64,000 nt of DNA from an uncultured virus (IMG/VR IMGVR_UViG_3300034065_000114) (IMGVR_UViG_3300034065_000114:1-64000); one strand, 5' to 3'; positions 1 through 64,000 are shown, numbered from the stretch's first letter. Numbers and translations are program-made. The notes: generated by a model from the letters alone, not told the origin.

Positions 1-300
1 CCTGGACAGGTTGGCCTCGTACAGGTTGGCCACGGACAGGTTGGCCCCGGACAGGTCGGCCCCGGACAGGTTGGCCCCGGACAGGTTGGCCCCGGACAGG
101 TTGGCCCTGGACAGGTTGGCCTCGTACAGGTAGGCCCCGGACAGGTTGGCCCCGGACAGGTCGGCCCTGGACAGGTTGGCCTCGTACAGGTTGGCCCCGG
201 ACAGGTTGGCCCCGGACAGGTTGGCCCCGGACAGGTTGGCCTCGTACAGGTTGGCCCCGGACAGGTCGGCCTCGTACAGGTTGGCCCCGGACAGGTTGGC
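1..300. repeat. 15-bp degenerate tandem repeat encoding the pentapeptides
   Basis: About 20 units like ACAGGTTGGCCCCGG / ACAGGTTGGCCTCGT. Confidence 0.95.
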
Positions 301-378
301 CCTTGTACCACCCTCGCCCACCACCCACTTGCGATGCAGTTCCAAAATGTTCTTTAGTTCTTGTTGATCAATAGTCAT
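1..378 (-). CDS. Pentapeptide-repeat protein, truncated at the window edge
   Basis: Minus strand from ATG at 378 reads MTIDQQELKNILELHRKWVGEGGTR, then tandem A(N/D)L(S/Y)(G/E/R) pentapeptides to position 1. Absent from the ORF track because there is no stop in the window. Confidence 0.93.
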   Translation of the reverse strand, partial: MTIDQQELKNILELHRKWVVGEGGTRANLSGANLYEADLSGANLYEANLSGANLSGANLSGANLYEANLSRADLSGANLSGAYLYEANLSRANLSGANLSGANLSGADLSGANLSVANLYEANLSR

Positions 379-610
379 CGATCTCGATCCTCCACTTCTC
401 AATGATATTATCAAGCAGCTTTAGCTGCTCAGTAAGTGCCTCGGCGCGCTCGCGCTCTGCATAGAGCCGTTCATCCTCTGCCATCCTCGCGCATACCTTG
501 TCCGTCTCCTCAACTGCTTCTAGCAGAGCCTCTCGGCTAAAGCCCGCGCGCACCATGGTAACTACGCGAGCGTTGCCTTCGTTGCGTTTGGCGTCGATGA
601 GTTGGCTCAT
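368..610 (-). CDS. Hypothetical protein, coiled-coil
   Basis: 80 aa; overlaps both neighbours in the minus-strand gene train. Confidence 0.75.
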   Translation of the reverse strand: MSQLIDAKRNEGNARVVTMVRAGFSREALLEAVEETDKVCARMAEDERLYAERERAEALTEQLKLLDNIIEKWRIEIDDY

Positions 611-959
611 GGCTGAATCTTCCTCCAGAACTTTTCACGCACCAGTTGTGCCTCCTTCTCTTTCCGCTCCGGTGACAACTTCCACCATAGGTAGTCATCC
701 CGGCTGTACACGGTCGTCCACCACTCTGTCCTAAGATGCTTATCCCCGAATTCGCATTCCCTTTCACGCACGCCAGAATGGTAGAACGAGACGTACTGAT
801 GCTCCATGGGCCAACCGCCACGTCAAATCGCTGCGATAGCTCGGCTAGTGCTGCCTCAAGCTGATCGATAAGGTCGCACGCGGAATTAACCGTTTCTCGT
901 GCCGCCATGCTATCGAAATATCTGGCTGCTTTGCGCCACTCGTCGGTTTTGGTGGTCAT
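537..959 (-). CDS. Hypothetical protein; only the first ~50 aa look genuine
   Basis: ATGA-coupled start at 959, but the 3' part overlaps two other plausible ORFs. Confidence 0.4.
   Translation of the reverse strand: MTTKTDEWRKAARYFDSMAARETVNSACDLIDQLEAALAELSQRFDVAVGPWSISTSRSTILACVKGNANSGISILGQSGGRPCTAGMTTYGGSCHRSGKRRRHNWCVKSSGGRFSHEPTHRRQTQRRQRSRSYHGARGL
607..807 (-). CDS. Hypothetical protein
   Basis: 66 aa; ATGA overlap with the downstream gene. Confidence 0.6.
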   Translation of the reverse strand: MEHQYVSFYHSGVRERECEFGDKHLRTEWWTTVYSRDDYLWWKLSPERKEKEAQLVREKFWRKIQP

Positions 960-1240
960 GGTTCTACCTCAAAAAATTTAACGTCACCCTTGTCATACAG
1001 AGCATCAAGAATGTGAGGGATTGCATCAGTCAGGAACTGCGCAACTAGCACCCGGCTGGTGCATTCGTCATCCAGGTGCCAAGTGTCTTTCTCCCGGTTA
1101 TATGACAGGGTAATAGCGCCAAAACCCCATCCTTTGCGGCTGACTCCAATCTCGATGCCGGTGTAGCCTTCGTTGGAAAAGAATTTGATGTTTGTGGCAT
1201 CTGGGAATTTTTCTACTAGGTCTTGTAGTTTGCTGTTCAT
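956..1240 (-). CDS. Hypothetical protein
   Basis: 94 aa; ATGA overlaps at both ends. Confidence 0.8.
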   Translation of the reverse strand: MNSKLQDLVEKFPDATNIKFFSNEGYTGIEIGVSRKGWGFGAITLSYNREKDTWHLDDECTSRVLVAQFLTDAIPHILDALYDKGDVKFFEVEP

Positions 1241-1557
1241 TTCAGCGCGGCCTCCACGTCTCGACGATGTTCGTATAGCTCAGCTATCTCCTTTACCATG
1301 TCGCGCTGAATGAACCCTTTAGCGGCTTGCAAGATCTCTAGCCCTTCCGCTTGACTGCCGCGAAATTCAAATTTGCTGTCAGCGCAGCGTACAAAGCCAC
1401 GAGGCAGGTGCTCCGGCGGGACAGCACGATAATTATCAGACAAAAATCCTTTCTTATCGTAATAGTCGGCGGGCGTGATGAGGAAGTGTGTGATCCGCTG
1501 GCCGCCTGAAGTAAACCAATCTGGGTATTCAGTGTCGGGAGTGTAATAGTATTTCAT
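1237..1557 (-). CDS. Hypothetical protein
   Basis: 106 aa; ATGA overlaps. Confidence 0.8.
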   Translation of the reverse strand: MKYYYTPDTEYPDWFTSGGQRITHFLITPADYYDKKGFLSDNYRAVPPEHLPRGFVRCADSKFEFRGSQAEGLEILQAAKGFIQRDMVKEIAELYEHRRDVEAALK

Positions 1558-1874
1558 TTCAGCACGTCCTCCGCAGCTTGGTGAAGGGCGGTGAGGGCAT
1601 CGTCTAACGCTTGATCGCCATGAGATGGATCATCGCAATAAAACTGGTGTGCTTTGGCCGCCTTCGCGACGTTGAGCAGCGGCTCGGCAAGCTGGCGCCA
1701 AATGATGATGGCGTTTAGCTCGCTGTGGTTATAAACATTCATAAGGTCATTGCCTTGGTCTTGCGACATGTCGGCAGAATATATTTCGCCATCTTCATCA
1801 GATTCCCACGGCCCCGGCATCGCCGCCCGCGTCACCACCAAAGCCTCGTCAAGTAGTTTGGATAGTTCGGTCAT
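1554..1874 (-). CDS. Hypothetical phage protein
   Basis: Start moved to ATG 1874 (MTELSK; AAGGAG RBS; ATGA overlap); AMPGPW motif common in small phage early proteins. Confidence 0.75.
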   Translation of the reverse strand: MTELSKLLDEALVVTRAAMPGPWESDEDGEIYSADMSQDQGNDLMNVYNHSELNAIIIWRQLAEPLLNVAKAAKAHQFYCDDPSHGDQALDDALTALHQAAEDVLK

Positions 1875-2098
1875 GGCTTCGTCAACTCCTTTTGAAATTT
1901 CCACCGCTCCCATGCTTCTAACGCGCCATCTAGCTCATCCAACTCATGGCACAGGAGCTTAGACTTGGCACGGTAAGCTTTTGCCTTCTCCGCCACTTCG
2001 CGCAAAATCGTGATTACTTCTCCCGCCTCCGTGGCTAACTTGACTGCCATATCCATCTTGCCAAACAGCCTATCCAACGATTCGGTGATGTCGCTCAA
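1871..2098 (-). CDS. Hypothetical protein
   Basis: 75 aa; 4-bp overlaps with neighbours. Confidence 0.7.
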   Translation of the reverse strand: MSDITESLDRLFGKMDMAVKLATEAGEVITILREVAEKAKAYRAKSKLLCHELDELDGALEAWERWKFQKELTKP

Positions 2099-2454
2099 AC
2101 TTGTTTTCCTCCAATCTTCTTCACGAAGTCATCGAGCGCGCAGACCTTCTCCTTCGGCACGGAGTAGGACACCGTCTGGTGAGTTTTCGCCAGATGAATA
2201 CGTTTAAAATGTTGAACGAACGTGCCCGGTCCGGCCGCGGGCTCTTCCCCATCTGGGCCTTGCCAGCAGAAGGTGAAGTCGAGGTCTTCGAGGCGGACGA
2301 TCTTACCCGGGGTTCTGGCCGCGAAGCTGCCCTCGTGGGTGTTGTAGAGCTCTTCATCGACCTCGGCAGCTTCACCCTCCATATACCAATCGCCCTCTGG
2401 CAGAGGCCAGTGATTGTTGAGCACGTCACAGATGTCGTTGATGTTGACTTTCAC
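2095..2454 (-). CDS. Hypothetical protein
   Basis: 119 aa; GTGA overlap with the ATPase gene. Confidence 0.75.
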   Translation of the reverse strand: MKVNINDICDVLNNHWPLPEGDWYMEGEAAEVDEELYNTHEGSFAARTPGKIVRLEDLDFTFCWQGPDGEEPAAGPGTFVQHFKRIHLAKTHQTVSYSVPKEKVCALDDFVKKIGGKQV

Positions 2455-4187
2455 CCAACCTCCACTTTCAAAGAAAGGTGTTCCTGCCGCACATACGCCA
2501 GGAAATACTGCATGCCGCCCGTGACGTCGAGACTATCGACGAGGTCGGCGTTATCGACGAAAATGACCTTCGGTGCTTTCGCCCCCATGAGTTGGTTGAA
2601 CTTGAGACACAGCATAATGTCTGCTTTGATCGCCGCGCCGGTGGACAGTATCCCGTAGGGAATGCCATCTCCACGGGTGACGGATGTTCCTTCTAACGAG
2701 AAGGTATAACCGTCGATCGTGAGTTGCTCCGCGCGCAGCGAGAGCTCCTTTTGGGGGAGTCCCCCAATAGCCGCTTCGATACGTTCGTAGCGCTCGACTG
2801 CCAACGCCAGCGGCGCAGCCTTCTCAATCAACGAAGACATCGTGGCCGCGGCGCCCTCCTTCTGACGCACAGCATGTTCATACTGACCGACGGCGCGTTG
2901 GTGGGCTGCCAGTTGCTCACGTAGCCTGGATTCCTCCTCCGGAGAATACGGCGTAGTAGGCTCAACTGGTTGCGGGCCTACTTCCGGTGTCGGCCTGTCG
3001 ACCAACCCAGCAATGCGAACGCGTAGCTTCTCTGCCGCAGCTGCCCTCATGGCGTTAGCCAGCTCAACAGCCCGACGCTGCTTGGTATTCTCCTCCTCTT
3101 CTTTACGAAGCAGGGCAATGCGCCCGGTGATGTCCTCGTTGGCTGCGCGAATAGCCGTCAGTTCCTCCTCGTATTTTGATTGGATCAATGCCGTGTCCGC
3201 CTTGACCTTCTCCCGATGCTTCGAGCCAACGACTTGGCCGCAGCAGGGACAGCGGTCCCCCTCGGGCAGGTTCAGTAACGCTGGCTTGGGCGGCAACGGT
3301 TGAAGCCCCGCGGAGAGTTCGTCCTTCTTAAGACGATGGTCGACAACCGCGGGCACCGGCTGGATCTCTATCAAAGCGAGCTCCGACTCAGCCGCGGCGC
3401 GCTCCGACGCAAGGTTGTCGTTCCACGCGTTGACCTTGTCGAACTCAGCGACGGCTGCGTACCAGGCAGCGCGGCGATGCTTGTAGTCGTGCCACAGCGC
3501 CGCGCGCTTAGAGAGGACCTCTAATTGCGCAGCAGCACCACACGGCGGCGGCGCGACGAGCTCGGCCTTCGCCATGACTTCGCACGTCGTGATCTGCCCT
3601 GCGAGCTTCGCGTACTCCGTGGCCACCGTTCTCCGCGTAGCGGATACCGCGGATGCGATAAGATCAGGCCGGCGGTTGAGGTTGCCGATCGTGATCAGGT
3701 CGTTCTCGTCGAGTGCAAAGCCCACTAGTTCTTCGAGCAAGGCTCGACGATCTAGTGGGGGTAACACTTCGTTGAGAACCGCCCGACGCTTGTCCTCCGT
3801 CAACGTCATGAAGTACCCAGGCAGGAACGACGACAGGAACAGGTCTGGGGACGCGCCTAGGGCCTTTGAGAGCTGTTCCTGGCTGCAGGGGGTCCGAACC
3901 CCGTTGCGGATGATCGAGAGCGCAGGAGTGCCCTTTCTCTTGAGCACACGGGATATCGTCGTGCCCTTGTCCGAGGACACTTCGACCTTGAGGCCCTCGG
4001 CTCCATGAGAAATGAAGTGTGTGGGGTTTCGCGCACCGGTGGAGTCAGTTCCCGCATAGGCATAGCAGATGGCTTCCTTGATGCCGGACTTGCCCGCTTC
4101 GTTACGACCGAGTAACCTAGTTACTGGCCCAAACTTGTGCGTGGCGCTCTTTCCTCTGAAGTCTTCGATAGTTAGCTGCGTTAGCAT
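2451..4187 (-). CDS. Rad50/SbcC-like (gp46-like) SMC-family ATPase
   Basis: Walker A GRNEAGKS, long coiled coil with central CPCC zinc hook, signature-like LSTG, Walker B VIFVDNAD. Confidence 0.88.
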   Translation of the reverse strand: MLTQLTIEDFRGKSATHKFGPVTRLLGRNEAGKSGIKEAICYAYAGTDSTGARNPTHFISHGAEGLKVEVSSDKGTTISRVLKRKGTPALSIIRNGVRTPCSQEQLSKALGASPDLFLSSFLPGYFMTLTEDKRRAVLNEVLPPLDRRALLEELVGFALDENDLITIGNLNRRPDLIASAVSATRRTVATEYAKLAGQITTCEVMAKAELVAPPPCGAAAQLEVLSKRAALWHDYKHRRAAWYAAVAEFDKVNAWNDNLASERAAAESELALIEIQPVPAVVDHRLKKDELSAGLQPLPPKPALLNLPEGDRCPCCGQVVGSKHREKVKADTALIQSKYEEELTAIRAANEDITGRIALLRKEEEENTKQRRAVELANAMRAAAAEKLRVRIAGLVDRPTPEVGPQPVEPTTPYSPEEESRLREQLAAHQRAVGQYEHAVRQKEGAAATMSSLIEKAAPLALAVERYERIEAAIGGLPQKELSLRAEQLTIDGYTFSLEGTSVTRGDGIPYGILSTGAAIKADIMLCLKFNQLMGAKAPKVIFVDNADLVDSLDVTGGMQYFLAYVRQEHLSLKVEVG

Positions 4188-4214
4188 CTCGTCCTTCCTG
4201 GTTATGGTAATTCT

Positions 4215-4500
4215 CCACCGGAATCCGAAAAAGACCTCACAGTGAACAAATAGGTGTATTTGCCAGTAACACTAGAGTGTTACGACAAATCCCCCGGCTC
4301 ACGGCACTCCGTGGGACAGAAGGGGGGTTATGTGGAAATAAAAAATATTGATTCACGTTGAAGAAAAATATCTGAGTCTCATATGTGGGTTCTATTCATA
4401 TATATAAAAGTGAGTGTCTAAAACACTTTTATATATATATAATAACACTACTCTTTCTTGACCTCACGGCCTCACATGAGAGCCCTGTGAGTTCCGGTGG
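4215..4500. other. Structured AT-rich intergenic region, candidate replication origin
   Basis: 15-bp inverted repeat at 4398-4412/4424-4438, 8-bp inverted repeat at 4266-4283, flanking inverted repeat CCACCGGAA/TTCCGGTGG, recurring CTCAC/GTGAG. Confidence 0.45.
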
Positions 4501-4515
4501 TTCCGGGTGGAATGC

Positions 4516-4944
4516 CTACTTTTTAGACTCCTCGATCTTCTCAAGACTCTCGTCCAGGGTCTCAACCGCCTTCTTGAACTCCTCAGTACAGGGTTGATGC
4601 CCCGCTGCCGCTTTATTGATCAGGTCATCAGCTTGGTAATGTTTATAAAGTTGTTTGGCCATTTCACCAGACAGAACACCGGTGGCTACTAGCTGTACTA
4701 CGGCGTTCACCCCGATCTCGGTCATCATCCTTCCCATGTCGTAAGGTTTGATAGCCATGACCTCGGCTGTAGCCTTTGCCGCAAGCACCTCCAGCATCTT
4801 GATTTTGGTAAGTGTTGTGACCGCGCTGATCGCCACGTTTGGGTGCTCGTAGTGAACGGCCTTGTAACTCTCGACGATATCTGGTAGGGCGTTCTGGACG
4901 GCGGTTACTAGCAGTAATTGGATCTGTTCTGCCTTGCTCTGCAT
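4516..4944 (-). CDS. Hypothetical protein
   Basis: 142 aa; GGAGGT RBS. Confidence 0.8.
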   Translation of the reverse strand: MQSKAEQIQLLLVTAVQNALPDIVESYKAVHYEHPNVAISAVTTLTKIKMLEVLAAKATAEVMAIKPYDMGRMMTEIGVNAVVQLVATGVLSGEMAKQLYKHYQADDLINKAAAGHQPCTEEFKKAVETLDESLEKIEESKK

Positions 4945-4964
4945 GGTGGATTACCTCCACACGT

Positions 4965-4972
4965 CTTATACC
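4965..4972 (-). promoter_or_regulatory. GGTATAAG putative promoter (-10-like)
   Basis: Same 8-mer upstream of five minus-strand gene starts. Confidence 0.6.
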
Positions 4973-5568
4973 TGATTGTTGAGGAACCGTCTGTACTCTG
5001 GCATAGTCATGCTGAGAGACCCACCTGGGTCTTGCTTGCGTTTAGGAGCGACCTCGTCATGCCCAAGGACATTGTTGAAATCAAAAATGCCGTTGCCGTT
5101 GGCGTGAAGCCATTTGAGCAACGCCAAAAGCGACGTCTCCTGCGCAGCTGTGTAGATCTGATACGCGCCGGGCGTCTGGTTCTTCCCGTCGGGGACGAAC
5201 TGGCGGACTTGCTCAGGCGGGACGGCGACGTTGAACCAGGTTTCATGGACGCTGTTAAGTATGCCTGCGCAGGCAATTTCAATCCCGACAAGCCTGCTCG
5301 ACAGCCACTCCCCGAGCCCCGGCCATGAGCTCTCCCCGCAGTGGTAGCCCCAGTGGTTGAGCGGGTGCGCCTGGTAGACGACGCCGGCAGAGTCGATCAG
5401 CATGTAGGCGAAGTCGTTCCTGATCCCCAGCATGATGTCATCGTAGCCGGGACGCTGGACGCCAGCGGTGTAGTGAACGATCGCGCCTTCTGGGTAGCCT
5501 TTGGGGTAGGTGCCTTTGGTGGGCATCGGGGTAGCTAGACGCGTCGCGCTGGGGTACCACAATTCCAT
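4966..5568 (-). CDS. N-acetylmuramoyl-L-alanine amidase (Amidase_2, T7 lysozyme/AmpD-like), putative endolysin
   Basis: IVHYTAG, WGYHCG, VGIEI and GHDEVAPKRKQDPG zinc-amidase motifs; AAGGAG RBS. Confidence 0.92.
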   Translation of the reverse strand: MELWYPSATRLATPMPTKGTYPKGYPEGAIVHYTAGVQRPGYDDIMLGIRNDFAYMLIDSAGVVYQAHPLNHWGYHCGESSWPGLGEWLSSRLVGIEIACAGILNSVHETWFNVAVPPEQVRQFVPDGKNQTPGAYQIYTAAQETSLLALLKWLHANGNGIFDFNNVLGHDEVAPKRKQDPGGSLSMTMPEYRRFLNNQV

Positions 5569-5623
5569 GTTAGCTCCTTAACCTTTAATTTGGGTGACCA
5601 AAGTAAAGGTTATCCTAACAGCT

Positions 5624-5650
5624 AAAAAGAAACCCGGCATGTGCCGAGTT
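5624..5650 (-). terminator. Putative intrinsic terminator
   Basis: CGGCA/TGCCG stem followed by a T-rich run on the minus strand. Confidence 0.55.
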
Positions 5651-5665
5651 CCTTTGGCGCGGCGC

Positions 5666-6067
5666 TTAACCCCAATAAGAGGTTATCCGCCACTGAACGT
5701 CTTCTTCATCGAACCCGAGCACCCTGGCGAGTTCCATCATGCGCGGGCCGGTGGCCTTTACGATCTCGATCATGTCCGTCGTCTTTACGATGAGCGACTC
5801 CCCGCGGTCGGCTTCCCAAGGTTTGTGCCCGGTGATAAGCCAGTGCACCTCGTCTTTACCGCAGGCGCTCGTGAAGTAGATGCCCTTCTTTGCCAGGTCA
5901 CCCCAGTAAGGAATGACCTGATCCTCTAAGGTTTTCTCTAGTTCCTCTTCATCGACCTCGACGTCGATGATCCTCGCTAGCTCAGTCCAAACCAGCTTCG
6001 GGTTGTTGTGCTCGTCCGGCACGAAATACAGCCCGTAACCATAGATGCCATTTGTTGCAACGCCCAT
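5666..6067 (-). CDS. Hypothetical protein
   Basis: Start moved to ATG 6067 (MGVATNG; TAATG overlap; GAGG RBS). Confidence 0.75.
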   Translation of the reverse strand: MGVATNGIYGYGLYFVPDEHNNPKLVWTELARIIDVEVDEEELEKTLEDQVIPYWGDLAKKGIYFTSACGKDEVHWLITGHKPWEADRGESLIVKTTDMIEIVKATGPRMMELARVLGFDEEDVQWRITSYWG

Positions 6068-6267
6068 TACAGCCTCAAGTAAGTTGGTAGTTGGTTCCTC
6101 AAATCCTCGCATTTCTTTCTGTAGACCTCGGCCATCTTCGGATCCCCGTCGAGAATGCACCGCAGCTCATAAGATTTGTAGGTACAGAACGCTCTGAGCG
6201 TCCTGCCAATCTCTCTAAGCTCTTCGGGGTTCTTGCACTGACCGAGGCGATCTATAAACGGACGCAT
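6067..6267 (-). CDS. Hypothetical protein
   Basis: 66 aa in the gene train. Confidence 0.65.
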   Translation of the reverse strand: MRPFIDRLGQCKNPEELREIGRTLRAFCTYKSYELRCILDGDPKMAEVYRKKCEDLRNQLPTYLRL

Positions 6268-6740
6268 AGCTTTGCCCTCAGATCGTCGATCGTGCTGACC
6301 TTCGGCATCGGAGCCTTGAACGTCTTGTTCAGCCAGTACTCAGTGACCTTGATCGGTTTGAGTGTCAGTGGGTCAAGCTTGTTCGTCGTGGTGGTCAAGC
6401 ACAGCCAGTGGGTCTCCGGCCGCCGCGCCATCGCGTAGCGGAAGAGGCAGCCGAGCATGATCGCCGCGTCCTTGCCAGTGCCCACGATCTTTGAGATCGA
6501 GTCCCACAGGGCGACTACGTCTTTGTGCGGGCGCACACTGTCGTAGCCCCACATGATCCCGGCCTTGGTCCAAGCAATGCGTTCTACCAGCGCCGCGTCA
6601 ATACCGGTATTGATGTGTCGCATTACATTGCGTCTGTCCGCCGGCGAGTTGTTACGCTCGTGGGCCTCGACGTAAATGTTGCTTGTAATACCAGGAGTGA
6701 TGAGACGGCTGCCGCCGCCTGAAACGTCATACAGTGACAT
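6252..6740 (-). CDS. Hypothetical protein
   Basis: 162 aa in the gene train. Confidence 0.75.
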   Translation of the reverse strand: MSLYDVSGGGSRLITPGITSNIYVEAHERNNSPADRRNVMRHINTGIDAALVERIAWTKAGIMWGYDSVRPHKDVVALWDSISKIVGTGKDAAIMLGCLFRYAMARRPETHWLCLTTTTNKLDPLTLKPIKVTEYWLNKTFKAPMPKVSTIDDLRAKLCVRL

Positions 6741-7179
6741 TGTTGTCTACCCCAAGTGCCCGACGGCACAGTCCTCGCATCATTGAAAGAAACCCCTCCT
6801 CGTGGCATTCCCAGTTCCACCCAACCTTCTTGGCGGTGGTGAAGAAACCGCCACCTGGGCCACCGATGCCCTTATAGCCAACGAACACGCACCACAGAGG
6901 CCCGCCGCTCGCCGTGTTCAACTCTTGGAGTTTGAACAGGACTTGGTCGACCACCCGCCGGTCTATACCTAGTAGCTCGCGAAGGTCGTAGTACGTCACG
7001 AACTCGCGGCCACTTGCCACCTGAGCTTGGATGTACTTTTGGGTAACCTCCGCGGCAACCTTGAAGAGATCTTCTCTCATCCCCTTAAGATCGCTCATAC
7101 TGCGCCGCCTCAGCTTCTCGTACATCCTGAAGTGGAGGCGAATGCTATCTACAAAAAGCGGGTCAATGCTTATTTCCAT
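6727..7179 (-). CDS. Hypothetical protein, possible winged-helix/ATL-like DNA-binding fold
   Basis: VTYYDLRELLG...PLWCVFV...PGGGFF pattern. Confidence 0.55.
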   Translation of the reverse strand: MEISIDPLFVDSIRLHFRMYEKLRRRSMSDLKGMREDLFKVAAEVTQKYIQAQVASGREFVTYYDLRELLGIDRRVVDQVLFKLQELNTASGGPLWCVFVGYKGIGGPGGGFFTTAKKVGWNWECHEEGFLSMMRGLCRRALGVDNNVTV

Positions 7180-7510
7180 CCTTATCCCCTAAGCTCTTTA
7201 GAACGATCTTCTGAATGGCCTCGATGCTGTTCTTCATTACCTGCACCATCTGCACGTCGGCGGGGCCCACCTGGATGAACTCTAGGGCTTGACCGACATT
7301 ACCTGCCGCTGAGCGCAGGTCGTGGAAGTCCTTGCGGGACAAAAACATCCCCTCGTCAATCGCTTCGTTAACCGGGTCATCGACCTTGCACTTGAGACGC
7401 GCAAGGCGATGCTCTTCTGATGAAATTTGGCCTTGCACGTACAAGGCCGCTAACTGGTAATTGAAATCCGGCGGGGGCTTGGCGATAAGTTCTGCGAGTT
7501 CCGTGTCCAT
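7163..7510 (-). CDS. Hypothetical protein
   Basis: 115 aa; AAGGA RBS; first gene after the GGTATAAG motif at 7566. Confidence 0.75.
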   Translation of the reverse strand: MDTELAELIAKPPPDFNYQLAALYVQGQISSEEHRLARLKCKVDDPVNEAIDEGMFLSRKDFHDLRSAAGNVGQALEFIQVGPADVQMVQVMKNSIEAIQKIVLKSLGDKDGNKH

Positions 7511-7565
7511 GTGTTGTCCTTTCAGACATCTAGTGTTAGCGAAAGGTCTTTATAACTCCATAATA

Positions 7566-7573
7566 CTTATACC
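7566..7573 (-). promoter_or_regulatory. GGTATAAG putative promoter
   Basis: Intergenic, ~55 nt upstream of the 7510 start and just after a terminator. Confidence 0.65.
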
Positions 7574-7607
7574 AAATTTGCTCTTCCCATTGGCTCAGCC
7601 AATAGGT

Positions 7608-7644
7608 AAAAGAAAACCGGTGCAGCATTGCTGCTGCACCGGTT
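7608..7644 (-). terminator. Intrinsic terminator
   Basis: 13-bp perfect stem AACCGGTGCAGCA/TGCTGCACCGGTT, then a T-rich tail on the minus strand. Confidence 0.8.
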
Positions 7645-7658
7645 AAGGGAGAACAACC

Positions 7659-8564
7659 TTAAGGGACTTCGGCGTAGTGAAGCTTGCCGAAAGGAAATGT
7701 GGCGGGTAGCGTTGCTTGCGTGGCCATTGTCAGCGCACCAGTAATAGTGGTGGCTAAGGCCGCCTGGCAACCATTGTTGTAGTAGGAGTTGAAGGTCTTG
7801 CTCGTCGCAACAACTTCAGAGCCGGTGGTCTTCCACAGATGCGTACCATCATAGAAGCCGGTGCCAACAGGGATATCCGTAGGAGGGGCCTGCGTACCAC
7901 CGTTGCCTGAGTAGTTAGCTGCATAGCAAGTTCCAACGCAGTTGGTGGTGGTGAACATGCAAGTACCGTTATTGGAAGAGGCCCCGAAGTAAACCTCCGC
8001 GCCGTCCCACTCGCCAAGAGCCAGCTCTGTTTTGAAGTAGGTGCCGTCGGCCAGCATCATCGTGGTGTAGCCACTGTTGTCGGAGGCGTCAATCACGTAG
8101 CCGATGAAGGTGCTGGCAGCGTTATACAGGCCGATGTAGCCGGAAGCACCAGCAGCGCCGGCCGCTCCAGTGGCACCGGCAGCGCCGTTGGTGCCGTTGG
8201 TACCAGCAGCGCCCGCAGCACCGTTGGTGCCGTTGGTACCAGCAGCGCCCGCAGCACCGTTGGTGCCATTCGTACCGTTCGTGCCCGCAACACCCTGAAT
8301 ACCTTGGATACCCTGAGCGCCGTTCGTACCTGCAGCACCAGTTGCGCCGGTCGGGCCAGTAGCCCCAACCGCGCCGTCGATGCCGTTCGCGCCGGTTGCA
8401 CCAGTAGCGCCTTGCGCGCCCTGCGGCCCTTGCGGACCAACTGACGGAGTAGCCGACGGATCAGCAGCGCTAACCGCTGCGTTGACCACCGGGCTAGGAG
8501 TTGAATTGCTAGGAGCAGTACCACAGGCCGCCAGGAAGGCGGCAGAGAAGATGACGTTCTTCAT
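7659..8564 (-). CDS. Collagen-like (Gly-X-Y) lipoprotein
   Basis: MKNVIFSAAFLAAC lipobox, ~33 G-X-Y triplets, C-terminal globular domain with four Cys; GAGGT RBS before ATG 8564. Confidence 0.88.
   Translation of the reverse strand: MKNVIFSAAFLAACGTAPSNSTPSPVVNAAVSAADPSATPSVGPQGPQGAQGATGATGANGIDGAVGATGPTGATGAAGTNGAQGIQGIQGVAGTNGTNGTNGAAGAAGTNGTNGAAGAAGTNGTNGAAGATGAAGAAGASGYIGLYNAASTFIGYVIDASDNSGYTTMMLADGTYFKTELALGEWDGAEVYFGASSNNGTCMFTTTNCVGTCYAANYSGNGGTQAPPTDIPVGTGFYDGTHLWKTTGSEVVATSKTFNSYYNNGCQAALATTITGALTMATQATLPATFPFGKLHYAEVP
8185..8267. repeat. 36-bp exact tandem repeat within the collagen region
   Basis: CCGTTGGTGCCGTTGGTACCAGCAGCGCCCGCAGCA twice plus a partial copy. Confidence 0.9.
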
Positions 8565-8581
8565 GGCGTACCTCATTTAGT

Positions 8582-8821
8582 TTATTGGTTTTTAAGACGA
8601 TCGATTTCTTCTTGCAGAGCGGCATTGCGCTCTTCCAGGATTTTGACTGCGAACATTGCTGTATCTGCTGCGCGCTTGGCAGCATCTTTAAGCTTGGTAA
8701 CCTCTGCCAGCAAAGACACTCCGCGAATATTGAGGCGGAGCTCTATCTGACGGAGCTCAACCTCGCTTAGTGTGTCGATGACGTCGAACAAATCGAGTAG
8801 AACTTGTTCGCGGCTTTTCAT
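8582..8821 (-). CDS. Hypothetical coiled-coil protein
   Basis: Start moved to ATG 8821 (MKSREQ; ATGA overlap). Confidence 0.7.
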   Translation of the reverse strand: MKSREQVLLDLFDVIDTLSEVELRQIELRLNIRGVSLLAEVTKLKDAAKRAADTAMFAVKILEERNAALQEEIDRLKNQ

Positions 8822-9387
8822 TGGCGCACCCCATGCGCAGCAAGTGTGTAACCAAGCTTCCGCTGGCACTCTTCCCGAAGTGGCTTGACTGTCTGGATCA
8901 TCTGCTCAAGTGCTGTTTGGTACTTCCGCTCAGCCGCCAGCCGCTCATCCAGAAATTCTTTGGTAACCACAATCAGTGAATCGTCAACGATACCTAGTTC
9001 TTCTTGAACCTTCGTAACCGGCTTCAGGTTGTCCACTGAAGGTATTGGAGCGACCTCGCCGCTCCCACCGTTTGCAGGATCGGAGGTAGCCACCCGGCAA
9101 TCGTGGAGGAAGAAGACTTCGTCACGAAGCTTTTCGGCAAAGTAATAGTTTGCCATCTCTTGCGAGCGTAGTTCGACTTCAGCACTTTTCTTGATCTGGA
9201 TGACCGCTTGGCCGTCGTCATTAATACCGATCTCGCCATAGGTGCTGTGTCCTTTTACGTTGAGGTTGGTGTCGTCGAGTTCCTTGGCTTGGTGCTGCGT
9301 GGCGCAGCCGGTTAAGTAGGCTAGGATAGGGCACAGAGCCAGGATCGTAATGGCCAGGCGAAATTGTAGGCGTTCTTGCTTGTTCAT
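8818..9387 (-). CDS. Putative lipoprotein
   Basis: Start 9387 after AAGGGAGAACAC; hydrophobic leader ending LTGC. Confidence 0.78.
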   Translation of the reverse strand: MNKQERLQFRLAITILALCPILAYLTGCATQHQAKELDDTNLNVKGHSTYGEIGINDDGQAVIQIKKSAEVELRSQEMANYYFAEKLRDEVFFLHDCRVATSDPANGGSGEVAPIPSVDNLKPVTKVQEELGIVDDSLIVVTKEFLDERLAAERKYQTALEQMIQTVKPLREECQRKLGYTLAAHGVRQ

Positions 9388-9411
9388 GTGTTCTCCCTTT
9401 GTTGTTAGTTC

Positions 9412-9436
9412 CACTAAGGCCCCGAAGGGCCTAGTG
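9412..9436 (-). promoter_or_regulatory. C(UUCG)G hairpin upstream of an RBS
   Basis: CACTAGGCCC-TTCG-GGGCCTTAGTG; no U tract. Confidence 0.65.
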
Positions 9437-9437
9437 C

Positions 9438-9758
9438 TCACTTTAGGTGAGCTATCCAGACATCACCGAACTTGAATAGATGGTCTCCTGTCACATTGTC
9501 ATAGATACCTTGCCCATCCTTCCTGGCGGTGATGCCACAACTGTAACAGACGTACTTATCATCGTCCTTGGCGGAGACGCAGACGCTTTTGCAGATGAGG
9601 CAACGGACGCCAACTCCACGTTCCACCAGACTAAGCGCCTGAGCATCGTCCGGTTCCTTAACGCCGCCGGACTGCAATAACTTACCCACCCGAAGGCTCA
9701 TGGCGTAGTTGTGTTCCGGAGACAAATCCATCTTTAGTCTAAGTATGCGGTCAGTCAT
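9438..9758 (-). CDS. Zinc-ribbon protein
   Basis: CLIC...CYSC; AAGGGAGAACAC RBS. Confidence 0.75.
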   Translation of the reverse strand: MTDRILRLKMDLSPEHNYAMSLRVGKLLQSGGVKEPDDAQALSLVERGVGVRCLICKSVCVSAKDDDKYVCYSCGITARKDGQGIYDNVTGDHLFKFGDVWIAHLK

Positions 9759-9768
9759 GTGTTCTCCC

Positions 9769-9945
9769 TTATGGTTTGATCATCTTAACGATATGCCCAG
9801 CACCAGGCACCAAATCGACGAGCTGCGAGAGGCCTCGTATTACGACCTCTTGCTGGTGATCGTCGAACGGTGGCGGTTGGGCGATGCCTAGCGTGGCACA
9901 GCTTGTTAGCCACATAGTCAGAGCCAACGCGATAAGAGGCCTCAT
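9769..9945 (-). CDS. Small lipoprotein (58 aa), not in the ORF track
   Basis: MRPLIALALTMWLTSC-ATLG...KMIKP; ATGA overlap upstream; stop abuts the next RBS. Confidence 0.78.
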   Translation of the reverse strand: MRPLIALALTMWLTSCATLGIAQPPPFDDHQQEVVIRGLSQLVDLVPGAGHIVKMIKP

Positions 9946-10214
9946 GACTTGGCCTTCCGCTCCATCCGGCCCATCTCTTCAAGCAGGGCAACCGCGTACT
10001 TGGCTTGGTCTTGCCTCTTCATCAGGAGGCGGCTAAGTAGCCCTCCCACCAAACTCAGCACAAAGCTAACGCCGATCATCACCCAGAAGCCGTAGCGGTA
10101 CCAGACTTCCCAGTAGACGAAGAGACTTACCGGGATCATGGCTAGCAGCGAGATTAAGTAGGCCTTCGGATAAGTACGCCACATGGCGATAAGCACGACA
10201 AAAACCATGTTCAT
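9942..10214 (-). CDS. Small membrane protein
   Basis: Two to three hydrophobic segments; AAGGGAGAACAC RBS. Confidence 0.78.
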   Translation of the reverse strand: MNMVFVVLIAMWRTYPKAYLISLLAMIPVSLFVYWEVWYRYGFWVMIGVSFVLSLVGGLLSRLLMKRQDQAKYAVALLEEMGRMERKAKS

Positions 10215-10243
10215 TGTGTTCTCCCTTATTGTTGTTTCACTAG

Positions 10244-10259
10244 GGGGCCCGAAGGCCCC
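10244..10259 (-). promoter_or_regulatory. C(UUCG)G hairpin upstream of an RBS
   Basis: GGGGCC-TTCG-GGCCCC; no U tract. Confidence 0.65.
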
Positions 10260-10264
10260 ATCGT

Positions 10265-10501
10265 TCAGTTACTGCTGGCGACCCGATTAGCCTTTGCAGC
10301 TATCCGAGCTTCCTTCTCCCGAGACTCCCGAAGCTTACGTTCCGTACGGCTTTCCTTACGGCGTTCCACAGCGTCACCGACGATCTCACCCATGCTGACG
10401 ATGCAATGCGCCACGATCACCGAACAGACCGAGACGACCGCAATAGTCCACGCACCGGAGCAGATCTGGCTGGCCAAAGACACTTGATTGTTGTTTTCCA
10501 C
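10265..10501 (-). CDS. Small single-pass membrane protein
   Basis: Hydrophobic segment then a charged tail; AGGGAG RBS. Confidence 0.7.
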   Translation of the reverse strand: MENNNQVSLASQICSGAWTIAVVSVCSVIVAHCIVSMGEIVGDAVERRKESRTERKLRESREKEARIAAKANRVASSN

Positions 10502-10580
10502 GACGCTCTCCCTGATAGGTTAAAATAAACAAACCCTTGTTTAGAAGAACTACCACAATGGTAATTCTTTCTTCATAGTC

Positions 10581-10588
10581 CTTATACC
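10581..10588 (-). promoter_or_regulatory. GGTATAAG putative promoter
   Basis: Intergenic, between a terminator and the envelope-protein operon. Confidence 0.65.
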
Positions 10589-10640
10589 CAGAAAAGGGCT
10601 GTTTTTTCAGGATTTAGGGCTATTTGGGGCACCCCTATAA

Positions 10641-10678
10641 TGGGTAAAAAAAGACCCCGAAGGGTCACTTTTTACCCA
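10641..10678 (-). terminator. Intrinsic terminator with UUCG loop, possibly bidirectional
   Basis: GACCC-TTCG-GGGTC followed by T7 on the minus strand; T5 on the plus side. Confidence 0.78.
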
Positions 10679-10688
10679 CTAAAATGGG

Positions 10689-11243
10689 TCAATTTAGCTC
10701 TATTCGGGGAGTACCTGGCGGGGGTCCATAGAACAGCTTTCCGGTAGGAACCGGCCCTCCGGGCGGCAGCCTGGGGTCTTGCCCCATAACTAGCTCGCCC
10801 GGGTAGCGGGTTTTGTCCTCTAGCTGGACGATGTTGTAAACGAACTGCCAATATCTGGCGGGGTCTTGGATAGTCAGGCAGAGCGCGCGGAACGCTCCGG
10901 GGAGGGTGTTAACGTCTATCTTGCCTGACATGATGTCCGCGTATTGCGGATCACTTGGCAGGGTGTGGCGAAGAACGACCTCAGAGGTGTAGGACACCCG
11001 CTGAGGCCGTTTTTCCTGAACGAGGGCCTTCAGGCTATCAAGAACCGTCTCGCGGTCGGCGGCGCCCAAGGTGGGGTTTATGGTGTAAACCTCCGCCTTG
11101 GTGCCAAATACCGCCACGAACGTAGGTGGGTAGTACCCTCTCTGAATGATGGCTTTTGCCTCCTCATAGATGAAACTGATGAACTCGTCGACGTCTAGCG
11201 GCCGTTCGAACTGGATTTCCTTGCTTTCAAAATGAGACATCAT
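10689..11243 (-). CDS. Hypothetical protein
   Basis: 184 aa directly downstream of the primase-helicase. Confidence 0.75.
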   Translation of the reverse strand: MMSHFESKEIQFERPLDVDEFISFIYEEAKAIIQRGYYPPTFVAVFGTKAEVYTINPTLGAADRETVLDSLKALVQEKRPQRVSYTSEVVLRHTLPSDPQYADIMSGKIDVNTLPGAFRALCLTIQDPARYWQFVYNIVQLEDKTRYPGELVMGQDPRLPPGGPVPTGKLFYGPPPGTPRIELN

Positions 11244-14200
11244 CGACTTTACCCAGCGGTAGTGGTTCTGTTCCGCCCACTACTCTGAGTGGTGTTGTGA
11301 TACCGAGCTTGTGCAGGTCCATTGCCCAGTACCTCTTCTGCGCTTTGAGCGAGGAAACGTAGACTGACTCCGTTGACTCGTTCTGCTTGTTGGTCCTGAG
11401 ATACCCGTCTTCGTAAAGCTGCCGGCCAATGGACTTGATCGTACCCACCAGGTTGGTGTTGCGCAGGTAATTCTTGACCGCTTCCCATGCCGCGGTTGGA
11501 TGGATAAACGCAATGTGCGCCGACCCAATGTCCCGGGACTGGATAAAGCCGATCTGCGGCTTCCCTTCAGCAACATACCCCTCTAGGTCCTTGATGGACA
11601 CCTGCCTGGTATCAATCAAGTAGTATAGGGCCTCAGCAAATATCCGGCCATTCTGCTCGTTCTCGCAGTTGCCAATGGTGCCAAACGCCAACGAGACGAT
11701 GTGGTGCCAATGCTCTGCGATTAGCTCCTCCTGTTCCCTTGGCCCAACCACCCCGCTATGCAGCATGAACTCTACCCAGAGCTGCCAAGTCAGGTGGTTG
11801 ATAGCCAGGTTAACCGCAACGCGCGCGGCGTTCTGCCGGCTTTGGAACTCCGTCTGAAGCTTCATCCGGATGTCGTTGAGCTTTGGCTTGAACGACGACA
11901 CGTCGGCATTCAAGATCCAGTGGATGAACCTAGCGGTCACCCCTTGGTAGTTCTGGTAGAACTCCTGGCACCGGTTGTAACTGTCGAGCGTCTTTGTCGT
12001 ATCCTGCCGTTTTGTCTCGATCAGGATGGTTCTGGCAATGATGCTCGCCTCCCCGCTAATGAACTGCTCGCCGGTGCCTAGAATGGTTGCCCGAACGGCC
12101 TTCAGCGCGCGCGGCGTCCCATCCCTGTTCAGCTTAACTGACTCTTGCCGGTCGTAGCCGTAGTGGAAGAGATCCGTTACGGCTGCGATCTGGTACTTGT
12201 CGAGGCCCTTATAGTCGTCTAGCACCAGCAGCGCGTCCTTGCATTCGAACGCTTCGTACATCGCCCCGTTACCGGATGACTTCAGGTTCAACACCTTATC
12301 GAAGTTGCCCCAAAACCATTGCAACGCACAGGCTAGTTCCGTCTTGCCAGCTCCGGTAAGCCCCTCGAAGAAGAGCGACGGCTGCTGCTTCAGCTGGAAG
12401 ATGTGTGACGTGACCGGTAACATCGCATGGGATATTCCAATCGTCGTCCACTGCCGCGGCCAGCTATTGAGCATGTCCGTCTTGATGCTCATCATCGCCG
12501 ACATAAACTCGTCGTCACCAAGGATCTTGAAGTCATACTTCCGGGCATATGCCTTGTTTGAGAGATCCAGCCGCATCTCTGTATTAGGCTTTACTCCGTC
12601 TTTGTCCACAACCACGCTCGGCATGATATAGGAATTGCCATACCAGCCCTGAGTTGTCAGGTACTCGTTGTAGGCAATCCCAGCCTTGATCGAAAAGGCC
12701 ATAGCAGCCTGACGCACGCCGCCAAGGTTTTGCCGAATGATGTTGTAGCCAGAGCTTAAGAGGCGCCCGAAGTACTTCGAGAATTCGGTGTTGTCCTCCC
12801 ACGTGTCCGAATCCACCTCAAACTTGCGCTCCATGCCATGGGTACGCGCCGTGCCGAGGTAGACTGTCTTAACCACCTTGCCTTCGTCGGTGTAGGACTT
12901 CACCTCCTCAATCTGGAAGTCCGTCTGCGAGATCGACTTCTGTGTCTTATCCTTGAGGTTGACCGTCGAGTAGCCATAAGGCCGATCCTTCTTGTACGAG
13001 TTACCCTGGATGTGCAAGATGTCGTCGCGCTTGGACGTCGACTCCTTGTACTCCTTGGTGGCCTCGGCTTTGCCTTCACGGAAGGCTTTGCCGATTTCGC
13101 CGACGCGGGAGACTTTGTTGGACTTGAGGAAGTCCTTCAGCTCTTTCTGCTGATCCTCGTCGAAGACCATTGCGCGTACAGCGAGGGCTGCGAGTGCTTT
13201 GGCCTTTGCGTCGGTGTCCTCCACATCCTTTAGCGCAAGTGCCTCCTCCATAAGACGCTTGAGGAAGTCTTCGCCTTTGCCGAAGGCGTAGCGAACTGGT
13301 GAGGGCTGGATCCACTCACGCTCTGGGGCGTCGTGCAGCGTGACTTGTTGGCCCTCAACCGTTATAGTCGGCGGGCGTGGTTTGAAGCATTGAGTCTTCG
13401 GCAGACAAATACCATTTTCTCTCATCTTCTGGCACGTATGCGGACGATAATTTTTGTCCACCGAGTGCTCTAGCTGCTTCCAGTCTTGCTCGTTCTGTCC
13501 CCATCCAGGGACGTTCTTGCGAAACCAGTCCAGCCCATCTACCGTCGCCATGCACATGTGAAAAAGGGAAAAACCCTCTTGATGGGATACTACCTGCCCA
13601 GCTAAAGCCTTATCGCGCACACGGCGCAGTGCAGCGCAGCCATCCAACACCTTCTCTATAGAGCCTTGCAGCGGCGGCTGCCACTTAGAGTTCCTCGAGT
13701 TTCCCATGCCGGTGCTGTAAGTGCGGGAGGGGCCAGAGGTCTGCTGTTCTTCGATCAGCTCGATCCCTTCCTTCTCGATAACTGCATCGAGCTGGGCAAC
13801 AGACACGAGCGGAAATGTATCTAGGAAGTTCCACTGCGCTTCGATTACGTGGTCGATGGGCACAGAGTCATCGTCCACCCCCTCGGCAATCTCTGCCAAG
13901 GGAACCAAGTGCAGATGACCCTTTTCCACTACCGGAGCTGGCACTGGCTGAAGATCTGCTTTGAAGCGTCCGATCACAATGTTTCGCTCATCGACGAAAC
14001 AATTGCGCCCAACACTAAAGCGATGCTCGACACAGGGGGGCTTAATTCCGTTTCCAATGCCTGAAGGGCTGTTGGCGCTTTGCTTGGGGAAAACCTCCGG
14101 CAATCCCTTAATGCCCATACGGAGGTTTTGCATAAAGCCAACGCGCTCGCAGAGTTCGTACATTATGGAACGAACTTTGTACGCAGGATAGAAAGCATCG

Positions 14201-14655
14201 AGGAACCCATATAAATGCCATCCCGCGGTTGTCGACCTAGCTGCCGCAGTGGGAATGCCCCATTCTTTTAGCTGCTGCTGCGCCCGCGATACCTCTGCCC
14301 AGGTATAGCGCTTCGTCACTTCCATGTGTTCCTTCGCATCGAAGTCGAGTGCGAAGAACTTCACAGTGTTGTCGAGAAGTAACGTGTAGTGGATAATTTC
14401 GTCATCGCCGTGGATGTGGCGAAGCACAGACTCGTCGCTGACTGGAACGTACTGCTTAATCTCACAGCTATCGCAACGAGTGCCGTCGCGGAGCTTCAGG
14501 TGGCAGCGATCAGACCAGATATTGGCACATTTGGGGCTGTAGGAGCCTCGCTGCTTCCCGTCCTCCTGTTGCACATAGAACTTGACCCCGAAAACATCTT
14601 GCCTGCCGTAGAATTTTTGGCGGAAGATGCGTGCCTTGTCCTGGTCTGAATACAT
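11227..14655 (-). CDS. AEP (TOTE-like) primase, PriL-like Cys domain and P-loop (DUF927/SF3-like) helicase fusion
   Basis: FYGRQDVF, ALDFD, RSTTAGWHLY, EVFPKQ, GNGIKPP; C...YRPHTC..C..C; Walker A GLTGAGKT; Walker B LVLDD. Confidence 0.85.
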   Translation of the reverse strand: MYSDQDKARIFRQKFYGRQDVFGVKFYVQQEDGKQRGSYSPKCANIWSDRCHLKLRDGTRCDSCEIKQYVPVSDESVLRHIHGDDEIIHYTLLLDNTVKFFALDFDAKEHMEVTKRYTWAEVSRAQQQLKEWGIPTAAARSTTAGWHLYGFLDAFYPAYKVRSIMYELCERVGFMQNLRMGIKGLPEVFPKQSANSPSGIGNGIKPPCVEHRFSVGRNCFVDERNIVIGRFKADLQPVPAPVVEKGHLHLVPLAEIAEGVDDDSVPIDHVIEAQWNFLDTFPLVSVAQLDAVIEKEGIELIEEQQTSGPSRTYSTGMGNSRNSKWQPPLQGSIEKVLDGCAALRRVRDKALAGQVVSHQEGFSLFHMCMATVDGLDWFRKNVPGWGQNEQDWKQLEHSVDKNYRPHTCQKMRENGICLPKTQCFKPRPPTITVEGQQVTLHDAPEREWIQPSPVRYAFGKGEDFLKRLMEEALALKDVEDTDAKAKALAALAVRAMVFDEDQQKELKDFLKSNKVSRVGEIGKAFREGKAEATKEYKESTSKRDDILHIQGNSYKKDRPYGYSTVNLKDKTQKSISQTDFQIEEVKSYTDEGKVVKTVYLGTARTHGMERKFEVDSDTWEDNTEFSKYFGRLLSSGYNIIRQNLGGVRQAAMAFSIKAGIAYNEYLTTQGWYGNSYIMPSVVVDKDGVKPNTEMRLDLSNKAYARKYDFKILGDDEFMSAMMSIKTDMLNSWPRQWTTIGISHAMLPVTSHIFQLKQQPSLFFEGLTGAGKTELACALQWFWGNFDKVLNLKSSGNGAMYEAFECKDALLVLDDYKGLDKYQIAAVTDLFHYGYDRQESVKLNRDGTPRALKAVRATILGTGEQFISGEASIIARTILIETKRQDTTKTLDSYNRCQEFYQNYQGVTARFIHWILNADVSSFKPKLNDIRMKLQTEFQSRQNAARVAVNLAINHLTWQLWVEFMLHSGVVGPREQEELIAEHWHHIVSLAFGTIGNCENEQNGRIFAEALYYLIDTRQVSIKDLEGYVAEGKPQIGFIQSRDIGSAHIAFIHPTAAWEAVKNYLRNTNLVGTIKSIGRQLYEDGYLRTNKQNESTESVYVSSLKAQKRYWAMDLHKLGITTPLRVVGGTEPLPLGKVDDVSF

Positions 14656-14658
14656 AAC

Positions 14659-15582
14659 TCACTCCCTGATGTTAAGTTCCCGCGCCCGACGCGCTTCCCA
14701 CATACGCTTATACTTATCGTTGCCAATAGCCCCTGACGGCGTGAACACAGCACGCTCTTCGCTCCACCCCTTGGACAGGCGAGTGCAGATGCAAGATGTA
14801 GATAGGCCCACCTCTGCGGCCCAATCCACCAGTAATTGGGTTCTGCCGTTAAGGGTGATGGGGTGCAGACCCGCACGGTTTCTTGCTTGTTCAGTAGGCG
14901 TGGCCCACCGGCAAAGACCGGGGCCATAGTTACCGCCCTTCATTCGATCCAGGCTTGTACCCGGCGGTCTCTTCCCCATGTCAGCAAGAAAATTTTCAAA
15001 AGTGTGCCAACGTAGGTCAACCGTCACCCCCTTAGCCCCATAGCTCTGGTAGCTTTTGCGCGCAGGATTGTAGCATCGGTCCATCATGGCACCCCAAGAC
15101 TGATACTCTCGGGAACATCTTCCTGTTGGATGGTGTCCGTGGGTTGTGTTGGCAGTTACTCTGGTTTCTTTCTGCAGGCACCCACAGGATTTGGTGCCTC
15201 CCCTGAGTAGATTGTTGGCGTGGGCTAAGCGTTCCCCTCCGCATGTGCATTTGCACACCCAAAAAGTTCTACCGTCGCGCCCCCTTTCCTCAGATCTACC
15301 CATGACGGTCAATCTCTCAAAAACTTGTCCAGTAAGGTCACCGTGAGTTGTTGTGTTTTGCTTCCCCCTGGCACCTGGGGAGAGCCGTCGATAACAACCA
15401 CAAGAGATGCGGCGCCCGCTGGTCAGGTCCTTGCCAAGGGAGGGCACTTCATTGCCGCAGTCACATTTACAGATCCAGGGACGTCTGCCAGATAGACGGA
15501 ACTCTTTTCTGGTCTCCACCCGTAAAGCCACCAACTTCCCAAATCGTCTGCCGGTTAGATCGTTTTTGTCGCTTCTTCGCAT
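14659..15582 (-). CDS. Free-standing HNH-like (His-Me finger) homing endonuclease with two Cys-rich repeats
   Basis: Two DLTG.xF..L...W.CKC.CG...SCGC units, then RCYNP..Y..YG.KG...RW..FENFL.DMG.RP...SLDR...NY...CRWAT..EQ.RN. Confidence 0.82.
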   Translation of the reverse strand: MRRSDKNDLTGRRFGKLVALRVETRKEFRLSGRRPWICKCDCGNEVPSLGKDLTSGRRISCGCYRRLSPGARGKQNTTTHGDLTGQVFERLTVMGRSEERGRDGRTFWVCKCTCGGERLAHANNLLRGGTKSCGCLQKETRVTANTTHGHHPTGRCSREYQSWGAMMDRCYNPARKSYQSYGAKGVTVDLRWHTFENFLADMGKRPPGTSLDRMKGGNYGPGLCRWATPTEQARNRAGLHPITLNGRTQLLVDWAAEVGLSTSCICTRLSKGWSEERAVFTPSGAIGNDKYKRMWEARRARELNIRE

Positions 15583-17375
15583 TTGCCCCTCTTCTTCTTT
15601 TTCTTATGCCCCTTCACCTGATCCCTCAACCTCCCCCACACCTCCATCGCGTTATCGCCCACAAACTCAGGGTCGATCAAAACGGACTGTTGGTGCAGCT
15701 TCAGCGCGACGGTGTCATACATGGCCTCGTCGATGGTGTCTTTCGCCAGAAGGTAGTACACAATCATAGGAAAGCGTTGGGAGTTTCTACGTATCCTGTG
15801 GATGGCTTGATATTGGTCTTCGGAGCTGTGACTCATAGAATAGAACACCATGTAGTGGGCAACGGTCAGTGTGACGCCGTGTGCGCAGGATTTGGGATGT
15901 AGCAAGATAATGCGAATAGCGGGGTCTTTGATGAAGGCTTCGAGATTGGCTAGCTTACGCGCGGTGGGCGTATCCCCGTAGTAGGAAACGACACCGTGAT
16001 CCTTATACCGTTCTTCCAGCTCCCTAAACTCAAACCGATACTCACAATAAATAATTACCTTGCTCGCGCGGTCGATCTCTTCGTTCAGGAGTTGGTCGAG
16101 CATTTCAATCTTGGGGTTGACGCCCTCGATCGGGTGTGCGGCCTCCTCGGCGTCGATCATGAACCCGCCAGTGATTTGGCGAAGCTTCTGGATCTGTGCT
16201 AGTGCGATCGTCACCGCGATATGCTCGTTGTCAATCTCGGTGTGCAGCGTCTCTTCCATCTCGGCGTAGTGGGCGGCTTGAGGACGGCTCATGTCGACCA
16301 TGCGCTTGATGACAGTCAGCTCGGGGAGATCTGGCAGGGCGTCTTCTATGCGTATCCGGTAGGCGAGGGGGTTGATGATGTTACCGATAGCTTCGATGCT
16401 CTCGGGCTTGATCACGTAGGAGGTGAGTGTGTTGGGGTCAGATGGATTGCCGAAGTACACCGTGTTGGTATGCTCGGCTTTGAAATCTCTCCAGCTCGCT
16501 TCGAGGAGGAAACCGTGCGGATCTAGGAAGTGAAGCTGGGGCCACAGATCGACCGGAGAGTTTGGCGCTGGCGTGCCGCTCATAATAGCCCGACGTGGTG
16601 CGTGCTCCGCGACGTGCATCAGCGCCTTAACGAACGACCCGCCCTTAGAGCGCTCGCTGCGATACGATTTCATGACGGTGCTCTCATCACAGATAACGAA
16701 CTGGAAGCGCTTCGCTGCAAGCTCCTTCTGCATCAGCCGCAACCCGTCATGGTTTATGAGGTAGAGGTCGGCAGGATCCTCAAGAGCTTTAAGGATCTTT
16801 TCTCTCCGCTTGTGAGCGCTTGCACCCCACAGAACGTTCGCTTTCAAATTAGTGAGGTTCTGTATGTCGCCCATCCAGCCCTGGTACATGGTTGCCAGCT
16901 TTCCGCATACGAGCGTTTTACCCCTTGGTAATAGGCCCTTTTTGATAAGCTGCTCAACAGCCTGTGCCACCATCCACGTTTTTCCGACACCACAGCTAGC
17001 GAACAATGCCGCCCTCTGTACGTTCACCAAATACACCACGCCGCGATGCTGGTACGGCCCGATCGGGGCAGTCCTATAGTCGTATTGCGGAAGGTTGGGG
17101 CTCGTCTTCGCCAGCATCGCGGTTTCTATCATCTTGTTGAACTTGTTTAGTTCGACTTTGAGGCTCTCAATGCGGCCTTGGCCCTCTTGAACAGGGATGG
17201 GGCCAAACTGTTTATAGATGCGCTGAAGGTTTTGCTTGCTGAAAGCGAGATGCCAGGCACCAAGACGTTCGCTGTACTTGGCATGTTCTCCGATATGAAC
17301 CCACGGGGCTTCGTCGGTGGGCGCGCCCACATCACGAAGTATGATTTGATTTTTCCACACCGAAAGGGAAGGCAC
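15555..17375 (-). CDS. SNF2-family helicase
   Basis: YQHRG, GVGKT, ICDES, MSGTP, LRQIT, HGVTLT, QAIHRIRR; likely GTG start at 17375 after GGAGAACAC. Confidence 0.93.
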   Translation of the reverse strand: MPSLSVWKNQIILRDVGAPTDEAPWVHIGEHAKYSERLGAWHLAFSKQNLQRIYKQFGPIPVQEGQGRIESLKVELNKFNKMIETAMLAKTSPNLPQYDYRTAPIGPYQHRGVVYLVNVQRAALFASCGVGKTWMVAQAVEQLIKKGLLPRGKTLVCGKLATMYQGWMGDIQNLTNLKANVLWGASAHKRREKILKALEDPADLYLINHDGLRLMQKELAAKRFQFVICDESTVMKSYRSERSKGGSFVKALMHVAEHAPRRAIMSGTPAPNSPVDLWPQLHFLDPHGFLLEASWRDFKAEHTNTVYFGNPSDPNTLTSYVIKPESIEAIGNIINPLAYRIRIEDALPDLPELTVIKRMVDMSRPQAAHYAEMEETLHTEIDNEHIAVTIALAQIQKLRQITGGFMIDAEEAAHPIEGVNPKIEMLDQLLNEEIDRASKVIIYCEYRFEFRELEERYKDHGVVSYYGDTPTARKLANLEAFIKDPAIRIILLHPKSCAHGVTLTVAHYMVFYSMSHSSEDQYQAIHRIRRNSQRFPMIVYYLLAKDTIDEAMYDTVALKLHQQSVLIDPEFVGDNAMEVWGRLRDQVKGHKKKKKRGKCEEATKTI

Positions 17376-17925
17376 TATGTGTTCTCCTGGGATGATTCGC
17401 ACACGTCGTCACCGTGCACTGCCGACAGATATCCAACCCTCCCTGATCTCGGACTTGGGGATGGTCACTAAACGTGATGCATTTGTTGCAGAGTGTTTCT
17501 AGTCGGTCGCTATAGGGATCTCTGATTGTTTTGACGCAAGAAACCAAGGTACCACAGCTGGAACACTGTTCTCTACCCTTGCTCGAAATTCTCAGTCTCG
17601 ACGGGTCTGTAACAACTCCATCCACGACCAAACCCTGCAAAAACCATACATTCTCGCCGTCGGTGATGTGCTCCACTACTTCATCATGAGCGACAAGTGC
17701 GTAGACTTTATCGCTATTACCTCGGAAGGTTTTCATCCCCAATAAGTCTGCTGCGTCCGCCGCCCCCTCCCGTGAGGTCGCAATCCACTTCCTCGTCGCC
17801 GCGACGATGTAGTTGAGCCAGTCATCGGGGATGGTCTCAGAGGGTATCCCCGCCTCGAGGAGTTGACGCCGCACTCCGGCCCTCATCTCCGGGCTGGGAA
17901 AGAACGAGTTTGGTTTCTGGGTCAC
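17332..17925 (-). CDS. Hypothetical Cys-rich (zinc-binding) protein
   Basis: Three CxxC pairs in the C-terminal half. Confidence 0.7.
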   Translation of the reverse strand: MTQKPNSFFPSPEMRAGVRRQLLEAGIPSETIPDDWLNYIVAATRKWIATSREGAADAADLLGMKTFRGNSDKVYALVAHDEVVEHITDGENVWFLQGLVVDGVVTDPSRLRISSKGREQCSSCGTLVSCVKTIRDPYSDRLETLCNKCITFSDHPQVRDQGGLDICRQCTVTTCANHPRRTHSAFPFGVEKSNHTS

Positions 17926-18361
17926 TGAGAGATCCTCCGTAGGTGCAGTACATTTCTAGCGACTTAGCGAGGTTGCCGATGGCGCGGCCGCGGCCGATGA
18001 GTTCTTTGATGTGGTCGCCGTCGAGCTTGCTATGCACGGCCTCTTGCAGCATGAGCTGTGCATCGACGAGTGCCGCGATCCTGTCTTTGCCCGTCAGCTC
18101 GCGGACGAACGTCCTATACGCCTTGCGAATGGCTTCGAAGCGCGTGCGTTCTGCGTCGGTTATGGGTTTCTTCTGCCGCTCGCGGTCTTCCATGGACTGG
18201 ACGTAGTCGGCCATCTGCATCGCGAGGTAGTAGGGCAACTCGAAGAATTCGTTTGTGGGGACGCTCAGCCGAACGCCGCAGCTTGGGCAGTTCTCTAAGC
18301 CTGGCGAGGGTAGCTCGTATGAGCAGCTTGGGCAAAAGGCGGCAGCTTTCACGATTGTCAT
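17837..18361 (-). CDS. Zinc-ribbon protein
   Basis: CPSC...CPSCG at the N-terminus; GGAGG RBS. Confidence 0.75.
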   Translation of the reverse strand: MTIVKAAAFCPSCSYELPSPGLENCPSCGVRLSVPTNEFFELPYYLAMQMADYVQSMEDRERQKKPITDAERTRFEAIRKAYRTFVRELTGKDRIAALVDAQLMLQEAVHSKLDGDHIKELIGRGRAIGNLAKSLEMYCTYGGSLSDPETKLVLSQPGDEGRSAASTPRGGDTL

Positions 18362-18395
18362 TAGTTTCCTCCGAGGTTATTATTCGTCCAGGTGA

Positions 18396-18403
18396 CTTAT
18401 ACC
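18396..18403 (-). promoter_or_regulatory. GGTATAAG putative promoter at the strand switch
   Basis: 35 nt upstream of the first minus-strand gene. Confidence 0.65.
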
Positions 18404-18424
18404 TAATTGGGGAACACAAAAGTT

Positions 18425-19117
18425 ATGAAGATGCCACGGCCTGCTCATCGCGGTTCTATGGGTATTCCTGAAGAAATGCACCCGGACAAGATCTTCGCGA
18501 AGCCGCCGGAGCCGGAAGATCGCCCTGAGTTGCCGCCGGACGATCTCAGCGATCTTGAGGAGCCTGGCGCCCCTGAAGAGCCCGAGGAAGACCAGGCTGC
18601 CAAGGCCGCCGCCGAGGCCGCGCTAGCGTCTGACCCGCGCGAAGTCCTTAAGCGGCTTGGCATTGAGCTCACCGACGAAGACGTGAATCGTCTGCTCTTC
18701 AAGGGCTACATCGAGAAGCCCATCAAGCTCTGCTACGATCCGCTGACGAAGAAGCCCTACGTCGCGACGTTTAAGACTCTAACTGCCCAAGAGTATGACG
18801 AAGTCGATGAGCTTTTGTCCGAAGAGATGGACAACCTCAAGATGACCGTCAACGGCCGCGACGCGCGTCGCTCCACGTGGGTTCTCGCCTTTGCGATGAC
18901 CCACATCAATGGCATGATTCTTCAGAAGCCAGAGATGAAAAAGGTTGGCAAAGTCGAGATGATAGACACTAAGGCCACTGCGGAGAAAAGAATCAAAACC
19001 ATCCGCGCGCTGGCTCCGATGATTTTGGACAAGGCTTCGCGGGTTTACGCTGCGTTCACCGCGACCATCTCGCTGATCCTTGAGGACCCCGAGCACAACC
19101 TCATAAAAAAGCCCTAG
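18425..19117 (+). CDS. Tail assembly chaperone (gpG-like)
   Basis: Upstream of the tape measure; FKTLTAQE motif; ends on the slippery site A AAA AAG. Confidence 0.72.
   Translation: MKMPRPAHRGSMGIPEEMHPDKIFAKPPEPEDRPELPPDDLSDLEEPGAPEEPEEDQAAKAAAEAALASDPREVLKRLGIELTDEDVNRLLFKGYIEKPIKLCYDPLTKKPYVATFKTLTAQEYDEVDELLSEEMDNLKMTVNGRDARRSTWVLAFAMTHINGMILQKPEMKKVGKVEMIDTKATAEKRIKTIRALAPMILDKASRVYAAFTATISLILEDPEHNLIKKP
19105..19111 (+). other. Programmed -1 ribosomal frameshift heptamer A AAA AAG
   Basis: In the zero frame one codon before TAG; the -1 frame is open to 19494. Confidence 0.8.
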
Positions 19118-19494
19118 CCTCTCCCAAAGGAGTGCTACGCGGCGAGCTGCTCCTGCGCGGGCTTAGCTTCCCGCCGGACTCCACGGAAGAGGTCCTAGCC
19201 GGGATAGCCCTGGAACGCCGACGGGATGCGCAGTACCTGGCGACAGTGGCAATTATCAATGCTATCATGCACGTAGGACAGGTGGTGGCGGGTGGCACGG
19301 GCGGCGATGCTATCAAGAAATCCCTTGACGAGCTCGTGAAGGTTCTTTTCCCCGGAGAAGCGGATAAACTAGCGAAACGCGCCGACGAGGTTAAAGCGCT
19401 GGTGCAGCGCGAAGTGGCTAAAGGGCCGCTTAAGATCATGCCTGTCGATGACGGTGGCAAGAAGGCCGCGAAGAGACGGAGAAGTAAACGGTAA
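19105..19494 (+). CDS. Tail chaperone frameshift extension (gpT-like)
   Basis: -1 frame reads KKALASPKGVLRGELL...; stop overlaps the tape measure ATG. Confidence 0.72.
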   Translation, partial: KKALASPKGVLRGELLLRGLSFPPDSTEEVLAGIALERRRDAQYLATVAIINAIMHVGQVVAGGTGGDAIKKSLDELVKVLFPGEADKLAKRADEVKALVQREVAKGPLKIMPVDDGGKKAAKRRRSKR

Positions 19495-22400
19495 TGGCAA
19501 ACGATCCAAACGACTATGCAGACGATGGATCGGGAATGCCGGCCGACCCTACTGCAGGCCTGGACAGGACCATACGCATTGCCTCGCCGCGTATGCCGCA
19601 AATGTATCCGCCGCCCGCGCCGATTCAATACACCGCGGGCACGGCGGGCATACCGAGCTACGTCTACCAGACCGGCCCGGTCATGGGTGGCTATGATGAT
19701 TCGCAAGCCTACATGACTCAGTCGCGCGCGTCTTATGGGGACCTCCCAATGATGGGGATGCGCGGGGCTTACACGGCGGGAGCTGGGGCCGCGCAGGGAA
19801 TGGGGAACATGTTCTCGGCAATCGGCGCTCAGATAGCGCCGATTAGTTATACGCCGCCCGCCCGGGTGTTTACGGATTACTCGGGGAGATACGTTCAGAA
19901 TACGGGCGTGCTTTCTGATCTGCGCAACATGTCGGGTCTTGGCACGCACATGCGGGCAGCCCACGCAGGGGACATTCGCTATAATGCTGCTTCTGACCTC
20001 GGTGAGCGTATGGCGCTGGCGGCCGCGGGTCTAGGCATGGGTATGGCCAGTCTAGGAGTGACGACAGCCGGCTCGATGGCTGGCGGCGCCATGTTTGGAA
20101 CTCTGGGCAGTCTGGCTGGCGGTATAGGCGCCCCTATTGCGGCAGCAGCCTTGGTGGGTGACCGAGTCCAGCAAGGCGTAGCGCAGCGTCGCGACATTAT
20201 GAACTATCTCGAGACGACTAGTGACCGATATGTCGTCGCGGGCAGCCCTCTTGCTGACCCTCGTCATGGAGCTGGCTTTAGTTCTGCCGCGCGGAAAGAG
20301 GTTACTGAGTACATCCGGGGCCTGGACATCAAAGACCCCATGCTCAATACCGACGAGCTAACACGCATCCTGAAAGAGAGCACTCAGCAGGGCCTTTTTA
20401 CCGGCACGTCGACCATGAACGACTTCAAAAAGCGGTTCAAGGACGTTGTCGACAACGTTAAGGTAGTGGCCACTACCTTACACCAGACGCTCGAAGAAGG
20501 TATTAAAACCATTCACGATTTACGTGCAGTTGGCGTTGACCCGTCGCGAGTCGCGGGTGTCGTCGGGCGCGCCGAGGCGTATGGACTGGCGGCGGGCAAG
20601 AGCGCTGGCGAAATGCTCAACCTTGGTCTACAAGGCGCGGAGATGTTCCGCGGCACTGGTGTCGGCATGACGATAGGCATGGAATCCAACATGATGAACG
20701 CCGTCGCGATTAGGGCGGCACGCGATGCAAAGATGCTGTCCGATGAAGCCGTAGCGCAGGCCGGCGGTGAGGAATCTTTAGCGCAGCGGATGACCGCGTC
20801 GAGCCTCGGTTTTGTGCAGACTGCACAGGGCCGCGGGTTCATGGGCATGATGTTCAATAAGGGATTGCCGGGTACCGGCTTCGATGCTGGAGCCTTCAAT
20901 AAGATGGTGGCTGCCGGCGGAGGTGATCTTTACGCTGGCGCGGCGCGCGCGGCGCAGAATCTATCCTCACCCGCGGCTACCGTTAAGTTTGAGGCCAACC
21001 AGGCTGGGTTCGCTACGGAGCTTGGTAAGCGTTTCGGCGGGCAGGGTCTGCAGGTTGCCCAGATGGCCGAAATCACCATGGAGGCGACCGCCCTTTCTAA
21101 AATGAGCGGCGCGTCCATGGAAGACTCCTGGGTTGACGTTGCCCTCAAGCGTGGATTAGACGACACCACCGCGCGGGCGATGCTAGCGAAGATCAGGTCT
21201 GGTGATGCTGCGTTCACGGCTGCGCAGGCCGGTGTCGAGTCCTCTCGCCAGAAGATGCAAGAAGACCAGATCTCGCAGAACCAGTTCACAACCAGGGTAG
21301 GCGCGCGTATTGGCGCTGCGGTAAAGACCGCCACTGACACGGTGTCTCGCCCGATTGCAAACGCGGTGGAGTCTGCCAAGCAAGGAGCGGCCAACGCAGG
21401 AGACTGGATAAATAATGGCACTCAGCGCGTAAGCCTAAACGGCACCGATTACGATCTCTTTGCCGGCGAAACTGTAGGTAAGAGTGATGAGCAGCGAATA
21501 GTCGATATAGACTTTGGTGGCATCTTAAATGACAACGCAGGCCAGTCACTTGCCAAGCTTGTTGTTGCGGGGAAGACAGACTTCCTAAATCTTCGGGGTA
21601 GGGCGGGCGGCAACGTTACCCTGACGAAAGGTACTGGACTCTTTCAAGGGGCTCTAGCCGGTACCGGTATAGAGAGCGCGGCGGTTAATGTCACTCTCGA
21701 AGACTTGCGTGCCGCTGGTAAGGAAGCGAACAAGTGGGCGGAGTCCTCAAGCGATGCCGCGGCGGCAGTCAGCAAGGCAGGCCTTGCAAAGGCCATGGAC
21801 TTTAAGCTAGCCCACCTCGAAAATACGAGCGCCAAAACCATAGACGCGTTGGCTCGTCAAGTATATGGCAAGGACGCGGACAAGTTGTCGATCGATGAGG
21901 CGCGGGCCTTACGTACCGCATATGCCAATGTTGACGAATACTCCGGTATATTTAAGGACGTGGAGGCGGGGGCTTCGGGAGTAAAGTCCGCGCTAAACGC
22001 GGTGAGCGTTTCAAAGGAAGTGGGCAACCTTGAGGCCGCTAATGCAGCGGCGAACCAGTTTTCTGAGTCCATCATGCCGCATGGCTTATTTGGCGGGCAC
22101 GCGGCCATTCCAATGCCGGTGCTTGCTCGGCTGGCTAAGGTACGCTCAATCGCTGCTGCTGGCGGGGACACTAAGGCAGCAGTGCGCGCGTATGAGATGA
22201 GCATTGACGCTCTTACCGGGGAGCAGCGCGCGGCAATAGCCCCCCACACTCAAGAGATGCTGCAAGCTGCGACCGGTGCCGGCGGCTCGTCTCTTGACGT
22301 TATCGGAAGAAACTACGCTGAGCTTTCCGATGAGCAAGTGCGGCGGGGATCGGAGATCCTAGGCACAGCGCTGCAGAATGATCTTTTCTCTAAGGCCGGT

Positions 22401-22895
22401 CTGGAAAAGGTCGGCGAGGGTGATCGCAATAAGATTCTTGAGATATCCAAGACCTTGGCAGCCGGTGGCGCCCAGGCGGTTCTCGGCTTGAGCGGCAGCG
22501 ACCTAGGCCTTCTGAATAAGACCAGCCTTGGTACGATCTTCGAGCAGGAGCACAAAGCCCTGTCAGGGATAAGCGCCCTGGGCAGAGACGCGTCGGCTGC
22601 GCAGATAAGCGAAGTGGTCGGAACCACCGCTGGGCCGGCAGTAGCGCAGAGGGTAACTGACGCGCTGGCCATGGCCAAACCTGGCACAAACCTACCTGGC
22701 TTGGCAGAGAGCGTCGTCCATGCCACGGAGATGCAGCAACTTGCCGGAAATACTAACGTAGCTACTGCGGGCACTGGGGGCACTGTAGGTGCGGCGGCTG
22801 GATCTGGTGATCAGGCGGCAGCTACGCAGACCGCTATAAACCTCGAAGTTCTCAATGCCATGAGGGCCTTTGCTAAGCAGATAGGTTCGCAATAA
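19494..22895 (+). CDS. Tape measure protein
   Basis: 1133 aa, Ala/Gly-rich, helical, with a hydrophobic segment; follows the frameshifted chaperone. Confidence 0.78.
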   Translation: MANDPNDYADDGSGMPADPTAGLDRTIRIASPRMPQMYPPPAPIQYTAGTAGIPSYVYQTGPVMGGYDDSQAYMTQSRASYGDLPMMGMRGAYTAGAGAAQGMGNMFSAIGAQIAPISYTPPARVFTDYSGRYVQNTGVLSDLRNMSGLGTHMRAAHAGDIRYNAASDLGERMALAAAGLGMGMASLGVTTAGSMAGGAMFGTLGSLAGGIGAPIAAAALVGDRVQQGVAQRRDIMNYLETTSDRYVVAGSPLADPRHGAGFSSAARKEVTEYIRGLDIKDPMLNTDELTRILKESTQQGLFTGTSTMNDFKKRFKDVVDNVKVVATTLHQTLEEGIKTIHDLRAVGVDPSRVAGVVGRAEAYGLAAGKSAGEMLNLGLQGAEMFRGTGVGMTIGMESNMMNAVAIRAARDAKMLSDEAVAQAGGEESLAQRMTASSLGFVQTAQGRGFMGMMFNKGLPGTGFDAGAFNKMVAAGGGDLYAGAARAAQNLSSPAATVKFEANQAGFATELGKRFGGQGLQVAQMAEITMEATALSKMSGASMEDSWVDVALKRGLDDTTARAMLAKIRSGDAAFTAAQAGVESSRQKMQEDQISQNQFTTRVGARIGAAVKTATDTVSRPIANAVESAKQGAANAGDWINNGTQRVSLNGTDYDLFAGETVGKSDEQRIVDIDFGGILNDNAGQSLAKLVVAGKTDFLNLRGRAGGNVTLTKGTGLFQGALAGTGIESAAVNVTLEDLRAAGKEANKWAESSSDAAAAVSKAGLAKAMDFKLAHLENTSAKTIDALARQVYGKDADKLSIDEARALRTAYANVDEYSGIFKDVEAGASGVKSALNAVSVSKEVGNLEAANAAANQFSESIMPHGLFGGHAAIPMPVLARLAKVRSIAAAGGDTKAAVRAYEMSIDALTGEQRAAIAPHTQEMLQAATGAGGSSLDVIGRNYAELSDEQVRRGSEILGTALQNDLFSKAGLEKVGEGDRNKILEISKTLAAGGAQAVLGLSGSDLGLLNKTSLGTIFEQEHKALSGISALGRDASAAQISEVVGTTAGPAVAQRVTDALAMAKPGTNLPGLAESVVHATEMQQLAGNTNVATAGTGGTVGAAAGSGDQAAATQTAINLEVLNAMRAFAKQIGSQ

Positions 22896-23671
22896 TGGCT
22901 GACTCCCTTGCCCTGGGCGCGTCTGCTTCTGGTGAAGGCTATGAACGCCTTCGCCGCGCGCTCGAGTCGGTAGAAGCGTCTAACGACCCGGGCGCCGTGC
23001 AGCGGGTCACCAATGCCGTTGGGCTTTATCAGTTCATCCCTCGCTACTGGGAGGGATTCGCCCAAGAACAGACAGGCCGGTCGCTCAAGAGCTTCTTGCC
23101 AAAAGACAATTCCCCGCAAGAGCTTGCGCGCGCGGCCAAAGACCAGCGCGATATCCTTTTCCCCAAATACTATGAAAAGGAAATGGCGCCGTGGATCGCC
23201 AAGATGCGCAAGGACGGCCTCGGCAGCGGCCGTAGTGACATCGACCTTGCGATCATGTTCCATAAGCTCGGGGATGCGGCCGCGAAGGACTTCCTTAAGA
23301 GTGGTCGTGACGCGTCAAAGGGAACTGCGGATAACACCCCAATCGAACAGTATATTCATGCGGTGGCGTCTAAGGCACGCAGCAAGAGCTTGGCCAGTGA
23401 CGCAACAGCCAAGGCAAGCCGGTGGCACCAAACTCAAGATACCTTCGTCGAAAGACCAGTGCACCATAAGAGCGGTCAGCAGGTGGCGCACCACAGGACT
23501 ATGCCTGCCGCCGGCGCGACGCCAGTAGCTCAGAAGGATATTCAGACGCACGACAATGCCTGGGTGCTCAGCGAGCTCAAGAAGCTGACCGTAACCTTCA
23601 GAGAGGGTACATTCAAAGAAGGTGCCCTTGAGATGATCCTGCAAGAGGGCCACGGAAGAGGTGTTTCGTGA
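22895..23671 (+). CDS. Lytic transglycosylase/lysozyme-like protein
   Basis: ESVEAS...AVGLYQF..W catalytic-Glu and GxxQ motifs. Confidence 0.75.
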   Translation: MADSLALGASASGEGYERLRRALESVEASNDPGAVQRVTNAVGLYQFIPRYWEGFAQEQTGRSLKSFLPKDNSPQELARAAKDQRDILFPKYYEKEMAPWIAKMRKDGLGSGRSDIDLAIMFHKLGDAAAKDFLKSGRDASKGTADNTPIEQYIHAVASKARSKSLASDATAKASRWHQTQDTFVERPVHHKSGQQVAHHRTMPAAGATPVAQKDIQTHDNAWVLSELKKLTVTFREGTFKEGALEMILQEGHGRGVS

Positions 23672-23907
23672 GTGCAATTACAAACGTGAATAGCTACATT
23701 TTCTCAACCGACCTGGGGCCGGTGGTCGCGCAAGTTACTACGCTGGTCAACTTCGACGTGGACGACATCATCCATAACCGCGCGATGTCGCAAGCGCTCG
23801 CAGTTTCATTCTTGAATATCGGCAAGACTGTCAGCCCTAACGACCCGAAGGCGGCGCGCACGATTACTTCGGCGTTCTCTTCTAGCACCGAGGAGCTTCT
23901 CAGCTAA
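23668..23907 (+). CDS. Hypothetical protein
   Basis: 79 aa; coupled on both sides. Confidence 0.65.
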   Translation: MSAITNVNSYIFSTDLGPVVAQVTTLVNFDVDDIIHNRAMSQALAVSFLNIGKTVSPNDPKAARTITSAFSSSTEELLS

Positions 23908-24896
23908 TGCCTGGGCCAACATCACTTCTACCGACAGACTCTACGGCCCCATCCTCGTTGGGGGGCGTGCCGCTTACCAATGCGCCGGGGCCTACCTCGT
24001 CGACTAATTACTCGGTATTGCCGGGCGGCACCGACTCCGGCAGCTTACTGAACCAGCCCATCACGCCGACCGCGCAAATGACTGCGGCCGACAATGCAAC
24101 CACGACAGCGGTAAACACCACTGTGTTCCCCGCAGCCGGCTACACACCGCCGCCCAGCCTGATCGCTCCGGACACGTTCCTTGCGGATTGGTACAGAGAG
24201 GGGAATACTGCAGAAAGCACCACTGCCGGCACGTCTACGCTGCCGCGCATGGTCGACGACTTTGAAGACGAGATCGCGCAGATCTACATCTACGGGCCGA
24301 GCACTAAGAACGGCAATACCTCGGTGGACCGGCAGATCGTCCCGCCGTTCTCCAAGTTCATCCTTGAGTCGATTCAAGAGTCACACGCGGAGCGCTCCCA
24401 GATCGTTGAGACCTTCGGAGACTTCTACGTCTTTCTCTTTGGCGAGCGGCCGCCGATCTACAACTTCTCGGGCACGCTGATCAACACGGCAAGCGTCAAC
24501 TGGGTGGCAGACTTCAAGTACTACTATGACAACTACTTGCGCGGCACGAAGTGCGTTGAGAGCGGCGCGCGGCTGGTCATTACATATGGTGGCCGGCAGG
24601 TCGAGGGGTTCATGCTCGGGATGAGCACGGCCACTGAGGCGTCACTGGAGAGGGGCGTTAAGATGTCCTTCCAGTTAGTGGTTACGCGAAAGAGCTTCAT
24701 CGCCTTTTCCGCGGACTTTGGCTTTGTGGTTACTGGCGGGGAAACTATTGGGAACGCCAAGATGATCGAACTGCTTAATGACATCGCAGGGGCAGAGGGG
24801 ATAGGGACTTCCAGCCCGGATCAAAGTGCCGCTGGCGGCGCGGTTACTCAGGCAGTACAACAAGGGCTGGCGTCCACCACGTCTCTTGTCGCTTGA
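23907..24896 (+). CDS. Putative tail tube-initiator/hub-like structural protein
   Basis: Beta-rich QIVETFGDFYVFLFGERP..YNFSG region; position after the tape measure. Confidence 0.55.
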   Translation: MPGPTSLLPTDSTAPSSLGGVPLTNAPGPTSSTNYSVLPGGTDSGSLLNQPITPTAQMTAADNATTTAVNTTVFPAAGYTPPPSLIAPDTFLADWYREGNTAESTTAGTSTLPRMVDDFEDEIAQIYIYGPSTKNGNTSVDRQIVPPFSKFILESIQESHAERSQIVETFGDFYVFLFGERPPIYNFSGTLINTASVNWVADFKYYYDNYLRGTKCVESGARLVITYGGRQVEGFMLGMSTATEASLERGVKMSFQLVVTRKSFIAFSADFGFVVTGGETIGNAKMIELLNDIAGAEGIGTSSPDQSAAGGAVTQAVQQGLASTTSLVA

Positions 24897-24907
24897 TTGG
24901 ATGAAAC

Positions 24908-27001
24908 ATGGCTGTCGGTAGACCATTAGGCGCAAAGCTTTTCCTAGAGGGCATCGAGGTGCCTTTGCTCGGCGCCACGATTACGTCGACAGTAGACCAA
25001 GCCTCCATCGCTTATGTAGACCTGGTGCCGCAGCAGGCGATTAACGACATCAAGCCGCGGACGCATGTCGTCTTGGCCGTGCGGGACTTCAACAACCCGG
25101 CGCTAAATTATCCATATGTTAACGCCTGGGAAGGCGAGGTTTACGGCTTCAACTTCGGTAAGACGGTTAGTTCCCGCTCATTCAGCATTTCCTGCATAGA
25201 CACAACGAGCTACTGGGATAATGCGCTGTGCTACTTCATGAATACGCAGCAGTCCCTCGGCAGCGCAGGTATGGCGGCTTTACCGGCAGCTCTCAACTAT
25301 ACAAGCGCGAAAGCGCAGGGGTTCGAGGTAATCCCGACGAACGACGGGGCGAACGTAAACTACTTCAAAACGGTTATTGATAACGCGCTAGCCCTGGTAA
25401 ACAACCCGCCGCCAACGTTCCTCACTGCCTTTGTGGCGGTTATAAAAAGCATCACAAAGGTTAATGATTTTTATAACTTTGCCGAGTCTAGGCTGCGGAT
25501 ACAGGACCGCATCCTCCTCAACGACAGCGGCCTTCTGCCCAATCTTATTAGCAACGCACAAGGCGCGACCTGGTTCAATGGCATTATTGGACAATCTGGC
25601 GGGTTTACGTCGTTGCGCAGTGTTATCAACGATCTTCTCGGGCTCATCTTCCATGACAACGTATCCGTTCCATTCCCTGCACGAGTGACCGCTCCTCCCC
25701 TCGCCGGCGCAAAGTTGACGGGGACTGTGGGATCAAAAAACACGACGCTGGGCAGCTATCTCTTCAAGCCAAACCTCTACATGTCCCCGCCGCCAATGTG
25801 CAACGTCTTCTTCCCCGATGAGTACTCGCAGTTTCAGTACTCTCGCAGCTTTTTCAAAGAGCCGACGCGCCTGATCTATAGCCCGGAGCTACCGTTCTTT
25901 CAAAGCGGGGAATCCGTTGCGCTGCCCATGAACTACCAGCCCGATTCCCTTCAGGCGTTCATGTATCACTTGGATTTCAACAACCCGGTGAACTACGTGA
26001 ACAAGTCGGACACCGGTATTGCGAGCGACCCCGGTCACTACCTGGACGAGATCGTGCAAGGAGACCCCGCAGAGCCTTATGTTGCCAGCACCCCGCTCGT
26101 GCGCGAGGGTCAATTCCTCACTAACGAGGAGCGTGTTAAGGGTATCTGGATGGCGCGCGAGAGCCTGTTCCCCGCGGCGACGATGTTCAATGTCGCCGCG
26201 TCTGAGGGCTCCAATGCTATGGCATACAGCTTTACCCAGCAGATTGCGCATTATCTCTTCTACAAGAAGAGGTTCGAGACGCGGCAGTTGCAGATCACGT
26301 CTCACCTTAAACTATCGGTGGTCCCTGGGTTCAACGTGTTGGTCTTGGATGACAGCGACGCTCAGCAAAACGTAGTTGCCTATTGCTCGTCGGTCACGCA
26401 CCGGATTTATGCTACGGAGGGTGGGTACACCAACGTGTCGCTCTCCTATGCTAGGACGCCAGACGAGGAGGCGCAGGCATCTTCTAACGGCAGCGAGCCC
26501 CCGATCCCGCCATGGTACAACCCAGACATCTTCGGGAAGATCACCGCACCGCCGGCATCGAAGTCCGCCCCCACCGAAGTAGCAAACGCGGGCGGGCTCC
26601 TAGTCTCGACCAGCAAGCTCTCTACGTTTTATCAATCCCTCCTTGGGGACAAGGGCTACCGGGCAGTTACCGACTACGCGCAGAAAGAGCCCACGCTGAT
26701 CGGCGCGGTAGCCTACTTGCTCGCTGAGTATAGGACTAGGCGCGCGCTCGGGTCTGAGGATGTTCAGCAGTACATTTCTAGCCTTACCGGTCGTGATTAT
26801 GTAAGAGTGGAGGACACGATGGCCTTCCTTGGGGCCTCTCTTCCGAAGGATGTTAAGCTAGATCCGACGACGCTGGTCACGTTTACTGGCGGGGCTTTTA
26901 ACCCCAAAGACGCTGTTAACGGCGCAGTGACCACCCTAAGGCAAACACCGATCCTGGCCTACGCGGCCGCGCTAAAGGCGTACCGAGGTTTCCGTGGCTG
27001 A
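24908..27001 (+). CDS. Putative baseplate hub protein
   Basis: 697 aa; WEGEV.GF and CSSVTHRI....GYTNVSL hub-like strands; gene order. Confidence 0.55.
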   Translation: MAVGRPLGAKLFLEGIEVPLLGATITSTVDQASIAYVDLVPQQAINDIKPRTHVVLAVRDFNNPALNYPYVNAWEGEVYGFNFGKTVSSRSFSISCIDTTSYWDNALCYFMNTQQSLGSAGMAALPAALNYTSAKAQGFEVIPTNDGANVNYFKTVIDNALALVNNPPPTFLTAFVAVIKSITKVNDFYNFAESRLRIQDRILLNDSGLLPNLISNAQGATWFNGIIGQSGGFTSLRSVINDLLGLIFHDNVSVPFPARVTAPPLAGAKLTGTVGSKNTTLGSYLFKPNLYMSPPPMCNVFFPDEYSQFQYSRSFFKEPTRLIYSPELPFFQSGESVALPMNYQPDSLQAFMYHLDFNNPVNYVNKSDTGIASDPGHYLDEIVQGDPAEPYVASTPLVREGQFLTNEERVKGIWMARESLFPAATMFNVAASEGSNAMAYSFTQQIAHYLFYKKRFETRQLQITSHLKLSVVPGFNVLVLDDSDAQQNVVAYCSSVTHRIYATEGGYTNVSLSYARTPDEEAQASSNGSEPPIPPWYNPDIFGKITAPPASKSAPTEVANAGGLLVSTSKLSTFYQSLLGDKGYRAVTDYAQKEPTLIGAVAYLLAEYRTRRALGSEDVQQYISSLTGRDYVRVEDTMAFLGASLPKDVKLDPTTLVTFTGGAFNPKDAVNGAVTTLRQTPILAYAAALKAYRGFRG

Positions 27002-27725
27002 AGACCAAAAAGCCGAAGAGATGGACATCTTCCATAAGTGGAAGCAGACTGGCGAGAAGAAACACTTCCAGGCTCTTTATAACTCCATGAAGCCGCTGAT
27101 CTATAGCGCGGCGCAGAAGGCAAGCTATGGCAGCAATATTCCAGAAAGCGCGCATCGTATCTATGCTGCCCAGAACTTTCTTGAAGCTCTTCGGACATTC
27201 AAGCCAGGCACCGGCGCCTCCCTCCAAACCCACGTCTATGGCTCGGTCCACCAGAAAGCCAAGAGGCTCAACTATACGTATGGGAACCTCGGGTTTATTA
27301 CTGAACCAAGAGCGGCCAAAGTGGGCCTATTCCAAACAGAACACGCTAATCTTCGAGACAGTCTCGGTCGTGAGCCGACAACCCAGGAACTGGCTACAAG
27401 GCTCAACTGGAGCGTCAAAGACGTAGCCAACCTGCAGAACGAAGTCCATAAGGACTTGGCGCTTGCCGAGGGGGTTGAGGAGCAAGCTACTGTCGAGGGC
27501 TCGATCGACGAAGAGAAGCTGGAGATGCTCTACTTCGACCTACTGCCAGAAGAGAAAGCAGTCTTCGATTATGTGTTCGGTAAGCATGGTAAGCCCAGGT
27601 TGCTTAAGCCAAACAACAAGATCGACTACGAGCAGCTTGGCCGGTCATCAGGTTACTCCGCGTCTAAGGCGCGCGCGATCATGATCAAGATCAAAGACAA
27701 ATACTCAAAGGCTCTTAAGAGATGA
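26994..27725 (+). CDS. Phage-encoded sigma-70 family factor (FliA/SigB-like)
   Basis: Region 2 LEALRTFKP..GASLQTHV; region 3 LGREPTTQELA..L.W; region 4-like LLPEEKAVF. Confidence 0.85.
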   Translation: MAEDQKAEEMDIFHKWKQTGEKKHFQALYNSMKPLIYSAAQKASYGSNIPESAHRIYAAQNFLEALRTFKPGTGASLQTHVYGSVHQKAKRLNYTYGNLGFITEPRAAKVGLFQTEHANLRDSLGREPTTQELATRLNWSVKDVANLQNEVHKDLALAEGVEEQATVEGSIDEEKLEMLYFDLLPEEKAVFDYVFGKHGKPRLLKPNNKIDYEQLGRSSGYSASKARAIMIKIKDKYSKALKR

Positions 27726-29959
27726 GCGTTGCTGACTACTACCTGCAGAAGTGCACTGACGCAATCGCAGAAGATGCGGCACTTCTTTTGGCTAAGTTGT
27801 CCAACCCCGCTAGTCTCGTTGATGTGAACGTTACCGGCGCGCTTACGGAAGCGTCCAGTTTAGGCGACCTCGCTTCGCTAGCGGGGGATTACATCTCGAA
27901 CAACGCAAGCGCACTGACGATGGCCGTGGTGGGGGCGACTAGCCTCAACAAGAACTCGCCGTTCTCAGCACTAAACGCCTTCATGAATATGCTGGCAAAC
28001 TCCGTATCTGCCTACAACGACATGATTTTGATCTATGTGAAAAAGATAGCTAAGCAGATCGTTGAGGCCTTGAACAAGAAGATCGCGATCAACCAAACAG
28101 TCCAGGGCGATATCACCGCGCTGGTCAATACGTTGATCTCAATGAACCAGGGGCCAAAGGTCTTTGACGCGTATCTTACTCAGCTGCGCGCGGCATTGAT
28201 CCTCGTGGATCAGGGTAGGCGGGACATCCAGCTGACGACCAATACACTTCAGTCGCAGAGCTTTTTCCTCACGAAGACATTTCGTAAAGGCAAGAAAGAG
28301 ATGGCGGCTGCCCAGAAGCTGATCAAGCCACTTGCCAAAAATCCGTACCTGAACCCTACGATTAAGTCAGTGGCTCTGAACCTAGGGATTCCCGACAGCA
28401 GCCAGCAGATCGGCAACATCTTGGCGCTGCCAAAGCTGTGCCACAAGATCATAAGTGACGTGTCCAACTACGGCACGGTTACCCTGCTGGCAAACGCGCA
28501 GCTGTCCTTCTATGCGTCGGCAGTTGCTATCCTTATAGATGGGTTGCCGAACATCCTTAAGCAGCAGCTCCTATCCATGCTCAACCAGACGTTGCAGCAG
28601 ATCAACTCCCTTGAAGTCAGCATGGCCAATGTGCTTAATGGCAATCCTGGCGCTGTGGCTGGCCCGGTTAACGGGTTTATTCCTGTGCCGCTCAAAGTAT
28701 CCGTAAATGCATACAAATGGATGATGGACATCAACCTCATCGTCAACGCACTCAAAGTCATTCCCGCAGACATCGTAGTGGTGCCGCCGCAGATAAATGG
28801 AACCGTACACCATGGCCAGCCCAACATTCTATATGCTGGGTCTGCTGGGCTGTTTAACAGCGTCAGCCTGGGCGACACGGTTTCGATTACTGGTGGCACT
28901 ATCGTTACGCCGGGCGACTATATCGTTATGGTGAAGGGGGCGGGAAAGCTAACTTTGGACCGAGCTGCGTATGTGCCTAAGCCTGGGGCGCCCATAATAA
29001 ATCTGCCGCTCTCCCCAAACGACGTACAGTACTCGATCATCACTGACGGGGCGCTTTCGAAGTTCCAGCTCAGTCAAGGGCCCGTCATTGTTTATGAGCA
29101 GTCAGTCGCGTTGATTGCGAGGGAAGGGAACCGTAGAAGCGGTTCCGGCCTACTTCTAGCGAAAGAAGGCCAGGAGAACTTTGCGTATTTCCAAGAGCAG
29201 CTTATTGGCCTCATGACAGAAGCAATGGTCGGCGTGGCATCTACGTCCGTACGCACTAGCGCGATCGCCGAGGGGCAGGCGCTGATAGAACACTGCAACC
29301 TGTCTATGGCTCAGGACAGGGAGATCATTGGCTACCTCACCACGTTCATCAATACGCCTATACCGCTTGAGGATACCCTTAACCAGATTGAGGCTGGCCT
29401 TGCGAAGCTATTGAAAGACCTCGGTCTGGATAAAGCATCCGATGCTTTGGCCAAGGGGGATTTCAAATCTCTGCTTGGGATGAACGGTAAGAACGCAACA
29501 TATATTGGCGCTGCCCTGGAGACCTTGGCCTTCTTAAAGCAGTGCTTCCCGGACCAAACGAGTCTTAATAAGTTCATCCAGATAGAGAATTCCATTAAAG
29601 GCGATCAGAACCTTTTAAATGTCAAGGTATCTTTCAATTTTGACCTAGCCATTTTTAAGAACCTGGCTGCCTGCACAGACTTCACGAACTTGGCCAATCT
29701 TTTCAACAGCAAAGAATTCCTTTGTGCACTCGCCGGAGGGGCTGGGCTCGCCGCGCAAGCAGCTGGCTCGGCTGTCGCTAGCACGGCCACTACGGCCGCG
29801 GGCGCCATCTCCTCAGGGGCTGGGTCGGCTTTCTCCGCACTAAGCGATATGCTGTCCTTTCCAGACTCCCCTCCGTCGGCGGTTAATGGGGTTCCGGCCG
29901 CGCCATCTAATGTGGTCCCGGACGCAGCTGCGGCATCCATCGCCGCCAAAGCGCTATAA
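27722..29959 (+). CDS. Hypothetical virion structural protein
   Basis: 745 aa, mostly helical, inside the baseplate operon. Confidence 0.6.
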   Translation: MSVADYYLQKCTDAIAEDAALLLAKLSNPASLVDVNVTGALTEASSLGDLASLAGDYISNNASALTMAVVGATSLNKNSPFSALNAFMNMLANSVSAYNDMILIYVKKIAKQIVEALNKKIAINQTVQGDITALVNTLISMNQGPKVFDAYLTQLRAALILVDQGRRDIQLTTNTLQSQSFFLTKTFRKGKKEMAAAQKLIKPLAKNPYLNPTIKSVALNLGIPDSSQQIGNILALPKLCHKIISDVSNYGTVTLLANAQLSFYASAVAILIDGLPNILKQQLLSMLNQTLQQINSLEVSMANVLNGNPGAVAGPVNGFIPVPLKVSVNAYKWMMDINLIVNALKVIPADIVVVPPQINGTVHHGQPNILYAGSAGLFNSVSLGDTVSITGGTIVTPGDYIVMVKGAGKLTLDRAAYVPKPGAPIINLPLSPNDVQYSIITDGALSKFQLSQGPVIVYEQSVALIAREGNRRSGSGLLLAKEGQENFAYFQEQLIGLMTEAMVGVASTSVRTSAIAEGQALIEHCNLSMAQDREIIGYLTTFINTPIPLEDTLNQIEAGLAKLLKDLGLDKASDALAKGDFKSLLGMNGKNATYIGAALETLAFLKQCFPDQTSLNKFIQIENSIKGDQNLLNVKVSFNFDLAIFKNLAACTDFTNLANLFNSKEFLCALAGGAGLAAQAAGSAVASTATTAAGAISSGAGSAFSALSDMLSFPDSPPSAVNGVPAAPSNVVPDAAAASIAAKAL

Positions 29960-29968
29960 GGTGGTCCA

Positions 29969-30400
29969 ATGGCAGCAGGCAGCTTAAGTGGGGACATCCA
30001 AGTAATTACCGCAGACCCGGTAACGGGCCGAATCACGTTTGGTCTTGTCCCGCGAATCCTTACTGGTATGCCAAAGCTTATTCAAATCGTAGTATTATCG
30101 TTACTAAACAGCCCGGGAAAGGATATACTTAAGCCGGCGGATGGTGGCGGTATTTTGAATCTGGTCGGCAGCAACATCTCGTCGACCGACTCCACGATGA
30201 TCCTGGCTGAGCTGAACCGGGCCGTGAAGAAGAGTCAGACCGAGATCATAAATTACCAGACAGGGTTAGGCGCGCCGGCGGAAGAGTCATTAAAGGAGCT
30301 TCAAGTGCTTAGCCTCACGGAGGGCGAAAACATCGACGAAGTCCTTTTAAGTATTAGGATTATCAACCAGGCTGGCCGCATCTCCGACGTGGTGCTCTAA
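29969..30400 (+). CDS. gp25/W-like baseplate protein
   Basis: 143 aa; KLIQ.V...LL..PG......GGG motif; directly before the J-like gene. Confidence 0.7.
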   Translation: MAAGSLSGDIQVITADPVTGRITFGLVPRILTGMPKLIQIVVLSLLNSPGKDILKPADGGGILNLVGSNISSTDSTMILAELNRAVKKSQTEIINYQTGLGAPAEESLKELQVLSLTEGENIDEVLLSIRIINQAGRISDVVL

Positions 30401-32838
30401 TGGCTACACTGCCCATCGCAGAATACCTAACCGAGCATCTTAGCGAGTTCGACCCGACGTTCGACCTTCGGCAGGGCACGGGCTTTGAGCAGCTCTTCTT
30501 CGAGCCGCTCCAGTTCTTAGTCCAGCCGCTCATCGATGAAGTCAATACGCTCATCGTTGCGCAGAGCTTCCGGCGCATTCTTCTGACCACCGATCCCGAT
30601 ACGTTTGACGCAGAATCGGTGGACTCCCTCGCTAATAACCTCTTCGTTTACCGGAACACCGGTTCTCTAAGCGGCGGCGTGGCGCGCGTTTACTACAGCA
30701 ACCCGGTCAACCGCGAGTGGCCAGTCAGCGGGGCACTTTTCGCCGGCAGTAACGGGGCGAGCTACTCCAACCCTGCACCGTTCCAGATCACCTCTGCCAG
30801 TATGAGCACGCAGATCGAGGGTGGTCAATACTACTACGACATCCCGGTAGCTGCGACGACCACCGGCAACAATGACCTCATCGCCGGCGGCCTTGTCTCT
30901 CTGAATAACGACCCCGACTACCTCTCAGTAACGAACAAGCTAGCTTTTGAAGGCGGCGAGCCGGCTGAGACGAACACCCAGCTAATTACCAGAACGCAGA
31001 ACTCCATTGCTGTTCGGGATATGGTTACGGGCAAGGGGTTCAACGCGATCTTCTTCGGCAACTTCCAAGCGTTTCTTTCAGAAGTGCAGCCGATCGGCTT
31101 CGGCGACCCTGAGATGATGCGCGACGTGGTTTATAACACGCACATTGGCGGGCGCGTCGACGGGTACGTGAAGACGTCTAGTATCACTCAAGGCTCAAAA
31201 ACCTTTGTTGGTCTGACCTTGGACACCACGCGGCAATCTTTTGCAAGTACGAACCTGGTGATGACGGGCACCAATCCGCAAAACGTGGGCAACCCAAACA
31301 TCGACGAGTCAAACAACCGCGCTCCGATTGTGCAGCAGATCAAGCTTTCGACTGGTGCTAGCTACACGAGCACTGTCACTTCCTGGCCGGTAAGCCTGGC
31401 CTCGAACTCATACCTATACCTCGGCATAGACGGGACGTTCTTCAATATCCCAGTTGCCGGTTTAAACCCCAGCGCTACCACGCTGAACGAAGTGATCAAC
31501 GCTATTAATACGGCGTTCGGCTTTACCGTTGCTAAGCCTGTTGGCGCGACGTACAAGCTCGTGTCCCCCACCATTGGCACTGGGAGCCAGATCGCCACAG
31601 GCACCCCACCTATCGGAGTTAATGCGGCCAGCACCCTTGGTCTTGGGGCTGGTGTCATCAATCAAGGCACTGGGCCGATTGTCTTCATCAAGGGCGTGGA
31701 CTACACGGTTGATGATTTAAACGGAACCATCACGCGCATACCAAAGTCCCCCTCCCTAGTTCCACTGCAGTCCACCGGGGCGACCGCGGCGAACAGCAGC
31801 ACGTTTACAGATGTGACCGCTGGCGTGTTTACTAGCGTAGTCGTGAACGACATCCTGACTATCTCGACCGGCCCTGATGCTGGTGATTACCGCGTGCTTT
31901 CCAACGGTGGGCCGTTTGTTACTGCAATCACGCTAGATGAAAAACTGACCACTACTGCTAGTAGCGTGCAATACTCCGTCTCTCAACCCGGCATCAAGAA
32001 CAATGAGACGGTGTACGTTCAGTACTACTTCAACCCGCTCTCGATCGATATCGGCGGCTTGGTCGTGTTGGACACCTATGGCGCAGTGCGTGGCATCCGC
32101 CCTGGGCGCGCGAGCTCTGTCATCACCGACACTGCGTTCTTGCGCATCAACTCCATCGAGCTGATTGACCCGCTAACTCTCGAGCCGATCGGGACTGTGC
32201 TTAATGGCCTTGGCGGCTATGGCGCCGGCCCATACGGCGGCGGTCCTTACGGTATTGGCTCAGGCGCTGATTATTACCTCGTAGTGAACGTGCCCACCGC
32301 GCGGTTCTCGGCCTTTGAGGACAGCTACATCGTCATAAGCTCGGCCTACTTGGGCTTTAGCTTTCAAGTCAATTACGACTACGTGCCGGAGATCCAAGAG
32401 CTACATGCCTTCGCGTCGTCGGATGCCGAGCGTGTCCTCGACGGCGATGTGTTGATGAAACACATGGTGCCGGCGTATGTGGCAGGGAACATAAACTACA
32501 AGTATGACCAGACGAATACCGCTATCCCCAACCAGGCCACCCTTCAAGCCCTGGTGAACGAGTTCATCTCTGGTCGCCCATCCGGCACCGATTTAGTCTT
32601 CTCAGAGATCGAGCAGTTCATCATAAGGGTTACAGACCCCTATGACCGGTTTGGTACAGAGGTGGACAACTTCCAGCTCACCGCCACTATCTTGAACGAA
32701 GACGGGTCAACTACTACGGTGAATGGGACGAACAAGCTAGTCATCCCGACCAACACGCCGCAGTTCACGACTAAGCCGCTATCCCCGCGGATTGCGCATT
32801 GGATTGGTGAGAACGTGACCTTAACGCTGTTGCCGTGA
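30400..32838 (+). CDS. Baseplate J/gp6-like wedge protein
   Basis: A...G..N and GG...ETN.QL..R motifs; GGRVDGYV. Confidence 0.78.
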   Translation: MATLPIAEYLTEHLSEFDPTFDLRQGTGFEQLFFEPLQFLVQPLIDEVNTLIVAQSFRRILLTTDPDTFDAESVDSLANNLFVYRNTGSLSGGVARVYYSNPVNREWPVSGALFAGSNGASYSNPAPFQITSASMSTQIEGGQYYYDIPVAATTTGNNDLIAGGLVSLNNDPDYLSVTNKLAFEGGEPAETNTQLITRTQNSIAVRDMVTGKGFNAIFFGNFQAFLSEVQPIGFGDPEMMRDVVYNTHIGGRVDGYVKTSSITQGSKTFVGLTLDTTRQSFASTNLVMTGTNPQNVGNPNIDESNNRAPIVQQIKLSTGASYTSTVTSWPVSLASNSYLYLGIDGTFFNIPVAGLNPSATTLNEVINAINTAFGFTVAKPVGATYKLVSPTIGTGSQIATGTPPIGVNAASTLGLGAGVINQGTGPIVFIKGVDYTVDDLNGTITRIPKSPSLVPLQSTGATAANSSTFTDVTAGVFTSVVVNDILTISTGPDAGDYRVLSNGGPFVTAITLDEKLTTTASSVQYSVSQPGIKNNETVYVQYYFNPLSIDIGGLVVLDTYGAVRGIRPGRASSVITDTAFLRINSIELIDPLTLEPIGTVLNGLGGYGAGPYGGGPYGIGSGADYYLVVNVPTARFSAFEDSYIVISSAYLGFSFQVNYDYVPEIQELHAFASSDAERVLDGDVLMKHMVPAYVAGNINYKYDQTNTAIPNQATLQALVNEFISGRPSGTDLVFSEIEQFIIRVTDPYDRFGTEVDNFQLTATILNEDGSTTTVNGTNKLVIPTNTPQFTTKPLSPRIAHWIGENVTLTLLP

Positions 32839-32848
32839 TAGGTGTAAA

Positions 32849-33682
32849 ATTCCATTCAAATCACAAGCCCAAAGACGGAAATTCTATGCCATGGCCAACC
32901 GTGGCGAGATGTCTCCAGAGACTGTAAAGACGTGGGAAGAGCACACGCCTAAGGGCAAGAAACTCCCTGAAAGGGTAGGTATGAAGAAGAAAGCTTTCTT
33001 CGAAGGATTCGACAAGCGCGCCGACCAAGTCGCTGGCGCTCAAGGTGAGCCAGGAGAGCCGCTACCGGCAGAAGGCGCAGCGCCTGGCGGTGCCGCGGGT
33101 CCGCCGCCTAACCAGCCGGAGAAGCTTTTAAAGTGGAATCCGGCGGGCGGCGTCGACCCTCGCTCTCCGGAAGAGATGGCAGCTGCTCAGGCGGTCGATT
33201 TGATAACCCTCCCTGAGGGCGTGGACGCGGCCTCTTGTATGAACTGCCAGTTCTTCCGGATGCTTGACCCGGCGTTAGGAACAGGTTTCTGCACTAACCC
33301 GAATGTCAAGCTGGACGTCACGACGAAGATGCACTGCTCGCAATGGAACGCACCGGATACCTACCGGGCGTGGGAAGCACTCGACCCCTCGGCCGTGCCG
33401 GATGCGGGCATCATGGGTGAAGCGGGTTCGCTGCAAGACGGCACGATGCCGATGGAGCCGGGCGCGGTCGGGCCAGATGGACAACCGCTGGCTCCGGAAG
33501 GTGGCGCGCCGCCGGAAGGCGAGCCGAAGCCCAAAGCCAAGCCGAAGGCTAAGCCCAAAGAGAAGTCTGAGGGCGGTGGCGGCACCAACGTGCACGTCCA
33601 CGTCGGCGGCGCTGGCGAGAAGAAAGAGGAGAAGGGGTCGGAGAAGAAGGCCTACGCCTTCTGGAACGGGTTTGACACTTGA
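32849..33682 (+). CDS. Pro/Gly-rich protein with a HiPIP-like four-Cys domain; probable ATT start
   Basis: Frame is open from ATT 32849 giving (M)PFKSQAQRRKFYAM; CMNCQFF...GFC...V...HCSQW. Confidence 0.65.
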   Translation: MPFKSQAQRRKFYAMANRGEMSPETVKTWEEHTPKGKKLPERVGMKKKAFFEGFDKRADQVAGAQGEPGEPLPAEGAAPGGAAGPPPNQPEKLLKWNPAGGVDPRSPEEMAAAQAVDLITLPEGVDAASCMNCQFFRMLDPALGTGFCTNPNVKLDVTTKMHCSQWNAPDTYRAWEALDPSAVPDAGIMGEAGSLQDGTMPMEPGAVGPDGQPLAPEGGAPPEGEPKPKAKPKAKPKEKSEGGGGTNVHVHVGGAGEKKEEKGSEKKAYAFWNGFDT

Positions 33683-33942
33683 GTCCTTCCTTCTGGCAAT
33701 CCTTCGAGAAGCGCGCGTCCGGATCTGGATCCGGTAATGCAGCGGGCGGAGGCTTTACCGGAACGGGTAAGGGCAACCTTGGGACTGCGGAGCGCGATCA
33801 CATCAATGGTACGATGCGCAGCCCCCAAGACACCAAGGTCGACACAGCACTGCTGGATCGCGACCGCACCTGCCGAACTGAAGATCCGTTCAGCACTGGC
33901 CCTGAGTTCCAAGACGAGACCAACCCGCATATTAGGTACTAG
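33679..33942 (+). CDS. Small protein with FWxxFEKRA motif
   Basis: TTGA overlap; shares the motif with its neighbours. Confidence 0.68.
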   Translation: MSPSFWQSFEKRASGSGSGNAAGGGFTGTGKGNLGTAERDHINGTMRSPQDTKVDTALLDRDRTCRTEDPFSTGPEFQDETNPHIRY

Positions 33943-33943
33943 C

Positions 33944-34873
33944 GTGGCACAGGAAGCGTCATCGCCGGGCAAGAAGCGCTTCCACAAGCGCGTCGACGCT
34001 GCGCTTGCCAAGGGACATTCATTACTGATCCATTACAAGAAGCTGAACGGTCGCACAGTTAAGCGTAAGATAGAGCCTCGGTCGTGGCGCGGCCACACCT
34101 TAGTCGCATACGATCACAAGAGAAAGGCCGTCCGGTCTTTTAGAATGGAAAGGGTGAAGCACATGGAGAAGGCCGCGGGTATGAATTATTACCGCCTCCC
34201 CAAGGGTCATCCCCACTACCACTTAACGACGCAGTCTGGCCCTAACGCCGGAGCAATAGCCTCCGTTCACCCCGTCAAGCAATGGGAGCAACATAAAGTG
34301 GACGAATCTTCTATGACCAGGACAGGGGGACCCTCTTTAAACAAAGAGGCGGCCGATGAACCCAAACACGACCCCGCCACCTTCAGCCATTGGGCTAGCG
34401 GACTTGGCAAGAGATTTGCCACGATAGACAATTCGCTCGAGAAGGAGCTGATTGAGAAGAAGGCGTTTTGGGTTGGGTTCTCCAAACAAGCCTCTGATAA
34501 GCACAAGACGCGCTCAAAATATATAACTGCGGGATCTGCACTAGGTGGCGCTGGCGCAGGTGCCCTAACCGGGGCCGAAGAGGGTTTTAGCCCTAAACAT
34601 ACGGCGTTGCTAGCCGCAGGGGGAGGGGTCCTTGGCGGCTTAGCCGGATATCTTGGTGCTAAGCGCAGCGAGAAGCACGCCTCTGCCTTCGCCCACGCCG
34701 CCGAGCTCGGCGGCCTCGGTGTCCTCGCCGCACCGGCAATCCAGCACCTCCGCGGCAAAGAAATGAGCGAAGGGGCTAAGGCCAAGACCGAAGTTGCTGG
34801 CCTCGGCATCCTAGCGGCGCCCAGTCTCCATGCCGCGGGCAAGGGCTTGCTTGCCAAGGCGATGAAGCGCTAA
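33944..34873 (+). CDS. WYL-domain protein with C-terminal glycine-zipper hydrophobic helices
   Basis: LLIHYKKLNG....RKIEP......LVAYDHKRKAVRSFRMERV; likely GTG start at 33944. Confidence 0.78.
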   Translation: MAQEASSPGKKRFHKRVDAALAKGHSLLIHYKKLNGRTVKRKIEPRSWRGHTLVAYDHKRKAVRSFRMERVKHMEKAAGMNYYRLPKGHPHYHLTTQSGPNAGAIASVHPVKQWEQHKVDESSMTRTGGPSLNKEAADEPKHDPATFSHWASGLGKRFATIDNSLEKELIEKKAFWVGFSKQASDKHKTRSKYITAGSALGGAGAGALTGAEEGFSPKHTALLAAGGGVLGGLAGYLGAKRSEKHASAFAHAAELGGLGVLAAPAIQHLRGKEMSEGAKAKTEVAGLGILAAPSLHAAGKGLLAKAMKR

Positions 34874-36447
34874 TGCCGTCTAGCCAATACCTCGACTTTA
34901 TCGGCTCAGTCTGGGAGAACCTCCCGGACGTTGATAAAGCACGTCTTGGCGAGCTCTGGTTCGGCTATGAGCGCGTGTTCGCGTCGGTCTACCAGACGTT
35001 CATGGAGGCCCGGCTCAACATCGCCCAGCAGACGATGCTGCCGTATTCGACACAGCGCTGGCTGCCATACACGTTCGACAGCGCAACCTTCGTCAGCCAG
35101 CCCGCGGTGGTCACGTCGAATCAAGACCTATCCCTAGGGATCAACCTCGCTGTGCGCTCCTCGCTCTACATCAAGCTCAATGGCGGTGCGCCCGTCCTTG
35201 TAAATATACAAGGCCTGAACCCCGGCAGCACCAAGGTCACCGAGATCATAGCCAAGATCAACGCGGCTTTTAACTTCAAGTTCGCGGCCGGCCTTTTCAG
35301 CAATTCGATCTTGCAGCTCACGTCGAACATCTCTGGACTGTCCTCAAGCATAGAGATCCTCCCGACGCCGAACCCTATGCAGGACGCGTCAGAGTTTGTG
35401 CTTGGCGTCATGAGCCCGGCGCTATACCCGAAGTTCCCCTACATCTATTCGCTGCCCTACGGCAAAGCCGCGTCCATACCCACGATTCAGGACAAGGTCC
35501 GTGATGAGTCGGTTACTGTCTTTTTGCAAGAGACAACAGACTACGAGCTCCTGGGCAATAATCTTATTGCCTTCGCAGCCGAGCCCCCGGCGGCTATGTG
35601 GGCGCGGCGCTCTCTTTTTGACCAAGAGAACCCGTGGAATAACTTTGGTTTTCTGATGGGCATTTACGAGACGAACTCGCCTCGTTATGTCGATGTTTTG
35701 CAGGGGTTGTGGTACGCATTCTGGACTGGGCCCACACCAAACAATGTGAGGAACTCCCTCTATCTGCTGTTTGGTTTACCAACCGCACAGCAGAATGGGG
35801 TTGTGAGCGGCCTTACCGCGACGACGATCACGCTGACTAACGCAGACAACACCGTGTCTACGTTCTCCATTCCGGGTAACCTCGACGCAATGGTAGTTCT
35901 AGGCCAAGAGGTGAAGAAGTTTGACCCACTTGTAACCGGCATACAGGTTTTCGATAAAGTCAATTCCCCTGGGTTCATAACGGAACAGATCGGGCGTGCC
36001 GGTATACAGCGGTTCCTCTTGCCTGAGGCGACGCGCGGGCCAGGCGATACCGACGAGACCAAGGCTATGCGGATGCTCGAGGAGCACTGCTTCCTGCCGC
36101 AGATCTCAGTTAATGCTTTTATCAATCAAGATATTAACTTAGGGAATGTGACGACGTTCCTGAACGCTATCAAGCCGCTCAGCAAAACCTATCTGTTCCA
36201 GATCGTTGTCGGGAACTTCCTCGACCCGCTGGGCCTTGACGACATGGCTGATCCTTCCGTGGACATGGACATCACAGAGAACGTAGACTCCAACGAGACA
36301 ACGCTCCAGCCATCCACCGTGCTGCTGCCCTATGAGACCAACCCGAACGTCGGGCTCAATCTGGACCAGAACGGTGTATTATTGGAGGAGTCCTTGGAAA
36401 TCGACGTTTACAGCTTCGGCGTTTTGGTCGACTCTTTTACCGCCTGA
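34873..36447 (+). CDS. Putative baseplate wedge protein
   Basis: 524 aa; LWYAFW.GPT..N....L....GLP and FL..IKP motifs; gene order. Confidence 0.6.
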   Translation: MPSSQYLDFIGSVWENLPDVDKARLGELWFGYERVFASVYQTFMEARLNIAQQTMLPYSTQRWLPYTFDSATFVSQPAVVTSNQDLSLGINLAVRSSLYIKLNGGAPVLVNIQGLNPGSTKVTEIIAKINAAFNFKFAAGLFSNSILQLTSNISGLSSSIEILPTPNPMQDASEFVLGVMSPALYPKFPYIYSLPYGKAASIPTIQDKVRDESVTVFLQETTDYELLGNNLIAFAAEPPAAMWARRSLFDQENPWNNFGFLMGIYETNSPRYVDVLQGLWYAFWTGPTPNNVRNSLYLLFGLPTAQQNGVVSGLTATTITLTNADNTVSTFSIPGNLDAMVVLGQEVKKFDPLVTGIQVFDKVNSPGFITEQIGRAGIQRFLLPEATRGPGDTDETKAMRMLEEHCFLPQISVNAFINQDINLGNVTTFLNAIKPLSKTYLFQIVVGNFLDPLGLDDMADPSVDMDITENVDSNETTLQPSTVLLPYETNPNVGLNLDQNGVLLEESLEIDVYSFGVLVDSFTA

Positions 36448-36465
36448 TGTTACTCTGGAATCCTA

Positions 36466-37146
36466 TTGGAGAAACGGATGAAACGTGCTGCCCGGGAGTT
36501 AAAGGATAAGCTTAGCCCCAAGGGCCGCGTCGAGATCTTCATCTCGAGAGGGATGCCCGCGCTTAAGCTAGGCTTCCCGGTTGGAGATCCGTGCAATAAG
36601 GTCTTCGAGTCCTGTGCGATTGACTTCTCTGGCGTGATGATGGTCCGCAGGCCGGAGATTTTAAACATCATCGTCAACCAGGGCAAGGATCAGGTCATCA
36701 CCAACCTGACTCCTACCGGCGTAGTCTACCCGATCGTACGCATGTCGATCGGAGATCGCGGCACGATACCGTCTGACCAAACGGTGCCTAAGGTGCCAGT
36801 AGCCACGGCCACCACGCTATATGATGAAGTGTACCGGGATGACATCGACGCGACGGTTCTAAACGTCGGTACCCCGACAGTGCACCAAGTTCAGTTCGTC
36901 AAGGCATTTAGCTCTCTCGTCATTCCCCTCACATCCTTCTCAAACCAGGCCAATCCGATCGTTAATGAGGTGGGCCTGATCACCGCTAACCTCAACATCA
37001 CCCCACTGCCGCGCGCGCCTGTTGCTGCGCCGGCAACGCCGCCATCCGACGAGAAGCTCTTTGCCACGAGAACGTTTAACTCCGTCCCATTCCTGGCTGC
37101 GAACCAGATCGCAGTGACCGTCCGTTACACCATTTTCATCGAGTGA
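36466..37146 (+). CDS. Baseplate/tail-fibre attachment protein
   Basis: NIIVN.G, IGD.G, L.DEVYR, NEVGL and LFATRTF pattern. Confidence 0.62.
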   Translation: MEKRMKRAARELKDKLSPKGRVEIFISRGMPALKLGFPVGDPCNKVFESCAIDFSGVMMVRRPEILNIIVNQGKDQVITNLTPTGVVYPIVRMSIGDRGTIPSDQTVPKVPVATATTLYDEVYRDDIDATVLNVGTPTVHQVQFVKAFSSLVIPLTSFSNQANPIVNEVGLITANLNITPLPRAPVAAPATPPSDEKLFATRTFNSVPFLAANQIAVTVRYTIFIE

Positions 37147-37153
37147 ACGAACT

Positions 37154-38692
37154 ATGTCCTCCTCAACACCAAATTTGGGCCTTGTTCTACCCGGGAACGG
37201 TGAAGACGTCGGGGATTGGGACGAGCCACTAAATACAAACTTTGGCATCATAGACACGCAGGTTGGCGATATCATCGCGGAGATCGCCGCAGCGGCGTCT
37301 GGCGTTGGCACGCTTTCCCAGTTCCTCGCAGTAAGCCTTGATCTGACTACCGGAGCCCTGCTCCCCGTGCCGGAAGTAGCCGAGGCTGAAAATACCTTCC
37401 TCTACGGCTATCTCATAAACGGCTCTAGCACACCGAATTACAACCTTAAGCAGCAGTTGGATGCGGTGGGTACGGAGCTGTGGGGCGCGCGCGGCGGCGC
37501 GGCGTCACTCAAGGCGGCTGGAGCCTCCAGCGCTTTTGAGTTCCCTAACCAGCTGGTCTCCGGTCTATCCGGCGTGATCAGCAGCTCCCCTGTGCCTACG
37601 TTCGCCGGCTCCACCGGCCTGAACGTCCACATTGACGGCTCGACGACGCCACTCATGATGATGATCTCGGGCTATACGGCGCGCATTCGCACGCTCGCCC
37701 TTGCGACCGTCCCGTCTACGACCGGCAACGGTTATCTGGTCTGCGCGACTCAGCAGCCGAACGGCACGGTTGTGGTGGACGGCAGCGGTGGGACGAATGG
37801 CTCGACCGGCGCGGACACCCTCGGCAACATGACGTTGTTCACCGACCTCACCACAAACTTCACCACGCAGAATGTGCAGGTTGGCGACTACATCACGCTG
37901 ATCAACGGCAATGATGCGGGCACCTACCTGATCCAAGCGATCGGTGGCTCGTTGCAATCCCCTGGCAGCAACATCAACCAGCTGCAGATCGTTGGCAACT
38001 TCCCCGTGGGGCTACAGTCCGCTATCAGTTACCAAATCTTTGACCCGCTTGGCGTCGTCCTTAGCGTGGTCGCCCCCGCCGGCGCGGTGCCCGGAGCAGT
38101 CCCTTCTAACTCGCTGGCGATCGCCGAAGCGGATGTTTCAGGTGGCACCATCAGCGCGGTACGTCCTAGGAACTACAAGAACGACTTCATAGGCGCTTGG
38201 CAAGCGGTGTCCGTCGCAGGCCCGGTGATAATGCCGGAAGTGATCTATACCCACTACCTCGGCACGGACAAGCTCGATATCGCTGTGCAAATCTCCCAGG
38301 CCAATGATGGCAGCGCCCCGGTGGAAGAGATCGCACTCGGCCAGGTCTCGAACAACCTGTCAGTGGCAATCACGAATGCGCTGACCCTGACGCTCGCGAC
38401 TCTGGGTCAGATCAGTCCGTCTAGCGGAACCCTGACTGGCGCGCCAAGCGGCTCCTTGGCCAACGCTCTGGCTACTGGCTCTCCGCCTGCGGCTAACTTC
38501 GAAGCGCTCAGCGGCTCGATCTCCGCTGCCCTGTCTGGCACTGTAATCGAAACCCGCTCTCTAGCCTTAAAGTGGGATCGCAACAGTGTCCACGTCAAAG
38601 GCCTAGTGTCAGGCATCCTCTATACAGACTATACCGGGACTGCGCAGACCGCTGGCTACCTACGCGTGGTCGCTCGCAGAAGAGGATATTAA
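37154..38692 (+). CDS. Tail fibre-like protein
   Basis: N-terminal TPNLGL..P......W...LN.NF..ID; beta-rich, S/T/G-rich. Confidence 0.68.
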   Translation: MSSSTPNLGLVLPGNGEDVGDWDEPLNTNFGIIDTQVGDIIAEIAAAASGVGTLSQFLAVSLDLTTGALLPVPEVAEAENTFLYGYLINGSSTPNYNLKQQLDAVGTELWGARGGAASLKAAGASSAFEFPNQLVSGLSGVISSSPVPTFAGSTGLNVHIDGSTTPLMMMISGYTARIRTLALATVPSTTGNGYLVCATQQPNGTVVVDGSGGTNGSTGADTLGNMTLFTDLTTNFTTQNVQVGDYITLINGNDAGTYLIQAIGGSLQSPGSNINQLQIVGNFPVGLQSAISYQIFDPLGVVLSVVAPAGAVPGAVPSNSLAIAEADVSGGTISAVRPRNYKNDFIGAWQAVSVAGPVIMPEVIYTHYLGTDKLDIAVQISQANDGSAPVEEIALGQVSNNLSVAITNALTLTLATLGQISPSSGTLTGAPSGSLANALATGSPPAANFEALSGSISAALSGTVIETRSLALKWDRNSVHVKGLVSGILYTDYTGTAQTAGYLRVVARRRGY

Positions 38693-41600
38693 GTGACAGC
38701 CAACAAAATAAATGGCTACGGCGCCCCGTATCGCTCCCAGACTTTTCAGGAGCAAGCGAGCTATCAGACCAACCGCAACGGTCTGCTCGCTGTGTCCGCG
38801 CCGGTAACAAGCGGCGGCGGCACAGTTACGGTGCCAGAGTTCTCCTTTATTCAGAATGGCTTGATCGTTGATACAGAAGGCACGCGCACGTTTTCCGTGC
38901 CCAGCCTTGCGGCACCCTACTACCTCGTAGTCACCGCGCCAACCCCGTCACAGCTTGATGACCTGCTGTTCTCGTTTGCAAAGACCCCGGAGGACCTGAC
39001 AACCAACGATATTATTGTCGCGGCATATGACGGCTATGAGTGGCGCTCGCCGCAGCTTTTAAGCGTCGATGGGGTTTATAAGGACATCGACCAGGCCAAC
39101 ATCGACTTCGGCAGAGTAGGTCCGTACTCTGGCCTTCAGACCACGCTAAGCGGGTCTAACTACCTGAATAGCCCTGGCGTCATAGTAGACCCTAATGGTC
39201 TGCGTCAGGAGCTGCTCAACCAGGCGTCGTTTCCGGTTGTGGTTACCGATCCCGACTATCCTCGGGTAGACCGCATTGTTTACCGCAAGCCCGCGGACTC
39301 GCCAAACCGCATAGGGATCCGTGAGTTTTTGCTCGGAGGCACCTATGCTGCATCCCCGCAGTCAAGCCATGGCGCAGTAGCGCTTGCCAACACCAAGGTT
39401 CACGGGCCGACCAAAGTCCTCATCGGCACAGATAACGCCGCGCACGTTCTCTGCGCGACGGGGTATGGCGGATCATTTCAGATTTTCTACACGAAGATCA
39501 GCTCCGACCGAACGACGATGCTAGTTGCACCGATGGCCTTACAGGCCACCACTGAGAGCGGCTTTGACGCGGCGATTGATGGCTCGAACAACATCCATCT
39601 GATCACCGTCAACAGCAGCCATATCTATTATGCGAAGTATGGCCCGACCGGCTCCAACTTAGTGGCTGCGACGCTGATCGATGCGCAAGTAACACCGAAC
39701 ACCAATCCGACAGTATCGATAGACCCCGCGAACACGAAGGTGTTCGTGGCCTATCAGAGCCTGCTCGGCGCGTCGAATAATCAGATCTTTTTCACGACGC
39801 GCGACCTGAGCGGCAACCTGATTACGGCGCCCGCGAATGTGACCGGCAACGCCTCCAATTTGCAGACCCCGTCTATCTTCGTCACTGGCGACTTGATCGT
39901 CTATATAGCCTGGTGCGATACCACACTGGCTAAGATTTACTTCCAAACGTTCACCGATATCGGCGGCGCGCTAACCTCACCGACTTACGTATCTGGGGCA
40001 GTAAACCGCATCGGCTACAGTGCACTTACCGATGGCGCACTAGCCCCCAAGGTTTGGGTCACCGACAACCAGAGCGTGTTCGTCACCTTCCTGCAGAACA
40101 AGGGCTCCTCCCTCTATGGGTTGTCCATCTGGAATGATGGCGTCTCGTTCATGCAGACGCTGCTGGCCAGCGGCGAGAACTTCACCGCTTACGCGTTGTA
40201 TGTGGACTCCACGTTTAATGGTGTCGACCTAGTATTGGCGCAGGCCTCGACGACTGATTACGTCAAGCTTGCCGGTGTGAACGTTACGTTTACACTGAAC
40301 CTGGCGGGAACTGCGGCTGCCAGTGTAGCGACGGTTCGCGACGCGCGCGGCTCTATGTTCCATGCATGGGCTGATCCGCTGGCGTCGGGGTTCCAGACTG
40401 CATACACGACCGCGTCCATCAAGGATATTGGCCCTGACGTTTTAAACAACACCTATACCGTGGTGCTGACCTCCAGCCAGCTCTTGATCCTCAAGTCGCT
40501 CTTCAGCGGCGAACAACCGCAGATCGGCGACCAGGTTACGGTCAGCGGCTCCGGCGCTGGCAACAACGGTGCCAAGACGATCTCTCTAGTCGAGACTGTA
40601 AGTTTCGTCACGACCAACGACTACTACCGTATCACCGTCACTGCGCCGTTCGCCTCGGTCGAGCACTTACCGCCGTCGACGCTTGGCGCCTTCGCTTCGC
40701 CAAATGGTAACGCGTTACATGTGCTAAAGAGCACGTCTGAGCTGACCACTAACGCATTCCAGCTAGTTACGATGGCCACGGATTTGCTGCTCGCCCGCAT
40801 CAGCATGCCAGGCTCCCACATCGTTAACTACTTGCCGCCTGGCGTGACGGTCGCCCTCGATGCCACGCTATTCGTGCCGCACGGCAATAACGTCTCTATA
40901 GACTGGGGCGCGACGACTTTAGGGGACCTGACCATCTCCGGTGGTCTGCAGCTTCTGGACATGCTCCACGATCAGAACTACACGCTGGTTGATGGCTCCT
41001 ATCCAATGGTAGATGACGACGCGCTGTATGTAGTTTGCGATGGCGTGGATTTTGCCCCCACCCCGCAAGTCACCGCAGTCAATACGCTTCCGTTCAGCAC
41101 TCCGATCATCGTGCTTGGCGTCACCAGAGATGGGAAGTTCAACCCCGCGTTGCTCGCGGTGGCAGCTATCACCCAGCTAGACGTCGGCGAAGTAGACGTC
41201 GTAGGCGAAGACCTCCCCCTAAGCCAGCGCGAGCGGCTCGGTATCCTGAGCGAGACCTCATACCGACCATACAGCGTCGGCACTGAGTACGTCATCAATG
41301 AGGGCATGGACCATGCCCAAGCGATCGGCGCACTCGACACACAGATTGGCGCAATCGTAAACAACAACCCCAAAGAAGCGTACTGGATCGGCGATGGCTC
41401 GACGACGATCTTCGACATCTCCACGGCAACGCTGACCAACGGCACGTTTGCCTGGTTGAACGATGCTACGCACCCGGACATCACTTGCGACTACGACGGC
41501 CGTAAATTGCCGTTTGACCCTCTGTTCGCTAATGGCGGTTTCCGCAAAAACTCCACGACGGCCATCCAGCTAGCCGCGGCGCCTGACATAGGGACGTTGG

Positions 41601-42649
41601 TCACGGTTCGTCGCGAAGGCACATCGACCGGTGGCGTGCTACCGCCAGCGCCGGGCAACCTCTGGTCCGACCAGGTCGACCACGACATCGTCCCGCCAGC
41701 GGACACTTACAAGGTTGGCACGGCCTCCTCTCCGTTTGCAGAAATGCACACGGATAACGGCTTTCTTAAACAGCTATCTATTGCCACTGCGCTCGGGAAC
41801 TGCACGCTGCTTCGCACCAAGACGAACGGCGCGGGCACCACAATCGCCGCGGGCTACCCCGTCTCTCTTTATTCGGATGGGCAGATCTACCCCGGCATGG
41901 CCCTCGGTGCGCCAAACGTCACCTCATATGGTATCGCGCTCCAGGCGATTGCTCCTGCCGCCCAGGGCAAGGTTCTTCTATTCGGCCTGGCAGTTCCCGG
42001 CGTCCTTACCGGCCTGGGCTTCTCGCCTGGCGATACGGTCTATATCTCCGAGACTGGCACATACACCAATGGCTCGACCGGCCTCGGGGATACCGGCGAT
42101 GTCATCGCTAGGATCGGCTGGGCTGACTGCGCGGATGCAACCGTATCTGGAACTGCAGTCGACCTCGTTCTCAATTACGAGAAAATTCTCGAAGTTGAGA
42201 ATCCGGCCGAAGACCGCATCCTTACAGTCTCAGGGCAGACCGACTATAACTTGCCCACGCTGGTGCTCAGCGCCGACAACTCCATTCTGGATTGCCAGCT
42301 CTGGTACGACACTGGCTACCAACGGCTTGACGGCTCTGGTAGTGAGGGGTTCAAGAAGCTTTCGACCACGTCCATCCGACTGTCATCCGCCCCAACTGAC
42401 GACGGACGCGAGATGGTCTTCCGCAAGGAAGGCATCGCGATCACCACCTCGGGCGGGGGCTCGTTCGATATCGCTAACATTGTGGAATCCCCGCAACCGT
42501 CCCCGTCCTTCGCGGGCTCGCTGGACATCGGCAGCCTGACCAGGCCATGGTCTGGTATCATCGTGAAGGACGATACGACCAACCAAGTCTGGCGTTTATC
42601 CATCGATAGCGGCGTGATCCAAGCCGTACAAATAGGTACGTACCCATGA
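38693..42649 (+). CDS. Large multidomain tail protein
   Basis: 1318 aa; propeller-like repeats, GDGSTT.F module, cement-like module. Confidence 0.68.
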   Translation: MTANKINGYGAPYRSQTFQEQASYQTNRNGLLAVSAPVTSGGGTVTVPEFSFIQNGLIVDTEGTRTFSVPSLAAPYYLVVTAPTPSQLDDLLFSFAKTPEDLTTNDIIVAAYDGYEWRSPQLLSVDGVYKDIDQANIDFGRVGPYSGLQTTLSGSNYLNSPGVIVDPNGLRQELLNQASFPVVVTDPDYPRVDRIVYRKPADSPNRIGIREFLLGGTYAASPQSSHGAVALANTKVHGPTKVLIGTDNAAHVLCATGYGGSFQIFYTKISSDRTTMLVAPMALQATTESGFDAAIDGSNNIHLITVNSSHIYYAKYGPTGSNLVAATLIDAQVTPNTNPTVSIDPANTKVFVAYQSLLGASNNQIFFTTRDLSGNLITAPANVTGNASNLQTPSIFVTGDLIVYIAWCDTTLAKIYFQTFTDIGGALTSPTYVSGAVNRIGYSALTDGALAPKVWVTDNQSVFVTFLQNKGSSLYGLSIWNDGVSFMQTLLASGENFTAYALYVDSTFNGVDLVLAQASTTDYVKLAGVNVTFTLNLAGTAAASVATVRDARGSMFHAWADPLASGFQTAYTTASIKDIGPDVLNNTYTVVLTSSQLLILKSLFSGEQPQIGDQVTVSGSGAGNNGAKTISLVETVSFVTTNDYYRITVTAPFASVEHLPPSTLGAFASPNGNALHVLKSTSELTTNAFQLVTMATDLLLARISMPGSHIVNYLPPGVTVALDATLFVPHGNNVSIDWGATTLGDLTISGGLQLLDMLHDQNYTLVDGSYPMVDDDALYVVCDGVDFAPTPQVTAVNTLPFSTPIIVLGVTRDGKFNPALLAVAAITQLDVGEVDVVGEDLPLSQRERLGILSETSYRPYSVGTEYVINEGMDHAQAIGALDTQIGAIVNNNPKEAYWIGDGSTTIFDISTATLTNGTFAWLNDATHPDITCDYDGRKLPFDPLFANGGFRKNSTTAIQLAAAPDIGTLVTVRREGTSTGGVLPPAPGNLWSDQVDHDIVPPADTYKVGTASSPFAEMHTDNGFLKQLSIATALGNCTLLRTKTNGAGTTIAAGYPVSLYSDGQIYPGMALGAPNVTSYGIALQAIAPAAQGKVLLFGLAVPGVLTGLGFSPGDTVYISETGTYTNGSTGLGDTGDVIARIGWADCADATVSGTAVDLVLNYEKILEVENPAEDRILTVSGQTDYNLPTLVLSADNSILDCQLWYDTGYQRLDGSGSEGFKKLSTTSIRLSSAPTDDGREMVFRKEGIAITTSGGGSFDIANIVESPQPSPSFAGSLDIGSLTRPWSGIIVKDDTTNQVWRLSIDSGVIQAVQIGTYP

Positions 42650-43209
42650 CAGTTTACGCAAAAATGCGCGTCGACGGGCTTATCCTCAACCCGGTGCCTG
42701 CGTCCAGCGCGGGCGACGGGGAGATGTATAACGACCAGGACAGCACCCAGATATCCGTCAAAGGATCTGGCAGTGACACAACGCCGATTGGTCCCTCAGG
42801 AAGTAGCAGCAGCCCGCTCATCAAGGTGATGGAGAATCTCTCTGGCGGCGATATCCCTGCGGGCTCTGACGTCTGCAAGCGACCCGACGGCTCAATCGCC
42901 ATGGCGAGCAGTGACACCCCGGGCTTCGAGAACGTGATCGGGATCGCGAACGTCGACATCCCAAATGCGGCCACCGGCGCGGTCGGCCTGCTCGGCCCGA
43001 ATTTCCCCGCAGTGCTTACTGGCCTAGGCTTCACTCCCGGGGACATCGTTTACATGGCGGAAAGCTCTGGCCAGTACACGAATGACCTGACCACTTTTAC
43101 AAACAGCGACAGAATCGTTCAGGTCGGGATCGCGGATTGTGCAGCGGGCACAGCGAGCACTACAGTAACAGATCTACTCGGCGTCCTCGTTTCGGAGGTC
43201 GTCCCTTAA
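42646..43209 (+). CDS. Virion protein paralogous to a module of the upstream gene
   Basis: VLTGLGFTPGDIVY...VGIADCA matches VLTGLGFSPGDTVY...IGWADCA. Confidence 0.7.
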   Translation: MTVYAKMRVDGLILNPVPASSAGDGEMYNDQDSTQISVKGSGSDTTPIGPSGSSSSPLIKVMENLSGGDIPAGSDVCKRPDGSIAMASSDTPGFENVIGIANVDIPNAATGAVGLLGPNFPAVLTGLGFTPGDIVYMAESSGQYTNDLTTFTNSDRIVQVGIADCAAGTASTTVTDLLGVLVSEVVP

Positions 43210-43218
43210 GGAGAACAC

Positions 43219-43404
43219 ATGGCTAAGAAGAAAAAGAAGGCGGTCAAGGCGAGAGAGCCTAAAGAGGCAGTAGAGTTCCGTCGCAATATCATGCTGAAGC
43301 AGCGAGTTCAAGAGTTTACCGACGCGCTGCAAAAAGAGATCACCCAGTACGGCATCAAGGGGAAGGATCTAACGGTTACGGTGCATCTTCAAATTAAAAC
43401 ATAG
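43219..43404 (+). CDS. Small basic protein
   Basis: AAGGAGAACAC RBS; MAKKKKK. Confidence 0.7.
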   Translation: MAKKKKKAVKAREPKEAVEFRRNIMLKQRVQEFTDALQKEITQYGIKGKDLTVTVHLQIKT

Positions 43405-43413
43405 GGGCCCTAA

Positions 43414-44568
43414 ATGTCCGCAGCGAACATCCAATACTTCACATTCGTAAACGGCGTTGGTCGCGAGCTTCAAAACTCGAAGAACCAAGAGCCGATCTTC
43501 TTGACCGTCTCGGTGTCTTCTGATGGCACCGATCAAGGCACGAAGATTACGTGCGTGAGCGGGAAGTTCGACTTCAACGGCAAAGTGCTGTCGAACGCTG
43601 CTGCGGGCACTGGCACGGGCCAAGTCCTAATCTGGGACCAGATCGGCGCGAATAGCGGCGTCGCGGGCCTAGACTCGGGCGGCAAGATCCCGCTGGGTCA
43701 GCTGCCTGCTTCCTTGATGGAATACAAAGGCACGTGGAACGCCACGACTAATAGCCCCAGCCTCGCTGATGGAACTGGCGTGTCGGGCTACTTCTACCGC
43801 GTCCAGACCGCGGGCACACAAAACCTTGGCTCAGGCAGTCAGACCTTCATCGTCGGCGACTGGGTCATGTATAACGGCGCGGTCTGGCAGCTGGCGCACG
43901 CCGGCGCGGATGCGGTCGTCTCGGTCAACGGCCAATCAGGCGTCGTCAGCCTGACCACGGACAACGTTCCTGAAGGCTCGACGAACCTCTATTACACGGC
44001 GGCTAGGTTCAACACTGCCTTCAGTGGCAAGTCGACGACTGACCTAGCTGAAGGAGCGAACCTCTACTTCACCGGCGCGCGCGCTGTAACCGCGGTTGTC
44101 GTCTCGACGGTGACTAGCGGGGACACGACCCATGCGCCGTCCGGCGATGCAGTGTTCAACGCCATTGCCGCGGCAACTCCGACGCCTGCGGTCAGCTTGA
44201 CTAACAACCAGGGTTCGACCGTGACTGTGCGTCAGTGCGCGTTCATGGATGCCTTCGGCTCAGCCAAGTTGCTAGGTGCAGGCGTCGCGGGCGTCACCCC
44301 GGACACCCTCTTCCTCCTGGTGAAGGACGCGAGCATCGCCAACACGGTAGCAGGTAACTATTACCTTCCTGGCCAAGTCGTTTCTGGCTTCAGCGGCGGT
44401 TCGTTCACGGTTGGTCTGCCGGTCTATGCGTCGAAAGCCACGCCCGGCAGCTTCCAGCAAGACCAGACAGGCATGGGCACTGGGGACAACGTGATCAGCC
44501 TCGGCGTCGCGACCTCCGCTACGGCCCTCTTGTTCAACCCGCAGTTCCTCTACCAGATCGGCAGCTGA
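43414..44568 (+). CDS. Tail fibre protein
   Basis: GVAGLD..GKIP..QLP, YKGTWNA.TN.P, SVNG..G.V, two TTD..EG.NLY.T repeats. Confidence 0.75.
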   Translation: MSAANIQYFTFVNGVGRELQNSKNQEPIFLTVSVSSDGTDQGTKITCVSGKFDFNGKVLSNAAAGTGTGQVLIWDQIGANSGVAGLDSGGKIPLGQLPASLMEYKGTWNATTNSPSLADGTGVSGYFYRVQTAGTQNLGSGSQTFIVGDWVMYNGAVWQLAHAGADAVVSVNGQSGVVSLTTDNVPEGSTNLYYTAARFNTAFSGKSTTDLAEGANLYFTGARAVTAVVVSTVTSGDTTHAPSGDAVFNAIAAATPTPAVSLTNNQGSTVTVRQCAFMDAFGSAKLLGAGVAGVTPDTLFLLVKDASIANTVAGNYYLPGQVVSGFSGGSFTVGLPVYASKATPGSFQQDQTGMGTGDNVISLGVATSATALLFNPQFLYQIGS

Positions 44569-44576
44569 TGCTACTG

Positions 44577-44612
44577 CCGGGGCGCCTGCATATAGCAGCG
44601 CCCCGGTTTATT
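44577..44612 (+). terminator. Putative intrinsic terminator
   Basis: CCGGGGCG/CGCCCCGG stem then TTTATT. Confidence 0.65.
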
Positions 44613-44628
44613 CTAACTGGAACACAGA

Positions 44629-44898
44629 ATGACGGCACGCTACACACAGCTCTACGGCGCGGATGGCACCAAAAAAGGCGTACCTTATCCTGGGTTTAAG
44701 GATCAGACGTTTACTGGCGGCGGGGCAACGTTCACCCTTACGGAAACCTTCGATGCAGACAACTGGTTCGACGTGTGGGTAGACGGCATCTTTCAGGACC
44801 CGAGTGCGTGGTCAGTTACCGTTGGCGCGAATACAATAACCCTGGCAAGTTCCGTAGCATCCGGGAGAGCGGTTCGGGTTAGAATCTATCTGCACTGA
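44629..44898 (+). CDS. Small single-module tail protein
   Basis: FTGGGATFTL...VWVDG..Q module also seen in 38693 and 44906. Confidence 0.7.
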   Translation: MTARYTQLYGADGTKKGVPYPGFKDQTFTGGGATFTLTETFDADNWFDVWVDGIFQDPSAWSVTVGANTITLASSVASGRAVRVRIYLH

Positions 44899-44905
44899 GG
44901 GGCCT

Positions 44906-46870
44906 ATGAAGAAGTTTCTACTCTTACTTTTAGCTATGCTGGTCTGCCCGCGCGCAGATGCCGGCCTTACGATGCCCTATACCGACGAGGTGCAGAACGC
45001 CGCGGCCGACGCCAACACGGGCACCACTGCGGGCGAGCTTTTGTCGAATGACTTGACGGCCATCGGCCAGCACCTCAACGTTCCCCTAAAGCTGTATTCA
45101 ACCGGCACTGACTCAAAACTCCATGTCGGTGCTAGCATCGTTTCCGCTGGTGACGGCGCGGGCAAAGTCAGGCCGCCTCTTAGCGGTGCGCTGAATACTG
45201 CTTGGACTGATACCACCATCGATTTTCAATCGGGTGCGGTCAGCGGCGGTACAATACATACAAACGGCAGTACGTTCGCCTTACCCACTATTACCACTGG
45301 CCATTACATCACTATGGCTTTGGGCTGGCGCAGCGATGGTACAGTTGACACAAACTTTTCGCCGGATACGTCGACCCTCGGTGCACAGCAGGATGTCGGT
45401 CTGACGTTTCTGCCTCTCGCAGGCGAGCAGAAGCTTGGATACGTCCTGCTTCAGGCCACTGGCGCTGCGGCATACAAGACAGCTGGATCCGCCACCGCAA
45501 TCATCCAGATGGCTGTAAGCGGCTCTCCTACGATTATTAGATTGCTTGACGCGGAGGCGTCGCCACTGACTACTGCGGGCGACCTCTACTACTTCTCAAC
45601 TAAAGACGACCGGCTTGCGCTCGGCGCCACCGGTACCGTGCTTCACGGAGGCAGCAGCGCCCCGTCGTACAGCCAGGTCGTGAATGCCGACGTCGCTACT
45701 GGCGCGGCGCTCGCTTGGTCGAAGCTCGCCACCGGCACAGCGAATCAGTTGGCCTATACCAACGGCTCCGGTGTCCTAACGACATCGTCGAACATGGCCT
45801 ATAACGGCTCTCAAGTCACACTCGACCTGACCGACAGCTATGGCGGGTTCAAGGTCAAGGGAGCGAGCGGTGGCGAAGCATCGTTCAGCTTGCAGCCGGA
45901 TAACGTCAGCGACGGCGCCACCGGCCAGTGGATCTTCTACACCAACGGCTCAGGGCTCAATAGTCCCAACGACTTTGCCATGTATGACAGCCAGCTCAGT
46001 GCTCCAGCGCTGATACTGCAGTCCTCAACTGCCAACGTCGGTATCGGCACGAACAACCCGCTGTCCAAGCTCTCTGTGGGCGTGGGCAGCGTCGACGGTC
46101 TTCGGGTCACGTCCTCTGGATCGGGCTATGCCCGCATTTATGGCCCTGGCACAGGCAGCTATAGGAACTATGGCTGGGCAGCAAACTATACATCTGCCGG
46201 ACTCTTTGAGCTGCAGCAGTCGACGACCGCCGCCGGTGACCCAACCCTAACCATCATGGGAACGGATGGAACGCACTTCGGCTTTGGCGGTGGTGCTAGT
46301 GGGCTTAATAGCACTCTTAACGTAGACGGCAACGTCAGCGTAGGGAACGCCTACTACGGAACTGCGGCACCGGTCCATGGGATGATTATCCAGGGATATT
46401 TGGGACTTGGTACAACAAGCCCCAATACGTCGCTCCATGTTAATGGCGGGACGACTATGCAGGGCCTTAGTTCCCCGTCGCTACCTACCGGTAGCGCGGG
46501 CAACGGCGTCCTTTACTTCGATACTGTAGCGGAGAAGTTCCTCTATTCGGAAAATAATGGAACATTCATCTACTGGGACACCCCGGCTGCCGCCTACACA
46601 CTGACCAACCACACGATCAGCGGCACTGCCAATACGCTGCAGAACCTTGCGACTGAAGATGATTTTACCGGTGATGGGACGACAACCAACTTCACCCTAG
46701 CCGAGACCATGACGGCTACCCGCTTCGTCCAGGTCTTTGTCGACGGCCGAGTCCAACGCGAAGGCGGCAGCTACTCATGGACTCGCACCAATGCAACACC
46801 TGGCCATATCGTCTTTAATGTGGCCCCGGACAGCGGGTCTTGGGTCGACGTAACGATCGTGAATCAGTAA
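44906..46870 (+). CDS. Fibre-like protein with Sec-type signal peptide
   Basis: MKKFLLLLLAMLVCPRADA; PLTTAGDL, NVGIGTNNP and LGLGTTSP fibre repeats. Confidence 0.78.
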   Translation: MKKFLLLLLAMLVCPRADAGLTMPYTDEVQNAAADANTGTTAGELLSNDLTAIGQHLNVPLKLYSTGTDSKLHVGASIVSAGDGAGKVRPPLSGALNTAWTDTTIDFQSGAVSGGTIHTNGSTFALPTITTGHYITMALGWRSDGTVDTNFSPDTSTLGAQQDVGLTFLPLAGEQKLGYVLLQATGAAAYKTAGSATAIIQMAVSGSPTIIRLLDAEASPLTTAGDLYYFSTKDDRLALGATGTVLHGGSSAPSYSQVVNADVATGAALAWSKLATGTANQLAYTNGSGVLTTSSNMAYNGSQVTLDLTDSYGGFKVKGASGGEASFSLQPDNVSDGATGQWIFYTNGSGLNSPNDFAMYDSQLSAPALILQSSTANVGIGTNNPLSKLSVGVGSVDGLRVTSSGSGYARIYGPGTGSYRNYGWAANYTSAGLFELQQSTTAAGDPTLTIMGTDGTHFGFGGGASGLNSTLNVDGNVSVGNAYYGTAAPVHGMIIQGYLGLGTTSPNTSLHVNGGTTMQGLSSPSLPTGSAGNGVLYFDTVAEKFLYSENNGTFIYWDTPAAAYTLTNHTISGTANTLQNLATEDDFTGDGTTTNFTLAETMTATRFVQVFVDGRVQREGGSYSWTRTNATPGHIVFNVAPDSGSWVDVTIVNQ

Positions 46871-46895
46871 GATAGCAGCACGAGGGGAAACCGTG

Positions 46896-48056
46896 ATGAA
46901 ACCATTCTTGATAGCTCTGCTAACAGCCCTGTTCGCTTCGCAAGCGCAGGCGCAAAGCTTGCAGAAGGGCCATACTACCGAGCTCCTGCACGAAAGCGCG
47001 GAAGCCCCTATCGGCGTTATCGTCGGCACGCAGCTGAACAACGTCATCCATGACATTGGGTTGACAGTTGACCAGCCTGGGAGGCTATCTCAGACCTGGC
47101 CGACGGCCGACGCAGTGCTGCATATCCGCGCGCCGCAAACCACCGCCGGGGATACCTCGGCGCGCTCTGTCGCGGCAACTAACAACTTGGTGCCTTTGTC
47201 CACGACCGACACGACGATTAACTTCCTGACAGGCGGCACCACCGGCGCCACGGTCTATACCAACGGCGGCACGTTCACGCTGCCCACCTCGACGATTGGC
47301 AACTACGTTCGTATGGTCGCGGTGCTTCAGAAAGACGGCACGATCAATACGAACTTCTCAACGCAGCAAACCACCGTGGCCGCGCTGACCAACCCCGGCA
47401 CGCTGCTCGGCTCACTATCGGGTGATCCGCTTGGCTGGCTAGATCTGCAGGCCGTGACCACGACCACCTACAAGTCCGCTGGCGCAGGAACATCGGTGAT
47501 CCAGAACTCGGTCAGCGGCACGCCGACGGTCACGAGTTTCGGCTCAGGCGGCGGTGGCGGCAGCGGCGCCGGGTCAAGCTTCATCCTCTGGCACCCGGTT
47601 GACGGCAATGCTCCGATCTATGCGGAAGAGTTCAGCGAGTTCACCTATCAGTTCCCGGCGGGCGGGGGGCAGCAGCTGCGGGGAACGCTGCAGATTCCTG
47701 GTACGTACATCGCGGGGAATCCCGTAAAGCTGTACTTGTCCCAATATTCTCCTAGCGTTACAGGAACGAGCCTCCTGACGTGCACATCGTACCTCATCCA
47801 AAAGTCCGCTGCGACAGCAGTCAGCTCGACCACTAACAGCAGGACCTCGACAAACACCGCGATCAACCTCGCGACGCTGGCGGTGGCTAACGGCTACTAC
47901 CAAGTTACCTGCGATGTGACGGACACAACGGGGCACATCAATTCGGTGGCAGTGAGCCCAGGAGATATCTTAGCGGTCTATGTTACTCGCGGGACGGATA
48001 CAGATACCGCGGACCTACGGTTTTTGCCGTCGGCGGTTGGCATATCCCTTCAATAA
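46896..48056 (+). CDS. Fibre-associated protein with Sec-type signal peptide
   Basis: MKPFLIALLTALFASQAQA; N-domain paralogous to 44906. Confidence 0.75.
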   Translation: MKPFLIALLTALFASQAQAQSLQKGHTTELLHESAEAPIGVIVGTQLNNVIHDIGLTVDQPGRLSQTWPTADAVLHIRAPQTTAGDTSARSVAATNNLVPLSTTDTTINFLTGGTTGATVYTNGGTFTLPTSTIGNYVRMVAVLQKDGTINTNFSTQQTTVAALTNPGTLLGSLSGDPLGWLDLQAVTTTTYKSAGAGTSVIQNSVSGTPTVTSFGSGGGGGSGAGSSFILWHPVDGNAPIYAEEFSEFTYQFPAGGGQQLRGTLQIPGTYIAGNPVKLYLSQYSPSVTGTSLLTCTSYLIQKSAATAVSSTTNSRTSTNTAINLATLAVANGYYQVTCDVTDTTGHINSVAVSPGDILAVYVTRGTDTDTADLRFLPSAVGISLQ

Positions 48057-48066
48057 CGGTTAACTA

Positions 48067-48876
48067 GTGCAAAACATCATTTACAGCATAAAAGACGAAA
48101 CGGGGCGAGTTCGCTACATTGGGCAAACATCCTTGGGGCCATCTCGTTTTAAACGCCACATCTCTGTGGCAAAAAAGGTTAGGGGCCGCGCTCCCGCAGT
48201 TATCTGGTGGATCAGAAAGCAGCTAGATCTTGGACTTTGCCCTGTCTTTAGCATACTCTACACTGTTAGTGATTCTGAGCAGCTGAATGACCTAGAGATG
48301 ATTGCCATTGCTAATTATAGGGCTACAGGGACTGATCTATTAAACCACACTGACGGCGGTGGCGGAATGCGCGGCTTTCGGCTTTCTAAAGAGCACGTCG
48401 AGAAGATGGCCCAATCAAGGCGGGGTAAACCTAGTTGGGCCAAAGGTATACCAAAACCTCCAGAGGTGAGAGAGAAAATACGCAAGTCCCTATTAGGTAG
48501 GAAGATGCCGGAGGAACAACGACAAAAACTTGCCGTAGCTATGACCGGTACCTCTCGTGGTGTAGGAAGGAAGCATAGCCGGGAGCATTGCGAAAAATTA
48601 AGAAGGGCTGCTCTTGGCAAGAAACGTGGCCCAATGAGCGAGCAGGGTAGAAAAAATATAAGTGCGGCGAAAAAAGGCAAGCGCCTGGGCTACAAGCATA
48701 GCGAAGGGTCTAAGCGTAAGATGAGCGAGAGTCGGCGCGGCATACCCTGTGCCCTTCGCGGCAGAATCTTGCCCGAAGAGACCAAAAGAAAGATGAGCGA
48801 GGCTCGCTATAGATGGTGGGAGCGCGCTAGGATGTCAACGACTACTGACGAGGCAGCCAATGAATCAGCTAATTAA
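48067..48876 (+). CDS. Free-standing GIY-YIG homing endonuclease with NUMOD3-type repeats
   Basis: IIYSI...RYIGQT, R.KRH, LLN.TDGG, repeated (H)SEE.K.KMS. Confidence 0.9.
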   Translation: MQNIIYSIKDETGRVRYIGQTSLGPSRFKRHISVAKKVRGRAPAVIWWIRKQLDLGLCPVFSILYTVSDSEQLNDLEMIAIANYRATGTDLLNHTDGGGGMRGFRLSKEHVEKMAQSRRGKPSWAKGIPKPPEVREKIRKSLLGRKMPEEQRQKLAVAMTGTSRGVGRKHSREHCEKLRRAALGKKRGPMSEQGRKNISAAKKGKRLGYKHSEGSKRKMSESRRGIPCALRGRILPEETKRKMSEARYRWWERARMSTTTDEAANESAN

Positions 48877-51433
48877 ACTTCTCGCGTTCATTCTAGCATT
48901 CGGCAGCAACATTGCTCTTGCGCAGTTCACGCAGGTCCAACGCCAAGAGTTTGGTCCCCAAAACCTACTTGCGCCGTACAACCCAGGTTTTGAAAACGGC
49001 AAGGCTAGGTGGACGAACACCGGCGCAACATTCACGACGACCACGACGTCGTCGAATGTCGGCTTTGGCACGACCAGCGCTGTCTGGACACCGTCTTCGA
49101 CAGGGCAAACGCTGGATAGTACCGCGGTGACGTTGCCTGCGGGCATGCTGGGGGCGAACTGCCTTGCCTCTCTATGGTACAAAGGCGGGGACGCCAACAC
49201 GACCTTCGAGGTCTATGACGTCACCTCCAGCGGCATCGTCGCTGGCGCGTCGCAAGTCCTGGCCGCCCAGACCAACTATGCCCCCGTCCTGATCCCGTTT
49301 ATCTGCCCAGGCACGCAAGATTCGATCAAGCTGCGCCTGACGTCGACCGCGAGCGGGGCTGCTGTCTATCTCGACCAAGCCTTCCTCGGCACGCCCATGG
49401 CGAACAGCGTCGTCCAGGCGAGCCCTGTGGTTTATAGCCAGGGTAAGACGGCGATCGTCGCGGTCGGTTCGACCGGCAACAACCAAGCCGGCCACATCCT
49501 GACGGCGACGGAGTGGCCGTTCACGACGGCAGGGAAACTGGCCTACTACAACTTCTCGTCATCGACGACGACCGATAACTCGGGGGCGCTGTCGTGCTCT
49601 AGCGGAACAGTGGCTTGTACGCTGACCGCGACTGGTCCGCCGACGATTGGCAGCGCCAACATTTTCAATACGGCTAGCGCAGCGCTGACGCTGAACGGGA
49701 CGTCGCAGTATGTCAGCAGCTCAGATTCATTTTTCAACCCAGGTAATGGCAAATCTTTTGATGTCGGCGGTTGGTTTGCAGCTACCAACTGGTCATCTGG
49801 GGCCGCCCATTATTTGCTGTTCCAAGGGAACACTAGTGACGTCGCTTTCGGTATTTATCTAAATACAGACAATTCCATCAATTTTGCCGCCACCAATACA
49901 GCTGCTTCGTTTGATACGACCATCAGTATCGCTGCTCCTGGTTTTTCGGCTAACAGTTTTCACCACTTTGCTATGGTCTATAATTATACGACCACAACTC
50001 TTTATGCCTACATTGATGGAAAGATGGTTGGTAGCGCAATTCAAAGCAATGTGCGCGCGGCATCAAGCGCTAATTTCAAGATAGGTGCGCAAAATTCTCA
50101 GTATTATTTTGCGGGTGCTATTGAAGATGTTTTCTTCATAAATAATACCGTCATGACGTCCGACGATATCCGCAAGACGATGGCGTTGTCGATCGCCCAC
50201 AACAAGAACCTCCCAGCAGCCAGCCAGCTCTGGTCCGGCAACTGGTATCGAAGTGATGCGAACATCGCTAACCAGCTCACGTCGTCTTGGATCGTGTCAA
50301 AGACGCCGAACACGCTCTATGCCGACTTCTCTGACTTCGCTGCCGGGGCCTTCGTCGACTACTCAATGCAGACCTTCGGCATGACGGCGACGACGGCGCA
50401 GTTCACGGGGTATGACTCTGGGTGGCTATCTTCGACCCCCGGTACGACGATCGCGCACGGCCTCGGCGGGGCGCCGGACACGGTGAAGGTACAATACCAG
50501 TCTGGTGCGTTGACAGCCGGTGCTTATCAAGAGTTGCCTAGTGGCTCATACTGTTCGTATGACAGTACCAACCTCTATTGCGACTGGACGGGGCTGACCG
50601 TGAGCGGCTCGGCGCAAGTTCGCATCTTGGCGTGGCGCGGAAACGCCAATACTGTAGTGCCCGCCGCTAACGCGAGCACGAACGGGCTTGTCAACACGAG
50701 CGCGCAGACGTTTGGCGGGACGAAGACTCTAAGCGGAGGCGTATTACTCCCCATAGACACGGTGTCATCCGCAAACTATGCCATGACAAACTCTGACGGA
50801 TACGCTGAGGTTGATGTCAGCACTGGATCGTCGCAGCGCACCATTACATTGCCGAATCCGTCTCAGAACGTCGGCCGAAAGATCACGATCAAAAAGACTG
50901 ACAGCGGCGCTGGCACGGTGCTGATTAATCCATACGCTTCGGAGACGATCGAGGGGGCGTCGAGCAACACGCTTAACGCGCAGAATAGCTTCGTGCGGCT
51001 CTACACCGATGGTACCAACTGGTTTAGTGAGGGATCTTGGGACTTGCTATCTGCCACAGGAGCTGGATCACCATCTAATGGCAATTACGTCAATAGTGCT
51101 AGCCTGTCTTTGCCTCCCGGTGTCTGGTCAGTATCTGGCATGGGTGAGTTCAATCAGGGTGGCACACAGCTCGGCACTCCGGGCATTCTAGCGGTCGGTA
51201 TTTCTACATCATCGTCATTGCTAGATTCGACCAGTAGTGGTGGTTTCTTTGCGACATTTGGTGTCAATACCATCATTACTGCATCAAACACCGGACGCTT
51301 CCCGGTTAACCCGCGCATCTTTAGTTTCACGTCGGCAACGACGGTCTATCTTGTTCAGCGTATCGACTACGGTACTTTAAACGGTTTCGCTTTTGGCGCT
51401 GCTACCAATATGGCAGCTATTCGGTCGAAATAA
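48860..51433 (+). CDS. Mosaic adhesin/fibre with signal peptide, CBM-like and LamG domains
   Basis: MNQLIKLLAFILAFGSNIALA; NPGFENG...W; FHHFAMVY....LYAYIDG...F.G.IEDV; TLP....GR...IKKTD. Confidence 0.8.
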   Translation: MNQLIKLLAFILAFGSNIALAQFTQVQRQEFGPQNLLAPYNPGFENGKARWTNTGATFTTTTTSSNVGFGTTSAVWTPSSTGQTLDSTAVTLPAGMLGANCLASLWYKGGDANTTFEVYDVTSSGIVAGASQVLAAQTNYAPVLIPFICPGTQDSIKLRLTSTASGAAVYLDQAFLGTPMANSVVQASPVVYSQGKTAIVAVGSTGNNQAGHILTATEWPFTTAGKLAYYNFSSSTTTDNSGALSCSSGTVACTLTATGPPTIGSANIFNTASAALTLNGTSQYVSSSDSFFNPGNGKSFDVGGWFAATNWSSGAAHYLLFQGNTSDVAFGIYLNTDNSINFAATNTAASFDTTISIAAPGFSANSFHHFAMVYNYTTTTLYAYIDGKMVGSAIQSNVRAASSANFKIGAQNSQYYFAGAIEDVFFINNTVMTSDDIRKTMALSIAHNKNLPAASQLWSGNWYRSDANIANQLTSSWIVSKTPNTLYADFSDFAAGAFVDYSMQTFGMTATTAQFTGYDSGWLSSTPGTTIAHGLGGAPDTVKVQYQSGALTAGAYQELPSGSYCSYDSTNLYCDWTGLTVSGSAQVRILAWRGNANTVVPAANASTNGLVNTSAQTFGGTKTLSGGVLLPIDTVSSANYAMTNSDGYAEVDVSTGSSQRTITLPNPSQNVGRKITIKKTDSGAGTVLINPYASETIEGASSNTLNAQNSFVRLYTDGTNWFSEGSWDLLSATGAGSPSNGNYVNSASLSLPPGVWSVSGMGEFNQGGTQLGTPGILAVGISTSSSLLDSTSSGGFFATFGVNTIITASNTGRFPVNPRIFSFTSATTVYLVQRIDYGTLNGFAFGAATNMAAIRSK

Positions 51434-51443
51434 GGGAGACACC

Positions 51444-52031
51444 ATGATCCGCATCCTTCTCTCCATCCTCCTCCTGCTCTCCACGACGGCCCGCGCCGAC
51501 GACGTGCAGGGGATTTTCTACAACGCCGTGACTGGACAGGTTTCGGCTAAGACACGAGCAAACGGAGATAAACTTTTAGACCAGACGGCGTTGGCAGCCG
51601 ACGCGATTTATACGTGCGACATCCTCTCGAATTTTGCATCTGGATGGAGCAGCAGCTCGAATACCTACAACACCAACTCTTCAACAAACAAGTACATAGA
51701 CACGCTTAGTAGTTATAGTGGCACTACGTGGACTGCCAAAGTTGCTGGCACCTATCGCGTAACAGCAACCGGATACATCACCAAGACCTCGGGGACGTTC
51801 ACCACAGGCGATGCTATCGCTGCCGCCTTTATTAAAAATGGCTCGATTTATGGAACTGGGCAGAATGTCGATGGCTCTGGCGCCGTAGCTACCAACCCGT
51901 ACACGCTGACAGGATTTATTCCCATGGCTGTCGGTGACACGTTGATTGTCAGATTGGGCTGGAACGGCACTGGCGGACATACGTTCACTGGCACGGTAAC
52001 CTATGCCTGCCTCACTGTTTCACGTCTTTAA
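51444..52031 (+). CDS. Small signal-peptide protein with C1q-like/fibre-tip domain
   Basis: Start 51444 (MIRILLSILLLLSTTARA; AAGGGAG RBS); WTAKVAGTYRV...MAVGDTL. Confidence 0.75.
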   Translation: MIRILLSILLLLSTTARADDVQGIFYNAVTGQVSAKTRANGDKLLDQTALAADAIYTCDILSNFASGWSSSSNTYNTNSSTNKYIDTLSSYSGTTWTAKVAGTYRVTATGYITKTSGTFTTGDAIAAAFIKNGSIYGTGQNVDGSGAVATNPYTLTGFIPMAVGDTLIVRLGWNGTGGHTFTGTVTYACLTVSRL

Positions 52032-52126
52032 TTGAGGTGACTATGAACCGCATCCTAATCCTATGCCTGCCTCACTGTTTCACGTCTTTAATTAAGGAGC
52101 ACCCATGAACCGCATCCTAATCCTAT
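52000..52126. repeat. Duplicated gene-end/gene-start junction
   Basis: 34 bp at 52000-52033 equals 52060-52093; 22 bp at 52043-52064 equals 52105-52126. Confidence 0.9.
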
Positions 52127-52698
52127 TCCTCGCCATCCTCTCCACGTCGGCGCAGGCGACTGGTGTAGATATCCCTGCGGCAAAAAACCTCACGGGGGGA
52201 AAGAGCTGCCTCTATAGCGGATCAAGCGCCGAGGTCTGTGCCGCAACGGCCGGTACAGCGCCGAGTGGCAACGTCGTCGGGACGTCGGTGACGATTAAAA
52301 CGTCAAGCGGCGTGAACGTCACGTCCGGGACGCAGGCTTATCCGATCTTCGGATCGGCGTCGGTCCCAGCTGGTGTCTGGTTGCCTTGTGTAAATATACA
52401 GATTGTCGATACAGGCACCGCCACGGTCAACGAGTCAGATGCCATTGGGTTCACTACGGATAGCAGCGCGACGACATGGAGTGACCTAGATCTTACGGGC
52501 ATCACGAATTCGGTTACGCCAAGCGTCATATTGGGGGGTGCAACGCTGACAGCCACGCAGATTCGGTGGGGCGCCGGTTCGTGTTTTCCACCGATTACAG
52601 TAGCGTCGCCGACTACTTATTATTTCAAGTCGATCAATCGTGTGACCTCTGGGACGCTGACATATAACGGATTTTTGACATTCACCCGCGTCTACTGA
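52105..52698 (+). CDS. Small signal-peptide fibre-tip-like protein
   Basis: MNRILILFLAILSTSAQA; VPAGVW; TVASPTTYY. Confidence 0.75.
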   Translation: MNRILILFLAILSTSAQATGVDIPAAKNLTGGKSCLYSGSSAEVCAATAGTAPSGNVVGTSVTIKTSSGVNVTSGTQAYPIFGSASVPAGVWLPCVNIQIVDTGTATVNESDAIGFTTDSSATTWSDLDLTGITNSVTPSVILGGATLTATQIRWGAGSCFPPITVASPTTYYFKSINRVTSGTLTYNGFLTFTRVY

Positions 52699-53531
52699 TG
52701 CGCTCTCTAGTCTTCTCCGGCGAAGGCGCCAAGGGCGGCTTCCAGGCCGCCATTGCTTTACAGCGTGCGCAGCAGCCTGATCTAGTAATCGGCACCAGCT
52801 CGGGCGCGGTTAATGCTGTCGGCTATGCTTACCTAGGCCCGCAGGGCCTGGTAAATCTATGGAAGACGATCAATAGCACCAGCCAAGTCTTCCGGCTGAG
52901 CGTGCTGGACGCGCTGGTAGGCAATGGCCTCTACTCGTCAGCGCCGATCAACAAGATCCTTCAGGATGTGATCTACGATAACAAGCCGTCCTGCGAGGTG
53001 ATCGTAACGCGCGCCAGTGACGAGACCGGCGCACTCGAATACGTCTCTAATCGTGCCGTAGGCACAGATGAATTCTATGAGGCAGTCTGCGACGCCATCG
53101 CCATCCCCGCAGTGGTCGACCATCCCGATGGATTTGTTGACGGCGTTGTCGGCACGGACTTGCCGCTCAGCTATGCAATCCAATGCGGCGCTACCGATCT
53201 GACCGCGATCATAGGTACACCGCCTATTCCGTATGCCGTTACCTCCAAGGCATGGCCGGTGTTCGACTTCATCAGCCGCGGCTACCGGTTTGTCGACCTC
53301 CTCCTAAACCAAGTCATGTTTGGGGATCTTGCAGTTTGCACTCTGCGCCAACAGATCAACCCATCGATTACCCTACGGGTATACGGGCCGAGGGGGTATC
53401 TCTTCGAGCCACTTGACTTCGCGAGTACAGTTCATGGCGTGGAAATGGCTATGTCTGGCCAGTACGGAGAGTGGATTTACTCATCTAAAGGCTGGCAGTT
53501 CTCTGGTACACTTGGGGGGTATCCCTTCTAG
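52698..53531 (+). CDS. Patatin-like phospholipase
   Basis: LVFSGEGAKG oxyanion loop, GTSSG nucleophile, AIP and FVDG catalytic Asp. Confidence 0.88.
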   Translation: MRSLVFSGEGAKGGFQAAIALQRAQQPDLVIGTSSGAVNAVGYAYLGPQGLVNLWKTINSTSQVFRLSVLDALVGNGLYSSAPINKILQDVIYDNKPSCEVIVTRASDETGALEYVSNRAVGTDEFYEAVCDAIAIPAVVDHPDGFVDGVVGTDLPLSYAIQCGATDLTAIIGTPPIPYAVTSKAWPVFDFISRGYRFVDLLLNQVMFGDLAVCTLRQQINPSITLRVYGPRGYLFEPLDFASTVHGVEMAMSGQYGEWIYSSKGWQFSGTLGGYPF

Positions 53532-53540
53532 GAGGCCCCC

Positions 53541-53945
53541 GTGCAAGACACTACCGCCTTGTCCAACGAGGCGCTTCTCGCCATTTTCGCGGCAATCCAG
53601 GTGTTGTCCGTCGCCTTGTCAAAGGTAATCGACTATTTCGTTGACAAGAGCAGACAAGACCCTGTCGAGGCGAAGATCGATAAGCTTCTTGAAAATGATG
53701 ATGAGCGCCAGGAACATATCAAGTCCAACTACGATATGTACCGCATGATTGCCGACATGTACGCGATGCATAAAGTGATTGACGACGAAGGCCGTCCGGT
53801 ATGGTACTTCCCTAAGAAAATGCTGGATATGGCGGATAAGCATCTTGAGCTGCTGCGCGACATTTCCAATGCGCAGAAGGAAACAGCCTCAAAGATGGAA
53901 TCGATTGTTAGTCAACTTATGTGCATAAAGGCGAAGCATGACTAG
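53541..53945 (+). CDS. Single-pass membrane protein, holin/antiholin candidate
   Basis: N-terminal TM helix followed by a charged coiled domain. Confidence 0.55.
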   Translation: MQDTTALSNEALLAIFAAIQVLSVALSKVIDYFVDKSRQDPVEAKIDKLLENDDERQEHIKSNYDMYRMIADMYAMHKVIDDEGRPVWYFPKKMLDMADKHLELLRDISNAQKETASKMESIVSQLMCIKAKHD

Positions 53946-54882
53946 GTTATTTTTAATTTCATTAATAATCGCCTTGGCAGGCTGCCATAAAGCACCGTCA
54001 GCTGTGGACAGCAACGGGCTACCAGCCCCGGAAGACGTCTCCCACTTCGACAGCCAGTTTGCCACCATCGCCGGCCTAGCCATGCTCCACAACATCGACC
54101 CTAACGGGCAGATTGCTTTAAGCACGCCGGAGGGCGGATGGGCGGACCAGGGCGATAGCTTCTTCTTTACCGGGCTGACGCTGGCCGCGTTTGACTGCGC
54201 CCCCGGCACGCCGCTACTCGCGGTGATCCTGAAAGGCATTTACGACAACGGCGGCATGATCCCGAGCCACAACCCGCTGCTACCCAACTTCACAGTCACG
54301 TCGCGCGACCAAGTCACCGGGGTCATGCTTGGCCTTGTAGAGCGTTGGCGCCGCTGCCCTGCCGATAGGCCTGCAATCGCGGACGCTTGGCGCGCGCACA
54401 TCGCGTATGTCGCCGCCAACGGCGGCAACCTCGGCCCCACCGCGGACGCGGACATGCTCAGTTTGCGCTGGCTGTGGGGCCAAGTCGGTCAATACTTCGG
54501 CGTTGGCGGCGCCGGTGGTTCAGAGGATTCCTTTGAGGTGAGCCTCGTAGCCACGGCTGCGAGTATCAACGCAGCGCACAGTGCTTGCTACCCCGTTCAT
54601 ACTGGCACACTGCAGGCGATCATCGCGGCCAAGATCCATCAGCCGATCGCGGGTAAGGGTGCGTTTTGCGACGCAACCCGCGGACTTGGTTTACCACTCA
54701 CTGAGTGGATGTGCGGCCGCGCAACCGGCCAATCCTGGCTTAAGCAGTTCGAGCCGGATGTGTGGATAGACCAAAATCAGCGCTGCCCCAACTGGGAAGG
54801 CAAGCCGGATGCCGGCGGCAATATGACGCCGGGTGTTGACTTCTTCGAGGTTTACCGATTAGCCGCAGAAGGCAATAGCTGA
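53938..54882 (+). CDS. Lipoprotein, helical and Cys-rich
   Basis: MTRLFLISLIIALAGC lipobox. Confidence 0.78.
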   Translation: MTRLFLISLIIALAGCHKAPSAVDSNGLPAPEDVSHFDSQFATIAGLAMLHNIDPNGQIALSTPEGGWADQGDSFFFTGLTLAAFDCAPGTPLLAVILKGIYDNGGMIPSHNPLLPNFTVTSRDQVTGVMLGLVERWRRCPADRPAIADAWRAHIAYVAANGGNLGPTADADMLSLRWLWGQVGQYFGVGGAGGSEDSFEVSLVATAASINAAHSACYPVHTGTLQAIIAAKIHQPIAGKGAFCDATRGLGLPLTEWMCGRATGQSWLKQFEPDVWIDQNQRCPNWEGKPDAGGNMTPGVDFFEVYRLAAEGNS

Positions 54883-54907
54883 CAAGCCTTTCCAGGGAGT
54901 GTACAAT
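54879..54907 (+). promoter_or_regulatory. Sigma-70-like promoter
   Basis: CTGACA-17 nt-TACAAT. Confidence 0.55.
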
Positions 54908-54953
54908 CAGGCTCTCTGTGCCCACTTTTTACCCACTTGGGGAGGATTATCCA

Positions 54954-55277
54954 ATGGTGACGGACGTAAATAACGTGCTTATCGGCTTGAACGAAGTCGC
55001 TCTTCAACTCGTCAAAGGCATGAAAGACGGCGTGCTTGGCGATTTCGAAGCGTTCTGGTCTGCATACCAAAGCAACCCGGACTTCCAAGCGCGGCTGCAA
55101 ACCGCCTATCAAAGCCTGGCCGCCTGCCCGGCCGAACTCTCCGGCCTTGGCGTCGGCGACTTCGTCACCCTCGCCGCGACGGAAGTCGGCTACATCCCGC
55201 AGTTCATTGCCGCGCTGGCTCAGCCCGCTCCGGCCGCCGCGCCGACGCCGGCCGCTGATCCCGCTCCCGCAGCTTGA
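54954..55277 (+). CDS. Hypothetical protein
   Basis: ATG 54954 after GGAGG; Pro/Ala-rich tail. Confidence 0.72.
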   Translation: MVTDVNNVLIGLNEVALQLVKGMKDGVLGDFEAFWSAYQSNPDFQARLQTAYQSLAACPAELSGLGVGDFVTLAATEVGYIPQFIAALAQPAPAAAPTPAADPAPAA

Positions 55278-55284
55278 TCGCCTA

Positions 55285-55329
55285 GCCTGCTTAGGGGTAC
55301 CCTAGCCTAAGCAGGCCATTGTTTCCTTT
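55285..55329 (+). terminator. Putative terminator
   Basis: GCCTGCTTAGG/CCTAAGCAGGC stem then a T-rich stretch. Confidence 0.55.
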
Positions 55330-55343
55330 CAGGAGAAACGCCA

Positions 55344-55805
55344 GTGGTTCTTTCTCTCGATCAAGTGAACGCCGGCGTCCCCTTCCTCCCGGGGCGCGCT
55401 CGCTACAATATCGTGACGGATCGCAGCTCTACCTGGGTATCGCATACGATGGCCACGGGCGCTGCGCTTGACGGCACGTACACCCAGACTGCAACTCAGT
55501 CTGACCCGACGCAGATCGACCCCGTCGTCACCGGCGGCGCCGCAGGATGGACGAACCTGACCCATGGCGGTCTCTTCACCATGCTCGCGGATACTGGCCG
55601 GGAGATCTTGATTGAGGGCTTTACTAACCAAGCAGGGGCTACATTCAGCACGGTTGACCAAAGCGGCAATGTGCTGCGGTCTACGCTAGACCTCTCGGTC
55701 TTGCCGGTTAAGCTTGCCCCCTACGAAACCATCAAAGCGACGGGCGGCGCCACCGGCGGTAAGGTCGCGTTCCTGGTCCGTTACGACTGGGCGACGATCC
55801 TGTGA
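55344..55805 (+). CDS. Hypothetical virion protein
   Basis: 153 aa; AGGAG RBS. Confidence 0.7.
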   Translation: MVLSLDQVNAGVPFLPGRARYNIVTDRSSTWVSHTMATGAALDGTYTQTATQSDPTQIDPVVTGGAAGWTNLTHGGLFTMLADTGREILIEGFTNQAGATFSTVDQSGNVLRSTLDLSVLPVKLAPYETIKATGGATGGKVAFLVRYDWATIL

Positions 55806-56410
55806 AATACCAAGGACAGCTAGCCCAAGTAGCGATCCGCCTCTTCGACACACTGGGCGTCCCCGTAACTGGGGTGCTTTACAGCGCGGTCACCGCGAAG
55901 ATCTGGAAAGCCGGAACCTTGGGGTTTGTGCCCAAAACCCTAGCGTCCGCGGATTGGCTAGAACTCGGCTACGGCATCTACATCATCAACTTCTCCCCAA
56001 CAGACATGAACACCCTGAGCACGTTTGCCTACTACCTGACTGGCGCGGGCTTTGTGCCATACTGGAACACCTTTGATGTTACACCGGCGCCGCTAAGCTT
56101 GCTGGCGAACACCCCCCTGTGTGTCGTCACCGGCAACGTCGTCGACCTAGGAGGCCAGTCCTTCTCGGATCAGAACCAGAACCTCGTGATCTCGTTCCGC
56201 ATCGCGAACGTGCCGCAGTCGGTCGGTGGAACCAGCATCGTCTCTTCGAAGTTGCTGACGACGACTACCGACGCCTTTGGCAACTTCTCTGTCGCCATCT
56301 TGCAGGGCGCCGTGGTTATCGTGGAGATCGCCCCACTCGGTCTACGGCAGAAGATCACGATACCCGCGACGACAAGCGCAACTCTTCTTAGCCTTCTTCC
56401 CCCGTTTTGA
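55802..56410 (+). CDS. Hypothetical virion protein, beta-sandwich-like
   Basis: 202 aa; GTGA overlap; TTTDAFGNFSV motif. Confidence 0.7.
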   Translation: MKYQGQLAQVAIRLFDTLGVPVTGVLYSAVTAKIWKAGTLGFVPKTLASADWLELGYGIYIINFSPTDMNTLSTFAYYLTGAGFVPYWNTFDVTPAPLSLLANTPLCVVTGNVVDLGGQSFSDQNQNLVISFRIANVPQSVGGTSIVSSKLLTTTTDAFGNFSVAILQGAVVIVEIAPLGLRQKITIPATTSATLLSLLPPF

Positions 56411-56433
56411 TAGCATGGGTACCAACCATAGCT

Positions 56434-56462
56434 AAAGAAAAACCGGGGGCCTATGCCGGTTG
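56434..56462 (-). terminator. Putative terminator of the small minus-strand gene
   Basis: AACCGG...CCGGTT stem followed by a T run on the minus strand. Confidence 0.55.
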
Positions 56463-56485
56463 TAAGGGTTATCGTGTGGACAGGA

Positions 56486-56629
56486 TTAGGTTGTTTGAGC
56501 AAATGTGCGGTTGACGAACAGAACGGCGAGAGCGCAAAGGCCTGCTCGCACGACATCCTTAGCAATAGCCTTAGCTGAAGGTTTGCAGGCTGAGAGCAGC
56601 GACAGGAACCAGGACCAGACCTTCTTCAT
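56486..56629 (-). CDS. Small protein (47 aa) with possible lipobox, not in the ORF track
   Basis: MKKVWSWFLSLLSAC-KPSAKAIAKDVVRAGLCALAVLFVNRTFAQTT; AAGGG RBS; own GGTATAAG motif and terminator. Confidence 0.62.
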   Translation of the reverse strand: MKKVWSWFLSLLSACKPSAKAIAKDVVRAGLCALAVLFVNRTFAQTT

Positions 56630-56667
56630 GACATGCCCTTAATTTATATGATATTCTTTCCAAGTTA

Positions 56668-56675
56668 CTTATACC
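56668..56675 (-). promoter_or_regulatory. GGTATAAG putative promoter
   Basis: 39 nt upstream of ATG 56629. Confidence 0.6.
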
Positions 56676-56691
56676 CATAAAGGGACGGAAA

Positions 56692-57777
56692 ATGTTGAAG
56701 TTAGCTAATCAAGTCATCGACGCCTACGACGACGTCGAGCGCGAAGGCCTGAAGAAGCTGGCGGCGCTCGGACCGTCCATCCACTACATGACACCGGAAG
56801 AGCGCGGCGCGCTGCGCGACGGTGACTTTGCGTTATCTCTGATAACCAAGAAGGCATCGAAGCTCAACAAGTTCGCCATCGACTCCCACGACAACACCTG
56901 GCTGTCCAACCACTACTTCGACATGAACTGCCACAAGCTCCCCGAGACTGCCGCGAAGCTCGCGGCGGCCAACATCAAGACGGCGTGCGCGCGTCATGGC
57001 ATCGCTCCCATGCCGGCGGTTGTGATCTTTGCCGGAATGCACAAAGAGGCTGGCGCCGGCAATACCTTCTGCGAAGGCGCAGATACCAAGCTGGCCAAAG
57101 CCAACATCGTGCAAGTCGACTTGACCAAGCTCGCCAATGTCCACCAGATGGGCGAAAACTATACACACGCGCAGTACGCTATGCGCACTCCTGCTGCCGT
57201 GAAGATTGCCTCGAAGTACTTCGACGACAACCACAAGGAGATGCAAGTTGAGGCGCGCCACAAGTACGCCGCGGCCATCCAGCGAAGAGCACATGAGCTT
57301 GGGATGCCGGCTGAAAAGAGCATGGTCGGCAAATATGCCTCGGATCATTATAGTGGTCTTGTTGATGCTCATGTTCGCGCTCGGCTTTCCCTTCTTGATG
57401 AAAGCACAAATAAAGAGATTCTTTCGAAGATCGCGTCGATGCGCAGCGAGCTCAGCCCCACCGACTTCGCCCGCGCGCTCTACGGCTTCGACAAGAAGGC
57501 GGGATTGTCCCGTTATTACGGGTCGCATCTGACCGATCCGTTTCAAGCAACGTTCGCTGCCGAGCCGGACCAAAAGCCCTGGCGCGTCAAGGTCGGCTCC
57601 GCCTCGATGGGCCGGGACGACCTGAAGATGCTGGCTAACGAGAAGTACGCCAAGATCAAGGATTACTTCGGCTCAAGCGTTGCTGACGAGTTCCGCAAAG
57701 ACCCTCAAAGCATCTTCGAATCTTTGCCGATGGACAGCAAAGAAGTCCTGGCGGGCATTTTCAATGGCACAGCCTGA
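56692..57777 (+). CDS. Helical protein rich in K-x-A motifs, putative head/internal protein
   Basis: KLA, KKA, KEA, KIA, KYA occur at least ten times. Confidence 0.65.
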   Translation: MLKLANQVIDAYDDVEREGLKKLAALGPSIHYMTPEERGALRDGDFALSLITKKASKLNKFAIDSHDNTWLSNHYFDMNCHKLPETAAKLAAANIKTACARHGIAPMPAVVIFAGMHKEAGAGNTFCEGADTKLAKANIVQVDLTKLANVHQMGENYTHAQYAMRTPAAVKIASKYFDDNHKEMQVEARHKYAAAIQRRAHELGMPAEKSMVGKYASDHYSGLVDAHVRARLSLLDESTNKEILSKIASMRSELSPTDFARALYGFDKKAGLSRYYGSHLTDPFQATFAAEPDQKPWRVKVGSASMGRDDLKMLANEKYAKIKDYFGSSVADEFRKDPQSIFESLPMDSKEVLAGIFNGTA

Positions 57778-58468
57778 GGTCAACGACCCCAAAGGGCTGG
57801 ACGCCCTGCGCACAGCCAAGGCCGCGGTCAAGTTCGCAGAGAACCCGCAGAAGGCAGTCGTGCGCGCCATCGTCCGCTCTGCTCTTGAAAAGAACGGTGG
57901 GCTTTCCCCGTTGAAGATATTTTCAATGTTGAACGACCACTACGGCCACGAGTGGTGGGACTGGGAGCCCGAGACCATCTGGTCAACACTCGCCGCACAG
58001 CACGGCCTGGCAATTACGCCAGAGCTGCGTAACATCGTCGGCGCCCTTCAAACTACGCTGAACACCAACTTCGCGTTCGAGCTCTGGCACGTCTTTGAAA
58101 AGACCGGGCTGGCCTTCAATCTGCATCACGTCGACCCTGACGTGGTGCAGCCGCTCGAGCCGAATGAAGCCTCGCTCACAATTTTCATCCTAAAAATGCT
58201 GAGGCCGAAGCTTGACTTCGAGCCCGATGTGCTTGGCTATGTTGCCGCGCTGTGCCACGAGGCCGGCCTGGTCTATGCTCCGCCTGAGCTCTTCGGCCCC
58301 GTTGGCGCGCAAGGCTGGCTGGAGAAGATTGCCCCCGACCATAGCGGAGTTGGACACCAAACCGCGATGGCCTGGCCGCGCAAGCCTAGCGAAAGCGACC
58401 CGCCTGCGCTTAGAATACAGCTGGCCCGGCTCCATGAGATTAAAGACTATGTAAAAGCGAGGTTATAA
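57764..58468 (+). CDS. Hypothetical protein
   Basis: Start moved to ATG 57764; WWDWEPETIW motif. Confidence 0.72.
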   Translation: MAQPEVNDPKGLDALRTAKAAVKFAENPQKAVVRAIVRSALEKNGGLSPLKIFSMLNDHYGHEWWDWEPETIWSTLAAQHGLAITPELRNIVGALQTTLNTNFAFELWHVFEKTGLAFNLHHVDPDVVQPLEPNEASLTIFILKMLRPKLDFEPDVLGYVAALCHEAGLVYAPPELFGPVGAQGWLEKIAPDHSGVGHQTAMAWPRKPSESDPPALRIQLARLHEIKDYVKARL

Positions 58469-60654
58469 TGCGCAAGCTCTTACTGGCCCTGGCCATCCTT
58501 GGCTTCGCTCCTACCGCGATGGCGGACACACCACCAGCACGAGTTATCAATGCTGAAGCATACGATGCTGCGGGTAACCCTATCGGCAGCACCAGCGGCA
58601 GCCTCAACGTCAACGTGACGAATCCGACTGGTCTGCCTGCGGGGGCGTCGACCGCCACGCTTCAGACCGCGGGGAACACCACGCTATCCTCGATTGACAC
58701 CGCGCTCAGCTCGGTTTCGACCGCGGCCAATCAGGCGTCTGAAATAACCTACCTCAACGACATCAACGGTAAGATCTCGGCCTTCAACTTGAACACGAGC
58801 GGCGCCGAATACGACCAGGGCGTGTCGCTGCGCTTCGCCTCCCCTGGTGGCTCAATCCCGGCCGGTGTCGATGCAAACCCCCTGCGCGTAGACCCCACTG
58901 GAACGACGACTCAGCCCGTAAGTGCCGATTCGCTTCCGCTGCCTACTGGAGCGGCAACGGAGTCGACGCTCTCCACCCTCAATGGGAAGCTGACGACAAC
59001 GTCGAATGGGATCAAGGTGGACGGCTCAGCGACAACCCAACCAATCTCGGCCTCCGCGCTACCTTTACCGACGGGTGCCTCAACTGATGCCACGCTCAGC
59101 GCCCTCAGCGCCAAGCTAGGCACGCTCGGGCAGAAGGCCATGGCGGGCTCGGCCCCGGTCGTGATCGCCTCTGACCAGGCACCCATCCCGGTGTCCGGTA
59201 CGTTCAGTGCCACGAACCCGTCCATTGCCACGAACGGCTCGGCCATCCCGGCGAGCTCTACCCAGGTGGGCGGCAAAGACAACTCAGGCAACCTCCAGCC
59301 ACTTCAGCTGACGTCCACCAAAGCCCTGATCGTGGACGCCTCGGCCACCACGCAGCCCGTCAGCGGGACGTTCTGGCAGGCCACGCAGCCTGTCTCAGGA
59401 ACGATCGCCGTCTCGAACCTCCCCGTCACTCAGCCGGTGAGTGTAGCAAGTCTGCCTCTGCCAGCGGGTGCGGCAACGTCCGCCCTACAAAGCACGGGGA
59501 ACACCTCGCTCTCCGACATCGACACCAAGCTCCCTGCGCTTGTCAGCAGCCGTGTCCCCGTGGACGGATCTGGCGTAACTCAGCCAGTTAGTGGCACGTT
59601 TTGGCAGACGACACAGCCCGTAAGTGGCACGGTCACGGTCAACCAGGGAACGGCTGGCGCCTCGGCTTGGAAGGTAGACGGGTCCGCAGTGACGCAGCCT
59701 GTCTCCGGCACCTTCTGGCAGGCCACGCAGCCCGTCAGTGGCACCGTGACGGCCAACGCCGGCACAGGGACGTTCGCGGTCAGCGCCGCGAGCCTCCCGC
59801 TTCCGACCGGTGCCTCGACGGCGGCTAAGCAGCCAGCGCTCGGCACGGCGGGTACGGCCTCCACAGATGTCATCACGGTGCAGGGCATCGCGTCCATGAC
59901 CGCTCTGAAGGTGGATGGCTCAGCTGTTACCCAGCCCGTCTCCGGTACCTTCTGGCAGTCGACCCAGCCGGTGAGCGCGGCGAGCTTGCCTCTGCCAGCC
60001 GGTGCGGCCACCAGTGCGCTGCAAACGACCGGCAATACGTCCCTCTCCGACATCGACACGAAGACGGCAACGCTCGTCAGTGGTCGCGTGCCAGTTGACG
60101 GGTCCGGTGTGACCCAGCCCGTGAGCGGGACGTTTTGGCAGGCCACCCAGCCCGTCAGCGGCTCAGTCAGCGTGTCCAATTTCCCTGGCTCGCAGGCGGT
60201 CACTGGGACCTTCTGGCAGTCCACGCAGCCGGTGAGCCTGGCAACCGTCCCACTGCCCTCGGGAGCGGCCACGTCCGCCAATCAGGCGACGGAAATCTCG
60301 TCGCTGTCGTCGATCGCGGCCTCGGTGGCGGCGCCCCAGGCAAGTCCGGTGGGCCGGAGCTATGCCGACAGCATTAGGAACGTCTACAGTTCGACGACGG
60401 TCGGGACGGTCAGTTGGGTGCAGGTGAGTGCCTCCACGGCCGCCACCATGAATGTCGTGTCGATCTTCGACAGCTGCGGGCAGGTCCTGGAGCTTGGTGT
60501 TGGTGCCCTGGGCAGCGAGGTGCGGAAGACGCTCATCCCGCCCGGCGGCCTCTACAACTGGCCCCTTCTGATCCCAGGAGGCTCGCGCATATCGCTGCGG
60601 GCGGTAAGCGCGACGTGCTCCAAAGGAGAATTTGACATGACGGGTCTCAATTGA
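58468..60654 (+). CDS. TQPVS-repeat fibre protein with Sec-type signal peptide
   Basis: MRKLLLALAILGFAPTAMA; ~13 TQPVS, plus repeated GTFWQ and LPLPxGAxT. Confidence 0.8.
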   Translation: MRKLLLALAILGFAPTAMADTPPARVINAEAYDAAGNPIGSTSGSLNVNVTNPTGLPAGASTATLQTAGNTTLSSIDTALSSVSTAANQASEITYLNDINGKISAFNLNTSGAEYDQGVSLRFASPGGSIPAGVDANPLRVDPTGTTTQPVSADSLPLPTGAATESTLSTLNGKLTTTSNGIKVDGSATTQPISASALPLPTGASTDATLSALSAKLGTLGQKAMAGSAPVVIASDQAPIPVSGTFSATNPSIATNGSAIPASSTQVGGKDNSGNLQPLQLTSTKALIVDASATTQPVSGTFWQATQPVSGTIAVSNLPVTQPVSVASLPLPAGAATSALQSTGNTSLSDIDTKLPALVSSRVPVDGSGVTQPVSGTFWQTTQPVSGTVTVNQGTAGASAWKVDGSAVTQPVSGTFWQATQPVSGTVTANAGTGTFAVSAASLPLPTGASTAAKQPALGTAGTASTDVITVQGIASMTALKVDGSAVTQPVSGTFWQSTQPVSAASLPLPAGAATSALQTTGNTSLSDIDTKTATLVSGRVPVDGSGVTQPVSGTFWQATQPVSGSVSVSNFPGSQAVTGTFWQSTQPVSLATVPLPSGAATSANQATEISSLSSIAASVAAPQASPVGRSYADSIRNVYSSTTVGTVSWVQVSASTAATMNVVSIFDSCGQVLELGVGALGSEVRKTLIPPGGLYNWPLLIPGGSRISLRAVSATCSKGEFDMTGLN

Positions 60655-62939
60655 AGAAAAATCTGCTGCTTGGCCTGATGGCGTTCTTCAGCGCGACTGT
60701 TGCCTTGGGACAGGGCAACCCGGCCTATTACGCCGGCTCGCTCATGCAGATCTATCCGACGACAGGCATTTACCTGGACACGAGCCGCACCCTGCGGTTG
60801 GGGTCCGACAACGGCACGAACTATGTCGAGCTTGGCGCTCCGACGGGCATGTCAAGCAATTGGAGCTTAACGATGCCATCGACAGCCGGAAGCTCCGGGC
60901 TCCCATTGGTCACCGATGGTTCAGGCAATGCGTCTTGGAGCCTGGGAAATCAATCGTCGGCGTTAACAAGCGGGTACCTGTCTTCTACCGACTGGAACAC
61001 GTTCAACAATAAGCAAAGCTCTCTGACTTTTGGGTCAATCAGTACGACCACAACAGGCGTGACGATCGGCAGCGGAAACAACTCTACGGTCGGGCCTAAT
61101 GTCACAGTGAACATTCAAACGGCGAGCACGTCTCAGCCAGGCATTTTGGCTGCGGCAGATTGGAATACGTTTAATAATAAACAGCCATCCGGGAACTATA
61201 TCACTGCGCTGACAGGCAACGTGGTGGCGAATGGACCGGGTAGCGTGAGCGCTACCATTCAGGCCAACGTAGTTTCAAACTCGATGTTGTCGCAAATGGC
61301 GACCAACACCATCAAGGGTAACAACACCGGATCGACCGCCAACGCTGCTGACCTGACCACGGCGCAAGTCGCGGCCATCTTACCAGCGTTTATTGGTGAT
61401 AGCGGCGCCGGCGGAACACAAGGCCTTGTTCCTGCTCCTCCGACTGCCTCGCGGCAATATGCCGACTACCTATCGGCCAGCGGAAGCTGGGCATATGTCG
61501 ATCAAGCTCAGCCGATATACCCGGCGTTCAGCTTTGTAAATCAGACAGCGTCACCGCTGACAGCCACAAAATATGAAAACGTCGCTGTCTATACTGGCAT
61601 TGATGGGTACAAGCAATACGCTGCGATTGTCGCTGGCGGCGGTACTGGTACTCTTTTTATCTACGACGTGACCGATCCAAATATCCCTGTGTACATCAAC
61701 AAAATTGTATTGTCGGGGGCATACAATTTATCCATTGCCACAATATCTGGATCGGTTTACGCGTTCATTCCTTCTAGTGGTGGATCGACTCTTTACATTG
61801 AAAACATCACAAACCCATATTCGATCAGCACCTATTCGAGCCTTGCCTTAAGTGGTAGCCCAGGTGCTCTATACTCTTGCCAATACGCCAACGGGTATGT
61901 CTATGTCGCAACACAAAACAAGGGATTGACGGTCGTAGACGTTGGCGGTGGACTGGCTGGCGGCACACTTGCCGTGCCAATCCAAAGCTTCCAAGAGGGT
62001 GGCACAACCAACAAAACAGCGGGCGTCGCCGTCAGCGGAAACTACGTTTACACAACCAACTATCAAACGAGCTTTCCTGCCACCGTTCGATATTTTAAAA
62101 CCTGGGAACTAGCGGCAGGCGGCGGCACTCTTGCCGTACCGTTTCTTGCCAATACGTTCACCGTCGCTGGTGGTCCGACAGGAACTTCAAGTAAGCCTCA
62201 GGGAGTTTCGATCAGTTCGAGCGGCACGACGGCCTTTGTCACCGACGGAAATCAGTCAGTTTACGATATTATTGATATCACCACGCCGACCAGCCCAGTC
62301 TATTTGACGTATGTGACACCCACTTTTCCAACGGTCCCCAACAACACGCTCGGCGTGGCCATTCAGAGCGGAAACTACCTTTATATTTCAAGTGGAGCCA
62401 ATGCCACATACGGCGGCGCCATAGACTTCTTTGACATCACGAATAGATCTAGTCCGGTAAAAATCAGTACGGTTTACAACAACGACCCTTCGTCGCCATT
62501 TGGCGGCATCGCACTGGCCAATGGGTACATTTACGTTGCCGACTACGGTTCTGCAGCTGGTTTAAGTTATCTCGATATCTTCACTCAGCCTCAGATGAGC
62601 GTTCCATTTGGCAATCAAGTCGGTTCAACACTTTCTGTAAAAGGACTCACTGAGGGAATAACTCCAGTGACGGCCTCCTATACAGCGCTTACCACCGACA
62701 CCACGATCATGGCCAACGCATCGGCGGCCGCCTACACGGTCACGCTTCCAACTGCGGTAGGAATAGCTGGTAAGATCTACAACATAAAGAAAACCGACAG
62801 CAGTGCCAACGCCGTGACTGTTGGAACGACTTCGTCTCAAAACATCGAAGGCAGCACGACATATTCATTATCTGTGCAGTATAAATATGTTGACGTGATA
62901 AGCGACGGAACGCAGTGGTGGGTGATTGGAAACAATTAA
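60651..62939 (+). CDS. Fibre plus LVIVD-type beta-propeller protein with signal peptide
   Basis: MKKNLLLGLMAFFSATVALG; two DWNTFNNKQ repeats; repeated Y.YV...GL.V.D / DIT....P blades. Confidence 0.8.
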   Translation: MKKNLLLGLMAFFSATVALGQGNPAYYAGSLMQIYPTTGIYLDTSRTLRLGSDNGTNYVELGAPTGMSSNWSLTMPSTAGSSGLPLVTDGSGNASWSLGNQSSALTSGYLSSTDWNTFNNKQSSLTFGSISTTTTGVTIGSGNNSTVGPNVTVNIQTASTSQPGILAAADWNTFNNKQPSGNYITALTGNVVANGPGSVSATIQANVVSNSMLSQMATNTIKGNNTGSTANAADLTTAQVAAILPAFIGDSGAGGTQGLVPAPPTASRQYADYLSASGSWAYVDQAQPIYPAFSFVNQTASPLTATKYENVAVYTGIDGYKQYAAIVAGGGTGTLFIYDVTDPNIPVYINKIVLSGAYNLSIATISGSVYAFIPSSGGSTLYIENITNPYSISTYSSLALSGSPGALYSCQYANGYVYVATQNKGLTVVDVGGGLAGGTLAVPIQSFQEGGTTNKTAGVAVSGNYVYTTNYQTSFPATVRYFKTWELAAGGGTLAVPFLANTFTVAGGPTGTSSKPQGVSISSSGTTAFVTDGNQSVYDIIDITTPTSPVYLTYVTPTFPTVPNNTLGVAIQSGNYLYISSGANATYGGAIDFFDITNRSSPVKISTVYNNDPSSPFGGIALANGYIYVADYGSAAGLSYLDIFTQPQMSVPFGNQVGSTLSVKGLTEGITPVTASYTALTTDTTIMANASAAAYTVTLPTAVGIAGKIYNIKKTDSSANAVTVGTTSSQNIEGSTTYSLSVQYKYVDVISDGTQWWVIGNN

Positions 62940-62960
62940 ATACCTTAGCAAGGGGCTAAA

Positions 62961-63560
62961 GTGCAAGTCGTACCCGCTGGAGTGCTCTTACCCTTTGAGG
63001 TGTCGTCTTATGATGACCAGGGCGATCTCTTCCCCCTGCTCATCATCTATGACACCTCAACGGGTACGCCTGTTTTCCTTGAGACGATCGCGATGACCGC
63101 GGTGCTGGGGGGCACCTACGTCGCGTTCTTCAGCCCCGTGGGCGGCAAGAGCTACCTGCTGAGAAAGGCGTTCTACACCGACGACACCTATGCCACCCTG
63201 GACCCGCTCCGCTCCCCCGCGAGTGAGACCATCTACGCAGAGGCGGGATCCGGCGAATCCTCCACCTACACCAACGAGATGTCAACCGCCTACAACAACC
63301 TCACGCTCACCCAAGAGGTGATAGCTTGGGCGACTCAGGACGGGCAGAGCGTCAGCGGAACGGACTGCACAGTCACCATCAAAGACTCGGCGGGCACAAC
63401 GGTCTGGACGGCCACGTTGGCTGACCCCAATGGTGACGGGGTGTTCCTCTTCAGCAAAGTCATCGCGTTAACCGCGAACGAAGACTACTATGTCGTGGTG
63501 TCGATCACCGTTGACGGCGCGGTACGGACGAATATCAGACCCTTCATGACGGTTGGTTAA
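62961..63560 (+). CDS. Hypothetical virion protein
   Basis: 199 aa, beta-rich; AAGGGG RBS. Confidence 0.68.
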   Translation: MQVVPAGVLLPFEVSSYDDQGDLFPLLIIYDTSTGTPVFLETIAMTAVLGGTYVAFFSPVGGKSYLLRKAFYTDDTYATLDPLRSPASETIYAEAGSGESSTYTNEMSTAYNNLTLTQEVIAWATQDGQSVSGTDCTVTIKDSAGTTVWTATLADPNGDGVFLFSKVIALTANEDYYVVVSITVDGAVRTNIRPFMTVG

Positions 63561-63832
63561 TGAGCAACAACCTCACCCTTACGGGCGTGTCGACTTTAAA
63601 GACCACCTACGACTTCACGAGCGTACCTGGTCAGCTTACGATCACGCTTACTGATATGGCCGGCCCTACGGTCGTCGGCACAATCGTTCTAGAAACCGAG
63701 AAGCACCGCGCGCTCATGGAGGCCCTGAGCGGCAACGCTGAATCCTTCGACGCACCCAACGACCCCATTCTGTTGAAGCGCAGGACGCTCCTCGACCTCA
63801 ACCAAGCCACGGCGACGACGGTGTTTTCATGA
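63560..63832 (+). CDS. Hypothetical protein
   Basis: 90 aa; TAATG and ATGA overlaps. Confidence 0.7.
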   Translation: MSNNLTLTGVSTLKTTYDFTSVPGQLTITLTDMAGPTVVGTIVLETEKHRALMEALSGNAESFDAPNDPILLKRRTLLDLNQATATTVFS

Positions 63833-64000
63833 AGATTATCACACCGTGCGTTCCGCTCGTTTTTCTTGGCAATGCCAGCATTGGTAATAACCTCGGTGCA
63901 CCTGGCCCGCAGCTCCAAACGTTCGACGCTTATTACTCCGATCCTCCGACGGTCGGCCTTGAGACGGTTGCCGCAACGGTCAACCTTGTCTTTGCGCCGC
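63829..64000 (+). CDS. Hypothetical protein, truncated at the window edge
   Basis: ATGA-coupled start MKIITPCVPLVF...; open to the end. Confidence 0.6.
   Translation, partial: MKIITPCVPLVFLGNASIGNNLGAPGPQLQTFDAYYSDPPTVGLETVAATVNLVFAP

Follow-up and report, generated by a model that had tools for sequence, protein, structure and literature searches.

According to the textbook account, tailed-phage particles are built in the cytoplasm. The locus described here raises the question of why seven fibre-like genes in the tail region of an uncultured large phage should begin with what appear to be ordinary bacterial secretion signals, and where their products would end up. The genes occupy positions 44906 to 62939 of the window, a stretch of 64,000 nucleotides from the IMG/VR contig IMGVR_UViG_3300034065_000114. 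They share the orientation of the tail genes, are packed closely with them and are presumably transcribed together with them. A baseplate wedge gene precedes them, and they are followed by an ORF (64828-66816, beyond the window) that we took for a putative portal, judging by its N-terminal sequence. An endolysin is also encoded.

Leaders were scored in every ORF of the 74,471-bp contig with our own rule set (not SignalP), in which a Sec/signal peptidase I leader has a positive n-region, an uncharged hydrophobic h-region of 7 to 15 residues and, no further than about 35 residues from the start, a site with small residues at -3 and -1. An earlier note on this DNA had described a basic tip, a hydrophobic core and a small-residue cleavage site at all seven starts, and this was borne out by both the translations and the scan: each gene opens with a tripartite leader whose tip is basic, whose hydrophobic core lacks charge and which ends in an AXA-type site. 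In 44906 (score 5.6) the leader reads MKK-FLLLLLAMLVC-PRADA^G, with the predicted cut after ADA at residue 19; the others score 5.1 (46896, AQA), 4.69 (48860, ALA), 5.18 (51444, ARA), 5.38 (52105, AQA), 5.21 (58468, AMA; mature N terminus DTPPA) and 4.29 (60651, cut at TVA^L or ALG^Q). The +1 residues of the first six are, in order, G, Q, Q, D, T and D, followed by L or Q in the seventh. The start of 51444 lies 17 codons inside the longest ORF. Seven leader-encoding starts have a Shine-Dalgarno-like motif (GAGG/AGGAG-like) 5 to 10 nt upstream, while that of 60651 is a TTG that overlaps the preceding stop (a coupled start).

The note had also held that the tail genes at 37154-44898 are leaderless, and this held over a wider interval, since the scan flagged no ORF at its own start anywhere in 19494-44898. 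Three ORFs there score low, at 0.58 (ORF start), 2.21 and 3.56 (internal starts), against 4.29 to 5.6 for the seven. Within the region, 7 of the 15 ORFs of at least 100 aa were flagged at their own start, with 51444 as an eighth from its internal start; elsewhere on the contig the figure was 2 of 49, and the background rate was 4.3% among 2120 ORFs in fetched phage loci (binomial P = 1.3e-6; Fisher P = 2.9e-4). That the seven genes encode receptor-binding-type phage proteins with genuine Sec/signal peptidase I leaders is strongly supported.

The predicted exported products, all encoded on the plus strand, are diverse. The fibres include the 654-aa product of 44906..46870, which comprises the leader, an N-domain (residues 20-286), an NVGIGT region and a C-terminal socket-type domain (583-654), and the 728-aa product of 58468..60654, with 14 TQP[VI]S repeats, 2 cysteines near its C terminus and 376 relatives in IMG/VR. 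The 386-aa protein encoded at 46896..48056 joins an N-domain of the 44906 type (37.6% identity over 213 aligned positions) through a Gly-rich linker to a C-terminal domain with 2 cysteines. At 48860..51433, an 857-aa protein carries a LamG domain at residues 279-437 (PF13385; E = 2.3e-13, 51 bits against a gathering score of 27.6), a 65-aa fibre-tip domain and 6 cysteines in three near pairs. The 195-aa product of 51444..52031 has an all-beta TNF/C1q-like head and 2 cysteines, while the 197-aa product of 52105..52698 has 4 cysteines and viral clusters as its nearest Atlas neighbours. Lastly, the fibre-like 762-aa protein of 60651..62939 (524 relatives in IMG/VR) contains two DWNTFNNKQ repeats, an LVIVD-type propeller region and the same 65-aa tip domain as 48860, which also occurs at the C-terminal end of two other proteins, a fibre-annotated one of the Thermocrinis virus and a hypothetical one encoded where the Drulisvirus ZH5 genome ends. 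The repeats described earlier were all recovered by motif count (NVGIGT once, in 44906), as was LamG; the claimed propeller came down to a single LVIVD repeat match (23.3 bits, the cut-off being 20.2), and the C1q likeness of 51444 holds at the level of fold, on a low-confidence model. That model (pLDDT 58) matched TNF/C1q jelly rolls and phage receptor-binding protein (RBP) heads at Z scores of 8 to 9.8, including the Pgp3 C-domain, 4-1BBL, the CBD of the cyanophage A-1(L) short fibre, C1q, Cbln1 and PRD1 P5; jelly rolls are a common arrangement. Family-library searches found no catalytic family in any of the seven proteins. Taken together, there is strong support for regarding the mature parts as phage receptor-binding modules: the N-domain, LamG, the TNF/C1q-like head and the TQPVS and DWNTFNNK repeats.

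None of the seven leaders contains a lipobox in the rule-based scan. However, three further genes, absent from the earlier note, end their h-region with a signal peptidase II motif ([LVI][ASTVI][GAS]C), and their assignment as lipoprotein genes is strongly supported by sequence. They are predicted to encode a 314-aa protein (53938..54882, plus strand; LAGC) with 6 further cysteines and no match in the family libraries, a 301-aa collagen-like protein from the leftward gene block (7659..8564, minus strand; LAAC) with a Cys-rich C-terminal domain and matches to Collagen (PF01391) and collagen-like tail-fibre PHROGs, and a 189-aa protein (8818..9387, minus strand; LTGC).

The history of the leaders was followed in the N-domain family, which is represented in the contig by 44906 and 46896 only and has 388 relatives. 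In 113 of 151 rows examined the domain starts at residues 2 to 6, that is, at the Met1 position; in 18 rows (the window's two members and 16 from the database) a leader precedes it, and the predicted cut, at residues 18-32, meets the start of the domain, at 20-32. The leaderless fibres of uncultured large phages (for example L082, L086, L088 and L090, the first within the fibre module of a 116-kb phage) have a homologous N-domain, with E values down to 1e-66, and share downstream modules (LamG, S74 and the C-terminal tail-protein PHROGs phrog_31104, 9648 and 5939). They differ in opening with the domain at Met1, exactly where the window's two members have a leader spliced on. Leader-bearing rows of the tree fall into three clades, of 2, 4 and 14, and a single origin of the leader within the family stays compatible with the tree (p-AU 0.09). 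A tblastn search with the 46896 N-domain and a leaderless relative (P0021) found no N-domain in cultured phage records, and two motif scans based on leader-bearing relatives found none in 185,579 species genomes.

Conservation of the leaders in homologues, a check that the note had proposed, gave a consistent picture. The orthologue of 44906 (P0002, 66% identity) keeps the leader with an identical RADA|GLT site, that of 46896 (P0005, 53%) also retains it, and so do both homologues found for 52105 (P0275, 99%; P0276, 70%), as well as whole clades. For 58468, leaders occur in 38 of 120 relatives among the matches listed, many of which share the A|DTPP junction, and the closest IMG/VR relative of 60651 (L002, 46% over residues 48-281) is likewise leader-bearing. 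When identity was compared between leader and mature part, the leader had drifted faster in three pairs (P0002, 9/18 against 101/149; P0005, 3/18 against 78/146; P0219, 6/18 against 58/120) and no faster in two (P0276, 10/15 against 104/148; P0274, 10/18 against 65/124). These predicted leaders are inherited rather than due to chance, and what is conserved is the possession of a leader, not its exact sequence.

A further indication comes from cysteines. In two families, leader-bearing members have about twice the cysteine density of the others (3.8 versus 1.9 per 1000 aa in one, P = 5.6e-5, and 7.5 versus 4.3 in the other, P = 0.0015; these statistics ignore relatedness). In the clade of 14, two columns hold cysteine in all 14 rows, the first of them in 0 of the 137 other rows; this clade-specific pair represents one evolutionary event. 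Within the window, the number of cysteines (lipid-carrying residues excluded) is even in 8 of 9 cysteine-having exported proteins, versus 7 of 15 leaderless late proteins. Such paired cysteines would fit folding in an oxidising periplasm. Given the conserved leaders, their clade-wise inheritance, the higher cysteine content and the clade-specific pair, predicted export of the seven proteins is well supported.

Of the note's two readings, one has virion parts mature in the periplasm and the other has the infected cell decorated with adhesins; export, their shared basis, stands, and the data do not decide between them. We prefer, at a probability of roughly 45%, the reading in which the seven proteins are appendages of the virion that are produced in a second compartment. 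In a diderm host, SecYEG would pass the proteins into the oxidising periplasm, where they would lose the leader at the AXA site and fold, cleavage exposing the N-domain of 44906 and 46896 in the register of Met1 in hundreds of leaderless fibres. Late in infection the holin would open the inner membrane, mixing periplasm and cytoplasm while the outer membrane is still intact, and the folded fibres could then use the N-domain to attach to leaderless socket-type proteins on the completed particle. Further tips or branches may be supplied by the small TNF/C1q-like, LamG and repeat proteins, and the three lipoproteins would remain in the envelope, outside the particle.

Two leaderless proteins are candidates for such docking. 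Immediately 5′ of 44906, an 89-aa protein (44629..44898, plus strand) contains a small F.GDG..T.F.L beta domain, with weak matches to DUF4183 and a tail-fibre PHROG. An HMM of this candidate socket also matches the C terminus of 44906, two sites (894-973 and 1173-1250) in a 1318-aa fibre-like protein (38693..42649, plus strand) that may serve as a cytoplasmic docking platform, and a 91-aa ORF, 29% identical to the 89-aa protein, immediately upstream of the leader-bearing fibre of L085. The pairing of a leaderless socket-domain gene of about 90 aa with a leader-bearing fibre is kept both here and in L085, which belongs to a distant clade. Residues 1039-1159 of the 1318-aa protein align at 41% identity with residues 58-178 of a 187-aa protein, whose residues 86-174 match Phage_cement_2.

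The conserved small neighbour, and the fact that two of the seven proteins are homologous to the N-domain of leaderless fibres, lean toward virion parts, and support also comes from unrelated myoviruses (L006, L154 and L166) in which leader fibres immediately follow baseplate or fibre genes. Against this, the N-domain is present in only two of the seven, and its structural likeness to virion components is slight. The domain was modelled with high confidence in 46896 (AF2; pLDDT 95-98) and weakly resembles RBP shoulder domains, the best fold matches being 8kec (Z, 5.3), SPP1 gp22 (5.0), Mtd (4.7), the 1358 RBP (4.3), the HFTV1 fibre (3.8) and TssK (2.9), all weak; Foldseek returned no PDB match at E ≤ 0.001. 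The lipoproteins, expected to stay in the membrane and including one resembling a collagen fibre, also lean away from virion parts, as do the phage's own leaderless fibre-like proteins (512, 1318, 187 and 384 aa), which could suffice.

The cultured Cellulophaga phage phi10:1 (KC821618) provides a parallel. A Sec-type leader opens all four of gp091 to gp094, which a note in the GenBank record describes as "structural protein, experimental MS/MS proteomics"; PHROGs assigned across gp091-gp095 include tail-fibre (gp094), virion-structural and pectate-lyase families (gp093 and gp095 being pectate-lyase-like). As in the window, a run of leader-bearing tail-module genes follows a tape-measure-like gene. 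However, phi10:1 infects a Bacteroidota host, its genome measures 54 kb, the +1 residue of gp091-gp094 is Gln, and two domain HMMs detected no homology to the window proteins. The parallel leans toward virion parts, weakened by its origin in a GenBank note on an unrelated phage from another phylum.

The main rival, possible if somewhat doubtful, is that the exported proteins never join the particle but remain with the infected cell, either in its periplasm or on its envelope. There their receptor-binding modules might cover the phage's own receptors, giving superinfection exclusion and sparing progeny from debris, or they might act as adhesins that glue infected cells to surfaces or new hosts. 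Export supports this equally well, and the lipoproteins, one with collagen repeats, and the leaderless fibres favour it. The leader fibre of L111 and L095 lies between an ORF of about 490 aa (a putative terminase, judging by size and place) and one of 507-517 aa, looking like a loosely placed accessory gene, and in L160 four leader proteins form an island amid apparently non-structural genes. T5 Llp, lambda Lom and Cor of phi80/N15 are encoded among tail or fibre genes, exported, and active at the host envelope, but these small outer-membrane proteins or lipoproteins lack fibre modules, whereas the window proteins, of 195-857 aa, are themselves made of receptor-binding fibre modules. In a study of Porphyromonas gingivalis phages, leader-bearing phage genes are read as host-envelope modifiers (PMC10367356). 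The note's comparison with the mosaic adhesive trimers (MATs) of Bdellovibrio bacteriovorus held for architecture only (PMC10769870): a MAT has a signal peptide, a conserved beta-rich N-domain without a solved homologue and a phage-like trimeric fibre whose tips can be swapped, a plan found here only in 44906 and 46896. S74 is among the MAT tips, and the leader-bearing relatives P0017 and P0054 terminate in this fibre chaperone. The setting differs, in that the MATs described there are chromosomal genes of a predator displayed on its own surface, whereas the window genes lie on a viral contig between baseplate and putative portal genes. Arguing against maskers or adhesins are the virion-fibre N-domain retained in exact register in two proteins, the conserved leaderless partner, the location within the late structural block, the virion annotation of the phi10:1 proteins and the lack of an evident route across the outer membrane; seven different proteins are also many for masking.

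A less likely reading is that the proteins are neither particle parts nor maskers but act in soluble form in the periplasm, as lectins or as enzymes working on glycans, and so aid lysis or release; they might, for instance, loosen capsule, EPS or outer membrane from within. LamG, a CBM-like N terminus and the propeller region in 48860 and 60651 would suit such a role, as would a leaderless patatin-like phospholipase and a Cys-rich lipoprotein in the same block as the seven genes, the L085 leader cassette adjoining holin-like and transglycosylase-like genes, and the pectate-lyase-like proteins of phi10:1. Nonetheless, none of the seven matched a catalytic family, and neither the repeat fibre of 58468 nor the fibre N-domain is enzyme-like. 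Finally, that the hydrophobic N termini are chance, wrong starts or uncleaved anchors at the inner membrane face is very improbable, for although the leader calls rest on a home-made rule set, a public gene call (P0001) begins at Met11 of 44906 and cuts the leader off, and most N-domain relatives are leaderless, the leader-encoding starts have ribosome-binding motifs, orthologues and whole clades keep leaders despite drift, the predicted cut falls where leaderless relatives have Met1, and the AXA site of each of the seven, the enrichment and the cysteine signal agree.

Virion proteins with Sec-type leaders are familiar from filamentous phages, whose pVIII and receptor-binding pIII are assembled outside the cytoplasm. 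Inoviruses, however, extrude through the envelope without forming a cytoplasmic particle, whereas the present phage is tailed, with a baseplate wedge, putative portal and endolysin. We know of no described precedent for docking after lysis among tailed phages, and our literature search found no description of export leaders on such fibre proteins. With ordinary bacterial secretion signals on all seven, these fibre-like host-recognition proteins of a tailed phage very probably fold outside the cytoplasm.

The translations, together with a rule-based scan that took in all ORFs on the contig, bore out what the earlier note had read from seven gene starts (44906, 46896, 48860, 51444, 52105, 58468 and 60651, by which positions we also name the proteins): each encodes a tripartite leader, that is, a predicted Sec/signal peptidase I signal peptide, with scores of 4.3 to 5.6. 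A Shine-Dalgarno-like motif precedes every one of these starts except that of 60651, which is a TTG overlapping the preceding stop. The contrast with the upstream tail genes also held; no gene in 19494-44898 was flagged at its own start, and three ORFs there had low leader scores only (0.58, 2.21, and 3.56). The region of the leader cluster has 15 ORFs no shorter than 100 aa, and 7 of them were flagged at their own start; 51444 came as an eighth, from a start within the longest ORF. On the rest of the contig, 2 ORFs out of 49 were flagged. This enrichment has a binomial p of 1.3e-6, and the background rate was 4.3% in 2,120 ORFs of the fetched phage loci, a set that is itself enriched for such phages. 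Lipoboxes were found in the 53938 protein (LAGC), in a collagen-repeat protein (7659-8564, minus strand; LAAC), and in a third protein (8818-9387, minus strand; LTGC). The leader of 44906 is hidden in the public gene call P0001 because the called start is Met11, which cuts away most of it; leaders of this kind can go unseen in databases when starts are chosen automatically.

The same region holds genes of other kinds. A GIY-YIG/NUMOD3 homing endonuclease gene (48067-48876, plus strand; phrog_314, E 4.9e-24) separates two of the leader genes as an insertion, and its last 17 bases overlap the beginning of 48860. Within the export cluster, a gene for a leaderless patatin-like phospholipase (52698-53531, plus strand; PF01734, E 1.9e-8) begins on the stop codon of 52105, itself predicted to be exported, and its product is a possible candidate for a role in lysis or membrane remodelling. 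Two late proteins classed as leaderless (55802-56410 and, on the contig, 63829-64827) have a C-terminal beta domain in common (36% identity over 98 aligned positions); the N-terminus of the second resembles a leader, but weakly (score 4.4), and we did not trust it.

The leaders appear to be genuine, and four lines of sequence evidence say so: orthologues, the family of the domain behind the leaders of 44906 and 46896 (the N-domain), clade-wise inheritance, and a cysteine signature. The conservation among homologues to which the earlier note had looked was found, since orthologues retain the leader although its letters drift. The leaders of 44906 (MKKFLLLLLAMLVCPRADA) and its relative P0002 (MRRISLAFLALAALLGSRADA) both have a predicted cut before GLT, and the leader is likewise retained in the pairs 46896/P0005, 52105/P0276, 58468/P0274, and 58468/P0219. 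Of the five orthologue pairs, three had a leader more divergent than the mature part, and in two the leader and the mature part were conserved to about the same degree.

The N-domain is common to 44906 and 46896 at 37.6% identity, and a search of 1.84 billion representatives with its profile recovered 388 proteins, of which 107 had E <= 1e-30. We examined 151 rows, made up of 149 listed database proteins and the two window proteins; P0001, which is the window's own protein, and P0003, which is unrelated to the domain, were left out. The N-domain begins at residues 2-6, leaderless, in 113 rows; in 18, a leader is present whose predicted cut meets the start of the domain, while it is internal in 13 and follows a short leaderless extension in 7. 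Homologues that start downstream of the leader, a finding that the earlier note had set against its own reading, are indeed plentiful, but they represent a distinct state of the family and not mis-called starts. The leader rows form three clades, with 2, 4, and 14 members; the largest takes in two longer proteins that also have a leader or lipobox at the start. The free tree requires 3-5 changes of leader state; since a single origin was not rejected (p-AU 0.09 for a single clade), what we claim within this family is stable inheritance and not repeated, independent gain.

In the clade of 14, Cys occupies two alignment columns in all 14 rows, and at the first of these it occurs in 0 of the 137 other N-domain rows. 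Cys density is about twice as high in the leader-bearing members of both the N-domain and the 58468 families, a statistic that ignores relatedness. The mature parts of 44906, 46896, 48860, 51444, 52105, 58468, and 60651 contain 0, 2, 6, 2, 4, 2, and 1 Cys, respectively, and the three lipoproteins contain 6, 4, and 2 beyond the lipid-carrying one. As a separate line of evidence, the cysteines point to an oxidising compartment. Taken with the sequence and its conservation, they make Sec translocation with cleavage by signal peptidase I very probable, and the proteins would behave like any other signal-peptide substrate, the cargo being fibre modules of an ordinary kind.

The mature parts of the seven proteins are phage receptor-binding modules. 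Leaderless relatives of the N-domain were found in the fibre modules of large phages (loci L082, L086, L088, and L090), members of the family bear LamG and tail-protein or tail-fibre PHROG domains, and the S74 fibre chaperone forms the C-terminal end of the leader-bearing relatives P0017 and P0054. In an AF2 model of mature 46896, the N-domain had a pLDDT of 95-98 and the C-terminal domain was poorly modelled. Foldseek found no PDB match to this model at E <= 0.001, and its best BFVD match was an uncultured phage protein (E 1e-7). With an exhaustive structure aligner, N-terminal domains of phage RBPs ranked first for the N-domain, all matches being weak (Z of 5.3 for the A-1(L) fibre, 5.0 for SPP1 gp22, 4.7 for Mtd, 4.3 for the 1358 RBP, 3.8 for the HFTV1 fibre, and 2.9 for TssK). 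58468 is a member of a very large TQPVS-repeat family, with leaders in 38 of the 120 listed members and an A/DTPP junction common to many of its leader-bearing relatives; 60651 and 48860 have in common a 65-aa domain, one that in cultured phages closes fibre-like proteins at their C-terminus. The fibre repeats that had been named from the sequence are present, and domain search confirmed LamG. The propeller is a putative one, from a single LVIVD match, and the C1q-like assignment comes down to a fold resemblance of a low-confidence model of 51444. On that model, 51444 looks like a candidate free-standing TNF/C1q-type head.

The source of these genes is a very divergent tailed phage. Its IMG/VR record, of which the window is positions 1-64,000, is linear (74,471 bp; completeness of 42% by CheckV), and a 177,025-bp contig on record encodes a protein identical to 44906 except for the called start. 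A leftward block encodes an SbcC-like ATPase, an Amidase_2 endolysin, an AEP primase, an SNF2 helicase, and an HNH endonuclease (14659-15582, minus strand), and a rightward block encodes a gp6-like baseplate wedge protein (30400-32838; phrog_6) and a minor tail protein (43414-44568; phrog_13892). A sigma-70 region-3-like protein (26994-27725, plus strand; PF04539, E 1.1e-5; phrog_351) lies among the large structural genes, as does, in the middle of the structural block, a WYL-domain protein (33737-34873, plus strand; PF13280) whose C-terminal half is long, Gly/Ala-rich, and membrane-like. Just past the window, we took a 662-aa ORF (64828-66816) for a putative portal from its N-terminal sequence. 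LAPDR-type peptide repeats (a tandem DNA repeat) are encoded at the left end of the contig (146-367, plus strand), and contig positions 68000-74471 hold only short overlapping ORFs of odd composition on both strands, unlike the remaining contig. No tRNA genes were found in the sequence. By tblastn against cultured phages, the wedge protein matched only Salmonella phage Arash and Vibrio phages, the nearest by this protein being myoviruses of about 180 kb at 23-27% identity. From the AXA sites and lipoboxes, the predicted host is a diderm; the Bacteroidota Gln+1 rule is not followed by the window leaders, in which +1 is G, Q, Q, D, T, D, and either L or Q.

An IMG/VR scan with 44906 found no relative. 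The A2 and A3 alignments were too diverse for motif scans, and the smaller A4 was used instead; scans of the contigs of 185,579 species genomes with A4 and A8 (leader plus DTPPP family), whose patterns are narrow, gave no match, and hence neither bacterial chromosomal copies nor the host were found. The sequence-cluster members of the relatives are metagenomic throughout, and Atlas searches returned only viral clusters without names, below 0.9. In tblastn against cultured phages, the relative P0241 and the 46896 N-domain had no match, and the relative P0021 matched through its C-terminus only (Synechococcus phage S-CAM1). PDB searches by sequence returned nothing for 53938, 48860, or 60651.

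In IMG/VR, leaders were found in 3 of 80 ORFs with the DWNTFNNK motif and in 8 of 69 resolvable ORFs of the TQPVS family, eleven further loci without a resolvable ORF standing outside these counts. At every leader locus found, a second leader protein adjoins the first. Loci L154 and L166 run from baseplate-like genes (so named by size and order alone) through a leaderless fibre of 363-368 aa to a leader fibre and a leader protein; in L006, two leader proteins come after a leaderless protein of 162 aa that has a tail-fibre N-terminal motif. In L085, a metagenome contig whose fibre belongs to the distant clade of 14, the genes after the leader fibre encode three small leader or lipoproteins and then lysis proteins; the gene before it encodes a leaderless protein of 91 aa, a homologue of the 89-aa protein of the window (44629-44898). 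The L085 fibre gene (1384-5686) is split by a frame break, with the leader and first 43 domain positions in 1384-1617 and the remainder in 1550-5686, which may reflect a sequencing error or a shift. The 'F.GDG..T.F.L' domain of the 89-aa protein has one further copy at the C-terminal end of 44906 and two in the 1318-aa protein (38693-42649), which is leaderless; the N-domain is found within the contig in the two leader proteins only. This arrangement suggests that exported and cytoplasmic proteins may stand in a plug-and-socket relation.

Tailed-phage particles are, by the textbook account, assembled wholly in the cytoplasm. The fate that we prefer for the exported proteins, with a probability of roughly 0.45, is periplasmic folding, with docking on completed particles once the inner membrane has been opened by the holin. 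The fibres would be exported by Sec and fold in the periplasm, stabilised by disulfides; the holin would merge the two compartments, and only then would the fibres snap onto particles built in the cytoplasm, through an N-terminal plug exposed by cleavage and the leaderless socket proteins. Docking is favoured by retention of the fibre N-domain in register, by the conserved leaderless neighbour gene, by the leader fibres' occupation of the fibre slot of unrelated myoviruses, and by the record of the cultured Cellulophaga phage phi10:1 (KC821618). There, gp091-gp094, behind the tape-measure-like gp087, each have a canonical leader followed by Gln, and each is annotated as 'structural protein, annotation based on experimental MS/MS proteomics analysis'; gp094 falls in a tail-fibre PHROG, and a pectate-lyase-like character was seen in gp093 and gp095. 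Two domain HMMs detected no homology between these proteins and those of the window. The MS/MS virion evidence is a record annotation of phi10:1, and our seven proteins are candidate virion parts. Docking is weakened by the leaderless fibres of the same phage and by the fact that three of the exported proteins are lipoproteins. As a wider proposition, held more tentatively, such a two-compartment build, with exported fibres docking at holin opening, may characterise about one in ten members across several unrelated fibre families, the leaders being hidden by public gene calls whose starts lie downstream of them.

The main rival, which we regard as plausible but somewhat less probable, is that the proteins reside in the envelope as maskers or adhesins. 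Llp, Lom, and Cor are the model for this; the window proteins are members of phage fibre families and not small proteins of the Llp/Lom type. The Bdellovibrio MAT fibres (PMC10769870) offer a parallel for envelope adhesins; the window proteins are candidate analogues of these in architecture. That the proteins act as periplasmic lectins or enzymes aiding release is unlikely, and that the leaders are not export signals at all is very improbable beside their retention in orthologues and the cysteine columns.

A full-text literature search found no description of Sec leaders on tailed-phage fibres. In papers on phiCbK and CIS, signal peptides appear only in other senses; leader-bearing phage genes, their function not known, are mentioned for P. 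gingivalis phages in one account (PMC10367356), and a 2026 preprint gives the usual expectation, namely, that tailspikes need no export.

If receptor-binding fibres were routinely exported, virion assembly would gain a late extracytoplasmic step tied to the timing of lysis, and disulfides and other periplasmic chemistry would be open to fibres. Such chemistry, if true, would bear on the expression and engineering of receptor-binding proteins for phage therapy and diagnostics, and leaders would have to count as parts of genes in host-range prediction and gene calling. If the proteins stay on the cell, the phage's own receptor-binding modules would become envelope factors, and this way of masking receptors or adhering would be new.
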